Notes: generated by a model from the letters alone, not told the origin. A stretch of 64,000 bases of DNA from Thermodesulfobacteriota bacterium (GCA_965205855.1 OZ242184.1:544001-608000), one strand, 5' to 3'. Shown: positions 1-64,000, counted from the first letter of the stretch. Program-made: numbers and translations.

Positions 1-1
1 C

Positions 2-3000
2 CTGACGGCGGACACCGACGGCATCAGCGATGCCGATGGCCCTGATCCCCTGTCATTCACCTATCAATGGTTTGCGAACGACGGAACCACGAACGAGGCG
101 ATCAGCGGCGCGACCTCTGCGACCTACATCCTGACCCCGGACGAAATGGGCGATCAAATCACCGTGACCGTCAGCTATACCGATGCTGGCAGCACCGACG
201 AGACCCTGACCAGCGCGCCCACGATAGCGGTCGCGGCGAGCAGTACCTCTAATACCCCGCCGACCTCAAGCGGACTGACGGTCTCGACAGAAGAGGATAC
301 CGCCCACAGCTTTGCGGCGGCCGAGTTCACCTTTGCCGATGCCGACGGCGATGCCCTGCACAGCCTGCGCATCGACACGCTGCCCGCCACCGGCAGCCTG
401 ACCCTTGATGGCGCTGCGGTTATCGCCGGGGATGTGATCCCCGCCGCCGGGATCGGGACCCTCGTCTATACCCCGGCCGCGAATGCCACCGGCGATGTCA
501 GTTTCACCTTCAGCCTCTCCGACGACTCCGACGGCACCACCTTCGGCGCAACCGCCACGGCAACCGTCACCATCGACGCCGTCAATGATGCGCCGACCAC
601 GAGCGGGCTGACGGTCTCGACACAAGAGGATACCGCTCACAGCTTTACGGCGGGCGAGTTCAACTTTGCCGATGCGGACGGCGATGACCTTGACAGCCTG
701 CGCATCGACACGCTGCCCGCAACCGGCAGCCTGACCCTCGACGGCACTGCGGTGACCGCGGGGGATGTGATCGCCGCCGCCGGTATCTCGAACCTTGTCT
801 ATACCCCGGCTGAGAATGCCACCGGCGATGACACCTTCACCTTCAGCCTCTCCGACGGCACCGCCTTTGGCGCAACCGCCACGGCAACCGTCAGCATCGG
901 CGCGGAGAATGACGCGCCGACCACGAGCGGGCTGGCGGTCTCGACGCAAGAGGATACCGCCCACAGCTTTACGGCGGGCGAGTTCAACTTTACCGATGCG
1001 GACGGCGATGCCCTGGACAGCCTGCGCATCGACACGCTGCCCGCAACTGGCAACCTGACCCTCGACGGCACTGCGGTGACCGCGGGGGATGTGATCGCCG
1101 CCGCCGGTATCTCGAACCTTGTCTATACCCCGGCTGAGAATGCCACCGGCGATGTCACCTTCACCTTCAGCCTCTCCGACGGCACCGTCTTTGGCGCAAC
1201 CGCCACGGCAACCGTCACCGTGACTGCGGTTAATGACGCACCCACCGCCGATGCTGGTGCTGACCAGGCCGTCGCCGAAGGCGCCAGCGTCACCCTGAAC
1301 GGCAGCGGCAACGATCCCGAGAACGCGAGCCTGAGCTACACCTGGACTCAGACCAGCGGAACCCCGATGGTGACCCTGACCGACGCGGACACCGCCACAC
1401 CGACCTTCACCGCCCCCGAGAACCTCTTGGCTGATGCGGTGCTGGTCTTTTCCCTGATCGTGAACGATGGCGTGAGTGACTCGTCTGCCGCTACCGTCAC
1501 CATCACCACCACCGCCGGCACCAATGACCCGCCCACCGCCGATGCTGGTGTTGACCAGACCGTCGCCGAGGGCGCCAGCGTCACCCTGAACGGCAGCGGC
1601 AACGATCCCGAGAACGCGAACCTGAGCTACACCTGGACGCAGGCCAGCGGAACCCCGATGGTGACCCTGACCGACGCGGACACCGCCACGCCGACCTTCA
1701 CCGCCCCCGAGAACCTCTTGGCTGATGCGGTGCTGGTCTTTTCCCTGATCGTGAACGATGGCGTGAGTGACTCTCAAGCCGCTACCGTCACCATCACCAC
1801 CACCGCCGGCACCAATGACCCGCCCACCGCCGATGCTGGTGTTGACCAGACCGTCGCCGAAGGCGCCAGCGTCACCCTGAACGGCAGCGGCAACGATCCC
1901 GAGAACGCGAACCTGAGCTACACCTGGACGCAGGCCAGCGGAACCCCGATGGTGACCCTGACCGACGCGGACACCGCCACGCCGACCTTCACCGCCCCCG
2001 AGAACCTCTTGGCTGATGCGGTGCTGGTCTTTTCCCTGATCGTGAACGATGGCGTGAGTGACTCTCAAGCCGCTACCGTCACCATCACCACCACCGCCGG
2101 CACCAATGACCCGCCCACCGCCGATGCTGGTGTTGACCAGACCGTCGCCGAAGGCGCCAGCGTCACCCTGAACGGCAGCGGCAACGATCCCGAGAACGCG
2201 AACCTGAGCTACACCTGGACGCAGGCCAGCGGAACCCCGATGGTGACCCTGACCGACGCGGACACCGCCACGCCGACCTTCACCGCCCCCGAGAACCTCT
2301 TGGCTGATGCGGTGCTGGTCTTTTCCCTGATCGTGAACGATGGCGTGAGTGACTCTCAAGCCGCTACCGTCACCATCACCACCACCGCCGGCCAGAATGA
2401 CCCGCCCACCGCCGATGCTGGTGTTGACCAGACCGTCGCCGAGGGCGTCAGCGTCACCCTGAACGGCAGCGGCAACGATCCCGAGAACGCGAACCTGAGC
2501 TACACCTGGACGCAGGCCAGCGGAACCCCGATGGTGACCCTGACCGACGCGGACACCGCCACGCCGACCTTCACCGCCCCCGAGAACCTCTTGGCTGATG
2601 CGGTGCTGGTCTTTTCCCTGATCGTGAACGATGGCGTGAGTGACTCTCAAGCCGCTACCGTCACCATCACCACCACCGCCGGCCAGAATGACCCGCCCAC
2701 CGCCGATGCTGGTGTTGACCAGACCGTCGCCGAGGGCGCCAGCGTCACCCTGAACGGCAGCGGCAACGATCCCGAGAACGCGAACCTGAGCTACACCTGG
2801 ACGCAGGCCAGCGGAACCCCGATGGTGACCCTGACCGACGCGGACACCGCCACGCCGACCTTCACCGCCCCCGAGAACCTCTTGGCTGATGCGGTGCTGG
2901 TCTTTTCCCTGATCGTGAACGATGGCGTGAGTGACTCTCAAGCCGCTACCGTCACCATCACCACCACCGCCGGCCAGAATGACCCGCCCACCGCCGATGC

Positions 3001-6000
3001 TGGTGTTGACCAGACCGTCGCCGAGGGCGCCAGCGTCACCCTGAACGGCAGCGGCAACGATCCCGAGAACGCGAACCTGAGCTACACCTGGACGCAGGCC
3101 AGCGGAACCCCGATGGTGACCCTGACCGACGCGGACACCGCCACGCCGACCTTCACCGCCCCCGAGAACCTCTTGGCTGATGCGGTGCTGGTCTTTTCCC
3201 TGATCGTGAACGATGGCGTGAGTGACTCTCAAGCCGCTACCGTCACCATCACCACCACCGCCGGCCAGAATGACCCGCCCACCGCCGATGCTGGTGTTGA
3301 CCAGACCGTCGCCGAGGGCGCCAGCGTCACCCTGAACGGCAGCGGCAACGATCCCGAGAACGCGAACCTGAGCTACACCTGGACGCAGGCCAGCGGAACC
3401 CCGATGGTGACCCTGACCGACGCGGACACCGCCACGCCGACCTTCACCGCCCCCGAGAACCTCTTGGCTGATGCGGTGCTGGTCTTTTCCCTGATCGTGA
3501 ACGATGGCGTGAGTGACTCTCAAGCCGCTACCGTCACCATCACCACCACCGCCGGCCAGAATGACCCGCCCACCGCCGATGCTGGTGTTGACCAGACCGT
3601 CGCCGAGGGCGCCAGCGTCACCCTGAACGGCAGCGGCAACGATCCCGAGAACGCGAACCTGAGCTACACCTGGACGCAGGCCAGCGGAACCCCGATGGTG
3701 ACCCTGACCGACGCGGACACCGCCACGCCGACCTTCACCGCCCCCGAGAACCTCTTGGCTGATGCGGTGCTGGTCTTTTCCCTGATCGTGAACGATGGCG
3801 TGAGTGACTCTCAAGCCGCTACCGTCACCATCACCACCACCGCCACCCCCAATAATCCGCCCACCACCAACGCACCTCTGACCGTGCCTGGCCTGAGTCT
3901 GGCGGCGGGTGAGCAGACGGTTGATCTGAGTAACGGGTTTAGCGACGCTGACGGCGATATGTTGAGCTACGAGGCAGAGTCTGAAGATGAAGACATCGTT
4001 ACGGTGAGTGTCGCGGGCAGTACGCTAACCATAACCCCGGTGGGTGCCGGTACGGCGACGCTAACGCTCAGGGCCAATGATGGCAATGGTGGCACGGTCG
4101 AGCAGACGGTGATGGCAACGGTGGGCAACAGTGCGCCCACGACCAGTACAACGATTACGGTGTCGGCGTTAACTGTGGCCGGGGGTGAACAGACGGTTGA
4201 ACTGAGTAACGGGTTTAGCGACGCTGACGGCGATATGTTGAGCTACGAGGCAGAGTCTGATGATGAGGACATCGTTACGGTAGCGGTAGCGGGCAGTATG
4301 CTGACCATAACCCCGGTGGGTGCCGGTACGGCGACGCTAACGCTCAGGGCCAATGATGGCAATGGTGGCACGGTCGAGCAGATGGTGATGGCAACGGTGG
4401 GCAACAGTGCGCCCACGACCAGTACAACGATTACGGTGCCGGCGTTAACTGTGGCCGGGGGTGAACAGACGGTTGATTTGAATAGTGGGTTTATCGACCC
4501 TGACGGCGACACGTTGAGCTACGAGGCAGAGTCTGATGATGAAGACATCGTTACGGTAGCGGTAGCGGGCAGTATGCTGACCATAACCCCGGTGGGTAAC
4601 GGTACGGCGACGCTGACGCTCAGGGCCAATGATGGCAATGGTGGCACGGTCGAGCAGACGGTGATGGCAACGGTGGGCAACAGTGCGCCCACGACCAGTA
4701 CAACGATTACGGTGCCGGCGTTAACTGTGGCCGGGGGTGAACAGACGGTTGAACTGAGTAACGGGTTTAGCGACGCTGACGGCGATATGTTGAGCTACGA
4801 GGCAGAGTCTGATGATGAGGACATCGTTACGGTGAGTGTCGCGGGCAGTACGCTGACCATAACCCCGGTGGGTAACGGTACGGCGACGCTGACGCTCAGG
4901 GCCAATGATGGCAATGGTGGCACGGTCGAGCAGACGGTGATGGCAACGGTGGGCAACAGTGCGCCCACGACCAGTACAACGATTACGGTGCCGGCGTTAA
5001 CTGTGGCCGGGGGTGAACAGACGGTTGAACTGAGTAACGGGTTTAGCGACGCTGACGGCGATACGTTGAGCTACGAGGCAGAGTCTGATGATGAAGACAT
5101 CGTTACGGTGAGTGTTGCGGGCAGTACTCTGACCATTATCCCGGTGGGTAACGGTACGGCGACGCTGACGCTCAGGGCCAATGATGGCAATGGTGGCATG
5201 GTCGAGCAGACGGTGATGGCAACGGTGGGCAACAGTGCGCCCACGACCAGTACAACGATTACGGTGCCGGCGTTAACTGTGGCCGGGGGTGAACAGACGG
5301 TTGATTTGAATAGTGGGTTTATCGACCCTGACGGCGATATGTTGAGCTACGAGGCAGAGTCTGATGATGAAGACATCGTTACGGTAGCGGTAGCGGGCAG
5401 TATGCTGACCATAACCCCGGTGGGTGCCGGTACGGCGACGCTGACGCTCAGGGCCAATGATGGCAATGGTGGCATGGTCGAGCAGACGGTGATGGCAACG
5501 GTGGGCAACAGTGCGCCCACGACCAGTACAACGATTACGGTGCCGGCGTTAACTGTGGCCGGGGGTGAACAGACGGTTGATTTGAATAGTGGGTTTATCG
5601 ACCCTGACGGCGATATGTTGAGCTACGAGGCAGAGTCTGATGATGAAGACATCGTTACGGTGAGTGTTGCGGGCAGTACTCTGACCATTATTCCGGTGGG
5701 TAACGGTACGGCGACGCTGACGCTCAGGGCCAATGATGGCAATGGTGGCATGGTCGAGCAGACGGTGATGGCAACGGTGGGCAACAGTGCGCCCACGACC
5801 AGTACAACGATTACGGTGCCGGCGTTAACTGTGGCCGGGGGTGAACAGACGGTTGATTTGAATAGTGGGTTTAGCGACCCTGACGGCGATACGTTGAGCT
5901 ACGAGGCAGAGTCTGATGATGAAGACACCGTCACGGTGAGTGTCGCGGGCAGTACTCTGACCATTATTCCGGTGGGTAACGGTACGGCGACGCTGACGCT

Positions 6001-9000
6001 CAGGGCCAATGATGGCAATGGTGGCATGGTCGAGCAGACGGTGATGGCAACGGTGGGCAACAGTGCGCCCACGACCAGTACAACGATTACGGTGCCGGCG
6101 TTAACTGTGGCCGGGGGTGAACAGACGGTTGATTTGAATAGTGGGTTTATCGACCCTGACGGCGATATGTTGAGCTACGAGGCAGAGTCTGATGATGAAG
6201 ACATCGTTACGGTGAGTGTTGCGGGCAGTACTCTGACCATTATTCCGGTGGGTAACGGTACGGCGACGCTGACGCTCAGGGCCAATGATGGCAATGGTGG
6301 CATGGTCGAGCAGACGGTGATGGCAACGGTGGGCAACAGTGCGCCCACGACCAGTACAACGATTACGGTGCCGGCGTTAACTGTGGCCGGGGGTGAACAG
6401 ACGGTTGATTTGAATAGTGGGTTTAGCGACCCTGACGGCGATACGTTGAGCTACGAGGCAGAGTCTGATGATGAAGACACCGTCACGGTGAGTGTCGCGG
6501 GCAGTACTCTGACCATTATCCCGGTGGGTAACGGTACGGCGACGCTAACGCTCAGGGCCAATGATGGCAATGGTGGCACGGTCGAGCAGACGGTGATGGC
6601 AACGGTGGGCAACAGTGCGCCCACGACCAGTACAACGATTACGGTGCCGGCGTTAACTGTGGCCGGGGGTGAACAGACGGTTGATTTGAATAGTGGGTTT
6701 ATCGACCCTGACGGCGATATGTTGAGCTACGAGGCAGAGTCTGATGATGAAGACATCGTTACGGTGAGTGTTGCGGGCAGTACTCTGACCATTATTCCGG
6801 TGGGTAACGGTACGGCGACGCTGACGCTCAGGGCCAATGATGGCAATGGTGGCATGGTCGAGCAGACGGTGATGGCAACGGTGGGCAACAGTGCGCCCAC
6901 GACCAGTACAACGATTACGGTGCCGGCGTTAACTGTGGCCGGGGGTGAACAGACGGTTGATTTGAATAGTGGGTTTAGCGACCCTGACGGCGATACGTTG
7001 AGCTACGAGGCAGAGTCTGATGATGAAGACACCGTCACGGTGAGTGTCGCGGGCAGTACTCTGACCATTATTCCGGTGGGTAACGGTACGGCGACGCTGA
7101 CGCTCAGGGCCAATGATGGCAATGGTGGCATGGTCGAGCAGACGGTGATGGCAACGGTGGGCAACAGTGCGCCCACGACCAGTACAACGATTACGGTGCC
7201 GGCGTTAACTGTGGCCGGGGGTGAACAGACGGTTGATTTGAATAGTGGGTTTATCGACCCTGACGGCGATACGTTGAGCTACGAGGCAGAGTCTGATGAT
7301 GAAGACACCGTCACGGTGAGTGTCGCGGGCAGTATGCTGACCATAACCCCGGTGGGTAACGGTACGGCGACGCTGACGCTCAGGGCCAATGATGGCAATG
7401 GTGGCACGGTCGAGCAGACGGTGATGGCAACGGTGGGCAACAGTGCGCCCACCTCAAGCGGTCTGGCAGTCAGGACAAACGAGGATATCCCCCATACCTT
7501 TGCGGTTGTCGATTTCCCCTTTACCGATGCCGACGGGGATAGTTTGCAACAGGTGCGCATCGATACGCTACCCGCAACCGGCAGCCTGACCCTGAACGGC
7601 ACAGAGGTCACCGCACCGCAAGAGATTGCCGTTGCCGATATTCCCGATCTGGTCTATACCCCGGCCGCAAATGCCAACGGCATGGACAGCTTCGACTTCA
7701 GCGTCTCCGATGGCACTGACTTCAGTGAGTCCTCCACGGCGGTACTGACCATAGAAGCGTCAAATGACCCTGCGACGGGATTGCCTACAATTACGGGCAC
7801 GGCGAACGAGGGAGAGGAACTGACGGCAGATGTCTCTGGTATTGAGGATATAGATGGTCTGCCCGAGCTGTCCATGTTCACCTATCAATGGAATACGCGG
7901 GTCGGGAGCACGGACACGCCGATTAACAACGCGACCACCGAAACCTACACCCCGACCGATGGCGAGGTGGGCGAGTTTATCACGGTGACGGTCATCTTCA
8001 CAGATGGCGGTGGCACGCGTGAAAGCCTTACAAGTGAGTCAACGATGGAGGTGACAGATATTGTCAGGGTGTTAACGATGGACGAGGCGTTGCGTCTCAA
8101 CGCGGAGCCACCGACCACGGACACGACGGGCAGTATTGTCACGTTGTCAACCAGCGAAGAAGTAATCCTTGATAACGCTAATGGTGAGGATTTCGACGTT
8201 ACCTCAACCCTGAATGGCGAAACAATACCTCACGAGGTTACCGATATCAGGGCGGGCAGTATCGTACTGGAGGTGACCCCGGCAATCGGGTTCGGGTCTC
8301 TCATCGGAGTTTCCTATAGTCCGGTTCAAGGTTCCATTACGGGTGCCGTTACGGGCAATCCGGTGGTTCCGTTCAGTATAAGTGTGAACAACGCGGTACG
8401 GCCGTTGAATGAAGACCTGGATCGTGATGGCAGGAAAACGTTGTTGACGCACCTCACGATTGTTCAGAGCGATCTGGTGATAAGCACGGTACAGAACCAC
8501 CTGAGGGCGCTGGACGGAGGCAACCGTGTGAGCGTTCCACGACATGCGGTTGTAGAGACAGAGGGAGAAGGCAAATACGTTGAATACGAGAACGTCCGTG
8601 AGATGCTGTCTCATCTGGAGTTTGATCTTTCCCTGAACAGTCTGATGGGGTCGAATGAGGAGTGGCGCAAGACCGGTATTTCGTCCGCCGGGTTAGAGAG
8701 TTCGTTAGCGCCGGTTGTGGGAACTGATTTGTCATCGCCGCGGACACTTACCCTGTGGGGAGGAGGAGGCGAGACGCGTCTGGACAACGATTACAATACA
8801 TCCGGTGACGACAATCGCTATGACGGTCGTGTGTGGTCTTACAACACAGGTTTGGATTACCGTCCCTCGGAGTCTTTGACCCTGGGTGCGGCAGTGGGTT
8901 ATCTGGACAGTGAACTGACGACCACCTACAACGAAGGCACCTATGATGAGAAGATGGTATCGGTGTCACCGTACCTGCTGTATGAGAGTCCGTGGGGTCT

Positions 9001-9817
9001 GGATATATCCCTGTTCGGGGGCTACGGAATAGGAGATGTTGACCTGACGGGGACGTTTGGACAGGCGAGCACGCCGTTTGTGGCATTTACCGACAGTAAT
9101 CTGTTATTTGGCGCGGTGCGTGTGTCGGGTGCGATGAAGTTTTTGGATAACAGTTTGGAAGTGGTACCGAATGTGAGTCTGCTCGGCAGTCGCAAGAGGC
9201 TGGAGGGATATACGGACAGCAGCAACCGTGAGATTGGTGAGACCACGGCGTCAGTGCTTCGCCTGACTCCGGGTTTTGAGGTGAGTTACCGTGTGAAGTT
9301 TTCAGGAGTAACATTGAGGCCGTTTGCGAGCGGAGGTTTGATATTTGATTTACTGGATACGGTGAATGATGACGATATGACTTACAGTGTTGGCGGTGGA
9401 ATGCGTTTTGAAACCGAGATGGGTCTGAGCGGTTCTGTGGAAGGTCAGCGTGAGCTGGGTCGTGAAGCGGTAGAGCAACGGCGCTTTGTGGGCACGTTGT
9501 CTTACGGTATTGCTGTGGGCAGGAATGGGAGAGCGGGGACTGTGACGCCGTCTGTAGGTATTAATCACGCATCCGGGGATGATGTGTCCGCAGAGGGATT
9601 GTCACAGGCATACGTGCTGGAATACACCACGAGAGGTGGAGGCCACAGTATTAGTTTTGAGCATGACAGGTCGGAAGAGGAGGGAGCGCGCTCCGGTCTG
9701 GGTTATCGTTACGGAGCAGAGATTATGCCGGGATTGAACTTGGAGGCAACAGTGTCGTCCCCGAATGTTGAAAAACGTGAGGTTAAGGGATTTGTTGGCA
9801 TGAAACTCCGGTTTTAA
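2..9817 (+). CDS. Giant repetitive Ig/cadherin/PKD-module surface adhesin with C-terminal autotransporter-type beta-barrel (gene 1; 5' end outside window)
   Basis: Frame is open from base 2 (LTADTDGISDADGPDPLSFTYQW...), so the Met at 146 is internal. Contains cadherin-like, 9x PKD-like and 13x 92-aa Ig-like repeats, a SwmB-like domain and a barrel (TLWGGGG...GLDYR...GAAVGY...SVSPY), ending GFVGMKLRF. Confidence 0.9.
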   Translation: MTADTDGISDADGPDPLSFTYQWFANDGTTNEAISGATSATYILTPDEMGDQITVTVSYTDAGSTDETLTSAPTIAVAASSTSNTPPTSSGLTVSTEEDTAHSFAAAEFTFADADGDALHSLRIDTLPATGSLTLDGAAVIAGDVIPAAGIGTLVYTPAANATGDVSFTFSLSDDSDGTTFGATATATVTIDAVNDAPTTSGLTVSTQEDTAHSFTAGEFNFADADGDDLDSLRIDTLPATGSLTLDGTAVTAGDVIAAAGISNLVYTPAENATGDDTFTFSLSDGTAFGATATATVSIGAENDAPTTSGLAVSTQEDTAHSFTAGEFNFTDADGDALDSLRIDTLPATGNLTLDGTAVTAGDVIAAAGISNLVYTPAENATGDVTFTFSLSDGTVFGATATATVTVTAVNDAPTADAGADQAVAEGASVTLNGSGNDPENASLSYTWTQTSGTPMVTLTDADTATPTFTAPENLLADAVLVFSLIVNDGVSDSSAATVTITTTAGTNDPPTADAGVDQTVAEGASVTLNGSGNDPENANLSYTWTQASGTPMVTLTDADTATPTFTAPENLLADAVLVFSLIVNDGVSDSQAATVTITTTAGTNDPPTADAGVDQTVAEGASVTLNGSGNDPENANLSYTWTQASGTPMVTLTDADTATPTFTAPENLLADAVLVFSLIVNDGVSDSQAATVTITTTAGTNDPPTADAGVDQTVAEGASVTLNGSGNDPENANLSYTWTQASGTPMVTLTDADTATPTFTAPENLLADAVLVFSLIVNDGVSDSQAATVTITTTAGQNDPPTADAGVDQTVAEGVSVTLNGSGNDPENANLSYTWTQASGTPMVTLTDADTATPTFTAPENLLADAVLVFSLIVNDGVSDSQAATVTITTTAGQNDPPTADAGVDQTVAEGASVTLNGSGNDPENANLSYTWTQASGTPMVTLTDADTATPTFTAPENLLADAVLVFSLIVNDGVSDSQAATVTITTTAGQNDPPTADAGVDQTVAEGASVTLNGSGNDPENANLSYTWTQASGTPMVTLTDADTATPTFTAPENLLADAVLVFSLIVNDGVSDSQAATVTITTTAGQNDPPTADAGVDQTVAEGASVTLNGSGNDPENANLSYTWTQASGTPMVTLTDADTATPTFTAPENLLADAVLVFSLIVNDGVSDSQAATVTITTTAGQNDPPTADAGVDQTVAEGASVTLNGSGNDPENANLSYTWTQASGTPMVTLTDADTATPTFTAPENLLADAVLVFSLIVNDGVSDSQAATVTITTTATPNNPPTTNAPLTVPGLSLAAGEQTVDLSNGFSDADGDMLSYEAESEDEDIVTVSVAGSTLTITPVGAGTATLTLRANDGNGGTVEQTVMATVGNSAPTTSTTITVSALTVAGGEQTVELSNGFSDADGDMLSYEAESDDEDIVTVAVAGSMLTITPVGAGTATLTLRANDGNGGTVEQMVMATVGNSAPTTSTTITVPALTVAGGEQTVDLNSGFIDPDGDTLSYEAESDDEDIVTVAVAGSMLTITPVGNGTATLTLRANDGNGGTVEQTVMATVGNSAPTTSTTITVPALTVAGGEQTVELSNGFSDADGDMLSYEAESDDEDIVTVSVAGSTLTITPVGNGTATLTLRANDGNGGTVEQTVMATVGNSAPTTSTTITVPALTVAGGEQTVELSNGFSDADGDTLSYEAESDDEDIVTVSVAGSTLTIIPVGNGTATLTLRANDGNGGMVEQTVMATVGNSAPTTSTTITVPALTVAGGEQTVDLNSGFIDPDGDMLSYEAESDDEDIVTVAVAGSMLTITPVGAGTATLTLRANDGNGGMVEQTVMATVGNSAPTTSTTITVPALTVAGGEQTVDLNSGFIDPDGDMLSYEAESDDEDIVTVSVAGSTLTIIPVGNGTATLTLRANDGNGGMVEQTVMATVGNSAPTTSTTITVPALTVAGGEQTVDLNSGFSDPDGDTLSYEAESDDEDTVTVSVAGSTLTIIPVGNGTATLTLRANDGNGGMVEQTVMATVGNSAPTTSTTITVPALTVAGGEQTVDLNSGFIDPDGDMLSYEAESDDEDIVTVSVAGSTLTIIPVGNGTATLTLRANDGNGGMVEQTVMATVGNSAPTTSTTITVPALTVAGGEQTVDLNSGFSDPDGDTLSYEAESDDEDTVTVSVAGSTLTIIPVGNGTATLTLRANDGNGGTVEQTVMATVGNSAPTTSTTITVPALTVAGGEQTVDLNSGFIDPDGDMLSYEAESDDEDIVTVSVAGSTLTIIPVGNGTATLTLRANDGNGGMVEQTVMATVGNSAPTTSTTITVPALTVAGGEQTVDLNSGFSDPDGDTLSYEAESDDEDTVTVSVAGSTLTIIPVGNGTATLTLRANDGNGGMVEQTVMATVGNSAPTTSTTITVPALTVAGGEQTVDLNSGFIDPDGDTLSYEAESDDEDTVTVSVAGSMLTITPVGNGTATLTLRANDGNGGTVEQTVMATVGNSAPTSSGLAVRTNEDIPHTFAVVDFPFTDADGDSLQQVRIDTLPATGSLTLNGTEVTAPQEIAVADIPDLVYTPAANANGMDSFDFSVSDGTDFSESSTAVLTIEASNDPATGLPTITGTANEGEELTADVSGIEDIDGLPELSMFTYQWNTRVGSTDTPINNATTETYTPTDGEVGEFITVTVIFTDGGGTRESLTSESTMEVTDIVRVLTMDEALRLNAEPPTTDTTGSIVTLSTSEEVILDNANGEDFDVTSTLNGETIPHEVTDIRAGSIVLEVTPAIGFGSLIGVSYSPVQGSITGAVTGNPVVPFSISVNNAVRPLNEDLDRDGRKTLLTHLTIVQSDLVISTVQNHLRALDGGNRVSVPRHAVVETEGEGKYVEYENVREMLSHLEFDLSLNSLMGSNEEWRKTGISSAGLESSLAPVVGTDLSSPRTLTLWGGGGETRLDNDYNTSGDDNRYDGRVWSYNTGLDYRPSESLTLGAAVGYLDSELTTTYNEGTYDEKMVSVSPYLLYESPWGLDISLFGGYGIGDVDLTGTFGQASTPFVAFTDSNLLFGAVRVSGAMKFLDNSLEVVPNVSLLGSRKRLEGYTDSSNREIGETTASVLRLTPGFEVSYRVKFSGVTLRPFASGGLIFDLLDTVNDDDMTYSVGGGMRFETEMGLSGSVEGQRELGREAVEQRRFVGTLSYGIAVGRNGRAGTVTPSVGINHASGDDVSAEGLSQAYVLEYTTRGGGHSISFEHDRSEEEGARSGLGYRYGAEIMPGLNLEATVSSPNVEKREVKGFVGMKLRF
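251..1231 (+). repeat. Three tandem cadherin-like (Big_9/Cadherin_4-type) modules
   Basis: Repeated N(T/D)xPT.SGL.VST.EDT.HSF...F.F.DADGD.L..LRIDTLP..G.L.L.G...LVYTP..NATGD..FTFSLSDG. Confidence 0.8.
1232..3850 (+). repeat. 9 near-identical tandem 291-bp (97-aa) PKD/REJ-like repeats
   Basis: Unit NDPPTADAGVDQTVAEGASVTLNGSGNDPE...LSYTWTQ...PTFTAP...VFSLIVNDG; 1232+9x291=3851, where the next module starts. Confidence 0.95.
3851..7438 (+). repeat. 13 tandem 276-bp (92-aa) Ig/cadherin-like repeats
   Basis: Unit NSAPTTSTTITVPALTVAGGEQTVDL..GF.DPDGD.LSYEAESDDEDIVTV.VAGS.LTI.PVG.GTATLTLRANDGNGG; 3851+13x276=7439. Confidence 0.95.
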
Positions 9818-9844
9818 AAACAAGGTGTTTTCCCGTCTTGCTGT
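7912..9844 (+). repeat. Copy 1 of ~1.9-kb direct repeat (shared SwmB-like + barrel C-terminal cassette plus ~27 bp of 3' flank)
   Basis: Near-identical to 39744-41658. Differs by scattered, mostly synonymous SNPs and an 18-bp indel (8705-8722, LAPVVG). Confidence 0.95.
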
Positions 9845-9912
9845 CGTAAGAGAATGACTTTGTAGTTGTGGGTTTTCCAAAAGAAGAATAAAATAACTTC
9901 TCAATAATAAAT

Positions 9913-12900
9913 ATGCCAGTCAAAAAACGACATATTAGTGACTTCATGTTAACCCGCCTGAGGGTGGTGGCCGGTTTCTGCCTGCTGCTGCTCTTCTCGC
10001 TGGGGCTATCGGCAACCGCGGCCCATGCACTCCACCAGTCGACTAATCCGAGAATCTTAGGAGGCAACAACCCGGTGGAGGGTCAGGCCCTGAGCGCAGC
10101 GATAAGTAATGCCCTGACCGATCATAGTTCGGGATTCAACCTCGAAGTCTATCGCTGGGAGCGTTCGAGTCCTGGTAGTAGCAGTGGTTTCATTAGTATC
10201 CCAGGTTTTCTCGCGGGCAGTAACAACTACGCCCCGACCCAGTCCGACGTGGGCAGATTTCTCCGAGCGCGTGTCACATTTACTGACAACCTCACCGGAG
10301 AGGTGACTAGTAGAATAGTCGGTCCCACGTCCAGGGTGGTGGCCAATGCCAATGACGACCCCAGAGGGTTGGCCATCGCTGGTGTCCCGGTTCTGGGTCA
10401 GGAACTGACGGCGAATACCTCCCGCCTTGCCGATGAAGATGGTCTGCCCAACCCGTCCGAATTCACCTATCAATGGAATACGCGGGTCGGCACCACGGAC
10501 ACGCCGATTCCCAACGCGACCTCCAGAACCTACACCCTGACCCAGTCCGAGCTCGGTAAGAGAATCACCCTGACCCTCCGCTATACCGATAGTTTTAACA
10601 CGCAGGAGAGTACGACTAGTGCTGCTACGGCGGAGGTGCGCCTCAATGACCCGCCCAGCGGGTTGACCATCGCCGGTGCCCTGACCGTGGGTGAGGAGCT
10701 GACGGCGGATACCTCTACCCTTGCCGATGAAGATGGTCTGCCGGCTGAGTCCGAGTTCAGCTATCAATGGCGGGCCGATGGCGTGGACATCGCCAACGCC
10801 ACCGACCGTAGCTATGTCCTGACCCCGGCCAATATCGGCAGTCAGATCACCGTGACCCTCAGCTACACCGATAACCTTAGCAAGCAGGAGAGCCTGACCA
10901 GCCCGGCCCGTGGCCCGGTGCAGTCTGACAATAATGCGCCGACCATCACGGGCACTCCGCCCTTGGCACAAGTGGGCGCGTCCTACAGTTTCATGCCGGT
11001 GGGCGAGGATGCGGATGGCGATACGCTGATCTATACCCTCAGCGGCGCACCCGGCTGGCTTAGTATCAACCCCACCACCGGAGCCCTGACCGGCACGCCG
11101 GGCAACGCCGATGTCGGCACCACCACAGGGATTGTGATCGACGTTACCGACGGCATCATCGCCGCGCCGGTGGAACTGGCGTTTGCGCTCACCGTCAATG
11201 GCCCGCCCACCGGCGAGGTGATCATCCTGGATAGTGGCCGACCGATCGTGGGTCAGGTTCTGACAGCGGATGCCTCCGGCCTTGGCGATGCCAATGGTCT
11301 GTCCGACCGATCCGCGTTCAGCTACCAATGGTTTGCGGACAGCGCGCCGATCAGGGGAGCGAACCTGCGCACCTACACCCCGGACGAGGTAGGCGAGGTA
11401 ATTTTCGTGATTGTCAGCTATACCGATGACGATGGCGTGGATGAGGACGTGTCCAGTGCGAGCATCAGGGTGTTCAACCAACTGCCCACCGCGGATGCCG
11501 GTCCGAATCAGAGCTTGAGCAAAGGCACAGAAGTCACGCTTGATGGCAGTGGCAGTTCCGATCCCGAGGGCGCGAGCCTGACCTATCTCTGGTCGCAGGT
11601 TGACGGCACTACGGTGACTTTAAGCAGTACGACGGCAGCACGGCCAACGTTCACCATACCAAACCTGATACCGACAGATGATCCGGACTCGCTTACTTTC
11701 AGTCTGGTCGTCTCTGACGTGCATGATGCATCGTCCACCAACGAGGAAACCGTCAGAATTTTTATCAGACCGCTGTTTCGGGAAGCCATTGCCGATCAAA
11801 CCTACAGCCTGGGCAATGAGATTGATGATCTGATGTTGCCTGCGGCACTGACGCAAGAGGGCACCTCGGGGGATGTCTATGCGCTGTCTTCTGTGCCCGC
11901 CGGGCTCTCCTTTGATCCTGCTACCCGCATATTGTCCGGTACGCCGACAGTGCTTGGGATGTTTGGCTTGACCTACACCGTAACGACTGCGGACGGTGGA
12001 ACCGATACACTGGAATTTTCCATCACCATCACTGCGGTCAACAACCCGCCCACAGGCGTGGTGACCATTGATGGCATTTTGACCGAGGATGAAGTCCTGA
12101 CGGCAAACACCTCCACCCTTGCCGATGAAGATGGTCTGCCCGCTGAGTCCACATTCACCTATCAATGGCTTGCGGATGGCGTGGAGATTCCCGGTGCGAC
12201 CCTGCGTACCTACATCCTGACCCAGGCCGATGTCGACCAGATACTCAGCGTGCTCGTCCGCTATACCGATGATGGTGGCACGGATGAGAGCGTGACCAGC
12301 GCACCGCGTGGGACGGTGGCCAATGTCAATGACCCGCCCACCGGCGCGGTGACCATCGCCGGCAGCCTGGTCATGGGTGAGGAACTGACGGCGGATACCT
12401 CTGCCCTGCGCGATGAGGATGGTCTGCCCGCTGAGTCCACATTCCGCTATCGGTGGCGGGCGAATGGTATATCTATTCCCGGCGCGACCGCGACCATGCG
12501 CACCTACAGACTGACCGCGGCCGAAGTGGGTGCGGAAATCAGCGTGAGGGTGAGCTACTTCGATCTCTTCTTCATGGCTGAGCGCATAACCAGTGAACCG
12601 CGGGGACCGGTGATCGGCACCAATGAAGCGCCGACCATCAGCGGCACGCCCGCCACCATGGTGGCCGAAGACAGCGAATACCGCTTCACGCCGGTGGGCG
12701 GGGATGCGGATGGCCATACCCTGATCTATACAATCGACAACCGTCCCGACTGGGCCGACTTCGACCCCGCCACCGGGGCTCTGACCGGCACGCCCGGCAA
12801 TGCCGATGTCGGCACCACCACAGGAATTGTGATCAGCGTGACCGACGGCATCATCGCCGCGCCGGTGTCATTGCCGGCCTTTTTTATCACCGTCATCAAC

Positions 12901-15900
12901 ACCAATGACCCGCCCACAGGCGAGGTGACCATAGAAGGCACCCTGATCCTGGGCGAGGAACTGACGGCGGATACCTCTGCCCTTGCCGATGACGACGGTC
13001 TGCCCGACCCTGCCACATTCACCTATCAATGGTTTGCGCGGGACGGTGCCACGGACACGCCAATCTTCGGCGCGATGATGCGCACCTACACCCTGACCCC
13101 GAACGAGATCGACAAGCGGATTGGCGTGAGGGTGTCCTACATAGACGACCGCCGCACCAGGGAGTCTCTGGAGGCCGTCACCGGCGGTTCCGTCTCTGAA
13201 ATCAACCTTCCTCCCACCGGCGCGGTGACCATCCGCGGCACCCTGACCACGGGTGAGGAACTGACGGCGGATACCTCTGCGCTGGGCGATGAGAATGGTC
13301 TGCCCGCTGAGTCCACATTCACCTACCAATGGCTTGCGGATGACACGGAGATTTCCGGTACGACCGGGCGCACCTACAGGCTAACCCCGAACGAGGTTGG
13401 CCGGGTGATCACCGTGCTCGTCCGCTATACCGATGATGATGGCACGGCTGAGCGCGTGACCAGCGCACCGCGTGGGCCGGTGGTCGGCAGCAACCAAGCG
13501 CCGACCATTGGCGGCACCCCCGCCACCACGGTGGCCGAAGACAGCGCATACAATTTCATGCCGGAGGGCGGGGATGCGGATGGCAATATCCTGACCTATA
13601 CCCTTATCGGCGCACCCGGCTGGCTTATCATCAACCCCGTCACGGGGGAACTGACCGGCACGCCAACCAACGATGATGTCGGCACCACCACCGGAATTGT
13701 GATCGGCGTGACCGATGGCATCATCGCCGCGCCGGTGGAACTGCCAGCGTTTGACCTCAGAGTGACCAACACCAACGACGCGCCCACCGGCGGGGTGACC
13801 ATCACCGGCAGCCTGACAATGGGCGGAGAACTGACGGCGGATACTTCCACCCTTGCCGATGCCGATGGTCTGCCCGCTGAGTTCACATTCACCTATCAAT
13901 GGAATACGCGGGACGGCGCCACGGACACGCCGATTTCCGGCGCGACTCTGCGCACCTACACCCCGACCCAGGACGAGGTCGACCAGATACTCAGCGTGCT
14001 CGTCCGCTATACCGACGATGATGGCGCGACTGAGAGCGTGACCAGCGCACCGCGAGGGCCGGTGGTCAATGCCAATGACGCGCCGACCATTGACGGCACG
14101 CCCGTCACCACGGTGGCCGAAGACAGCGAATACAGCTTCACGCCGGTGGGCATGGATGTGGATGGCAATTTCCTGACCTACGCCATCAGCGGCGCACCCG
14201 GCTGGCTCAGCATCGACCCCGCCACGGGGGAACTGACCGGCACGCCAACCAACGATGATGTCGGCACTACCACCGGCATTGTGATCAGCGTGACCGACGG
14301 CATCATCGCCGCGCCGGTGGAACTGCCGGCGTTTGACCTCACCGTGACCAACACAAACGACGCGCCCACCGGCGCGGTGACCATCAGCGGCATCCTGACT
14401 ATGGGCGAGGAACTGACGGCGGATACCTCCACCCTTGCCGATGATGATGGTCTGCCCGAGCCGTCCACGTTCACCTATCAATGGCTTGCGGATGGCGTGG
14501 AGATTCCGGGTGCGACCCTGCGCACCTACACTCTGACCCCGGACGAGGTCGGTCAGACCATCAGCCTGGTCGTCCGCTATACCGATCTTCGGAGTAGTGA
14601 AGAGGAAGTGACCAGCGCACCGCGGGGGCCGGTGGCCAATGCCAATACCCCGCCGACCATTGGCGGCGTCCCCGCCACCACGGTGGCCGAAAACAGCGAA
14701 TATAGCTTCACACCGGTGGGCATGGATGTGGATGGCCATACCCTGATCTATGCCATTACGGTCACGCCCGCCTGGGCCGACTTCAACCCCGCCACCGGGG
14801 CTTTGACCGGCACGCCCACCAACGCCGATGTCGGCACCACCACTGGCATTGTGATCAGCGTGACCGACGGCATCGCCGCGCCGGTGGAACTGCCAGCGTT
14901 TGCTCTCACCGTTACTGACATCAACAACCCGCCCACTGGCGCGGTGACCGTCAACGGCATCCTGACCACGGGTGAGCAACTGACGGCGGATACCTCTGCC
15001 CTTGCCGATGACGATGGTCTGCCCGACCGGAGCACATTCTTCTACCGATGGATTGCGCGCAGCGGCACCACGGACAGGACTCTCCTCGTAGGGCCGTTTG
15101 ACACCTACACCCTGACCGCGGACGAGGTGGATGCGCAAATCAGAGTGACGGTGAGTTACTTCGATTTCAATGACACGGATGAGAACCTGACCAGTGCGCC
15201 GCGTGGGCCGGTGAAGTCTGACAATAGCCCGCCGACCATCGGTGGCACCCCCGCCACCACGGTGGTTGAAGGCAGCGCATACAACTTCACGCCGGAGGGC
15301 GGGGATGAGGATGTCGGCGACACGCTGGTGTATGCCATCACGGTCACGCCCGACTGGGCCGACTTCGACCCCGCCACCGGGGCTTTGACCGGCACGCCCA
15401 CCAACGATGATGTCGGCACCACAACTGGCATTGTGATCAGCGTTACCGACGGCATCATCGCCGCGCCGCTGGAACTGCCGGCGTTTGACATCACCGTTAC
15501 CAATATCAATACAGTGCCCACCGGCGGTGTGACCATCAGCGGCACGCTGACTATGGGCGAGGTGCTGACGGCGGATACTTCCACCCTTGCCGATGGAGAT
15601 GGTCTGCCCGATGAGTCCGGATTCCGCTATACATGGCAGGCGGATTTCACGTCGATACCCAACGCGACCATGCGTACCTACACCCTGACCCCGGCCGAAA
15701 TCGGCAAGAGGATCCTCGTGATCGTCCGCTATACCGATGGTCAGGGCAGGGCGGAGAACGTGTTTAGTGAACTCCGGGGGCCGGTGGTTGGCACCAACAC
15801 CCCGCCGACCATCAGCGGCGTCCCCGCCACCACGGTGGCCGAAGACAGCGAATACCTCTTCACGCCGACGGGCATGGATGCGGATAGTGACGACACGCTG

Positions 15901-18900
15901 GTGTATGCCATCACGGTCACGCCCGCCTGGGCCGACTTCAACCCCGCGACTGGGGCTCTGACCGGCACACCCACCAACGATGATGTTGGGATTACCACAG
16001 GAATTGTGATCAGCGTAACCGATGGCATCATCGCCGCGCCGCTGGAACTGCCGGCGTTTGACCTCACCGTTACCAACACCAACGACCCGGCCACCGGCGC
16101 GGTGACCATCAGCGGCATCCCGGTTATGGGCACGACCCTGACGGCGGATACCTCTGCCCTTGCCGATGACGATGGTCTGCCCGAGCCGTCCACATTCACC
16201 TATCAATGGCTTGCTAATGGCTTGGAGATTCCCGGCGCGACCGGGCCCACCTACACCCTGACCCCGGACGAGGTCGGTCAGACCATCAGCGCGATAGTCG
16301 AGTTCACCGATGACCGGAACACAGTTGAGCGCGTGACCAGCGCACCGCTTGGGCCGGTGGTCAATGCCAATAGCCCGCCGACCATCGGTGGTACCCCCGC
16401 CACCACGGTGGCCGAAGACAGCGAATACCGCTTCACGCCGGAGGGCGAGGATGCGGATGGCGATACCCTGATCTACGCCCTCAGTGGCGCACCCGGCTGG
16501 CTCAGCATCGACCCCGCCACCGGGGCGCTGACCGGCACGCCCACCAACGATGATGTCGGCACCACCACAGGAATTGTGATCAGCGTTACCGACGGCATCA
16601 TCGCCACGCCGGTGGAACTGCCGGCGTTTGACCTCACCGTGACCAACACCAACGACCCGGCCACCGGCGCGGTGACCATCGATGGCATTTTGACCGAGGA
16701 TGAGGTCCTGACAGCAAACACGTCCACTCTTGCCGATGACGATGGTCTGCCCGATGAGTCCACATTCACCTATCAATGGTTTACGGACGACGGAACCGCG
16801 AGCGAGCAAATCAGCGGCGCTAACATGAGAACCTACACCCTGACCCAGAGCGATGTGGGCGAGATGATCACCGTGACGGTCAGCTATACCGATGACCGGA
16901 ACACCCTTGAGAGGCACACCAGCGATGCCACACAGCTGGTGACCAACATCAATGACGCACCCACCGGTCGCCCGAGCATCGACGGCACCCCGACCGAGGA
17001 TGAGGAACTGACGGCGAATACCTCTGCCCTTGCCGATGAGGATGGTCTGCCCGATGAGTCCACATTCACCTATCAATGGTTTACGGACGACGGAACCGCG
17101 AGCGAGCAAATCAGCGGCGCTAACATGAGAACCTACACCCTGACCCAGAGAGCAAATCAGCGGCGCTAACATGAGAACCTACACCCTGACCCAGAGCGAG
17201 GTGGGCAAGAACATCGTCGTGGAAGTCTCCTACCGGGATCTTCAGGGCGGCAATGAGACGGTGCGAAGCGCCGATTCCTTTGGGCCGGTGGACAATGTCG
17301 ATCAACCCCCGACCATAAGTAGCGTTCCGCCCGTCAGCAGCGACCCCGATTCGCCCACTACCTTCAGGGTGTCTCCGGGCGAGCCCTTTTTATTCAGGAT
17401 AACGGCCGAGGATTTGGATGGCGACGGGGTCCAGATCATACCAAGAGCTTTACTTGGTAGTTGGCTCTCGTTCCTCCCTCTCTTCGAAGAGACCGATTTC
17501 GAAAACGGTTTCGGTATCGCTGAAGTTTCCGGCACGCCGGGCAGTGCGGATATCGGCAGCACAACGATGGGTGGTTTTGATGTCTTTACCACCAATCTTT
17601 CTGAGCAAAGGAGCGACACTCTGCCCGTCTTTTTTATCGAGGTGATTGACAATAGCCTACCGACCATTGGCGGCACCCCGACGGAGGCGGTCGAAGACAG
17701 CGCCTACAACTTCACGCCGGAGGGCGAGGATGCGGATGGCGACACCCTGACCTATATGATCGAGAACCTGCCCGCCTGGGCCAGCTTCAACTCCGCGACC
17801 GGGGCGCTGACCGGCACGCCCGGCAACGACGATGTTGGGATGACCACAGGAATTGTGATCAGCGTTACCGACGGCATCATCGCCACGCCGGTGGAACTGC
17901 CGGCCTTTGATCTCACCGTCATCAACACCAATGACCCCGCCACCGGTCGCCCTGGGATACAAGTGGCCACGAGTGAGGGGGGCATGGAACCGAACCGCTT
18001 TATAGAATTTACCGCTTTACCCGAATCCATTGTCGATCAGGATGGTCTGCCCGAAGAGGATTATTCCGGGTTACAACGTCCGTTCACCTACCAATGGAAT
18101 AGGCACGAGGCAGGCGTGGACACGGCGATTCCCGGCGAGACCTCAAAATTCTACCGTCAGCCCGTTGCCGATTTCGGCGATAGAGTCACCCTGACTGTCG
18201 TCAGCTTCACCGATCTTCGGGGTGGCAATGAGGGGCCCCTGACCAGCGCTCCCGCGTTGGCGATGGGGATCAATCTGTTTGCCACCGGCGAGGTGACCAT
18301 CGACGGTGACCTGATCGAGGATCAGACCCTGACGGCAAATACCGAAACCCTTGGCGATCCAAATGGCCTGCCCGACCCGTCCACATTCACCTATGTATGG
18401 GAAAGGCAACCGGCCGGTCAGCTCTCCCGCCCTATCTCCGGCGCGACATCCAACACCTACGTCCTGACCCAGGCCGATGTGGGCGCGCGTATTAGAGTGA
18501 TTGTCCACTACACCGATCTTGATGGCTTTACTCGCAATGCACCCCCCGGGGATAGTGAGGAAGACGTTGAAATTGGGGTAGCCTCTAATTTCCGTGGGCC
18601 CGTGGCGAATTTCAGCCACGCCTCCACCGGCGGGGTGAGTATCACCAATGCCGACGGAGAGCCGCTCACCGGCGCCCAGGGGGAGCCGCCGCCCGCCGGC
18701 ATCCCGCCCCCGGCCGAGGATCAGATGCTGACAGCGGATGCCTCTGCCATTGAAGATGCGGATGGTCTGCCCGATGAGTCCACGTTCACCTATCAATGGA
18801 ATACGCGCGACGGCGCCACAGACACGCCGATTCCCGGCGCGACCGGGCGCACCTACACCCTGACCCAGAGCGAGGTCGACAAGCCCGTCACCCTGAGGGT

Positions 18901-21900
18901 CAGCTTCATTGATGGCGACGGGACGGAGGAAAATCAGACCAGTGAGGCAACGGCGGAGGTGACCAATGTCAATGACCTGCCCACCGGCGCGGTGACCATC
19001 AACGGCATTTTGACCGACGGCGCGGAACTGACGGCGAACATCTCTGCCCTTGTTGATGAGGATGGCCTGCCCGATGAGTCCGAATTCGAATATGAATGGT
19101 TTGCGAATTTCACGCCTATCACCGATGCGACTGAGCGAACCTATACCCTGACCCAGGCCGAAGTGGGCAAGAGTATCACCCTGACCGTCCGCTACACTGA
19201 CCTTCAGGGCGTGGATGAGAGCCTGACCAGCCTTCTTACGGCGCCGGTGTTCAATGCCGATGACCCCACCACTGGCTTTCCCGACATCATCGGCGACCTC
19301 ATCCAGGGCCAGACCGTGACGGTGGATACCTCCGGCCTGATGGATGAGGATGGTCTGGGCACCTTCACCTATAGATGGCAGCGCTCAGATGGTATGAATC
19401 CTGTTTTTATCGACGGCGCCACCGGTAGCACCTACACCCTGACTCAGGACGATGTGGGTCATTTTCTGTTTGTGTTTGTCGTTCATACCGATCTTCTGGG
19501 TGGCATAACGGGAGAATTACAAGGTGGTACCGACCTTGGTTTTAACGCCTTCGTCCGCAATATCAACGACCCACCCACCGGCCTGACCATCAGCGGTGGG
19601 TTGGTAGTGGGCCAGACGCTCAGCGCGGATACTTCGGCGCTGGTGGATATCGATGGCTTGCCCGATGAGTCCGAGTTCAGTTATCAATGGCAGGCCGATG
19701 GCGTGGACATCGCCAACGCCACCGACCCCAGCTATGTCCTGACCCCGGCAAATATCGACAATCACATCAGCGTTACCCTCAGCTACACGGATAATTTTAG
19801 CGAGAACGAGTCCATCACCAGCCCGGCCCGTGGCCCGGTGCGGGCTGCCGAAATCAATAACGCCCCCAGCACCGGCGGTCTGGCGGTCACGACAGACGAG
19901 GATACCGCGTATACCTTTGCGGCGGCTAACTTCAACTTTAACGATGCCGACACTGGCGATATGCTGGAGCAAGTGCGCATAGATAGCCTGCCCGGTACCG
20001 GCAATCTGACCCTGAACGGCACAGCGGTTAGCGACGGACAAGAGATTGTTACCGGCGCTATCCCCAATCTGGTCTATACCCCGGCGTTGAATTTCAACGG
20101 CAGTGTGAGCTTCCTCTACAGCGTCTCCGACGGCGTTGTCTTCAGCACCCCGCCCGCCAACGCCGCCATCAGCATTACCCCGGTCAATGATTCGCCCACC
20201 GGCGTGGCTCCTGTGCTGCCCGCGCTGGGCCTGGCGGGGGGCGCACAGACGGTTGATTTGAATAGCAGTTTTAGCGACCCCGATGGCGATGGTTTGATCT
20301 ATAGTGCAAGCTCCGTTGATGAAAGCGTGCTCAGGGTGTCGGTGTCGGGCGCTGTGCTGATCCTCACGCCGGTCGCCCTGGGCGCCAGCACCCTCACCAT
20401 CACGGCCGAGGATGGCAACGGCGGCAGCTTCAGCCTGAGCGTGGATGCCACGGTGGGCACTAATAGTCGGCCCAGGATTCCGGATATTGTGCTGCCTGTG
20501 TTGACCGAGTCCGCGGGAGAACAGAGTTTTGAAGTGAGCGACAATGCCACGGGGGTGGACCCTGACGGCGATAGTTTGACCTACACCGTGTTCTCTGATG
20601 ATGAGGGCATCGCCACGGCGAGGATAGATAACTCCCCCCCGCTAATCACCCTGATCATTACCCCGATCAGCATCGGTAGCACCACCTTCACCATCACCGC
20701 CGATGATGGCAATGGCGGCACGGATAGCCGGAGGGTTGCGGTGCAGGTGCTGGGGCCCAACCAGGCTCCTCAGCGCACGACGGTCCCTCTGGTGGCACCT
20801 GAGCTGAGTCGGGCGGCGGGGCCACAAGAGGTTGAGCTGAGCGGCGCTTTTACAGACCCTGATGGCGATGATGATGCTTTGACTTATGATGCGGCCTTTT
20901 TAAGCGGGGACGCTGATGTGGTCACGTTGGCAGTCACGGGCAGTACGCTGACCCTGACCCCGGTGGGAATTGGTAGCGCCAGTATCAATATCAGTGCGAC
21001 GGATAGCCGGGGCGGCATAGGCGCCGGGGCACTTGATGTTACGGTGAATAACAGCCCACCCAGCGGCGCGGTGAGCATCGATGGCACCCCGACCGAGGAC
21101 GAGGAACTGACGGCGGTAACCGGTGCCATTGTCGATGCCGATGGTCTGGATAACGCGGTTTTCACCTATCAATGGAACCGGAACGACGGAACCACGGACA
21201 CGGCAATCAGCGACGCGACCTCTGCAACCTACACCCTGACCCAGAGCGATGTGGGCGAGGTGATCACCGTGACGGTCAGCTACCAGGATGGAGGAGGCAA
21301 TGATGAGAGTCTGACCAGCGCGCCCACGGAGGCGGTGGCCAATGTCAATGACGAACCCACCGGATTACCGATCATTACCGGCACGGCGACCGAGGATGAG
21401 ACTCTGACGGCGGATACCTCGGGAATTGAAGATGATGATGGCCCTGATACTCTGTCATTCACCTATCAATGGAACCGGAACGACGGAACCACGGACACGG
21501 CAATCAGCGATGCGACCTCTGCAACCTACACCCTGACCCAGAGCGATGTGGGCGAGGTGATCACCGTGACGGTCAGCTACCAGGATGGAGGAGGCAATGA
21601 TGAGAGTCTGACCAGCGCGCCCACGGAGGCGGTGGGCAATGTCAATGACGAACCCACCGGATTACCGATCATTAGCGGCACGGCGACCGAGGATGAGACT
21701 CTGACGGCGGATACCTCGGGAATTGAAGATGATGATGGCCCCGATACTCTGCCGTTCACCTATCAATGGAACCGGAACGACGGAACCACGGATACGGCGA
21801 TCAGCGATGCGACCTCTGCAACCTACACCCTGACCCAGAGCGATGTGGGCGAGGTGATCACCGTGACGGTCAGCTACCAGGATGGAGGAGGCAATGATGA

Positions 21901-24900
21901 GAGTCTGACCAGCGCGCCCACGGAGGCGGTGGCGGCGGCCATCACCCCCAATACCCCGCCCACCTCAAGCGGGCTGGATGTTACGCTGGACGAGGATGGC
22001 AGCCATACTTTTGCGGTCGCCCAGTTTAATTTTGCCGATACCGACAGCGGCGATAGCCTGGACGCGGTGCGCATCGATAGCCTGCCCGCCAGCGGCAGCC
22101 TGACCCTGAGCGGCGCAGCGGTTAGCGTCATGGACGTGATTGCCGCCGCCGATATCTCGAACCTGGTCTATACCCCGGTGGCCAATGTCAACGGCGCTGC
22201 GACCTTCACCTTCAGCGTCTCCGACGGCACTGACTTCAGTACCCCGCCTGCTACGGCAACCCTGACCGTTACTCCGGTCAATGACGCGCCCACCACCAGC
22301 GATCTGAGTGCCACTACCGACGAGGATACCGCCTATGACTTTACGGCGAGTGACTTCAACTTTAGCGATGTGGACAGCGGCGATAGCCTGGACGCGGTGC
22401 GCATCGATAGCCTACCCGCCAGCACCAACGGCAGCCTGACGCTAAACGGCACAGCGGTGGCCCTGGCCCAAGAGATTCCCGTTGCCGGTATTCCGAATCT
22501 GGTCTATACCCCGGCGGCCAATGTCCACGGCATGGACAGCTTCACCTTCAGCGTCTCCGACGGCACTGATTTTAGTACCCCGCCCTCCACGGCAACCATC
22601 ACCATTAACTCGGTCAATGATGAGCCCAGCGGCACGGTGACGATCAGCGGCACTCCCCGGGTGGGCCAGACCCTGATGGCGGACACCACCGGCATTACCG
22701 ATGCCGATGGCCCTGATATGCTGTCATTCACCTATCAATGGCTTGCGGGTAGCAATCTTATCAGCAACTCGGACTCCCCAACCTACATCCTGACCGGGGA
22801 CGAATTAGGCGAGATGATCAGTGTGGACGTCAGCTACATGGATGCCGATGGCATTGAGGGAGGTCTTGTCAGTGATCCCGTCGGGCCGGTGATCGCGGCA
22901 AGCACCAACAACCCGCCCACCACCAGCGGACTGACGGCCACGACTGCTGAAGACATCCCCTATACTTTTGCGGCGGGTAATTTCAACTTTAACGATACCG
23001 ACAGCGGCGATAGCCTGGACGCGGTGCGCATCGATAGCCTGCCTGCCAACACCGACGGCAGCCTGGCGCTGAACGGCACAGCGGTGATCGTGACCCAAGA
23101 GATTTCCGTTGCCGGTATTCCGAATCTGGTCTATACCCCGGTGACCAATGTCAACGGCGCTGCGACCTTCACCTTCAGCGTTTCCGACGGCACTGACTTC
23201 AGTACCCCGCCTGCCACGGCAACCCTGACCGTTACTCCGGTCGATGATGATCCCATCGGATTACCGACCATTAGCGGCACGCCCCGGGTGGGTGAGACCC
23301 TGACGGCAAACACCAGCGGCATTAGCGATGCCGATGGCCTTACGAACGTGACTTTCACCTATCAATGGCTGGCGGATGGCGGGCCCCTTAGCGGTGCGAC
23401 CTTGCCGACTCTTGCCTTGACGAGTGCGAATTTGGGTGCGGATATTGAGGTACGGGTCAGCTTTACAGACGATGCCGGCAACAATGAAGTACTGACCAGC
23501 GACCCGGTCAGTATTGAAGCGGCGGCGGCGCCTTTTCCCAGCGCTGTAATTGCACCGATTGCTCCGGCGCTGTTGCTTACTGAGAATGGCGTGGAGGGCG
23601 TGGATGGTGGCGTCACCATCACCCTGGATGGCAGTGGCAGTAGCACCACCCCCCCGGGCGGCACGCTGACCTACGCTTGGACTGAACTCTCGGGAACTGA
23701 CACCGCCCTGACCGGCGCGGTCACGGCTATGCTCAGTTTCACCACGCCCGCCCGTGCGGTGGAGGTCGCGAACCTGGTCTTCCAACTGACTGTGACCGAC
23801 ACCGCCAGCAATTCGGAGGGTTTTACCACCATTGGGGTAACGGTTCTGCCTACTATGGTTGAGCCTGTTGTCGCTGTGGCTGGGCCAGATCAGACCGTGT
23901 CCGCAGGCGCTACGGTGACGCTGGATGGTAGAGCCAGTACCGGCGGGACCCTGTCCTATAGCTGGGTGCAGACTGCCGCTCCCGGCGCAGGTATCCAATT
24001 GGACGATTTTGAGTCTGCCACGCCAGTTTTTACTGCGCCGGACGTGACCACTACCAGGGATTTGGAGTTCAGATTGCAAGTGATGGGATCCGGCATCAGC
24101 AGCAATTTCGACGAAGTCATCATTACCGTCGTGGGCGCGCCGAACATCTCGTCCGGCGTCAACAGCCTGAGCGCCCCCGTAGGAGTTGCCATCGAGCCGA
24201 TCACCATCACCTCGACAAGCGGCGGCACGGTGGCCAGTTACAGCATAGCTCCGTCCATTGACAATGGCCTGTTCTTTGATGAGAGCACCGGCACTATCTC
24301 CGGCACGCCATTTGCATCCGCCGCTGAGGTGGTCTACACAATCACTGGGGAAAATGTCAGCGGCACGGACACCGTCGAGGTTGCCATCACCGCCACCGAT
24401 GGCAATCTGCCACCGGTAGCCAATGCCGGCACCGACCGTACGGTTAGACCCACTCTGAACTTTGTGGTCGAACTGGACGGCAGCGCCAGTTCCGACCCCG
24501 AGGGCGGGGCCCTGATCTACGTCTGGACCCAGAACGGCGAGCCCGAAGTCGGTCTGACCGGAAGGGACACAGCAACCCCGGGTTTCACCCTGACCCAGTC
24601 CCTGCTTGATCAGTTGTCGGGAGAACCCACGCTGAGCTTCTCTTTGACGGTCACCGATGCCATGAATCAGGCTTCTGCACCTGACAGCGTAGATATTCGC
24701 TTTGATATGACGCCCCCGGTTATCAGCCTGGTCGGCGATTTTTCGGTATCCATCGGAGAGGGCGGCACCTATACGGAAGCCGGTGCGGCGGCCACGGACG
24801 CTGTTGACGGGGATATTAGCGGCGATATCAGAACGGCCATAGTCTACGATAACAACACCGTCGACACCAGCGACGACGATCTGGTTAATGCGGTCGATAC

Positions 24901-27900
24901 CGCCAGGGTCGGCATCTACACCATCACCTACAGGGTGGCAGATACGGCGGGCAACGCTGCCACGCCGCTTATCCGCACAGTCGAGGTCGAGGACAGAACT
25001 GCCCCGGCTATCACCCTGTTAGGCGAGGCCGAGATAACCATAGCGGCGGATACTGCCTATACTGATGCCGGTGCGACGGCCATGGACAATGCTGACGGGG
25101 ATATTAGCAGCGATATCAGGACGGCCATAGTCTACGATAACAACACAGCCGACACCGGCGACGACGAGACGGTCACTGCGGTAGATACCGCCAGGGTCGG
25201 CGTCTACACCATCACCTACAACGTGGAAGATGCGGCGGGCAACGTTGCCACGGCGGCCAGCCGCAGGGTCACTGTCGAGGACAGAACCGCCCCGGTCATT
25301 GACCGGAACGGCCCTTATAGGGTATCCATCGGACAGGGCGAGACCTATACGGACGCCGGTGCGACGGCCACGGACAATATTGACGGGGATATTAGCGGCC
25401 AGATCACAGTGAGCATTACCGATAGCAGTGGCACCACGATTACTGCGGTAGATACCGGCAGGGTTGGCGTCTACAACATCACCTACAACGTGACAGATAC
25501 GGCGGGCAATGCTGCTGCGCCAAGGCGCAGGAGGGTTACTGTCACCGCGGACGTAACGCCCCCGGTTATCACCCTGGTCGGCGCTTCTGTGGTATCCATC
25601 GACCAGGGCGGCACCTATACCGACGCCGGTGCGACGGCCACGGACGCTGTTGACGGGGATATTAGCGGCCAGATCACAGTGAGCATAGTCTACAATAACA
25701 ACACCGGCGACGACGAGACGGACGACGAGACGGTTAATGCGGTCAATACCAGCAGGGTTGGCGTCTACACCATCACCTACAGGGTGACAGATGATGCGGG
25801 CAATGATGCCACGGCGGTCGAGCGCACAGTCGAGGTCGAGGACGTAACGCCCCCGGTTCTCAGCCGGCTCGGCGCTTTTAGTGTATCAATCGAGCAGGGC
25901 GCCACCTATGCGGACGCCGGTGCGGCGGCCACGGACAATGTTGACGGTGATATTGGCGACCGGGTCAGACCGAGCTTTGTCTACAATAACAACACCCCCG
26001 ACCCCGGCGACGACATAAGGGTCAATGCGGTAGATACCAGCAGGGTCGGCGTCTACACCATCACCTACAACGTGACAGATGCGGCGGGCAACGCTGCCAC
26101 GCCGGTTGAGCGCAGGGTCACTGTCGAGGAAGGAACTGCCCCGGTTATCACTCTGCTCGGCGATTCTACGGTATCCATCGACCAGTTCGCCACCTATACG
26201 GACGCTGGTGCGACAGCCACGGACGCTGCTGAGGGGAATATTACCAACCGGATCAGAACGACCATCGTCTACAACAACACCGCTGGCACCGGCGACGACG
26301 AGACGGTTAATGCGGTCGATACCCTCAGGGTCGGCGTCTACACCATCACCTACAATGTGGCAGATGCGGCGGGCAATGATGCCACGGCGGTCAGCCGCAC
26401 AGTCACTGTCGCGGACAGAACGGCCCCGGTTATCAACCTGGGCGACCCTGCCAGGGTATCCATCGCAGTGGGAGCGGACTACATTGAACAGGCGACAGCA
26501 TCGGACGATACTGACGGGGATATTACCAGCGCGATCACAGCGACTATCGTCTACAACAACAACACCGCCGACACCGGCGACGACGAGACGGTTAATATGG
26601 TGGATACCAGCAGGCTAGGCATCTACACCATCACCTACAGGGTGGCAGATGTGGCGGGCAACGATACGGCGGTCGAGCGCAGGGTTACTGTCGAGGATCA
26701 AACTGCCCCGGCTATCACCCTGGTCGGCGATTCTGCGGTATCCATCGGGCAGGGCGGCACCTATACGGACGCCGGTGCGACAGCCACGGACAATATTGAC
26801 GGGAATATTACCAACCGGGTCAGCATGAGAATTACCGACAGCAGCGGCACCGTGATTGCTGCGGTCAATACCCGCACGACTGGCGTCTACACCATCACCT
26901 ACAGAGCGATAGATGCGGCGGGCAACCAGGCCGAGATAACCAGAACAGTCACCGTCAGCCCGGACGGAACTGTCCCGGTTATCAGCCTGTTAGGCGATGC
27001 CGAGATAACCATAGCGGCGGATACTATCTATGCTGATGCCGGTGCGACAGCCACGGACGCTGTTGACGGGGATATTAGCGGCCTGATAACAGCGAGCATC
27101 GTCTACAATAACAACACCGCCAACATCGGCGACGACGAGACGGTCACTGCAGTCGATACCAGCAGGGTCGGCACCTACACCATCACCTACAACGTGTCAG
27201 ATGCGGCGGGCAACGCTGCCACAGCGGTCAGCCGCAGGGTCACTGTCGAGGACAGAACCGCCCCGGTAATTAGCCGGAACGGCCCTTATAGGGTATCCAT
27301 CGGGCAGGGCGAGACCTATACGGACGCCGGTGCGACGGCCACGGACAATATTGACGGGAACGGGACTATTACCGCTGTGATCACAACGACCATTGTCTAC
27401 AATAACAACACCTCCGGCACTGGCGACGACAGGACGGTCACTGCGGTAGATACCGGCAGTGTTGGCGTCTACAACATCACCTACAACGTGACAGACGCGG
27501 CGGGCAATGCTGCCGCGCCAAGGCGCAGGAGGGTTACTGTCGTCGCGGACGGGACTGCTCCGGTTATTAGCCTGCTCGGTCTTGCTACGGTATCCATCGT
27601 GCAGGGTGCTGACTATGCTGATGCCGGTGCGAGGGCCACGGACGATATTGACGGTGATATTACCGCCCTGATCACAGCGACCATTACCGACAGCAGTGGC
27701 GCCGTGATTGCTGCGGTAGATACTGGCACGCCCGGCGTCTACACCATTACCTACAGGGTGTCAGATGTGGCGGGCAACGAAGCCACGGCGGTCATTCGAA
27801 CCCTCAACGTCACCCTGGATGAGACGGCTCCGACCCTCAGTGTGATCGGTTCGGATAGAACCGTCCGGCTGGGTGGTGACTATACGGACGCCGGTGCCAT

Positions 27901-30900
27901 TGCGTTTGACAATGGCGTGAATGTTAGGGATCAGATAGAGACGACCATTACCGACAGCATCGGCACCGTGATTGCTGCGGTGGATACCGGCACGCCCGGC
28001 GTCTACACCATCACCTACAGGGTGAGAGATGTGGCGGGCAACGAAGCCGAGGTCTTCAGAATGGTCACCGTGAGCGGCGGCCCAATCATCACTGACAGCC
28101 GGGGCCAGACCCCGACCCCGACCGAGGGTCAGAGACTGGAAGCAGCGACTGGCACCATTACCGACGCCAGGGGCAGCTTCAGTTATCAATGGACTGCCAA
28201 TAGAGTGGCTATCAGCGGCGCGGACAGGGCGCGCTACACCCCGACCCAGGCCGAGGTGGGCAAGATGATAAGGGTTATTGTGTCCTACACTGATACGCAG
28301 AGTGCTAACCGGCGCCTGACCAGCATTCCCGTCGGGCCGGTAGTCAATGTCAATGACGCGCCCACCGGAGTACCGATCATTGCCGGCATCCCGACCCAAG
28401 GTCGGACCCTGACGGCGGATACCTCGGGCATTGAAGATGAAGATGGTCTGAATAGAGCGGTTTTCACCTATCAATGGAATACGCGTGTCGGTGGCACGGA
28501 CACGGCAATTGATGGAGCCACCGCCAGTACCTACACCCTGAGCCAGTCCGAGGTGGGCGAGAGAATCACCCTGAGCGTCGGCTACACCGATGATGAAAAC
28601 ATGGACGAGGGTCCTCTGACCAGCGTTTCCGTCGGGCCGGTGTCCAATGCCAATGTTCGTCCCACCGGCGAGGTGACCATTGATGGCACCCCGACCGAGG
28701 GTGAGACTCTGACGGCGAATACCGATGCCATTGAAGATGAGGATGGTCTGAGTAGAGCGGTTTTCACCTATCAATGGAATACGCGTGTCGGTGGCACGGA
28801 CACGGCAATTGATGGAGCCACCGCCAGTACCTACACCCTGAGCCAGTCCGAAGTGGGCGAGAGAATCACCCTGAGCGTCGGCTACACCGATGATGAAAAC
28901 ATGGACGAGGGGCCTCTGACCAGCGTTTCCGTCGGGCCGGTGTCCAATGTTAATGACGCGCCCACCACCAGCGGTCTGGCGGTTACGACAGACGAGGATA
29001 TCGCCTATACCTTTGGGTTGGCCGACTTTTCCTTTACCGATGTCGACACTGGCGATAGTCTGGAGCAAGTGCGCATCGATACCCTGCCCGACGCTGGTAT
29101 CGGCAGCCTGTCCCTGAGCGGCACAGCGGTGACCGCGATGCAAGAGATTGCGGTTGGGGATATTACGAATCTGGTCTATACCCCGGTGGCCAATGTCAAC
29201 GGCGCTGCGACCTTCACCTTCAGCGTCTCCGACGGCACTGCCTTCAGTGCGTCCGCCACGGCAACCGTGACCGTTACCGCGGTCAATGACCCGCCCACTG
29301 GCAGTGTAATCATCACCGGCACGGCGACCGAGGGCCAGACCCTGACGGCGAACACCGATGGCATCAGCGATGCCGATGGCCCTGATACCCTGACATTCAG
29401 CTATCAATGGCTATCGGGTTTCAGTCCGATAGCCGGCGCGAACGGAAGCACCTACATCCTGACCCCGGCCGATGTGGGCCAGTTTATCAGCGTGTCCGTC
29501 CGCTATACCGATGCTAATAACATGACCCATAGTGTGAGTAGTGCTCCCTTCGGGCCGGTGATCGTGGCGGGCACGGTGACGGTTTCCATTGCGCCCCCCG
29601 GCGCCGCAGTCGATGAGGGCGATCCCGCGACCTTCACCGTGACCCTGTCGGGTTCTCCCACGGATGAAGTGGTGGTGAACTATGCCACCTCGCCCGACAC
29701 GGCGGTGGCGGCTGATTTCACCGATACCAGTGGCACGCTGACCTTCGCCGCGAACGCGAGCGGGGCCGCCCTGAGCCAGGATATCAGCGTACCGACGACG
29801 GACGATAGCGAGACCGAGGGCGATGAGACCTTCACCCTGACCCTGAGCGCGAACACTGCCAGCCCACTACCGGCAGGTGTCACTCTGGACACGACCACGG
29901 CCCAGGCGACCATCGCAGCCAACGATGCACCGGTCAACAGCCCGCCCACCACCAGCGATCTGACGGTCACCACAAACGAGGATACCGACTATACCTTTGC
30001 GGCGGCTAACTTCAACTTTAACGATGCCGACACTGGCGATATGCTGGAGCAAGTGCGCATAGATAGCCTGCCCGGTACCGGCACCCTGACCCTGAACAAC
30101 ACAGCGGTGACCGCGATGCAAGAGATTGCGGTTGGGGATATTGCGAATCTGGTCTATACCCCGGTGGCCAATGTCAACGGCGCTGCGACCTTCACCTTCA
30201 GCGTCTCCGACGGCACTGTCTTTAGTACCCCGCCCGCCACGGCAACCATCACCATTAACTCGGTCAATGATGATCCTGATGGCGAAGTGACTATCAGCGG
30301 CATTCCCCGGGTGGGGGAGACCCTGACGGCAAACACCTCTGGCATTACCGATGCCGATGGCCCTACGAGCCTGACTTTCACCTATCAATGGCTTGCGAAC
30401 GACGGAACCACGAACGAGGAGATCAACGGCGCGACCTCCGAAACCTACCTCCTGACCGCGGACGAAATGGGCGAGACGATCACTGTGTCCGTGCGCTATA
30501 CCGATGCTGGTAACACGCCGGAAAGCCTGACCAGCGCGCCCACGGAGGCGGTGGTGGCGCCGGGCAACATCCCGGCGACGGGAGAACCGACCATCAGCGG
30601 CATTCTCCAGGTGGGCCAGACCCTGACAGCGGACACCTCTGCAATTACCGATGCCAATGGGCCTACCGCACCCGCCTTCAGCTACCAATGGCAGGCGGAC
30701 GGCCAGGATATTGCCGGCGCGACCGCCATCACCTATATCCCGACTGCGGACGATGTCGGTGATATGATCACCGTGACGGCCATCTTCACCGATGACGGGG
30801 GAACGCGTGAAGAACGGACCAGTGCCCCCACGGCGGCGATCCAGACCAATACCCGCCCCACCGCCAATGCCGGTTCAGGTTCGACAGGGGCCAAAGGTAG

Positions 30901-33900
30901 CCTCATCACGCTCAATGGCTCTGGCAGTAACGACCCCGACGGCGATAATGCAAATCTGACGTATCTATGGACGCAGCAGCCTGGCAGCACCCCGGTGACT
31001 TTAAGCGATCCGACAGCACAGCAACCGACGTTCACCATTCCAACCGTAATAGAGCGCGGTTTTACTTTTGTTTTCAGTCTGGTCGTTAGCGACGGGGCGC
31101 TCTCGTCCACCAACAGGGCTGAAGTCACCATCTTTACCCGACCGATATTTCGGTTCCCCACGACCCTTGTTGATCAGACCTATGTGGTGGGCAACCAAAT
31201 TGCTGATCTGGCTTTGCCCACGGCACTGGATATTGTAGGCACTCCCAATATCTATATGCTGAGTCCCCTGCCGCCTGGACTGACCTTTAATACTACTAAC
31301 CGCACACTGTCTGGTACGCCGACCCAGGCTGGAACCTTTGACCTGACCTACGTCGCGACGAGTAGCTTTGGCACGGATTCACGCAACTTTAGCATTGCGG
31401 TGATTAACCTCCCGACCATCACTGGCACTCCGACCGAGGGTGAGGAGCTAACGGCAGACGCCTCTGCAATTATCGCGGCCAACGGGCTTGACGAATCCGA
31501 CATCAGCTACCAATGGCAGGCGGATGGCGTAGATATTGCCAACGCGACCTCCATCACCTACACCCTGAGCACGGACGATATCGGTAAGAGGATCACCGTG
31601 ACGGCCAGCTTCACCGTTGGCTCAACGAGTGAAGAACGAACCAGCGCACCCACGGCGTTGGTGGCGGTGGCGGGCAACATCCCGGCGACGGGAGAACCGA
31701 CCATCAGCGGCATTCTCCAGGTGGGCCAGACCCTGACAGCGGACACCTCTGGAATTACCGATGCCAATGGGCCTGCCGCACCCGCCTTCAGCTACCAATG
31801 GCAGGCGGACGGCCAGGATATTGCCGGCGCGACCGCCATCACCTATATCCCGACTGCGGACGATGTCGGTGATATGATCACCGTGACGGCCATCTTCACC
31901 GATGACGGGGGAACGCGTGAAGAACGGACCAGTGCCCCCACGGCGGTGATCCAGACCAATACCCGCCCCACCGCCAATGCCGGTTCAGGTTCGACAGCGG
32001 ACAAAGGTAGCCTCATCACGCTCGATGGCTCTGGCAGTAACGACCCCGACGGCGATAATGCAAATCTGACGTATCTATGGACGCAGGTGCCGCTGGATAA
32101 CGGCGGCGGCATCCCGGTGACTTTAAGCGATCCGACAGCACAGCAGCCGACGTTCACCATTCCAACCATAATTGCTCGCGAATTTACTTTTCGTTTCGAT
32201 TTGGTCGTTAGCGACGGAGCGCTCTCGTCCACCAACACCGCCAGAGTCGAAATTTTTACCCGACCGAGATTTGGGTACCCCGAGACCCTTGTTGATCAGA
32301 CCTATGTGGTGGGCAACCAAATTGCTGATCTGGCTTTGCCCACGGCACTGGATATTGTAGGCACTCCCAATACCTATATGCTGAGTCCCCTGCCGCCTGG
32401 ACTGTCCTTTAATACTATTAACCGCACACTGTCTGGTACGCCGACCCAGGCTGGAACCTTTGACCTGACCTACGTCGCGACGAGTAGCATTGGCACGGAT
32501 TCACGCAGCTTTAGCATTGCGGTGGTTGACCCCGTGACGGTTTCCATTGCACCCCCTGGCGCCGCAGTCGATGAAGGCGACCCCGCCACCTTCACCGTGA
32601 CCCTGTCGGGTTCTCCCACGGATGAAGTGGTGGTGGACTATGCCACCTCAATCGCGATGGACGACACGGCGGTGGCGGCTGATTTCACAGAAACCACCGG
32701 CACGCTGACCTTTGCCGCGAACGCGAGCGGGGCCGACCTGAGCCAGGAAATCAGCGTACCGACGACGGACGATAGCGAGACCGAGGGCGATGAGACCTTC
32801 ACCCTGACCCTGAGTGCGAACACCAACAGCCCACTACCGGCAGGTGTCACTCTGGACACGACCACGGCCCAGGCGACCATCGCAGCCAGCGATGCGCCGG
32901 TCAACAACCCGCCCACCACCAGCGCGTTCACGGTCACCACAAACGAGGATACCGACTATACCTTTGCGGCGTCCGACTTCCCCTTTACCGATACCGACAT
33001 GGGCGATATGCTGGAAGAAGTGCGCATCGATAGCCTGCCCGACAGCGCCGACGGCAGCCTGACCCTGAGCGGCGCAGCGGTCACCGCGATGGACGTGATT
33101 CCCGTTGCGAATATCCCAACTCTGGTCTATACCCCAGTGGCCAATGTCAACGGCGATGCGACCTTCACCTTCAGCGTCTCCGACGGCACTGCCTTTAGTG
33201 CCACGGCCACGGCAACCGTGACCGTAAACGCGGTCAATGACCTCACCACTGGCCAACCCGTCATCATCGGCGACTTGATCCAGGGCGCAACCCTGACGGT
33301 GGATACCTCCGCCATAATGGATGAGGATGGGCTGGGCACCTTTACCTATGGCTGGTTCCATGATGGTCTTCCGCCAGCCGTCTCGACCGAGGCAAGCTAC
33401 GCCCTGACCCAGGCCGATGTGGGCACTCTCCTGTTCCTGGAGGTCTTCCATACCGATGCGCAGGGCACCAGCCAGCAACTATCTACAGTCTTCACAGGCC
33501 TACCAGATTTCATCCGCATCGCCAACATCAACGACCTGCCCACCGGCCTGGCCATCAGCGGCGGGCTGGTGGTGGGCCAGACCCTCAGGGCGGATACCTC
33601 CACGCTGGTGGATATTGATGGCCTGCCGGATGAGTCCGATTTCACCTATCAATGGCTTGCGGATGGCCTGGCTATCGCCGGCGCCATGGGGCCGGAATAC
33701 GAACTGGCCGCGGCCCAGATAGGCGCTCAGATCAGCCTGAACCTGCGCTACACCGATAATTTTAACGCGAATGAGTCCATCACCAGCCCGGCGCGTGGCC
33801 CGGTGCGGGGGAGCGGCGTCAACACCCCGCCCACCACCAGCGGGCTGACGGCCAGCACGCCTGAGGATATGGCCTATACCTTTGCGGCGGATGATTTCAA

Positions 33901-36900
33901 TTTCGTCGACGTGGACACGGGCGATAGCCTGCAACAGGTGCGCATCGATAGCCTGCCCGACAGCGCCGACGGCAGCCTGGCGCTGAGCGGTACGCTGGTC
34001 ACCGCGATGGACGTGATTGCCGTTGCCGATATTCCGAACTTGATCTATACCCCGGTGACCAATGTCAACGGCGATGCGACCTTCACCTTCAGCGTCTCCG
34101 ACGGCACTGCCTTTAGTGCCACGCCCGCCACGGCAACCGTCAGCGTTACCGCAGTTAATGACGCGCCCACCATCACTGGCACCCCCGCCACAATGGTGAT
34201 GCAAGGGGTGGCCTATAGCTTTATGCCGGACGGCGCAGATGTCGATACTGGCGACACGCTGGTATATGCCATCACCAATATGCCAAGCTGGGCCAATTTC
34301 GATGCCGCGACCGGGGCCTTGACCGGCACGCCACAGAGCACCGATGTCGGTACCACCACGGGCATTATCATCAGCGTCACCGATAACAATATCGCCGCGC
34401 CAGTAGAACTGCCCGCCTTCGACATCGAAGTCACCGCCACCCCCAACAGCCCGCCCACCACCAGCGACCTGATGGTCATGACAGACGAGGATACCGACTA
34501 TACCTTTGCGGCGTCCGACTTCCCCTTTACCGATACCGACATGGACGATAGTCTGGAAGAGGTGCGCATCGATAGCCTGCCCGACAGCGGTAGCCTGACC
34601 CTAGGCGGCACAGAGGTTAACGAGGGGCAAGCGATTGCCGTTGCCGATATCCCGACTCTGGTCTATACCCCGGTGACCAATGTCAACGGCGATGCGACCT
34701 TCACCTTCAGCGTCTCCGACGGCACTGCCTTTAGTGCCACGCCCGCCACGGCAACCGTCAGCGTTACCGCAGTTAATGACGCGCCCACCATCACTGGCAC
34801 CCCCGCCACAATGGTGATGCAAGGGGTGGCCTATAGCTTTATGCCGGACGGCGCAGATGTCGATACTGGCGACACGCTGGTATATGCCATCACCAATATG
34901 CCAAGCTGGGCCAATTTCGATGCCGCGACCGGGGCCTTGACCGGCACGCCACAGAGCACCGATGTCGGTACCACCACGGGCATTATCATCAGCGTCACCG
35001 ATAACAATATCGCCGCGCCAGTAGAACTGCCCGCCTTCGACATCGAAGTCACCGCCACCCCCAACAGCCCGCCCACCACTGGCGATCTGATGGTCATGAC
35101 AGACGAGGATACCGACTATACCTTTGCGTCGGCCAACTTCCCCTTTGCCGATACCGACGGCGATACCCTGGCAGCGGTGCGCATCGATAGCCTGCCCGAC
35201 AGCGCCGACGGCAGCCTGGCGCTGAGCGGTACGCTGGTCACCGCGATGGACGTGATTGCCGTTGCCGATATTCCGAACTTGATCTATACCCCGGTGACCA
35301 ATGTCAACGGCGATGCGACCTTCACCTTCAGCGTCTCCGACGGCACTGCCTTTAGTACCCCCCCCGCCACGGCAACCGTGAGCGTTACCGCGGTTAATGA
35401 CGCGCCCACCATCACTGGCACCCCCGCCACAATGGTGATGCAAGGGGTGGCCTATAGCTTTATGCCGGACGGCGCAGATGTCGATACTGGCGACACGCTG
35501 GTATATGCCATCACCAATATGCCAAGCTGGGCCAATTTCGATGCCGCGACTGGGGCCTTGACCGGCACGCCCGCCAACGCCGATGTCGGTAACTACGAGG
35601 ACATCGTGATCAGCGTCACCGATGGCATCATCGCCACACCGGTCGCGCTGCCCGCCTTCGATATCGCCGTCACCAACACCAATGACGCGCCCACCATCAG
35701 CGGCACGCCCGCCACAACCGTGGCCGAAGACAGCGCCTATAGCTTCACGCCAACCGGTGCCGACGATGATGGCGACACGCTGACCTATGCCATTACAAAC
35801 ATGCCGTCATGGGCCAGTTTCAGCACCGCAACCGGGGCCTTGACCGGCACCCCCGCCAACGCCGATGTCGGCGACTACGAGGACATCGTGATCAGCGTCA
35901 CCGATGGCATCATCGCCACACCGGTCGGCCTCGCATCCTTCGATATCGCCGTCACCAACACCAATGACGCGCCCACCCTCAGCGGCACGCCCGCCACCAG
36001 CGTGGCCGAAGACAGCGCTTATAGCTTCACGCCAACCGGTGCCGACGATGATGGCGACACGCTGACCTATGCCATTACAAACCTGCCGTCATGGGCCAGC
36101 TTCAGCACCACAACCGGGGCCTTGACCGGCACGCCCGTCAACGCCGATGTCGGCGACCACGAGGACATCGTGATCAGCGTCACCGATGGCATCATCGCCA
36201 CGCCAGTAGCGCTGCCGGCCTTTGCTATCGAGGTCACCAACACCAATGACGCGCCCACCCTCAGCGGCACGCCCGCCACCAGCGTGGCCGAAGACAGCGC
36301 CTATAGCTTCACGCCAACCGCTGAAGATGCGGATGGCGACAGGCTGACCTGGGCGATCACAAACATGCCTTTATGGGCCAGTTTCGACACCACAACCGGG
36401 GCCTTGACCGGCACGCCCGCCAACGAGCATGTCGGCGACTACGAGGACATCGTGATCAGCGTCACCGATAACAATATCGCCGCGCCAGTAGAACTGCCCG
36501 CTTCGACATCGAAGTCACCGCCACCCCCAACAGCCCGCCCACCACTGGCGATCTGATGGTCATGACAAACGAGGATAGCGACTATACCTTTGCGGTGGCC
36601 AACTTCCCCTTTACCGATGACGATAGCGGCGATACCCTGCAACAAGTGCGCATCGATAGCCTGCCCGACAGCGCGGATGGCGGCCTGGCGTTGAACGGTA
36701 CGCCGGTCACCGCGATGGACGTGATTGCCGTTGCCGATATTCCGACTCTGGTCTATACCCCGGTGACCAATGTCAACGGCGATGCGACCTTCACCTTCAG
36801 CGTCTCCGACGGCACTGACTTCAGTACCCCGCCCGCCACGGCAACCCTGACCGTTACTCCGGTCAATGACGCGCCCACCGCCCGTGCCGGTTCAGATCGG

Positions 36901-39900
36901 GATGTAGGGAGCAAAGGTAGCCTCATCACGCTTGATGGCTCTCGCAGTTCCGACCCGGATGCGAGCGACATGCTGACGTATCAATGGACGCAGCAGCCTG
37001 GCAGCGTCACGGTGACTTTAAGCGATCCGACAGCACCGCGGCCGACGTTCACCATTCCAACCGTAATAGAGAGCGGTTTTACTTTTGTTTTCAGTCTGGT
37101 CGTTAGCGACGGAGCGCTCTCGTCCACCAACACGGCTAGCATCACCGTCCGTACCAGACCGATATTTCAGTTCCCCACGACCCTTGATAATCAGACCTAT
37201 GTGGTGGGCAACCAAATTGATGATCTGACTTTGCCCACGGCACTGGATATTGTAGGCAATCCCAATACCTATGCGCTGAGTCCCCTGCCGCCTGGACTGT
37301 CCTTTAATACTACTAACCGCACACTGTCTGGTACGCCGACCCAGTCTGGAACCTTTGACCTGACCTACGTCGCGACGAGTAGCATTGGCACGGATTCACG
37401 CAGCTTTAGCATTGCGGTGGTTGACCCCGTGACGGTTTCCATTGCCCCCCCTGGCGCCGCAGTCGATGAAGGCGATCCCGCGACCTTCACCGTGACCCTG
37501 TCGGGTTCTCCCACGGATGAAGTGGTGGTGGACTATGCCACCTCGCCCGACACGGCGGTGGCGGCCGATTTCACCGATACCAACGGCACGCTGACCTTCG
37601 CGGCAGGTGCGACCGACCTGAGCCAGGAAATCAGCGTACCGACGGAGGACGATAGCGAGACCGAGGGGGTCGAGACCTTCACTCTGACCCTGAGCGAGCC
37701 CAGCGGGGGCTTCCCGACCGGGGTCACCCTGGACTCCTCGGCCACCAGCGCCCAGGCGACCATTGCAGCCAGCGATGCGCCGGTCAACAGCCCGCCCACC
37801 ACCAGCGATCTGACGGTCACCACAAACGAGGATACCGACTATACCTTTGCGGCGTCCGACTTTAACTTTACCGATGCCGACATGGGCGATAGCCTGGACG
37901 CGGTGCGCATAGATAGCCTGCCCGCCAGCGCCGACGGCAACCTGACCCTGAACAACACAGCGGTGATCGTGGCCCAAGAGATTGCCGTTGCGGATATTCC
38001 GAACCTGGTCTATACCCCGGTGGCCAATGTCAACGGCGATGCGACCTTCACCTTCAGCGTCTCCGACGGCACTGCCTTTAGTGCCACGCCCGCCACGGCA
38101 ACCGTCACCATTAACTCGGTCAATGATGATCCTAGTGGCGAGGTGACGATCAGCGGCACTCCCCAGGTGGGCCAGACCCTGACAGCGGACACCTCTGGAA
38201 TTACCGATGCCGATGGCCCTGCTACTCTGTCATTCACCTATCAATGGCTTGCGGGTAACACTCCTATCAGCAACTCGGACTCTGCAACCTACATGCTGAC
38301 CGGGGACGAATTAGGCGAGATGATCAGCGTGGACGTCAGCTACATGGATGCCGATGGCTTTGAGGGAGGTGTTGTCAGTGATCCCGTCGGACCGGTGGTG
38401 GCGGCAAGCACCCCGAATACCCCGCCGACCTCAAGCGATCTGGCGGTCACCATAGACGAGGATACCCCCCATACCTTTGCGGTGGCCGACTTCCCCTTTA
38501 GCGATGTCGACACCAGCGACAGCCTGCAACAGGTGAGCATCGATAGACTGCCTACAACCGGCAGCCTGACCCTCGGTGGCGCATCGGTTAGAGCGGGGCA
38601 AGAGATTACCGTTGCCAGTATTCCGAACCTGGTCTATACCCCGGTCGCAAATGCCAACGGCACGGACACCTTCACTTACAGAGTCTCTGACGGCACTGCC
38701 TTCAGTGCGGTAGCCACGGCAGCCCTGACCATCACCCCGGTCGATGATGACCCCGATGGCGAGGTGACAATCACCGGCACCCCGACCGAGGGCATGGAAC
38801 TCACGGCCGACACCACAGGCATAAGCGACCCTGACGGTCCCGGCACTTTGGGCTTCTCATATCAATGGCTCGCAAACGGAGTTGATATTAGCGGTGCTAC
38901 CTCTGCGACCTACACCCTTACACAGAGCGAGGTGGGACAGAACATCTCCGTTACCGTCACATACACCGATGATGGCAGCACCGACGAGACCCTGACCAGT
39001 GATACCGTCGGGCCGGTTTCCAACACCAATGACTCTCCCACCGGAGTACCTACCATCACCGGCACACCGACACAGGGCGCGGAACTCACCGCCGACACCA
39101 CAGGCATAAGCGACCCTGACGGCCCCAGCACTTTGGACTTCTCCTATCAATGGCTGGCAGACGGAGTTGATATTAGCGGTGCTACCTCTGCGACCTACAC
39201 CCTTACACAGAGCGAGGTGGGACAGAACATCTCCGTTACCGTCACATACACCGATGATGGCGGCACCAGCGAGACCCTGACCAGTGATACCGTCGGGCCG
39301 GTTTCCAACACCAATGACTCTCCCACCGGAGTACCTGTCATCACCGGCACACCGACACAGGGCGCGGAACTCACCGCCGACACCACAGGCATAAGCGACC
39401 CTGACGGTCCCGGCACTTTGGACTTCTCACATCAATGGCTCGCAGACGGAGTTGATATTAGCGGTGCTACCTCTGCGACCTACACCCTTACACAGAGCGA
39501 GGTGGGACAGAACATCTCCGTTACCGTCACATACACCGATGATGGCAGCACCGACGAGACCCTTACCAGTGATACCGTCGGGCCGGTTTCCAACACCAAT
39601 GACTCTCCCACCGGATTACCTGTCATTACCGGCATGGCGAACGAGGGAGAGGTACTGACGGCGGATGTCTCCGGTATTGAGGATATAGATGGTATTGATA
39701 CCGAGAGTTTGAGCTACCAATGGAATACCAACGATGGCACAGTGGACACGCCGATTAACAACGCGACCACCGAAACCTACACCCCGACCGAGGACGAGGT
39801 GGGCGAGTTTATCACGGTGACGGTCATCTTCACAGATGGCGGTGGCACGCGTGAAAGCCTTACAAGTGAGTCAACGATGGAGGTGACAGATATTGTCAGG

Positions 39901-41631
39901 GTGTTAACGACGGACGAGGCGTTGCGTCTCAACGCGGAGCCACCGACCACGGACACGACGGGCAGTATTATCATGTTGTCGACCAGCGAAGAAGTAATCC
40001 TTGATAACGCTAATGGTGAGGATTTCACAGTTACCTCAACCCTGAATGGCGAAACAATACCTCACGAGGTTACCGATATCAGGGCGGGCAGTATCGTACT
40101 GGAGGTGACCCCGGCAATCGGGTTCGGGTCTCTCATCGTGGTTTCCTATAGTCCGGTTCAAGGTTCCATTACGGGTGTCAATACGGGCAATCCGGTGGTT
40201 CCGTTCAGTATAAGTGTGAACAACGCGGTACGGCCGTTGAATGAAGACCTGGATCGTGAAGGGAGGAAAACGTTGTTGACGCACCTTGCGGGTGTTCAGA
40301 GCGATCTGGTGATAAGTACGGTACAGAACCACCTGAGGGCGCTGGACGGAGGCAACCGTGTGAGCGTTCCACGACATGCGGGCGTAGAGACAGAGGGAGA
40401 AGGCAAATACGTTGAATACGAGAACGTCCGTGAGATGCTGTCTCATCTGGAGTTTGATCTTTCCCTGAACAGTCTGATGGGGTCGAATGAGGAGTGGCGC
40501 AAGACCGGTATTTCGTCCGCCGGGTTAGAGAGTTCGACTGATTTGTCATCGCCGCGGACACTTACCCTGTGGGGAGGAGGAGGCGAGACGCGTCTGGACA
40601 ACGATTACAATACATCCGGTGACGACAATCGCTATGACGGTCGTGTGTGGTCTTACAACACAGGTTTGGATTACCGTCCCTCGGAGTCTTTGACCTTGGG
40701 CGCGGCAGTGGGTTATTTGGACAGTGAACTGACAACCACCTACAACGAAGGCACCTATGATGAGAAGATGGTATCGGTGTCACCGTACCTGCTGTATGAG
40801 AGTCCGTGGGGTCTGGATATATCCCTGTTTGGGGGCTACGGAATAGGAGATGTTGACCTGACGGGGACGTTTGGACAGGCGAGCACGCCGTTTGTGGCAT
40901 TTACCGACAGTAATCTGTTATTTGGCGCGGTGCGTGTGTCGGGTGCGATGAAGTTTTTGGATAACAGTTTGGAAGTGGTACCGAATGTGAGTCTGCTCGG
41001 CAGTCGCAAGAGGCTGGAGGGATATACGGACAGCAGCAACCGTGAGATTGGTGAGACCACGGCGTCAGTGCTTCGCCTGACGCCGGGTTTTGAGGTGAGT
41101 TACCGTGTGAAGTTTTCAGGAGTAACGTTGAGGCCGTTTGCGAGCGGAGGTTTGATATTTGATTTATTAGATACGGTGAATGATGACGATATGACGTACA
41201 GTGTTGGCGGTGGAATGCGTTTTGAAACCGAGGTGGGTTTGAGCGGTTCTGTGGAGGGTCAGCGTGAGCTGGGTCGTGAAGCGGTAGAGCAACGGCGCTT
41301 TGTGGGCGCGTTGTCTTACGGTATTGCTGTGGGCAGGAATGGGAGAGCGGGGACTGTGACGCCGTCTGTAGGTATTAATCACGCATCCGGGGATGATGTG
41401 TCCGCAGAGGGATTGTCACAGGCATACGTGCTGGAATACACCACGAGAGGTGGAGGCCACAGTATTAGTTTTGAGCATGACAGGTCGGAAGAGGAGGGAG
41501 CGCGCTCCGGTCTGGGTTATCGTTACGGAGCAGAGATTATGCCGGGATTGAACTTGGAGGCAACAGTGTCGTCCCCGAATGTTGAAAAACGTGAGGTTAA
41601 GGGATTTGTTGGCATGAAACTCCGGTTTTAA
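9913..41631 (+). CDS. Giant (~10,560 aa when corrected) modular Ig-like autotransporter adhesin (gene 2), split into ORFs 9913-17169, 17171-36556 and 36556-41631 by two frameshifts
   Basis: N-terminal Sec signal (KKR..RLR-hydrophobic-ATAAHA). Module structure continues across both breaks. The 46-bp duplication at 17104-17195 and the missing C at ~36501 (vs 34411-34420) explain the breaks. C-terminal barrel is nearly identical to gene 1. Confidence 0.85.
17104..17195 (+). repeat. Perfect 46-bp tandem duplication causing a +1 frameshift
   Basis: gagcaaatcagcggcgctaacatgagaacctacaccctgacccaga occurs at 17104-17149 and 17150-17195; the sister module near 16800-16850 has a single copy. Confidence 0.95.
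21050..21935 (+). repeat. Three tandem 297-bp Ig-like (LTAD...YQW) modules
   Basis: acctatcaatggaaccggaacgacgg at 21164, 21461, 21758. Confidence 0.9.
24705..28075 (+). repeat. 12 tandem DUF5011/HYR-like Ig repeats
   Basis: Repeated T.PVI.L.G...SI..G..Y.DAGATATD..DG.I...VDT...G.YTITY.V.D.AGN. Confidence 0.85.
29573..29935 (+). repeat. Calx-beta-like module (near-identical copies at ~32533-32895 and ~37428-37785)
   Basis: VSI....VDEGD.ATFTVTLS....EVVV.YAT..DTA.AADF....GTLTF......Q.ISVPT.DD.ETEG.ETFTLTLS matches the Calx-beta consensus. Confidence 0.85.
33960..35575 (+). repeat. Three copies of a ~620-bp cadherin-like + He_PIG di-module
   Basis: gcaaggggtggcctatagc at 34201, 34819, 35440. 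Confidence 0.85.
35681..36525 (+). repeat. Three tandem 282-bp He_PIG (putative Ig) modules
   Basis: aatgacgcgccc at 35681, 35963, 36245; P.W..F...TGALTGTP motif. Confidence 0.85.
38745..39600 (+). repeat. Three tandem 285-bp Ig-like modules
   Basis: gttgatattagcggtgctacc at 38881, 39166, 39451. Confidence 0.9.
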
Positions 41632-41658
41632 AAACAAGGCGTTTTCCCGTCCTGCTGT
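39744..41658 (+). repeat. Copy 2 of ~1.9-kb direct repeat (shared C-terminal translocator cassette)
   Basis: Near-identical to 7912-9844. Confidence 0.95.
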
Positions 41659-41667
41659 TTATCCAGC

Positions 41668-41840
41668 CCCTTTGCGTTTGCCCCGAAATAACTCTCATCC
41701 ACCTCAATCTCGCTACCAAACACCGATTCGCTCTCGACTTCCAGTTCATAGGCAATGATCTCGCGTTAGGGCCGTGGCTCCGGCCACAAAATGCTCTATT
41801 AAACGGGCTACTTATGATTGATTAAGTGACTCTTTCTCAT
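41668..41840 (-). mobile_element. Degraded IS1595-family (IS1016-like) transposase fragment
   Basis: Minus-strand reading with stop and frameshifts gives MRKSHL..HK / RLIEHFVAGATA / REIIAYELEVESESVFGSEIEVDESYFG / GKRKG. This matches the IS1016 N-terminus (MRKSRLS..K..KLIELFVAGVTA) and the family motif E.DESYFG..RKG. Confidence 0.8.
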
Positions 41841-41940
41841 ACACCCAAATCGCGGACCTTTTCGAAGATAGCTGTAAGGCTGACAAGTCCAAGGGATCAA
41901 ACCGCATCAAGTTCAAACACGCAGGAGGGGACGACAGGTT

Positions 41941-42171
41941 CTTACGCAGTCTCGATGGCAAGACAGTACCAGTGCCCAACTTGGCAGCGGCGCAGCCACA
42001 CCTTATGCAGTGCCGGGAGACAGGACAATCTCTGGCGACTATGTAAGGGCGACTCTGCGCTATGAGATCAAGGACCGTATCAACCTAGACAGCACTATCG
42101 AATATGCACGGACCACGGGCAGTGCCTCGCACGCAACCTCGTGACAACTGGGACTGGTGTTCAACTTTTAA
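41941..42171 (+). pseudogene. Remnant of the C-terminal strands of an outer-membrane (autotransporter-like) beta-barrel
   Basis: Frame from 41941: LTQSRWQDSTSAQLGSGAATPYAVPGDRTISGDYVRATLRYEIKDRINLDSTIEYARTTGSASHATS*QLGLVFNF*. Alternating amphipathic strands, terminal Phe, internal TGA, no start. Confidence 0.6.
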
Positions 42172-42181
42172 GGGCAATCCT

Positions 42182-42988
42182 TCAGGGTTTGTCCGGACGA
42201 CTTTCCGCGCGTCCGCAGATATTTTCAATATGGCGGTCAACCATACCCGCAGTTTGCGGAGACGGGTTGCTATCCGATATTGCGCCGAACTCGGAGCAGG
42301 CGGATTGCGTGTCACCCGTTTTCATCAGCGCAACCGCAAGGTTGAGACGCGCTTCGTTGTATTTCGGAGCGTATCTCAACGCCGTTTTGAAATGAATTAT
42401 CGCTTCTTTCTCCCTTGAAAGCCTCGTAAGCATCTTCCCGTATTCGTTTCTGGAATAGATATTGAACGGTTCAAGTTTAAGGGACTTTTGAAAAAAGAGT
42501 TCGGCGGACGGGTTGTCTCCCTTGAATTCATACGCCTTGGCGATGTTGACAAAGGCCGCATATCTGAGCGGATATCCGATGTCTTCGGTCACTATCGAGC
42601 AATGCTCAATCGCGGCGTCCGGATTTTTTGTTTTGAGATAAAGTCCGCAAAGGTTGTATCTGGCTTTGGTGTAATCGCTTTTAATCTCAAGCGCCTTTTT
42701 GTAGCTTCTCTCGGTTCCTTTCAAGTCTTGAAGACCAAAGTAGGAGATGCCTTTTATCAGATGAATTTCCGGATCATTCGGATTCTGCAGTTCCGCCGCT
42801 TTTATCTCCCTTATCGCTCCGGCAAAGTCTCCTCCCCTCGCGTATGAGACCGCAAGCGCTTTCCGGTTGACCGGAGACACAACGGGTTTGGGCGGATTCG
42901 CCGTATTTCCCGTGCACGCTCCCGCAAGCAGGCAGAGAGAGCAGATGACTGTCAGAAGATATACGTATTTTTTCAACAATTTGTGCAT
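42182..42988 (-). CDS. TPR-repeat lipoprotein (PilF/PilW pilotin-like)
   Basis: Lipobox LLAGAC after a hydrophobic stretch; multiple TPRs (YKKALEIKSDYTKARYNL; FKTALRYAPKYNEARLNLA). Start at 42988 or 43003. Confidence 0.75.
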   Translation of the reverse strand: MHKLLKKYVYLLTVICSLCLLAGACTGNTANPPKPVVSPVNRKALAVSYARGGDFAGAIREIKAAELQNPNDPEIHLIKGISYFGLQDLKGTERSYKKALEIKSDYTKARYNLCGLYLKTKNPDAAIEHCSIVTEDIGYPLRYAAFVNIAKAYEFKGDNPSAELFFQKSLKLEPFNIYSRNEYGKMLTRLSREKEAIIHFKTALRYAPKYNEARLNLAVALMKTGDTQSACSEFGAISDSNPSPQTAGMVDRHIENICGRAESRPDKP

Positions 42989-42999
42989 CCGGCAAAAAC

Positions 43000-43902
43000 T
43001 CAAATACGGGACATTTGTATAAAACTGTTCAGACGGCTTTCAAATTTTCCCCTGTTAAGTTGCTCCACGCTTTCCGTTCCGAGTTTTTCCACGGTAAAAG
43101 AAGCCAGAACACAACCGTGCAGAACGGCTTTTTTCAGGTTCTCATGTTTGTCCGCACCGTTTTCAGTCAGATAACCCATAAACCCGCCCGCGAAAGTGTC
43201 TCCGGCTCCGGTAGGGTCAACCGCGCGCTCCACCGGATACGCGGGGGAATGGAAGATGCCGTTTTCGGAAAACATTATGCACCCGGATTCGCCTTTTTTT
43301 ATGACAACCGTGCGAGGGCCCATCTTCATTATGGCGCGCGCCGAGGCATGAACGGATTTTTCTCCGCTCAAAGACAACGCCTCGGACTGGTTAATGATGA
43401 GAATGTCAACCATTTGCAAGGTTTTCAACAGGTCTTGCATGCTGTTTTCTATCCAGAAATTCATGGTGTCGCATGCCACGACGCGCGGAGACTTTATCTG
43501 CTTCAGGACGTCCATCTGCGTAACGGGGTCCATGTTTGCAAGAAACACAAATTCCGCGCTTTTGAGATTTTCGGGGAGATTCGGCTTGAAATTCTCAAAC
43601 ACATTCAGGTTCACGGAAACAGTTTCGGGGTCTCCGAGGTTTTTGTCGTATCTGCCTTTCCAGCGAAAAGTCTCTCCGTCCGCCGTTTCAAGACCACTTG
43701 TGTCAACCCCGAATTTGCGCAGCAAATCGGCGTGCGAAGCCGGGAAATCCTTTCCGATGACTGCGGAGATTCCGACCTTTGTGAAAAGAGACGCACCGAT
43801 ACATGAATACACAGCCGAACCTCCGAGAATTTCATCCCCTTTCCCGAGAGGGGTCTCTATGGAATCAAGCGCCACGGTGCCGACTATCGCGAGTTTGCTC
43901 AT
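43000..43902 (-). CDS. PfkB-family carbohydrate/nucleoside kinase
   Basis: N-terminal GGSA motif; C-terminal VDPTGAGDTFAGG PfkB signature. Confidence 0.92.
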   Translation of the reverse strand: MSKLAIVGTVALDSIETPLGKGDEILGGSAVYSCIGASLFTKVGISAVIGKDFPASHADLLRKFGVDTSGLETADGETFRWKGRYDKNLGDPETVSVNLNVFENFKPNLPENLKSAEFVFLANMDPVTQMDVLKQIKSPRVVACDTMNFWIENSMQDLLKTLQMVDILIINQSEALSLSGEKSVHASARAIMKMGPRTVVIKKGESGCIMFSENGIFHSPAYPVERAVDPTGAGDTFAGGFMGYLTENGADKHENLKKAVLHGCVLASFTVEKLGTESVEQLNRGKFESRLNSFIQMSRI

Positions 43903-44798
43903 TTGAAAAACCTTCCCATTATTATTCCGAGTTTCTTTTTTGTTTCCTCGCTAATCATTTCCGGCGATGTTAGAACCGCGTTCTCAAGCGCGGAGGAACA
44001 CCGGCAGTCTCGTTCTTCTCCGAGAAGTTCCGGTAATTTGTTAATGATTTTTTTCGCGGTTTCAACATTGGCGGCGAGAGTTTTTATCACACTGTCCACG
44101 GTTACGGCTTCATGTTCATCGTGCCAGCAGTCATAGTCGGTCGCCATGGCAAGGGTCGCGTAGCATATCTCCGCCTCTCTGGCGAGCTTTGCCTCGGGCA
44201 TGTTTGTCATTCCTATCACATCAACCTTCCAGTTTCTGTAGAGCATGCTTTCCGCGCGCGAGGAAAACTGCGGCCCCTCCATACAAACATAGGTTCCGCC
44301 GCTTTGTGCGGTTGCTTCGATTTTCAGGGCGGATTGATAAAGCGCCGAGGAAAGGCGCGGACAAACTGGCTCCGCCATTGACACATGCGCCACTATTCCG
44401 CCTCCGAAAAATGAGGATTCCCTGTTTTTTGTGAGATCTATAAACTGAGACGGAACGATGATTTTTCCGGGTTTGATTTCCTCCCTCATACTACCCACTG
44501 CGCTGACCGAAACTATGCGTTCCACCCCGAGGCTTTTAAGCGCGTAAATGTTCGCCCTGTAGTTTATTTCGGAGGGAAGGAGGGTGTGCCCGATACCGTG
44601 GCGCGGAAGAAACGCCATTCTTGCCCCGTTCAAAACACCTGTTGTTACCGCGCCGGAAGGTTCTCCCCACGGGGTTTTTACATCCGTCCGCTCAATGTCT
44701 TCAAGGCCGTTTATTTCATAAAGCCCGCTTCCGCCTATTACGCCGGTCATTTCCGTTATTTCTCCCGTTACTTCGTTTTTCTCAAGACAAGGATGCAC
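43899..44798 (-). CDS. mtnP: S-methyl-5'-thioadenosine phosphorylase
   Basis: GVIGGSGLY, FLPRHG, NYRANIYALK, EGPQFSSRAES, GMTNMPEAKLAREAEICY, TDYDCW. True start may be downstream (~44750). Confidence 0.93.
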   Translation of the reverse strand: MHPCLEKNEVTGEITEMTGVIGGSGLYEINGLEDIERTDVKTPWGEPSGAVTTGVLNGARMAFLPRHGIGHTLLPSEINYRANIYALKSLGVERIVSVSAVGSMREEIKPGKIIVPSQFIDLTKNRESSFFGGGIVAHVSMAEPVCPRLSSALYQSALKIEATAQSGGTYVCMEGPQFSSRAESMLYRNWKVDVIGMTNMPEAKLAREAEICYATLAMATDYDCWHDEHEAVTVDSVIKTLAANVETAKKIINKLPELLGEERDCRCSSALENAVLTSPEMISEETKKKLGIIMGRFFK

Positions 44799-45424
44799 CT
44801 CTTTCCGCCGCCCCCAGGAAGTTCGGTTTCCTCCATTGTTTCAAGTTCAAGGTTGAAGTTTGTGTCCGCAATCGCCCCTTTTTCTTTTTTCCACTCCCGT
44901 GCGCCGCCTTCGCCCTTCATTACAAGCAGGATACCGCCTTCTTTGACAAGGGGCAAAGCCACGCGCGCTATTTCCGGCGTTCTCGCCACGGCGCGCGAGA
45001 CGGCGATGTCAAAGCCACCGCCTATCTTCTCGTCTTCCTTTCCCGCTCTCGCTTTCACCGCGCGAGTTTTGTCCAACCCGAGTTCCCTTATCACCTCCCG
45101 CATGAAAAACACCTTTTTTTCGCGCGAGTCGGTAAGAACAAGACTGATTGAAGGACGGCATATTTTAATGGGTATTCCCGGAAAACCCGCTCCCGCCCCT
45201 ATGTCAAGCACCGAGCTGGACGGCTTGATATGGCGCAACAGGGTGAGCGAGTCAAGAAAATGCCCGACCGCTATCGCTTCGGGGGTTCTGATGGAAGTAA
45301 GGTTGATTTTTGAAGCCCATTTACGGAGCAGTTCCGAGTAAATCTCAAATTTTCCCGCTGCAAGCGGGTCGATATCCGCGCCGATTTCCCTTCCGCCTTC
45401 CGCCAGTATTTGAACGAGATTCAT
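44768..45424 (-). CDS. rsmG: 16S rRNA m7G527 methyltransferase
   Basis: W..KINLTSI, HFLDSL, LDIGAGAGFPGIP, KKVFF, SRAV, MKG. Confidence 0.93.
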   Translation of the reverse strand: MNLVQILAEGGREIGADIDPLAAGKFEIYSELLRKWASKINLTSIRTPEAIAVGHFLDSLTLLRHIKPSSSVLDIGAGAGFPGIPIKICRPSISLVLTDSREKKVFFMREVIRELGLDKTRAVKARAGKEDEKIGGGFDIAVSRAVARTPEIARVALPLVKEGGILLVMKGEGGAREWKKEKGAIADTNFNLELETMEETELPGGGGKRCILVLRKTK

Positions 45425-46251
45425 TTTACCAGCCGTATGGATGCGGGATGCCCTATCCTGATATTCGGGCGACCCCTGTACATTGACACTCTTCCTACAA
45501 CACTGACCGTTTTGCCCGTATATTGTTCAAGGGGATTGATTCCGAAATGCAGAAAAGTGCCGACCGAATTGCCGAATATAACCATGTCAAAACCGCCCGT
45601 GGTTTTCAGTATTATAATTCCGGACTTTTTTCTCAGCGAATCCGTAACCCTTCCTTGCGCGACTATTCTCCGGCCCTCCATCTCCGGGATTTTCCCGGCG
45701 GGGGTCATAAATTTTTCATTCCCCTTTCCCGGTTTGAACTTCCATTGGCCGCTCCAGATTCCCCTGCGGTTTGCCATCGCGCTTTTCTGAGCGTGCCGGA
45801 GTTTTTCCATTAGCGCGGGGTCCTGAAAGCCGATTTCAAAAACGGTTGCAAGCCCCGCTTCCACAAGCCGTTTATTGACATTTTCGCCGTCTGAAAAAAC
45901 AAATCCGATTAGCCTTCCGTATCTGCCGTATCTTTCCCGCGCGAACCTGACTTTCACTGTTCCGCTTTTCAAAAGGCCGGCGTTCATATCCGTCGCTTCT
46001 TCCGAAAACGGGTCTCCCGGAGAGTCCGTAGTCGGGATTTCCGGGCAGTCTATGCCCTCATATCTTAAAGACATTTCCCGCCCCTTACGGTCAACAATTT
46101 TTATGGTGTCGCCGTCAATGATTTTTGCGACCCTGAAAGTTTGTTCGTTTTTTGCTCTGCTACCGAGTCGTGAAAACACCCCGCCGTAATTTGCCAGTGG
46201 CAGAAAAACGAGCAAAACAACAAGCCACTTTGCCGATTTGAACCCTCTCAT
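45421..46251 (-). CDS. Thermonuclease (SNase) family protein with C-terminal OB-fold-like domain
   Basis: IIDGDTI, GIDCPE, RYGR, VNKRLVEAGLA, A...RRGIWS; N-terminal hydrophobic anchor. Confidence 0.88.
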   Translation of the reverse strand: MRGFKSAKWLVVLLVFLPLANYGGVFSRLGSRAKNEQTFRVAKIIDGDTIKIVDRKGREMSLRYEGIDCPEIPTTDSPGDPFSEEATDMNAGLLKSGTVKVRFARERYGRYGRLIGFVFSDGENVNKRLVEAGLATVFEIGFQDPALMEKLRHAQKSAMANRRGIWSGQWKFKPGKGNEKFMTPAGKIPEMEGRRIVAQGRVTDSLRKKSGIIILKTTGGFDMVIFGNSVGTFLHFGINPLEQYTGKTVSVVGRVSMYRGRPNIRIGHPASIRLVK

Positions 46252-47378
46252 TCCGTTTCCCTTTCAAATGCCGCGAACGCGACAAAGCCCGCAAAAACAG
46301 CCAGTCCCGCCACCGCATACATGGTGCGAAAACCCATGTTTTCCGCGATTATTCCGAGCGGAAAAGCCGCGTAGTTTATACCCGCGCTGAAAGACGAATT
46401 GAAAGCGCCCATTGCGGTCGCCATTCCGGTTTTTGTTCTGTCTGCTATCATTGCGCCGAGGGTGGGATAGAGAAGCCCATATCCCGCGCTGAACAGAAAG
46501 CAGAACACAACCGCTTGCAAATCCGAACCGGTCTGCGATATGAGTAGAAGCGACAGCGCTACCGCGAACAGGGCGGGAGCCGCGGTTTTCTTCCGGCCTT
46601 TTGTGTCAGACAGTTTTGAGAAAAATATCCTCACCGTTATTACGGTCACAGCGTATGTGAGAAAAAAACCTGACGCTTCAAACCCATTTCGGTAAGCGAA
46701 CACGGCAAAAAAGTTGAGAAGACTTCCCAGACCCACCGCCACCGCGAGGTTGGCAAACAGAATGGTTCTGTACCGTTTTGCCACAAGAAGCGAGAAGAAC
46801 TCCACGAACGGTTTTTTGTCCTCGCGGCGGGGGAGGGTTTTCTCTTCCCGCACCATAAGACTGAGGGCGAGGGAGGTAAAACCGAATGACGCCGCGTAGA
46901 CAAACAGCGCATCCGTTCCTCCCCAGTGGTTTACTATGTGCTCGGCGATTGTCGGGCCCACCGCGTATGAAAATATCGTAAACGCTCCAAAAATTCCGAG
47001 TCTTTCGGCGACGCGGTTTTTCTCCGCCGTGCCGGGAACCATTGCCGTGGCGGAGGTGAAAAACGCGGCGAACCCCGCCCCCTGGAGAAGTCTCAAAACG
47101 AAAATCATATATCCGATATCTTTTACAAAAATGAAGCACAGCGACGCGCCCGCCATCAAGGCCGCGCCCGCGACCATAAAGACCTTGCAGCCCCTACGGT
47201 CTGCGAGTGTTGAAAAAAACGGTATGAGAAACAGCGAGGTCAACCCGAAACTGCCCATTATATAACCAATCAGGGATTCTCCGCCTCCAAGCTCTTTTAC
47301 AAAAATCGGTAGCAAAAAAAATGAGGAGAAGTTGCAGAAGAATAAAAAATTTGACAATGTGATAAGAGCAAAATTCAT
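46248..47378 (-). CDS. Major facilitator superfamily transporter
   Basis: About 12 hydrophobic segments; LADRRGCK and LSDTKGRKK motif-A-like loops; LRLLQGAG. Likely start MNFALITL at 47378. Confidence 0.88.
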   Translation of the reverse strand: MNFALITLSNFLFFCNFSSFFLLPIFVKELGGGESLIGYIMGSFGLTSLFLIPFFSTLADRRGCKVFMVAGAALMAGASLCFIFVKDIGYMIFVLRLLQGAGFAAFFTSATAMVPGTAEKNRVAERLGIFGAFTIFSYAVGPTIAEHIVNHWGGTDALFVYAASFGFTSLALSLMVREEKTLPRREDKKPFVEFFSLLVAKRYRTILFANLAVAVGLGSLLNFFAVFAYRNGFEASGFFLTYAVTVITVRIFFSKLSDTKGRKKTAAPALFAVALSLLLISQTGSDLQAVVFCFLFSAGYGLLYPTLGAMIADRTKTGMATAMGAFNSSFSAGINYAAFPLGIIAENMGFRTMYAVAGLAVFAGFVAFAAFERETE

Positions 47379-47499
47379 TGGATTGACAGCGCGCTTTTGG
47401 AGTTCGCTCCGCGGATTATAAAGTTGCACGGAATTTACGTTTTTGTAAAAAGTACGGTTTTGTTTCAACATCGGTTATTTGTGTTATTATTGTCGCTCC

Positions 47500-47572
47500 G
47501 AGCCGTTAGCTCAGCTGGTAGAGCAACTGCCTTTTAAGCAGTGGGTCGCAGGTTCGAATCCTGCACGGCTCA
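47500..47572 (+). tRNA. tRNA-Lys (TTT)
   Basis: Acceptor GAGCCGT/ACGGCTC; anticodon arm actgc-cTTTtaa-type loop cttttaa-gcagt with central TTT; T-loop GGTTCGAATCC. Confidence 0.97.
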
Positions 47573-47582
47573 CTTTTGTCCG

Positions 47583-47657
47583 GTCCCCGTCGTCTAGCCT
47601 GGCCCAGGACACCGCCCTTTCACGGCGGCAACAGGGGTTCAAATCCCCTCGGGGACG
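47583..47657 (+). tRNA. tRNA-Glu (TTC)
   Basis: Acceptor GTCCCCG/CGGGGAC; anticodon arm ccgcc-ctTTCac-ggcgg; GGTTCAAATCC. Confidence 0.97.
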
Positions 47658-47671
47658 GTAAATACGGGATT

Positions 47672-48250
47672 CTATGTTTGGTTTTCGAGAACTGTTTTCG
47701 CCGCTGCGGTTAAATCGTTGGCAACAAAATCCGCCGCCGTGTCAACGCCCGCGGTTTCTCCGCTGATACGGATGGTTGAAAATCCGCTCCGTATTCCCGC
47801 TGATACATCCTTTTCGGAATCTCCCACCATCCATGAAACTCCGGGGTCAATGCCGTGTCGGGCAACTATTTTTTCTATCATCCGTGTTCCGGGTTTTCTG
47901 CAATCGCACTGTCTGTTGTAGGGGGCGACCGTTCCCTCCGGATTGTGCGGACAGTAGTGGAAACCTGAAAAACACACTCCGCGCTCCCTGAAATACGCGT
48001 CCATTTCGGCGTGGACTTTTTTCACATCACTCTCGGTCAAAAACCCTTTTGCCACTCTTCCCTGATTTGTGACAATGAAGAGCAGATAGCCTGCGGACTG
48101 AATTCTCAAAAGTGCTTCGGCGTAGCCGTCCGGAATGTGGAAATCCCCCGGTCTGTATATATATCTTGCCCCGTATGGCATCAGGACGGTTTTGTCCCTG
48201 TCAAGAAGAACGCATTTTGTAGCCGGTTTTTTCATTTTTCCGTCAGGCAT
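47672..48250 (-). CDS. gmhB: D-glycero-D-manno-heptose 1,7-bisphosphate phosphatase (HAD IIIA)
   Basis: LDRDKT, VTNQ, CPHNP...CDCRKP zinc loop, MVGD..D. Confidence 0.85.
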   Translation of the reverse strand: MPDGKMKKPATKCVLLDRDKTVLMPYGARYIYRPGDFHIPDGYAEALLRIQSAGYLLFIVTNQGRVAKGFLTESDVKKVHAEMDAYFRERGVCFSGFHYCPHNPEGTVAPYNRQCDCRKPGTRMIEKIVARHGIDPGVSWMVGDSEKDVSAGIRSGFSTIRISGETAGVDTAADFVANDLTAAAKTVLENQT

Positions 48251-48932
48251 ATTTGAGTATCAGCCAGGCTATTTTTGCGCCGGCTTTAACGCTTCCGAGA
48301 AGCGTGCCGCTTATTTTGGAAGTTCCCGTTCTTTTTCTGTATCTCACGGGAATTTCCGCGCACCTTAAGCCATTTTTGGCGGCTTTTATCTGCATTTCAA
48401 CCGTCCACCCGTAGCCCTCGTCCCGCATTTTCAATGTTTTAAGACTTGAGAATTTGATTGCCCTGAACGGGCCGAGGTCGGTGAATTTCACTCCGAAAAG
48501 CGCGCTAAGCACAAAGCCCGCGAATCTGTTTCCCACCACCGTGTGCGGAGGCAACGCGCCGTTTTCCCGTTTTCCGGTGATTCGCGAACCGACAACAAAA
48601 TCCGCTTCTCCGCGCACAATCGGCCCGGTCAGCAGTGAGATTTCCGAGGGATAATCAGAATAATCCGCATCCAGAAAAACCACAATCTCCGGGAGACATC
48701 CGGATTTTCGGGATATGTGCCTGAGTCCGGCGAGACATGCCTTTCCGTATCCGCGCGCGGGCTCGTCAACCACAACCGCTCCCGCTTCGCGGGCTTTTGA
48801 GGCGGTTGAATCCGTTGAGCCATTGTTTACGACGACTATCTCCGCGACATTCTCACGCGGGATTTCCCTGACAACCCCGCCGACCGACAACTCTTCGTTC
48901 AGCGCCGGAATTACAACAGCGACATTTTTCAC
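48243..48932 (-). CDS. Family 2 glycosyltransferase (DPM synthase-like)
   Basis: VIPALNEE, VVNNGSTD, FLDADYSD, GSR, TDLGPFRAI, YGWTVEMQ. Confidence 0.9.
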   Translation of the reverse strand: MKNVAVVIPALNEELSVGGVVREIPRENVAEIVVVNNGSTDSTASKAREAGAVVVDEPARGYGKACLAGLRHISRKSGCLPEIVVFLDADYSDYPSEISLLTGPIVRGEADFVVGSRITGKRENGALPPHTVVGNRFAGFVLSALFGVKFTDLGPFRAIKFSSLKTLKMRDEGYGWTVEMQIKAAKNGLRCAEIPVRYRKRTGTSKISGTLLGSVKAGAKIAWLILKYA

Positions 48933-48941
48933 ATCTTCTCC

Positions 48942-51938
48942 CTACACATTTTTCAACTCCGCGGAGGGAAGAACGCAGATATAGCGTTCAACCGGTTTTT
49001 CCCCGTGGATTTTTTCAATCGCTTTGCAGTAGAAATCAATCTGTTCGGCATATTTCTCGAGTTCAAACGAATCAGTGTATTTGTAGTCCACAATAACCTT
49101 TCCTTTGTCTGTTTCAAGAAGAAGGTCTACCTTTCCGTTGCGGATTTCCCTCCCGTCCGCGCGGTCGTTTTCAATCGTGAACTCGTATTCCTTCCACAGA
49201 TTTTTCGCTTTGCGCACCATTTCCGCGAGTGGGGATTTTAGTGCATTTTCCGCGCATTGCCTCACTGACCCTTGGACCGATTTTGCGGATTCAAAGCTTT
49301 CTGTCGCAACAAATTTCGCAACACTCTCAATCGACTCCGGTGAAAAATCCCATATCTCAAAAAACCTGTGGATAATCTCTCCTTCTTCCGCCTTTGTTGT
49401 CGTACAAAACCTGCCCGGAGATTCCCCGGTTTCCTCCTCTTCGTACAGCGGGCGCAAGCTCTCCGCCGTAACCCTGTCTTTCCCGTCCCGGTGGCGCTTC
49501 TCTTTACCTTCCACCGTTTTTCCCCTGATAGCGGGGGTTTCTCCCGCCTTACCTTCAAAACCGGGCATCTGTTTCAATCCGCTTTCAATTATTCCGGCAA
49601 GACTTGAGTGGTTGGATATGCCGGTGTGTCTCCGGGTCAATATCATATCTCCGGCTCTTGTCATTGTTACATAAAGTATTCTTTTTTCTTCTTCTTCGGA
49701 TCCCGACTCCGCGATTTCCTTCCAGATTCCGATTCCGCACCGGTCGTGGCAGACCATAACTCCACGACCCGTGCCGACCGCTATATTGCCGCGGTTGGCC
49801 ACCGGCGCGTAGTTCGTATCGGCAAGAAAAACCACCGGAAATTCAAGCCCTTTTGACGCGTGGCTTGTCATAAGACTTACGGAATTGCCCGGCTCGTCAA
49901 CCGCCGCGGAACCGCCGCTGTTCTTTGCGGCCTCAAAGCGGCTTACGGCTTCAGGCAACCCCGTTCCTTCCCAGGTGAATTGAGCGCATATTTCGACAAA
50001 TTTCATTATGTTTGAGCGGATTTGCCGTCCGTTGTCCAGCGCAAGCGCCCCGGCCGCATAGCCGAGGTCATACGCGGCGAACCGCGCGGTTTGAAGTGGT
50101 GAGGAAATGTTAATCTTCTTTCTTTTCTCAACTATTGAAAGCAGATAACGCGCCGCCTGTTCATGCTCTTTTCCGCCGCCGCGGGAGAGCATTTTCAAAA
50201 ACCCGTTGTATGAAGGTGTTTGCCGCTTTTTTTTCTCGGAAAAATACCGCATGAGTCCGGTGTCTGAGATTCCGAAAAAGGGCGACCTTAAAACGGCGGC
50301 TTCGGCTTTTTCATCAAGCGGGTTTATGATGAATTTCATCATTGAAACAATGTCCCTGATTTCCGCGAGCCCGAAAAATCCGGTTCCTCCCGTCCGTTTG
50401 AACGGCAGGCATGCGCGCCGTAAAGCTTTTTCATAGATTTTTATGTTGCTTGATCTTCTGAAGATAAGGGCAATGTCCGAGAGTGAGTAACCGCCGGTTT
50501 TAGTGAGCGCGGATATTTTTTCCGCTATGTGTGCCGCTTCATTTGCTCTTGTTTCTTCCGCGGAGTTCCCTTCCGCCGGAAAAGTCTCAAATACGCCCGC
50601 AGATTCGCGTCCCGCTTTCATGGGTTTGTAGTCGTCAAAAATGTTCTCAAAAAACCCATTAAGAAAATCCGTCAGTTTTGACGAGGTTCTGTAATTTGTC
50701 GGCAGGCGAAATTTCTCAAACTCCGGCGAGGCCAGAATGTCGCGGAAAAGTCCCGGCTCAGCTCCCCTGAATCCGTAGATGGATTGCAGCATGTCTCCGA
50801 CAACTATGAGTTTTCCCTTTTCGCCGTACAGAAGCTCAATCAGTTCGTATTGCAATGAATCAGTGTCCTGAAACTCGTCCACCATTATCAACCCGAACCG
50901 TTCCCGGTAGCGTCCGCGCACGGAGTGGTTTTTTCTTAGAATCCCCGTTGCGTTTATGAGCAGGTCTTCATATTCAATCGCCGAGTTTTGAATTTTCAAC
51001 TTCTCGCATTGCTTGAGCGCTTCTTCAACAACCGGAATATAGAGACCGGTTAGCTTCGCGTTGAGAAAGTCTGCCGCCGCCGTTGCGTGCGCCGCCATTT
51101 TTTCCGCGGCTTGTTTTTCCCCTACGCTCGCTTTTTTCATATCTGCAACTGCTTCCATTTCCCGCGCCGCCTCTTTGAAATTGAGGCAGAGAAATCCGTC
51201 CGGCGCGGAGGGGTTTATTTTCTCCGCGGCTTTTTCAAATCTTTTGCGCGCGTAAGTTGTGGAAAAAACCTTTTCGTTTTCCTCAAACATTTTCAGTAAT
51301 GACTCCGCGCCGGGGGGATGCCCGTTACCAGGCGCAAGGTCTGGCGAAAGAAGAGGGGGACGCAGGTGTTTCTGCGCCGTTTCGCGGATTATATGCGCGA
51401 TATTTTTCAAAACGGTATCCAGATTGAACAACTCATTTTTCAGCAATTCATCCAGCGCCTCCGATGCCGCTCCCGAACCCGTGCGGAGTTTCAGCACCGT
51501 CTCAAGGACAGACCTTTCCAGTATCTCTTCCGTAGCACTCTGCTGTGCGATTTTAAAACCTCCCGTCCAGTTCGTATCAAAAAGATTTTCTTTCATAATG
51601 CGCGCCGCAAGCCCGTGGATTGTGCTTATCTGGGCGGTGGAAATTTTGGCAAGCGTGTCCGTATTGAGATTTCCGCACTCGCCGAACTCTTTTATGTAAG
51701 CGCCGATACCGGCGCCCAGGCGCTCCCTAATCTCCGCCGCGGCGTTTTCCGTAAAAGTTATGGCGACAATTGAGTCTATTCCAGATTTTCCCGATTCCAG
51801 CTCGACAAGGCAACGCGCGACCAGAAGCCGGGTCTTGCCCGTTCCCGCGCCTGCGGAAACGGCGATACGTCTTGCCTCCGACCTTACAATTTCGGACTGT
51901 TCAGGGTTCAGTTCCAAAAGCTGCGCGACTTTTTCCAT
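48942..51938 (-). CDS. addA: ATP-dependent helicase/nuclease subunit A (AddA/UvrD-type)
   Basis: Walker A AGAGTGKT, ITFT.NAA.E, STIH, VDEFQDT, VGD..QSIYGFRGA, NYR, HASKGLEF, LYVTMTRA, C-terminal G.VDLL...IVDYK nuclease. Start overlaps the addB stop. Confidence 0.9.
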   Translation of the reverse strand: MEKVAQLLELNPEQSEIVRSEARRIAVSAGAGTGKTRLLVARCLVELESGKSGIDSIVAITFTENAAAEIRERLGAGIGAYIKEFGECGNLNTDTLAKISTAQISTIHGLAARIMKENLFDTNWTGGFKIAQQSATEEILERSVLETVLKLRTGSGAASEALDELLKNELFNLDTVLKNIAHIIRETAQKHLRPPLLSPDLAPGNGHPPGAESLLKMFEENEKVFSTTYARKRFEKAAEKINPSAPDGFLCLNFKEAAREMEAVADMKKASVGEKQAAEKMAAHATAAADFLNAKLTGLYIPVVEEALKQCEKLKIQNSAIEYEDLLINATGILRKNHSVRGRYRERFGLIMVDEFQDTDSLQYELIELLYGEKGKLIVVGDMLQSIYGFRGAEPGLFRDILASPEFEKFRLPTNYRTSSKLTDFLNGFFENIFDDYKPMKAGRESAGVFETFPAEGNSAEETRANEAAHIAEKISALTKTGGYSLSDIALIFRRSSNIKIYEKALRRACLPFKRTGGTGFFGLAEIRDIVSMMKFIINPLDEKAEAAVLRSPFFGISDTGLMRYFSEKKKRQTPSYNGFLKMLSRGGGKEHEQAARYLLSIVEKRKKINISSPLQTARFAAYDLGYAAGALALDNGRQIRSNIMKFVEICAQFTWEGTGLPEAVSRFEAAKNSGGSAAVDEPGNSVSLMTSHASKGLEFPVVFLADTNYAPVANRGNIAVGTGRGVMVCHDRCGIGIWKEIAESGSEEEEKRILYVTMTRAGDMILTRRHTGISNHSSLAGIIESGLKQMPGFEGKAGETPAIRGKTVEGKEKRHRDGKDRVTAESLRPLYEEEETGESPGRFCTTTKAEEGEIIHRFFEIWDFSPESIESVAKFVATESFESAKSVQGSVRQCAENALKSPLAEMVRKAKNLWKEYEFTIENDRADGREIRNGKVDLLLETDKGKVIVDYKYTDSFELEKYAEQIDFYCKAIEKIHGEKPVERYICVLPSAELKNV

Positions 51939-54814
51939 CACACGTCTTCCTTCTCCGCTTTGCGCAAAACGCCGTCTTTGAGCCTGCATATGTCGGAATA
52001 GGAACATGTGCCGCAAGGGCGGTCAGTTCTTTTCAGGAAAATCTTCCTTTCATACGGGAACCCATAAGGCTTTGCCACGGGAACAGGAGAGAAAAATCCT
52101 TGTTTTATGAGGTTGATATTGCTCCGCGCAAGATCCGTCGCCTCTTCAACGGGAATGCCGCCCCTGCCGTCTGCTGTTCTCGCGTTTTCTTCCCACGGTT
52201 TTTCCACCGAAACATAAGCCGCCGCCGCAGGTCTGATTTGAAGGTCCCGTGAGATTTGCCCTAGGTAGAGCGGAACCTGAACATTCGCGCGATCGCAGAA
52301 GGGGCCGGAGTGTTTCACCGACCCTTTCTTGTAGTCAACTACGCGCGCGCCTGCAGGCGATATGTCCATTCTGTCTAGTCTTCCCCTTATTTCAGTGCCG
52401 TCAATTTGAATAAGCACTTCGCTTTCAAAAAGCTCCGGTTTGAAATTTCCCTTCCGCATTCTTTCTTTTTCAAACTCTACAAACCTTCCAGCAATCAACC
52501 GCGCCCGCTCTTTTTGCAGTTTCCACACATCGTCCGACACGCGGCAGTGCAATTTTTTTGTCTCCGCGTCGTTCAGAAATTCGTGAAGAACCCTGTCCGT
52601 CTCGCTTGCCGTTTTTTCCCACGGGCTTGAGTCCGTTCCGTGGGAGAAAATATGTTTCAGCGCGGCGTGATAAAGCTTTCCCGTGTCAGAAGCGGCCGGG
52701 ATTTCTCCGGTTTTCGAAACTTCTTTGATTCCGAGGACATCCGAGCAGAAAAACATAAAGGGACATGTGCCGAATTTTTCCACGCCGCTCACACTCATAT
52801 TTTTCCACACACTTTCTTCGGTTTGAGGCACTATTCCCTCAAAGGCGCCGAATTTCCCTTCGGCGGCAAGGCGCTCATTCTCCGCCGCCGCTCCTTTGCC
52901 CGCAGTGTCGGCCAGGTTGAAAAACGGGTCGTTTTCCCGGAGCAGTTTTTCAAGAGATTTTGGAATTTTCCCCTCACGGTCAAACGCTTCGGCTCTCACC
53001 GATTCGGTGCAATAGGGGTTTTGAAGCAGTTCGGTCACATCGCGCTTCCGTTCTTCCATGACGGAGTTTTGAGCGAGTTCTTCAATAAAATGAGAGCGGT
53101 TTTTTCTTTCTCCTTCAGTGCCGGCAAGTGAAAAAGAGATATGCAATTCCTCATCCGCGCATGCGAGAACGGAATGCCATATCAACTTCTCGTCCTTAAA
53201 GTGAGCGGCGTCCGACGTGAGCGCGTCGAAGCCATAGCATCCGTTTATGAGTTTTTTTTCATCATCGTTGAAAATCGCGTTGCCGGGCGGCAACGGAAAC
53301 GATTGTTCGCAACAATCGAGAACAAAAACGATTGGATATGAGGTTCCCCGTGATTGGAGAGCATTCATAATCCGCACGCACGGCGCTCTGGAATGAGTTC
53401 TGAGAGAATAAGAACGCCCGATTAGAAGTTCGGAGAGCAGCCCGGAAAACTCCTCGTGCGTCAAGGTTTTTCCGCCCGTTTTTTTGCATAGAAAAGCCGC
53501 CTCTCTGAGAAGTTTCCTTGTTTCTTCAAACGAGCGGTCGCGCAGGGGATTTTGATACGCCCCGGTTTTGTCAATAAGGGACGAAAGCCCCTCAAACATC
53601 GTGCCTGCCGTAAGGGGACTGCAGTTTGTACAAAGAGCCTCAGACACCATATCTTTCAGTTCGGTTATTTTTGAAAGCGCTTTCTGGCTGTTCTGTGCGT
53701 TGCGCAGCGGTTTGGTAATTCGCTCAAAATCTTTCTCCTCCGTTTCGCGGCGCGCGCCGGTTTTGATGAACTCCGATTCCATCTCCGATATGGCTTCGGG
53801 GGCATTGTCAGTTTCGGCGAAAAAGGGTTCCAGCATCGGGTTTCTGAGCAGCCGTATAAACTCCGCGGCACCGAATCCGCTTTGCGCGGCGGCAAGAAAG
53901 TCTTTCAAAAGAACCGATATGCCCGAAGCCGAGCCGAGCCGGATTCCGGATTGAAAAGTGAATGGAACTCCGTTTTTTTTGAAAATCTCCGCTACTGCGT
54001 AGCTGACCGAAGACAGTTCGCGGATAATCACGGCAAAATCCTCCGGGCTTCTTCCGCCGTCAATCATTCTTCTTATTTCCGCCGCGGTAGAATCTGCCTC
54101 ATTTGTCATCAACGGAAACGGGGACAGAAAAATTCTCGGTTTGTCCGCGCCTTTGCGCGGTTGCGCGGTAACCAGCAGGGATGGTATGCCGCCGGTCTCC
54201 GCCGCCTCAAGAATTTTCAGTTGAGACGGCGTGAGACTGTGAAACCCCGCCGCGACTATCCTTGACACATTCGCGCATACGCCGTGGGTTTTTTTTGCCT
54301 CAATTTCTCCCGCGAGGCTCCGTAGCGCGATTGTGTCGTCAATCATCGAAAATTTTTCCACAAGCGCGTCAAACTCGGCTAAAATAGGCTCTATCGCGGC
54401 AAGTTTCTCAAACGTTTCTTTTGGCAGTTTCTCTTTTCCTTTCTCCAGAATTGAATATGCGCTCAAGCCTCTCTGCTTGAGTCTCGCGTTCAGCCTGAGT
54501 AGCAAGTCGCTCAATTCTGTCCCGAAACGGTTTTCCGAAGACCGGTTTTCCAGAGCCTTGCGCATCAGAATGGCTCTTCCCGTTCGTGAAAGAATCTGCT
54601 TTCGCCCGCTTCCAAGCGCGTTGTGGTTTCGCGCAAGGTCTACGAAAGTTTTTATGAACGGTGCCGAATCGGTGTTCGCAAACACTTTCTTCGCGTGCGC
54701 CACCGCCGGCATATCGGGCAGAATAAGCAGATCCCCGCCGGGACCCGGCTTAACATTCAGACCTTTCAGAGCGCCGCTTCGGTGAAGCGAACCGGAAAAA
54801 GAGATTGTTTTCAT
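51938..54814 (-). CDS. addB: AddB-like PD-(D/E)XK nuclease subunit with Fe-S staple
   Basis: SVSGVEKFGTCPFMFF, GRLDRMD, VVDYK, Q.PLY, C..C.Y..IC; coupled to addA. Confidence 0.85.
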   Translation of the reverse strand: MKTISFSGSLHRSGALKGLNVKPGPGGDLLILPDMPAVAHAKKVFANTDSAPFIKTFVDLARNHNALGSGRKQILSRTGRAILMRKALENRSSENRFGTELSDLLLRLNARLKQRGLSAYSILEKGKEKLPKETFEKLAAIEPILAEFDALVEKFSMIDDTIALRSLAGEIEAKKTHGVCANVSRIVAAGFHSLTPSQLKILEAAETGGIPSLLVTAQPRKGADKPRIFLSPFPLMTNEADSTAAEIRRMIDGGRSPEDFAVIIRELSSVSYAVAEIFKKNGVPFTFQSGIRLGSASGISVLLKDFLAAAQSGFGAAEFIRLLRNPMLEPFFAETDNAPEAISEMESEFIKTGARRETEEKDFERITKPLRNAQNSQKALSKITELKDMVSEALCTNCSPLTAGTMFEGLSSLIDKTGAYQNPLRDRSFEETRKLLREAAFLCKKTGGKTLTHEEFSGLLSELLIGRSYSLRTHSRAPCVRIMNALQSRGTSYPIVFVLDCCEQSFPLPPGNAIFNDDEKKLINGCYGFDALTSDAAHFKDEKLIWHSVLACADEELHISFSLAGTEGERKNRSHFIEELAQNSVMEERKRDVTELLQNPYCTESVRAEAFDREGKIPKSLEKLLRENDPFFNLADTAGKGAAAENERLAAEGKFGAFEGIVPQTEESVWKNMSVSGVEKFGTCPFMFFCSDVLGIKEVSKTGEIPAASDTGKLYHAALKHIFSHGTDSSPWEKTASETDRVLHEFLNDAETKKLHCRVSDDVWKLQKERARLIAGRFVEFEKERMRKGNFKPELFESEVLIQIDGTEIRGRLDRMDISPAGARVVDYKKGSVKHSGPFCDRANVQVPLYLGQISRDLQIRPAAAAYVSVEKPWEENARTADGRGGIPVEEATDLARSNINLIKQGFFSPVPVAKPYGFPYERKIFLKRTDRPCGTCSYSDICRLKDGVLRKAEKEDV

Positions 54815-54916
54815 AAATGACTCTCAGGCAGAGAGTATAAAAGAGACCTTGAGACATTGAAATTCACATACATACAATCACGCACAAAGCGACGGCAAGT
54901 CCGTGAATTTTTGCCG

Positions 54917-54993
54917 TGGCGTCCCCGGAGGGATTTGAACCCCCGACCCCAGGATTAGGAATCCTGTGCTCTGTCCAGCTGAGCTACGGGGAC
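54917..54993 (-). tRNA. tRNA-Arg (CCT) with encoded CCA
   Basis: Minus strand gtccccgtagctcagctggacagagca-cagga-ttCCTaa-tcctg-gggtcgggggttcaaatccctccggggacgcca. Confidence 0.97.
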
Positions 54994-55076
54994 TTTGAAA
55001 CGAGACGCCGCGCGGAGCTATTCTAACCACCTTCCCGCCATATTTGAAAGTCGTAGAAAATTAGCCGCACTATATC

Positions 55077-55123
55077 TTGATTTTTAGCCATGCTTTATGT
55101 TAAAGTTAACTATACCTAAATTT
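55077..55123 (+). promoter_or_regulatory. Putative sigma70 promoter overlapped by a DtxR/MntR-type operator
   Basis: TTGATT (55077) and TGn-TAAAGT (55101). Imperfect palindrome AAAGTTAACTATACCTAAATTT (55102-55123) resembles TTAGG-TATA-CCTAA DtxR-family boxes and lies just upstream of the repressor gene. Confidence 0.6.
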
Positions 55124-55135
55124 TTGGGGGAATGC

Positions 55136-55846
55136 ATGTTCAATCAGACCACTCAGGACTATTTGAAGGTTATCTACAAACTCGGAGAAAACTCGGAGAG
55201 GGTTTCCACCAAATCCATAGCGGAAACTCTCAAGGTTTCCGCTCCGTCCGTTACGGAGATGACAAGAAAACTCGCCGCGAAAAAACTGCTTGTCTATAAA
55301 CCGTATCGCGGAGTTGAGCTCACAAAAGCGGGAGAGAAGATAGCCATTGAGATGATAAGACACCACAGGCTCATAGAACTTTACCTTCAGGAAGCTCTCG
55401 GAATTCCGTGGGACAAAGTTCATGAAGAGGCAGAAAAATGGGAGCATTTTATATCCGAAGACATAGAAGACAGAATTGACGAGAAGCTCGGATTTCCAAA
55501 GGTTGACCCTCACGGGGCGCAGATACCCACGCGTAGCGGCGTGTTGCCGATACGGAGAAAATGCGAGGGTCTGCAAACCCTTGAGGCGGGAGACAAGGGT
55601 GTTGTGGCGGAGGTGAGTGACCATGATTCGGAACTGCTCGGCTATCTAGGGAACATAGACGTGTTTCCCCGCAGCGTTGTTGAGGTGAAATCCGTGGAGC
55701 CGTTTGAAGGCCCCATGACGATAATGGTGAACGGACGCAAGCGCGTCATAGGAAGGAATATAGCGATGTATATATCTATTACGGAAGTGGAGAGGAAAAC
55801 GGCGGAGACCGGAAAAACCGCAAAAGCCGCGGGTGGAAAAAGATGA
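55136..55846 (+). CDS. mntR: DtxR/MntR-family metal-dependent repressor with FeoA/SH3 domain
   Basis: QDYLKVIY, HTH SAPSVTEM, RHHRLIELYL, HEEAEKWEH, DPHGAQIP, C-terminal FeoA-like domain. Likely start ATG 55136 after gggggaa. Confidence 0.88.
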   Translation: MFNQTTQDYLKVIYKLGENSERVSTKSIAETLKVSAPSVTEMTRKLAAKKLLVYKPYRGVELTKAGEKIAIEMIRHHRLIELYLQEALGIPWDKVHEEAEKWEHFISEDIEDRIDEKLGFPKVDPHGAQIPTRSGVLPIRRKCEGLQTLEAGDKGVVAEVSDHDSELLGYLGNIDVFPRSVVEVKSVEPFEGPMTIMVNGRKRVIGRNIAMYISITEVERKTAETGKTAKAAGGKR

Positions 55847-56835
55847 GACTTGCCGCTTTTCTCGCGACAGTTGCCGTGTTGCTTTCCCCTTACCCTGCAG
55901 GCGCTCATGACCTTGTCGCGACGCATGTGCACGGCGGGATAAAAGTTGTTTCCACAACGGGAATTGTCAACGACGTTGTTACCAATATCGGAGGCGACAG
56001 GGTTTCGGTAAAATTTCTCATGGGACCGGGAGTTGATCCTCACCTTTACAAGGCAACCGCCGGGGACATTAAAACGCTTGCCGGAGCGGATGTTATTTTC
56101 TATCACGGGCTCCACCTTGAAGGGAAGATTTCCGATGTTCTGGAAAGTATGGACAAAAGGCGGATAAAAACCGTCGCAGTTTCGCGCGATATTCCCGAAT
56201 CAATGCTAATTCCCGTTGGTAAAAAAGGCGTTTTTGACCCCCACGTGTGGTTTGATCCGCATTTGTGGATTTTCGCCGTTCGCGCGGTGTCGCAGACGCT
56301 TTCAGAGATGGACCCCGCAAACGCCGGTTTCTACTCGGAAAACACCCGGAACTATATTGCGAAACTTCTTGAACTTGACAGGTATGCGGAAAAGATGGTT
56401 TCCGCGGTTCCGGAAAACAAGAAATTCATTGTAACCTCGCATGATGCTTTCGGATATTTTGCCAGAGCTTACGGGTTTAAGGTAACGGCGCTTCAAGGTG
56501 TCAGCACGGTTTCCGAAGCTTCAATCTCCGATGTTCATCACACAGTGAAAACAATAATAGACAAAGGTCTTCCCGCTATTTTTACGGAATCCTCAATTTC
56601 CCCAAGGTATATCAATACGGTAAAAGAGGCGGTGGAATTTTCTGGCATGTCGGTCAAAATCGGTGGCAAGCTCTACTCTGACGCTCTCGGAAGCCCGGAG
56701 TCCCGTCAGGGAAGTTTCTACGGAATGTTTAAACACAACGTTGACACCATCTGCTTTTCTCTTTCGGGCGGTGCGAGCCGTGAACTCGCCGTGGCTCCGG
56801 GGAAAGAGTTTCCAGAAGCGAAGCAGTATCGTTGA
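55843..56835 (+). CDS. mntA: Mn/Zn/Fe ABC transporter substrate-binding protein (TroA/MntA)
   Basis: Signal peptide; GVDPHLY, GLHLEG, DPHVWFDP, HDAFGYF, LYSDALG. Confidence 0.9.
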   Translation: MRLAAFLATVAVLLSPYPAGAHDLVATHVHGGIKVVSTTGIVNDVVTNIGGDRVSVKFLMGPGVDPHLYKATAGDIKTLAGADVIFYHGLHLEGKISDVLESMDKRRIKTVAVSRDIPESMLIPVGKKGVFDPHVWFDPHLWIFAVRAVSQTLSEMDPANAGFYSENTRNYIAKLLELDRYAEKMVSAVPENKKFIVTSHDAFGYFARAYGFKVTALQGVSTVSEASISDVHHTVKTIIDKGLPAIFTESSISPRYINTVKEAVEFSGMSVKIGGKLYSDALGSPESRQGSFYGMFKHNVDTICFSLSGGASRELAVAPGKEFPEAKQYR

Positions 56836-57614
56836 GCGGGCGATATCAGAGAGAGGCGGCAAATCCCCTTGAAATTGAGGGGTTGACGGTTTCATACTCC
56901 GGAAACGTTGTTCTGTGGAATGTTTCGGTCTGTGTTCCCCGCGGTGCTTTAATGGCTGTTGTCGGTCCCAACGGAGCGGGCAAGACGACTCTGATAAGAG
57001 CGGTCCAGAACCTTTTGCCGAGAGCCGCCGGAAGGGTTTCTGTTTTCGGGGATTTCTATGAAAACTGCAGGAACAGGGTCGCGTATGTCCCTCAGCGCCA
57101 GAGTATTGACTGGAACTTTCCGGCAAGTGTTTCCGATGTTGTTCAGATGGGAACATATTCGTCCCTTGGTTGGATAAAAAGGCCGGGAGTTCGGGAGAAA
57201 AGAAAAACCTTTCAGGCACTTGAGAGAACCGGAATGGAGGAATTTTCCGACCGGCAAATAGGCGAGCTTTCTGGCGGACAGCGGCAGAGAGTTTTCATAG
57301 CGCGCTCTCTTGTTCAGGACGCGGACCTGTACCTGATGGATGAGCCGTTTGCGGGTGTTGACAAAACCACCGAAGGGGCAATTGCGCGGCTTATGGGGGA
57401 AATGAGAGAAGGTGGCAAAACAATAGTTGTTGTGCACCATGACCTTCAAACCGTTGCCGACTACTTTGACCGTATAATGCTGCTGAACCGCAAGGTTGTC
57501 GCGAGTGGGGAAGTCGGCAAAGTTTTTACCGATGAAAACATCCGCGTCGCCTACGGTTCGGGGGGGACGATTTTACGGCGGGAGAGACACTGGAAAGATG
57601 TGGTTTCCCGCTGA
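56832..57614 (+). CDS. mntB: Mn/Zn/Fe ABC transporter ATPase
   Basis: GPNGAGKTT, YVPQR..IDWNFP, LSGGQRQR, MDEPF, HHDL. Confidence 0.92.
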   Translation: MSGRYQREAANPLEIEGLTVSYSGNVVLWNVSVCVPRGALMAVVGPNGAGKTTLIRAVQNLLPRAAGRVSVFGDFYENCRNRVAYVPQRQSIDWNFPASVSDVVQMGTYSSLGWIKRPGVREKRKTFQALERTGMEEFSDRQIGELSGGQRQRVFIARSLVQDADLYLMDEPFAGVDKTTEGAIARLMGEMREGGKTIVVVHHDLQTVADYFDRIMLLNRKVVASGEVGKVFTDENIRVAYGSGGTILRRERHWKDVVSR

Positions 57615-58488
57615 CCTGTTTCCGAACTATACGGTTGCCGTGGTTGTGTCCGGTTCGATTTTTCTCGGACTCATTGCCGGCGCTTGCGGGACGGTTGTTT
57701 TTGTAAGAAAGGAAAGTCTCCTTGCCGATGCGGTTTCGCACGGATGTCTTCCGGGAATAGTTCTCGGCTTTATGGTTGCCGGCGCGAAATCACACGCCGC
57801 TTTGCTTGCGGGCGCCTTTATCTCCGCGCTCCTGACCGCGGGTTTTATCCGTCTTGCGCGCAAAAACCCTACAATCAAATTTGACAGCGCGCTTGCGATG
57901 GGTGTGTCAATTTCTTTCGGAATCGGCATTGTTTTGCTCACGGCGGTTCAGTCAAGCGGCATGTCGGGGCAGGCAGGGCTCGACAGGTTTCTGTTCGGTC
58001 AAGCGAGTGCGATGTCGCTTGGAGATGTTAAAACCATCTTTCTGGTCGCGGCCGTTTGTTTTATCCTGCTCGCGTTTTTTTGGAAGCAAATCAAGATATT
58101 GTGCTTTGACCGAGAATATGCGCAAAGCGCGGGATTTAGAACCCGTGCGACGGGTTTTTTTCTTAACACGATACTGGTTTCCACGATTGTAATCGGGATT
58201 GAAACGGCCGGCGTGGTGCTCATGTGTTCGATGCTGGTGGCTCCCGCAATCGCGGCAAGGCATCTGACCAATAAAATGGGCGCAATGGTTGCCGTTGCGG
58301 CGTTTATCGGAGCGGTGTCGGGTGCGGTGGGAGCGACCGCAAGCTGGCAATTCGCGAAACTCCCCGCCGGTCCCGCAATTGTCATCTGCGTTACGTTTCT
58401 CGCGCTTTTGTCTCTTCTTTTCGCGCCCGCAAACGGAATCATTACGGGGCTGTTGAAGACGCGGAGAACAACTGAAAATGAGTCATGA
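57598..58488 (+). CDS. mntC: Mn/Zn/Fe ABC transporter permease
   Basis: SLLADAVSHGCLPG, QAGLDRFLFGQA, FDREYA; ABC-3 family. Likely start 57598. Confidence 0.88.
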   Translation: MWFPADLFPNYTVAVVVSGSIFLGLIAGACGTVVFVRKESLLADAVSHGCLPGIVLGFMVAGAKSHAALLAGAFISALLTAGFIRLARKNPTIKFDSALAMGVSISFGIGIVLLTAVQSSGMSGQAGLDRFLFGQASAMSLGDVKTIFLVAAVCFILLAFFWKQIKILCFDREYAQSAGFRTRATGFFLNTILVSTIVIGIETAGVVLMCSMLVAPAIAARHLTNKMGAMVAVAAFIGAVSGAVGATASWQFAKLPAGPAIVICVTFLALLSLLFAPANGIITGLLKTRRTTENES

Positions 58489-59575
58489 GATTGAAATACA
58501 AATAATAGCCGTTCTTGTGGCGACAGGGTGCGCGACTGTGGGAATTTTTCTGGTCCTTCAGGGAAAGGCGATGATAACCGATTCCGTGAGCCATTCAATT
58601 CTTCCGGGCATAGCGGCGGGATTTCTTTTAAGTGGCAGTTTGTCATCCCCTCTTCTTGTTTTCGGCGCGCTCGTCGCGGCTGCCGCAAGTGCGGTTTGCT
58701 CCGAAGCTCTGTCCCGCGGCAGGCTGATGTCAAAAGACTCATCCATCGCTTTTGTCTATCCGTTTCTTTTCAGCATCGGAGTGGTTCTGGTTTCCGGATA
58801 TGCCGGCAATGCCCATCTGGATGTTGATGCGGTTTTGCTCGGAGAGATAGTGCTTGCTCCGCTTGACAGAATTGTAGTCGGTGGAAATGACCTGGGACCG
58901 GTTTCTCTATATTCATCCGGCGCGGTCGTGCTTATGAACGGGGTTTTTGTCGCCTTGTTTTACAAAGAGCTGAAACTGCTGACCTTTGATCCGGAAGCCG
59001 CGAAGGCCGCCGGGTTTTCGGGCTCCGTTCTGCTCCCGGTATTTTCAACGATAGTTTGTATTACTTGCATTGTATCTTTTGAGGCGGTTGGCTCCGTTTT
59101 GCTTATAGCACTTGTAGCTACGCCTCCTTGCTGCGCGCTGCTTCTGACAAACAGACTTAGCGTGGCGGTTGCCTTAAGCCTTATAATCGCGGGTTGCGCG
59201 GCCGTTGCGGGTTTTCACGCGGCGGTTTTCTGGAACACCAATATTGCCGGAGCCATTACCTCGACTCTGGGAGCGGTTTTTCTTTTAATTCTTGTGTTTG
59301 CCCCGGAAAAGGGAGTTGTGTCTCGCGTGATTGAAAATCGAAGGAGGAGAAAGGAGATTGAAACCGCTTTTCTGCTTGAGCATATGGCGCGCGGAGCGGA
59401 ACGCAAAGATATCCAAACCGTTTGCCGGGAGATTATGTGGAAACGGGAGTCGGCTCTTGCGGTCGTACAGCGGGCGCAGAAAAAAGGTTATGTTGAAACG
59501 GACGGGCGGACAATAAGGATTATGGAGCCTGGAAGAGATGCCGTGCAAGCCTTTGCCTCGCGTTTCAACTTGTAA
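58478..59575 (+). CDS. mntD: Mn/Zn/Fe ABC transporter permease with C-terminal cytoplasmic extension
   Basis: MITDSVSHSILPG, HLDVDAVLLGE, YKELKLLTFD, FEAVGS. Confidence 0.88.
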   Translation: MSHEIEIQIIAVLVATGCATVGIFLVLQGKAMITDSVSHSILPGIAAGFLLSGSLSSPLLVFGALVAAAASAVCSEALSRGRLMSKDSSIAFVYPFLFSIGVVLVSGYAGNAHLDVDAVLLGEIVLAPLDRIVVGGNDLGPVSLYSSGAVVLMNGVFVALFYKELKLLTFDPEAAKAAGFSGSVLLPVFSTIVCITCIVSFEAVGSVLLIALVATPPCCALLLTNRLSVAVALSLIIAGCAAVAGFHAAVFWNTNIAGAITSTLGAVFLLILVFAPEKGVVSRVIENRRRRKEIETAFLLEHMARGAERKDIQTVCREIMWKRESALAVVQRAQKKGYVETDGRTIRIMEPGRDAVQAFASRFNL

Positions 59576-59624
59576 AACGGCTTGCGTTCGCATCCTTTGC
59601 TGTGTTAGGTTATAGGACGGTCAA

Positions 59625-59921
59625 ATGACGAAATCGGAAATCAGCAGAAAAATATCCCATAAATTCAAACTTTCAAAAAGCGATGCGGACAAGGTTCTCA
59701 ATACTATAACGGACGGTCTTTTCAAAGCCGTCAGTTCCGGGGCGCGCGTTGAAATCAGAGGGTTTGGAAGTTTTTACACAAAGCAGTGTAATTCTTACAC
59801 CGGAAGAAATCCGCGCACCGGAGAGAAAGTGGAAGTGGAGGCGAAAAGACTTCCGTATTTTAGACAGGGAAAAGAGATCAAGTCGGTTTTTAAAAAAATG
59901 TCCGAGCGGGAATCCGACTGA
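59625..59921 (+). CDS. ihfB: Integration host factor beta / HU-family DNA-binding protein
   Basis: MTKSE, RVEIRGFGSF, GRNPRTGE. Confidence 0.8.
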   Translation: MTKSEISRKISHKFKLSKSDADKVLNTITDGLFKAVSSGARVEIRGFGSFYTKQCNSYTGRNPRTGEKVEVEAKRLPYFRQGKEIKSVFKKMSERESD

Positions 59922-59933
59922 TAAAATGCTAAA

Positions 59934-60533
59934 ATGGCTTTACTGGACATTCTCCTTTATCCCAATCCCAAACTGAGAAAAAAAAGCGCTCCAATCGGGG
60001 AGATTAACGAAGATATCCGCCTTCTTCTTGACGATATGCTGGAGACCATGAAGAACGCTGAAGGGATAGGCATTGCCGCGCCGCAAGTCGGCAGAAACGT
60101 GCGGGTTGTCATTGTTACATACGCACACGATCGCGAAGAAAAGGAAAATGAAGCCGGTGAACACGCGAAAGCCGACATGCCCGTGATTGAAATGGTAAAC
60201 CCTGTTATCAAAAAATCTTCCGGCGAAGAATACGAGCCAGAGGGATGCCTGAGCATTCCGGGCTTTGTCGCCGAGGTGAAAAGAAAGGAGAAGATTGAGG
60301 TTGAATGGCTTTGCCGGAACGGGGAAAAGCGCCATATGCTTGCGTGTGGACTGACCGCAAGGATAATCCAGCATGAAACAGACCATCTTGACGGCATTCT
60401 TTTTGTTGATCGGTTGGGCGCATTGAAAAAAGAGATGATGCTGAAAAAGATGGACAGGGCTTTTTCGGACGATTCCGGCTCTTCCCGTCGTGCTGAAGAA
60501 GGCGCAAAGAGTGGACGGGGACAATCCAAATGA
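59934..60533 (+). CDS. def: Peptide deformylase
   Basis: GIGIAAPQ, EGCLS, QHETDHLDG. Confidence 0.96.
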   Translation: MALLDILLYPNPKLRKKSAPIGEINEDIRLLLDDMLETMKNAEGIGIAAPQVGRNVRVVIVTYAHDREEKENEAGEHAKADMPVIEMVNPVIKKSSGEEYEPEGCLSIPGFVAEVKRKEKIEVEWLCRNGEKRHMLACGLTARIIQHETDHLDGILFVDRLGALKKEMMLKKMDRAFSDDSGSSRRAEEGAKSGRGQSK

Positions 60534-61693
60534 TATTTCCCAAAAATATCAAACTGTCGGAACTGGCGGACGGTCTTGCCCCTTTCTATGTGATGGAGAT
60601 GCTTGAAAGGGCGAAAAAAATGGAGGACGCTGGAACCGATGTGGTTCATCTTGAGGTTGGCGAGCCACATCTTCGGACGCCGTCCGATGTATGCGCCGCC
60701 GCGGTTTCGTCCATAAACAAAGGGGAAACCCGCTATTCGCCAAGCGGTGGAATTGAGGCTCTCAGAGAAGAGATAGCGCACGTTTATAACTCAAACTACG
60801 GTCTGAAAGTTGCTGCAGACAATGTGATGGTAACCTCCGGAAGCTCGCCCGCTCTTCTTCTCGCGATACTGTGTCTTGCAAATCCGGGCGATGAAATTAT
60901 TATCACAGACCCTCACTACGCTTGCTATCCCGGAATAATAAAAGCCGCGAGCGCGGTTCCCGTAACCGTTGAGATATACGCCGAAGAAAACTATCAGATA
61001 GACGCGCAGCGGTTGAAGAAAGCACTTACTCCGGCAACAAAGGCGATAATACTGAACTCTCCCGCGAACCCGACAGGGGCGGTTCTTGACGAAAGTGTTG
61101 TGGAGTCAATCTGCTCTTTGGGAATTTTCATCATATCGGACGAGATATACCATGGGCTTGAATACGGAGGAAAATCAAAATCCATTCTCAATCACACCGA
61201 TTATGCGGTCGTCGTGAATGGATTTTCAAAACTGTGCTCAATGACCGGCTGGAGACTCGGATATATGATAGCACATGAAGAGTTGATACGTTCGGCGCAA
61301 AAAATTCAGCAAAATCTTTTCATATCACCCAACCCTTTTGTTCAGCAAGGCGGGCTTGTCGCCCTGAAAAAGGTTTTTCCGCAATCCGGTCAAATTGCCG
61401 CGACATATTCAACGCACAGGGACGCGATGGTTCAATCCCTACGCGGTATAGGTCTTTCGCCGTGCGGAGACCCGCGCGGCGCTTTCTACCTGTTTGTGAA
61501 AATGCCTGCGGGCGGGGAGGATTCCCGCTCTCTTGCGTTTGACATTCTTGAGAAATCCTTTGTTGCAGTTACTCCCGGAATTGATTTTGGAAGCAAAGGC
61601 GAGGGGCATTTGCGCTTTTCGTACGCGACCTCTGTTGAGAATATTAACAAGGGAATAAAAAGGGTGGGCGAGTGTTTGCGGGATTTTTCCTGA
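60530..61693 (+). CDS. PLP-dependent class I/II (aspartate-type) aminotransferase
   Basis: GEP, NSPANPTG, SDEIY, GFSK...GWRLG, GAFY, LRFSY. Confidence 0.92.
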   Translation: MIFPKNIKLSELADGLAPFYVMEMLERAKKMEDAGTDVVHLEVGEPHLRTPSDVCAAAVSSINKGETRYSPSGGIEALREEIAHVYNSNYGLKVAADNVMVTSGSSPALLLAILCLANPGDEIIITDPHYACYPGIIKAASAVPVTVEIYAEENYQIDAQRLKKALTPATKAIILNSPANPTGAVLDESVVESICSLGIFIISDEIYHGLEYGGKSKSILNHTDYAVVVNGFSKLCSMTGWRLGYMIAHEELIRSAQKIQQNLFISPNPFVQQGGLVALKKVFPQSGQIAATYSTHRDAMVQSLRGIGLSPCGDPRGAFYLFVKMPAGGEDSRSLAFDILEKSFVAVTPGIDFGSKGEGHLRFSYATSVENINKGIKRVGECLRDFS

Positions 61694-61733
61694 GCGTCTG
61701 CCGGGTGGTGTAGAATGTTTTTCCGCACAGAAT

Positions 61734-62519
61734 ATGACGAGTCCGGTGAAATTTGAACGGTCAGGAGAGCAATCTGCCATGAGTTGGGATGTCGGCAAAT
61801 ACAACCTTCACGCTTCCTATGTTTACCAAATAGGCGAGAGGCTTCTGGAAGCGCTTGACCCGCGCCCGGGTGAAAACATCCTTGATTTGGGATGCGGAGA
61901 CGGAACCGTGTCCGGAAAAATAGTTGAACGCGGCGCCAGGGTGCGTGGCGTGGACGCGAGCCCGGAAATGGTTGGCACTTGCCTGAAAAAAGGGATTGAC
62001 GCTTTAGTTGCGGATGCTCACAACCTGAGTTTTGAGGCAGGGTTTGACGCTGTTTTTTCCAATGCGGCGTTGCATTGGATGAAACGGCCTGGTGATGTGA
62101 TACGCGGTGTGTTTCGCGCCTTGAAATCGGAGGGGCGTTTTGTGGGAGAATTTGGCGCGTGGGGAAATGTCCGAAAAATCACAGAGGCGATAGCGGACGC
62201 ATTGAAGCAATTCGGGCTGGATTACGGTGCTCTGAATCCGTGGTACTTTCCTTCACGCAGAGAATACAAAAAAAAACTTGAAGACGGCGGTTTTGCTGTT
62301 GAGTATATACGGACCTTTCCGCGTTCCGTTGAGTTGCCCACTGGAATTACGGGTTGGCTTGAGACTTTCGCATTTGCTTTTTTGAAGGAAATTGCGGAAG
62401 AAGAGCGGGAATCGTTTCTGAAAACGGTTGTGGAAAATACAAGACCCGCCCTGATGAAACCCGGCGGCATTTGGCATGCGGACTATGTGAGATGCCGTTT
62501 TAAGGCCGTGAAGCCCTGA
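61734..62519 (+). CDS. Class I SAM-dependent methyltransferase (Tam-like)
   Basis: LDLGCGDG, GVDASPEM, FDAVFSNAALHW, DYVR. Start may be 61779. Confidence 0.88.
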   Translation: MTSPVKFERSGEQSAMSWDVGKYNLHASYVYQIGERLLEALDPRPGENILDLGCGDGTVSGKIVERGARVRGVDASPEMVGTCLKKGIDALVADAHNLSFEAGFDAVFSNAALHWMKRPGDVIRGVFRALKSEGRFVGEFGAWGNVRKITEAIADALKQFGLDYGALNPWYFPSRREYKKKLEDGGFAVEYIRTFPRSVELPTGITGWLETFAFAFLKEIAEEERESFLKTVVENTRPALMKPGGIWHADYVRCRFKAVKP

Positions 62520-62525
62520 CGGATA

Positions 62526-63284
62526 ATGAAAATGAAAAAAAAACTTATAGCCGCAAACTGGAAAATGAACAAAACGCGCAGCGAGGCGTCGTGTTTTACG
62601 CGCGGAATTGCGGAAAAATTTTCAGATTTTACCGCCGTTGAAATTGCGCTTTTTCCTCCGTTCACTGCAATTGACTCCGTAATAAACGCGACTGCCGGTT
62701 CAAACATTACAGTTGGGGCGCAGGATGTGTTTTATGAGGAAAAGGGTTCCTATACGGGAGAGGTTTCATGCGCGATGCTTCTTGATTCAGGTTGCTCAAC
62801 TGTTATAGCCGGTCATTCCGAACGGCGTCATATTATCGGCGAAACCGACGAGGTTGTGGCATCAAAAACGGGCGCTGTTCTGAAAAGCGGCATGCGCGTG
62901 ATACTGTGTGTTGGCGAAACCGAAAAGGAAAGAGAGAGCGGGCGCGCTGTGGAGGTTGTTCAATCTCAACTTGCCGCTTCACTCGGCGGCGGAGTGGGAC
63001 ACAAGGGAGTAACGGTCGCATATGAGCCAATCTGGGCCATTGGAACCGGAAAGAACGCTGAGGCCGCACAGATAGAAGAAATGCACGGCCATATTAGAGA
63101 GGTGCTTTCGGGAATTTTTCCGCAAGGGGCGGAAAGCATCGGAGTTATATACGGAGGCAGTGTAAACCCGCAAAATGCAGGCTTCATAGTCACTGCGGAT
63201 GGTGTGGATGGAATGCTTGTCGGAACGGCGAGTCTTGAATTAGAATCATTTGCCAGCATAATAGAGACAGTTTTGACGGATTGA
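62526..63284 (+). CDS. tpiA: Triosephosphate isomerase
   Basis: ANWKMN, GHSERR, LCVGE, AYEPIWAIGTG, YGGSV, DG.LVG.AS. Confidence 0.97.
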   Translation: MKMKKKLIAANWKMNKTRSEASCFTRGIAEKFSDFTAVEIALFPPFTAIDSVINATAGSNITVGAQDVFYEEKGSYTGEVSCAMLLDSGCSTVIAGHSERRHIIGETDEVVASKTGAVLKSGMRVILCVGETEKERESGRAVEVVQSQLAASLGGGVGHKGVTVAYEPIWAIGTGKNAEAAQIEEMHGHIREVLSGIFPQGAESIGVIYGGSVNPQNAGFIVTADGVDGMLVGTASLELESFASIIETVLTD

Positions 63285-63288
63285 AACA

Positions 63289-63594
63289 ATGGAAATTTTA
63301 ATGCCTTTTATAAAAACCGCCCATATAGGGGTTGCTCTGATAATGATAGTTGTCATTCTCGTTCAGCCGGGCGGAAGTGATGAGTTGGGAACTGTTTTCG
63401 GCGGAGGCTCTTCGGAGTCCGTATTCGGAGCAAGCGGGGCGACCCCATTTCTCGCAAAAGCGACAAGGTTTATGGCGGTTGTTTTTATTCTGACTTCTCT
63501 GCTGCTCGGATATATATCCTTCAAGCAGTCGTCTTCATCCGTGCTTGACAGGGGGTCCGTTGAAATACCCGCTGAGACCACGGCGCCCAAATAG
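63289..63594 (+). CDS. secG: Preprotein translocase subunit SecG
   Basis: Two TM segments, ILVQ, FGGG...VFG..G...FL.KAT; conserved tpiA-secG order. Confidence 0.93.
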
Positions 63595-63638
63595 AAATCC
63601 GCCGGTGGCGGATAAAATTAATTATAAGGGAGGTATCC

Positions 63639-63905
63639 ATGCCTTACATCATAGCAGAGCCGTGCATTGACGTTAAAGACAAATCATGCGTTGAAGCGTG
63701 CCCGGTGGACTGCATATACGAAGGGGAAAAACAACTGTTTATTGAGCCGAACGAGTGCATCGACTGCGGCGCGTGCGTTGACCCCTGTCCTGTGGACGCT
63801 ATTTTTCATGAAGATGAAATTCCCGAAAAATGGCAGGGGTTTATCAAAGAAAACAGCGATTTCTTTGAGGGAAAAGAAAATCTCCAGCCAGCGACAAAAG
63901 ACTGA
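63639..63905 (+). CDS. fdxA: 7Fe (FdxA-type) ferredoxin
   Basis: C.DVKD..CV..CPVDCI and ECIDCGAC...CPV.AI; RBS gggagg. Confidence 0.9.
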
Positions 63906-64000
63906 AAAACAAGGATTTTTAAGGGAAAAAGCATCGCGCATCTCCTCCTTTTTGTGCAAACGGTATCCGAACGCAAAATGCCACTTGAATTACGAGTCAG

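What the first reader, a model, noticed from the sequence alone, without database searches (positions are those of the whole stretch)
1..39900. Module-library shuffling: near-identical DNA modules recur in new combinations within and between both genes
About seven module types join at a common N-x-x-P-T junction and reappear nearly verbatim far apart. Examples: Calx-beta at 29573/32533/37428; Ig+PKD+He_PIG block 30565-31400 vs 31675-32520, with part again at 36870-37420; 10650-10920 vs 19570-19840 vs 33540-33800; 22480-22890 vs 37990-38390; window start 60-220 vs 30380-30540 (cross-gene). Many modules are themselves chimeras of two others. Inference: ongoing ectopic recombination generates passenger diversity without a dedicated recombinase in the window.
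Basis: partly seen in the sequence, partly recalled or inferred. Interest (0 to 1): 0.7.

Follow-up and report, generated by a model that had tools for sequence, protein, structure and literature searches.

The report
Recombining family of giant adhesin genes

Summary
The repeats are real, but most are not "nearly verbatim". Within the window, only gene A's tandem arrays (98% and 96% matches) and the shared 2.1-kb 3' end (95%) come close.

The window holds gene A's 3' end and gene B. Gene B is about 10,560 codons and is broken by a 46-bp tandem duplication and a 1-nt deletion. Both belong to five tandem giant type Va autotransporter genes spanning 128.8 kb, or 9.2% of a 1.40-Mb genome.

About 400 Ig-like modules of eight main types mostly start at N-x-x-P-T.

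Gene B is a mosaic of out-of-window paralogs:
- A 6,026-bp tract is exactly identical to gene 2.
- 28 of 96 modules have dS = 0, next to modules with dS up to 0.3.
- Site patterns switch donor.

This rejects both plain tandem duplication and plain duplication-divergence for gene B. Gene A's arrays do fit tandem amplification.

The most likely mechanism is RecA/AddAB homologous recombination, meaning unequal crossover plus non-allelic gene conversion. No dedicated recombinase or reverse transcriptase was found.

Strain-to-strain module order could not be tested. The closest known analogue is the Bartonella badA island. I rate this a new variant of a known kind.

The parts
2..9817 (+). 3' two-thirds of gene A. 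The whole ORF is genome 539334-553817, about 4,790 aa. Window part: S, C x3 (251-1231), P x9 (1232-3850), B x13 (3851-7438), C (7439-7762), S (7763-8062), then the autotransporter C-terminal region (8063-9814).
1232..3865 (+). Tandem array of 291-bp K319L-like PKD modules, 9.1 copies, 98% matches. Three units are identical to each other.
3851..7452 (+). Tandem array of 276-bp Big_9/Big_2-like modules (about 13 copies, 96% matches). It has a two-unit (552-bp) higher-order pattern: units 289=291=293 and 290=294.
9913..17169 (+). Gene B fragment 1. It has a signal-peptide-like N-terminus, then SSSHSPh SSHSSHSHSHSHSHSHSS. It ends at a stop created by the 46-bp duplication.
17105..17196 (+). 46-bp direct tandem duplication (17105-17150 and 17151-17196) that shifts the frame by +1. 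The homologous site in gene 2 (genome 497823-498087) has a single copy.
17171..36556 (+). Gene B fragment 2 (6,461 codons): S D HSSSSSS C BBB SSS CCSCSPPnP I x12 SSSCS X C SSPh SSPh X C SS CHCHCHHHH.
22464..28489 (+). 6,026-bp tract exactly identical to gene 2 (genome 506395-512420). It is the core of a 7.9-kb block (22355-30270) at 98.8%.
   Evidence: 2x contig depth in run X2
28000..29560 (+). SSSCS segment that is a perfect mosaic of the two internal copies in gene 2. The informative sites run 22 x copy 1, 2 x copy 2, 1 x copy 1, 18 x copy 2. Gene B has no private sites here.
30266..33820 (+). About 3.5 kb absent from the colinear gene 2. Most of it (30828-33240) is 93.4% identical to gene 3, and it contains an internal 1-kb duplication (30430-31409 vs 31543-32531, 90%).
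35396..35680 (+). Clearest single-module chimera. The 5' part matches module g2.187.H (46:0 sites). The 3' part matches g1.27.H (30:1 sites).
36495..36510 (+). Site of a missing base (a C of GCC in ...CCC GCC TTC GA...) relative to the three neighbouring H modules. It shifts the frame and gives the stop at 36554-36556.
36556..41631 (+). Gene B fragment 3: C Ph X CSCSSSS plus a 578-aa C-terminal region with the autotransporter beta-barrel. It has no signal peptide of its own.
39598..41658 (+). Conserved 3' end shared by all five genes. It is 95.3% identical to gene A (7763-9844) and 97.6% to gene 2. The alignment shows mutually incompatible splits in runs.
48942..54814 (-). AddA-like helicase-nuclease (48942-52016) and AddB-like PD-(D/E)XK nuclease (51938-54814). 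This is general double-strand-break processing machinery. It is context only and is not shown to be linked to the adhesin genes.

Best explanation
The window holds the last two members of a tandem family of five giant monomeric (type Va) autotransporter fibrillar adhesins. Their passengers are strings of about 400 Ig-like modules: IG_AIR9/SCAB-like 'S', He_PIG 'H' and 'h', cadherin-like 'C', PKD 'P', Big_9/Big_2 'B', Bact_surface_Ig-like 'I' and Calx-beta 'X'. Most modules begin with a conserved N-D-x-P-T linker.

The family evolves by ordinary homologous recombination, acting on its own repeats in three ways:
1. Unequal crossover amplifies single modules or pairs into arrays (gene A).
2. Segmental duplication and deletion move multi-module cassettes.
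3. Non-reciprocal gene conversion between paralogs up to about 60 kb apart overwrites kilobase tracts (gene B from or to genes 2, 3 and 1, and the shared 3' ends).

Blocks start and stop at the linker-coding 15-mer (consensus AAT GAC GCG CCC ACC), so products stay in frame and domain-intact.

What is shown: the architecture, the mosaic pattern, the very recent exchange (dS = 0 tracts), and the presence of RecA and AddAB. What is inferred: that RecA/AddAB carry it out, that it still goes on, that it diversifies adhesion or antigenicity, and that the linker 15-mer is itself a crossover site rather than only a boundary kept by selection.
For: Family and scale:
- Five beta-domains, 91-100% identical, lie in open frames of 10,601, 12,381, 4,367, 4,827 and 1,719 aa, all on the + strand within genome 456814-585631.
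- PF03797 scores 81-85 bits against a cut-off of 26 in all five.
- The AF2 model has a barrel at pLDDT >90. The best Foldseek matches are autotransporter translocators EstA, AaaA, NalP (TMt 0.60), BrkA (0.65), EspP and Hbp.

Mosaic evidence:
- 81 of 96 gene B modules have their nearest DNA relative in another gene.
- The best partner switches along gene B: gene 2 (97.3%, 92.8%, 87.4%, 98.8%), then gene 3 (93.4%), gene 2 (93.8%), gene 1 (88.6%), gene 3 (90.7%), gene 2 (97.6%).
- Exact tracts of 6,026, 948, 843, 717 and 660 bp are shared with gene 2.
- 28 of 96 modules have dS = 0, beside modules with dS of 0.1-0.3 to the same paralog.
- In the three-way alignment, 43 informative sites fall in 4 runs and gene B has no private site.
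- The five 3' ends show runs of incompatible splits: g1+gB, g3+gA, g1+gA, g1+g3.
- PHI gives p = 0.001 for module types C, B, I, h and X.
- 10 modules are clean two-parent chimeras after Bonferroni correction.
- Gene labels change 21 times on the C-module tree and 49 times on the S-module tree, against a minimum of 4.

Block boundaries and the junction:
- 18 of 20 block ends lie within 20 nt of a module start, against 14% expected. Homology switches on and off at the 15-mer.
- Junction codons are non-random. AAT is used 69% at junctions against 37% elsewhere. GAC is 87 vs 46, GCG 86 vs 33, ACC 83 vs 57. This holds in S, H, C and P modules. A relative uses AAC and CCG in 10 of 10 junctions.

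Copy number and machinery:
- In run X2, a contig inside the identical block has depth 620.7, against 308-317 for gene-B-unique contigs. This fits two real copies.
- RecA is present and AddA/AddB lie in the window. No reverse transcriptase was found.
Against: - PHI is not significant for H (p = 0.098), S (0.147) and P (0.96).
- Only 10 of 379 modules pass the strict chimera test.
- Gene A's arrays are explained by tandem amplification alone.
- Much of the gene B/gene 2 similarity is colinear. This is what a whole-gene duplication would give, and the S and I trees look 'mixed' for that reason alone.
- The coincidence of block ends with module starts is partly built in. Where the flanking module types differ, alignments must stop there, and selection for intact domains predicts the same pattern.
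- The genome is one assembly from what looks like a metagenome. Exact tracts and the two frame breaks could not be checked on raw reads. Public contigs over the region are at most 762 nt long.
- No conspecific genome was available, so 'ongoing' is unproven.
- Donor and recipient cannot be told apart.
Confidence: 0.75

Rival explanations
1. Assembly or polishing artefact. The identical tracts, mosaic patches and frame breaks were produced when reads from near-identical paralogs were mixed during consensus building. The true paralogs would then be evenly diverged.
For: The runs holding this genome contain millions of contigs and so look like metagenomes. The assembly is a single contig with 129 kb of internal repeats. 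A 1-nt deletion is a typical long-read error. 10 of 14 listed loose-end strings from those runs are absent from the assembly.
Against: Mis-mapped polishing should make copies uniformly alike. It should not give sharp runs such as 22 sites = copy 1 followed by 18 sites = copy 2 with no private sites. Depth in run X2 is 2x inside the shared block (620.7 against 308-317). Contigs from two other studies (X4, X5) match parts of the block with 0 differences. A 46-bp tandem duplication is not a usual consensus error. The mosaic is seen at many independent places.
Confidence: 0.08
2. Plain duplication and divergence. Whole genes and cassettes were duplicated at different times and then diverged under uneven selective constraint, with no gene conversion.
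For: Gene B and gene 2 are largely colinear over the first 20 kb. Relatives carry a simple one-gene form (B10 H S X5 plus barrel). This shows that expansion by duplication did occur.
Against: Synonymous divergence is 0 over 20 consecutive modules and 0.1-0.3 in neighbouring modules of the same gene pair. Constraint on the protein cannot remove synonymous changes. Incompatible site partitions occur in adjacent runs. PHI is significant in 5 of 8 types.
Confidence: 0.07
3. Programmed variation system. The cluster would work like an expression-site-plus-cassette system, as recalled for Anaplasma msp2, Borrelia vlsE and Neisseria pilS. Broken gene B would serve as a silent donor library, and the linker 15-mer as a dedicated in-frame crossover signal.
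For: Gene B is broken twice yet shares dS = 0 tracts with intact gene 2. The 5' and 3' ends are conserved around variable middles. The junction DNA is conserved beyond the amino-acid requirement and is lineage-specific. The runs contain junction variants that are absent from the assembly.
Against: Four of the five genes are complete, each with its own start, signal-like N-terminus and barrel, so there is no single expression site. No dedicated recombinase, reverse transcriptase or G4-like element was looked for and found. The breaks may be sequencing errors. Population variants could not be assigned to this organism.
Confidence: 0.1

Closest known systems
badA genomic island of Bartonella henselae (PMC8859334; passages read with 'find')
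   Same: Both are alphaproteobacterial. Both have a very long, highly repetitive autotransporter adhesin gene flanked by badA-like pseudogenes or a large disrupted ORF. Both show frameshift-broken copies and conserved anchor-coding ends. In badA the authors infer reshuffling of homologous domain arrays by recombination, with the broken copy acting as a 'toolbox'.
   Different: BadA is a trimeric (type Vc, YadA-anchor) adhesin built from neck/stalk coiled-coil repeats. Here the anchor is a monomeric PF03797 barrel and the modules are Ig-like domains of eight families. This cluster has five genes of 4,400-12,400 codons, 9.2% of the genome. Strain comparison, the core of the badA evidence, is missing here.
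Periscope Proteins (PMC8201768; passages read)
   Same: Both have tandem arrays of folded domains with very high DNA identity, proposed to change copy number by intragenic recombination. Gene A's 291-bp x 9 and 276-bp x 13 arrays fit this.
   Different: Periscope arrays are homotypic and the hallmark is length variation between strains, which was not testable here. Gene B is heterotypic and shows inter-gene conversion rather than only copy-number change.
Fibrillar adhesins with an Autotransporter (PF03797) anchor (PMC8286594; passages read)
   Same: Both have a stalk of E-set/Ig-like Pfam domains (Big_9 and others) plus an outer-membrane anchor. PF03797 is listed there among the prevalent anchors in Proteobacteria.
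   Different: No distinct tip adhesive domain was identified here. The size and the five-gene tandem organisation are far beyond the typical case.
Ectopic recombination among yeast FLO adhesin paralogs (PMC3512402; search listing and start of abstract only)
   Same: Duplicated cell-surface adhesin genes with internal repeats recombine ectopically to give chimaeric alleles.
   Different: That system is eukaryotic and subtelomeric with different domain types. It was shown experimentally there and is only inferred here.
Segmental gene-conversion antigenic variation (Anaplasma msp2, Borrelia vlsE, Neisseria pilE/pilS; recalled, no call)
   Same: Both involve non-reciprocal transfer of segments between paralogous copies, including pseudogene donors.
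   Different: Those systems have one expression site and promoterless partial cassettes. Here four full-length genes coexist.

Membership tests
Type Va (monomeric) autotransporter | C-terminal PF03797 beta-domain | tested here: met
   PF03797 scores 81-85 bits (cut-off 26) in all five genes, and 79.3 bits in gene B fragment 3.
Type Va (monomeric) autotransporter | Translocator fold: beta-barrel preceded by an alpha-helical linker | tested here: met
   In the AF2 model, barrel residues about 235-510 have pLDDT >90 and there is a helix at 130-163. Foldseek top hits are EstA, AaaA, NalP, BrkA, EspP and Hbp, with E of 1.5e-8 to 5e-4 and TMt of 0.50-0.65 for isolated barrels. The strand number was not counted reliably. 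No solved structure was found by sequence.
Type Va (monomeric) autotransporter | N-terminal Sec signal peptide | tested here: inconclusive
   Gene B starts MPVKKRHISDFMLTRLRVVAGFCLLLLFSLGLSATAAHA. Gene A has a comparable hydrophobic N-terminus. This was read by eye, without a predictor.
Type Va (monomeric) autotransporter | Beta-helical passenger (typical, not obligatory) | tested here: not met
   The passenger consists of Big_9, Cadherin_5/4, He_PIG, K319L-like PKD, IG_AIR9, Bact_surface_Ig-like and Calx-beta modules.
Periscope Protein | Tandem array of near-identical folded domains (high DNA identity) | tested here: met
   Gene A has arrays of 291 bp x 9.1 at 98% and 276 bp x 12.9 at 96%.
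Periscope Protein | Repeat number varies between strains | not testable with these tools
   No conspecific genome is held. Public contigs over the region are at most 762 nt long.
badA-type recombining adhesin island | Repetitive adhesin gene next to broken paralogous copies that share domain arrays | tested here: met
   There are five tandem paralogs. Gene B is broken twice and shares blocks at 88-100% with genes 1-3.
badA-type recombining adhesin island | Trimeric autotransporter (YadA-type anchor, neck/stalk repeats) | tested here: not met
   The anchor is PF03797. No YadA family appears among the Pfam hits.
Diversity-generating retroelement | Reverse transcriptase near the variable gene | tested here: not met
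   PF00078 gives 0 matches in the whole genome, which is 98% complete.
Cassette-type antigenic variation (msp2/vlsE/pilS-like) | Single expression site plus partial silent cassettes | tested here: not met
   Four of the five genes are uninterrupted from N-terminus to barrel. Only gene B is broken.

The most novel reading that the evidence does not exclude
The five-gene cluster is a self-recombining 'module library'. The linker-coding 15-mer (AAT GAC GCG CCC ACC) is kept at the DNA level across four unrelated module families, against the genes' own codon preference. It would serve as a universal in-frame crossover point. Broken gene B would act as a donor reservoir. A streamlined 1.4-Mb bacterium could then keep generating new adhesin combinations within a population without any dedicated recombinase.
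Probability: 0.2. Interest if true: 0.75.

Novelty: new variant of a known kind. Interest (0 to 1): 0.5.

Why it matters
Recombination-driven turnover of repeat-built adhesins is known from the badA island, Periscope Proteins and yeast FLO genes. The principle is therefore not new.

Three things stand out here:
- Scale and setting. Five tandem genes of 4,400-12,400 codons take up 9.2% of a 1.4-Mb genome, or about 9.8% once the sixth autotransporter gene of the same module family elsewhere on the chromosome (genome 6216-15107, 8.9 kb) is added.
- Architecture. The genes are anchored by a monomeric autotransporter barrel but built from Ig-like modules.
- Rarity. Few relatives were found for this family. 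Only two other proteins turned up in a search of 5.8 billion clusters at near length. Four of five same-genus genomes had no match.

The locus offers an unusually clean natural record of non-allelic gene conversion: exact 6-kb tracts, perfect mosaics, and cassette boundaries at one conserved 15-mer. If strain data confirm turnover, it would be a tractable model for how domain order in giant surface proteins is rewritten. It would also hint that this small-genome bacterium lives attached to a surface or host.

Tried and rejected
- Public reads. Only Logan contigs were available and they are fragmentary over the repeats (at most 762 nt). They gave no verdict on the two frame breaks or on module order. 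Most listed 'joints' have sides of 21-38 nt and were disregarded.
- The 'skips 46' joint at 17103-17150 in X1 and X5 looked like an intact gene B allele. It carries the same four letters as the gene 2 paralog, so it is gene 2.
- Loose ends. 10 of 14 listed strings are absent from the assembly. They may come from co-occurring strains or relatives and could not be assigned, so they are not used as evidence.
- Conspecific or near relatives. The genome-contig scan gave only two loci, at 58-62%. The metagenome-contig scan gave none. Same-genus genomes gave 1 of 5, a weak match. The module-order comparison was therefore not possible.
- Promoter and terminator scans of the gene A/gene B spacer and of the region after gene B found nothing on the + strand.
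- NCBIfam gave no family for the C-terminal region and only sub-threshold repeat families for the modules. A PDB sequence search gave no hit.
- A diversity-generating retroelement was rejected because no reverse transcriptase was found.
- Long antisense ORFs (for example 266-3814 and 13381-17172 on the minus strand) were set aside, without a test, as probable by-products of the GC-rich repeats.

Full report
**What is in the window.**

All large ORFs in the first 41.6 kb are on the + strand.
- The first (2-9817) runs off the 5' end. In the laid genome it is a 4,827-codon open frame, genome 539334-553817. I call it gene A.
- The next three ORFs (9913-17169, 17171-36556, 36556-41631) abut one another in different frames. 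I call them together gene B.
- The first break is a 46-bp direct tandem duplication (17105-17150 and 17151-17196), which shifts the frame by +1. The homologous site in a paralog has a single copy.
- The second break is one missing base, a C of GCC at about 36500/36501, relative to the three preceding modules.
- Without these two lesions gene B would be about 10,560 codons.
- Gene A and gene B end in the same 2.1 kb at 95.3% identity. Gene B starts with a signal-peptide-like N-terminus.

**The two genes are part of a five-gene cluster.**
- A search of the organism's own genome with the last 591 residues found five copies at 91-100% identity. They lie in open frames of 10,601, 12,381, 4,367, 4,827 and 1,719 aa.
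- ORF listing places them head to tail on the + strand between genome 456814 and 585631. I call the first three genes 1, 2 and 3.
- That span is 128.8 kb, or 9.2% of a 1,401,274-bp single-contig genome with GC 0.497.
- PF03797 is matched above its cut-off in all five, and in two other genes.
- One of those, at genome 6216-15107, is built from the same S, P and h modules.

**The C-terminal region is an autotransporter barrel.**
- I predicted the structure of the C-terminal 591 residues from a 61-sequence alignment.
- The model has mean pLDDT 70.4. A beta-barrel at about 235-510 has pLDDT >90, and there is a long helix at 130-163.
- Its best PDB matches are autotransporter translocators: EstA, AaaA, NalP, BrkA, EspP and Hbp.
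- The genes are therefore monomeric (type Va) autotransporters with passengers that are not beta-helices.

**Modules.**
- Pfam finds Big_9, Cadherin_5/4, He_PIG, K319L-like PKD, IG_AIR9/SCAB-Ig, Bact_surface_Ig-like and Calx-beta.
- I built my own HMMs from motif-delimited segments and annotated 399 modules.
- Counts by type: S 103, H 101, C 49, P 39, I 35, B 32, X 16, h 16, and rare n, Q and D.
- Architectures:
  - Gene A: S Ph C B P S P S C S P S P S CCC P9 B13 CS-barrel.
  - Gene B: SSSHSPh SSHSSHSHSHSHSHSHSS | S D HSSSSSS C BBB SSS CCSCSPPnP I12 SSSCS X C SSPh SSPh X C SS CHCHCHHHH | C Ph X CSCSSSS-barrel.

**The junction motif.**
- N-x-x-P-T is strongly over-represented: 34 against 2.2 expected in gene A, and 54 against 4.5 in gene B.
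- It opens 271 of 399 modules, but none of the I, X or h modules.
- It coincides with position 1 of the Pfam Big_9 and PKD_4 models and lies just before He_PIG (coordinates compared). It is thus the conserved start or linker of these domain families, not a scar.

- All are real homologies.
- They are 72-90% identical, against within-type medians of 0.55-0.74.
- Near-identity inside the window is confined to gene A's arrays (291 bp x 9.1 at 98%, and 276 bp x 12.9 at 96%) and to the shared 3' end.

**Evidence for mosaic exchange.**
- Extending the comparison to the whole cluster changes the picture.
  - Window 22355-30270 is 98.8% identical to gene 2 over 7.9 kb.
  - The gene 1 end plus gene 2 start matches the gene A end plus gene B start at 97.3% over 3.9 kb.
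  - Window 30828-33240 and 36874-38754 match gene 3 at 93.4% and 90.7%.
  - Window 35396-36544 matches gene 1's H array at 88.6%.
- Maximal exact repeats include 6,026 bp (window 22464-28489 = gene 2), and 948, 843, 717 and 660 bp.
- Module by module, 81 of 96 gene B modules have their closest DNA relative in another gene. For gene A it is 10 of 38, and 26 of those 38 are closest to a neighbour within six modules.
- Nei-Gojobori estimates show 28 of 96 gene B modules identical to a gene 2 module (dS = 0). Neighbouring modules paired with the same gene have dS of 0.03-0.30. Pooled pN/pS over the non-identical pairs is 0.71.
- Protein-level constraint cannot erase synonymous differences, so the uneven divergence points to recent conversion.

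**Direct mosaics.**
- Gene 2 contains an internal duplicate of SSSCS. In the three-way alignment over window 28000-29560, the 43 informative sites fall into four runs: 22 with copy 1, 2 with copy 2, 1 with copy 1, and 18 with copy 2. Gene B has no private site.
- In the last 2.1 kb of all five genes, the 42 two-versus-three sites form runs supporting g1+gB, then g3+gA, then g1+gA, then g1+g3. These groupings are mutually incompatible. Genes 1 and 3 share an exact 1,156-bp tract.
- A permutation PHI test (window 60 nt, 1,000 permutations) gave p = 0.001 for C, B, I, h and X. It was not significant for H (0.098), S (0.147) and P (0.96).
- A triplet breakpoint scan covered 1,007,547 triplets with Bonferroni correction. 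It found 10 of 379 modules to be clean two-parent chimeras.
  - Five are in the window: 35396-35680, 39313-39597, 14356-14643, 4127-4402 and 5231-5506.
  - 'Many' chimeras is thus overstated, but chimeras exist.
- On FastTree module trees, gene labels change far more often than the minimum: C 21 against 4, S 49 against 4, H 15 against 2. For S and I this mainly reflects gene 2/gene B positional pairs.

**Where blocks begin and end.**
- Of 20 ends of the high-identity blocks covering gene B, 18 lie within 20 nt of a module start, against 14% expected. Two ends outside the module region were dropped before the count.
- Printed alignments show homology switching on or off at the linker 15-mer.
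- This is partly built in and is also what selection for intact domains predicts.
- More telling is that the linker is conserved at synonymous positions.
  - The consensus is AAT GAC GCG CCC ACC.
  - AAT is 69% at junctions against 37% elsewhere. GAC is 87 vs 46, GCG 86 vs 33, CCC 52 vs 36, ACC 83 vs 57.
  - The bias holds in S, H, C and P modules but not in B.
  - In a same-order relative with S modules, the 10 junctions use AAC and CCG throughout.
- The shared junction DNA is therefore specific to this genome's library. That fits repeated exchange through the junction, but modules within a type are not independent samples.

**Is it an artefact?**
- Runs holding the flanking housekeeping DNA were found: X1-X3 at 0.99-1.00 of words, X4 at 0.45 and X5 at 0.30. 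All are kept as contigs.
- Over window 16900-36800 the contigs are at most 762 nt long.
- Useful points from the contigs:
  - In X2, gene-B-unique contigs have depth 308-317, while a contig inside the identical block has 620.7. This is what two true copies would give.
  - X4 and X5, from other studies, match parts of the block with no differences.
  - No indel rows were reported, which does not prove agreement.
  - The 'skips 46' joint is the gene 2 paralog.
- Ten of 14 listed loose-end strings are absent from the assembly. These variants exist in the samples but cannot be assigned.
- Polishing errors would homogenise copies rather than create sharp alternating runs, so I give the artefact reading about 0.08.

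**Machinery.**
- The 19 window ORFs downstream of gene B that were scanned encode no transposase or site-specific recombinase. They do include AddA- and AddB-like proteins at 48942-54814 on the minus strand.
- The genome has RecA and no reverse transcriptase.
- The mechanism I commit to is RecA/AddAB-dependent homologous recombination among the repeats, as unequal crossover, segmental duplication or deletion, and non-allelic gene conversion. The enzymology is inferred.

**Relatives.**
- The beta-domain was found in 3 of 41 related genomes including the organism's own. The others match at 25-26% identity.
- It was found in two Alphaproteobacteria MAG contigs at 58-62%.
- No relative was found in the metagenome collection.
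- Only two other proteins were found at near length among 5.8 billion clusters. The representative search gave 291 proteins at E<=0.001, mostly 350-700-aa barrel proteins at 25-40% identity.
- The two MAG loci encode a simple form, B10 H S X5-20 plus barrel, like the start of gene 1.
- The five-gene, 400-module state therefore looks like a lineage-specific expansion.

**Comparison with what is known.**
- The badA island of Bartonella henselae has a repetitive adhesin gene, flanking pseudogenes, frameshifted copies and inferred reshuffling of domain arrays (PMC8859334, passages). It is the closest analogue, but it is a trimeric autotransporter with other repeat types.
- Gene A's arrays fit the Periscope Protein idea (PMC8201768, passages).
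- PF03797-anchored fibrillar adhesins are a recognised class (PMC8286594, passages).
- The giant-gene preprint (10.1101/2023.11.21.568195, passages) shows that larger bacterial proteins exist.
- My searches turned up no description of this cluster. That covers only the held library.

**Verdict.**
It is overstated for identity and for single-module chimeras, and wrong for gene A's arrays.
- I rate it a new variant of a known kind, of moderate interest.

Noticed in passing
window 48942-54814 (-): AddA-like (UvrD helicase domains) and AddB-like (PD-(D/E)XK nuclease) genes lie about 7 kb downstream of gene B. They are general recombination-repair machinery, and the proximity is probably coincidental.
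   Followed up: partly
genome 6216-15107 (outside the window): A sixth autotransporter gene (2,963 aa) has the architecture SSPhPh S20 P plus barrel. Its S modules are 78-86% identical in DNA to window 38764-39866.
   Followed up: partly
window 16729-16850 vs 17029-17150: Two adjacent S modules that otherwise differ share a 122-bp patch at 99% identity, just upstream of the 46-bp duplication. This looks like a sub-module conversion patch.
   Followed up: no
window 31142-31408, 32273-32530, 37159-37425: The h modules (He_PIG variant after PKD) differ from their closest relatives almost only by non-synonymous changes: 0 syn to 11 nonsyn, 1:9 and 1:7. This may reflect diversifying selection, but the numbers are small.
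   Followed up: no
window 1-41600 vs 42000-64000: The adhesin genes have GC 0.58-0.66 in their passenger parts, and about 0.52-0.53 over the two C-terminal barrel regions. The flanking housekeeping genes have about 0.50. This is probably an effect of T/A/G/D-rich composition, not necessarily foreign origin.
   Followed up: no
window 266-3814 (-), 13381-17172 (-) and others: Long antisense ORFs of up to 1,263 aa lie inside the repeat arrays. I set them aside, without a test, as probable shadows of the GC-rich periodic coding strand rather than genes.
   Followed up: no
window 55097-59575 (+): A DtxR-family regulator with a FeoA domain is followed by ZnuA-like binding protein, ABC ATPase and two ABC-3 permeases. 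This looks like a metal (Mn/Zn/Fe) uptake operon.
   Followed up: no
L010:3-11596: The relative's homologous gene (B10 H S X about 20 plus barrel) is also split into two overlapping frames in its MAG. Frame breaks in these repeat genes may be common or may be assembly errors.
   Followed up: no
genome 462571-484947 (gene 1, outside the window): About 70 He_PIG modules of 282 bp at 88-90% mutual identity, interrupted by CC or CCC groups, form a 22-kb array.
   Followed up: partly
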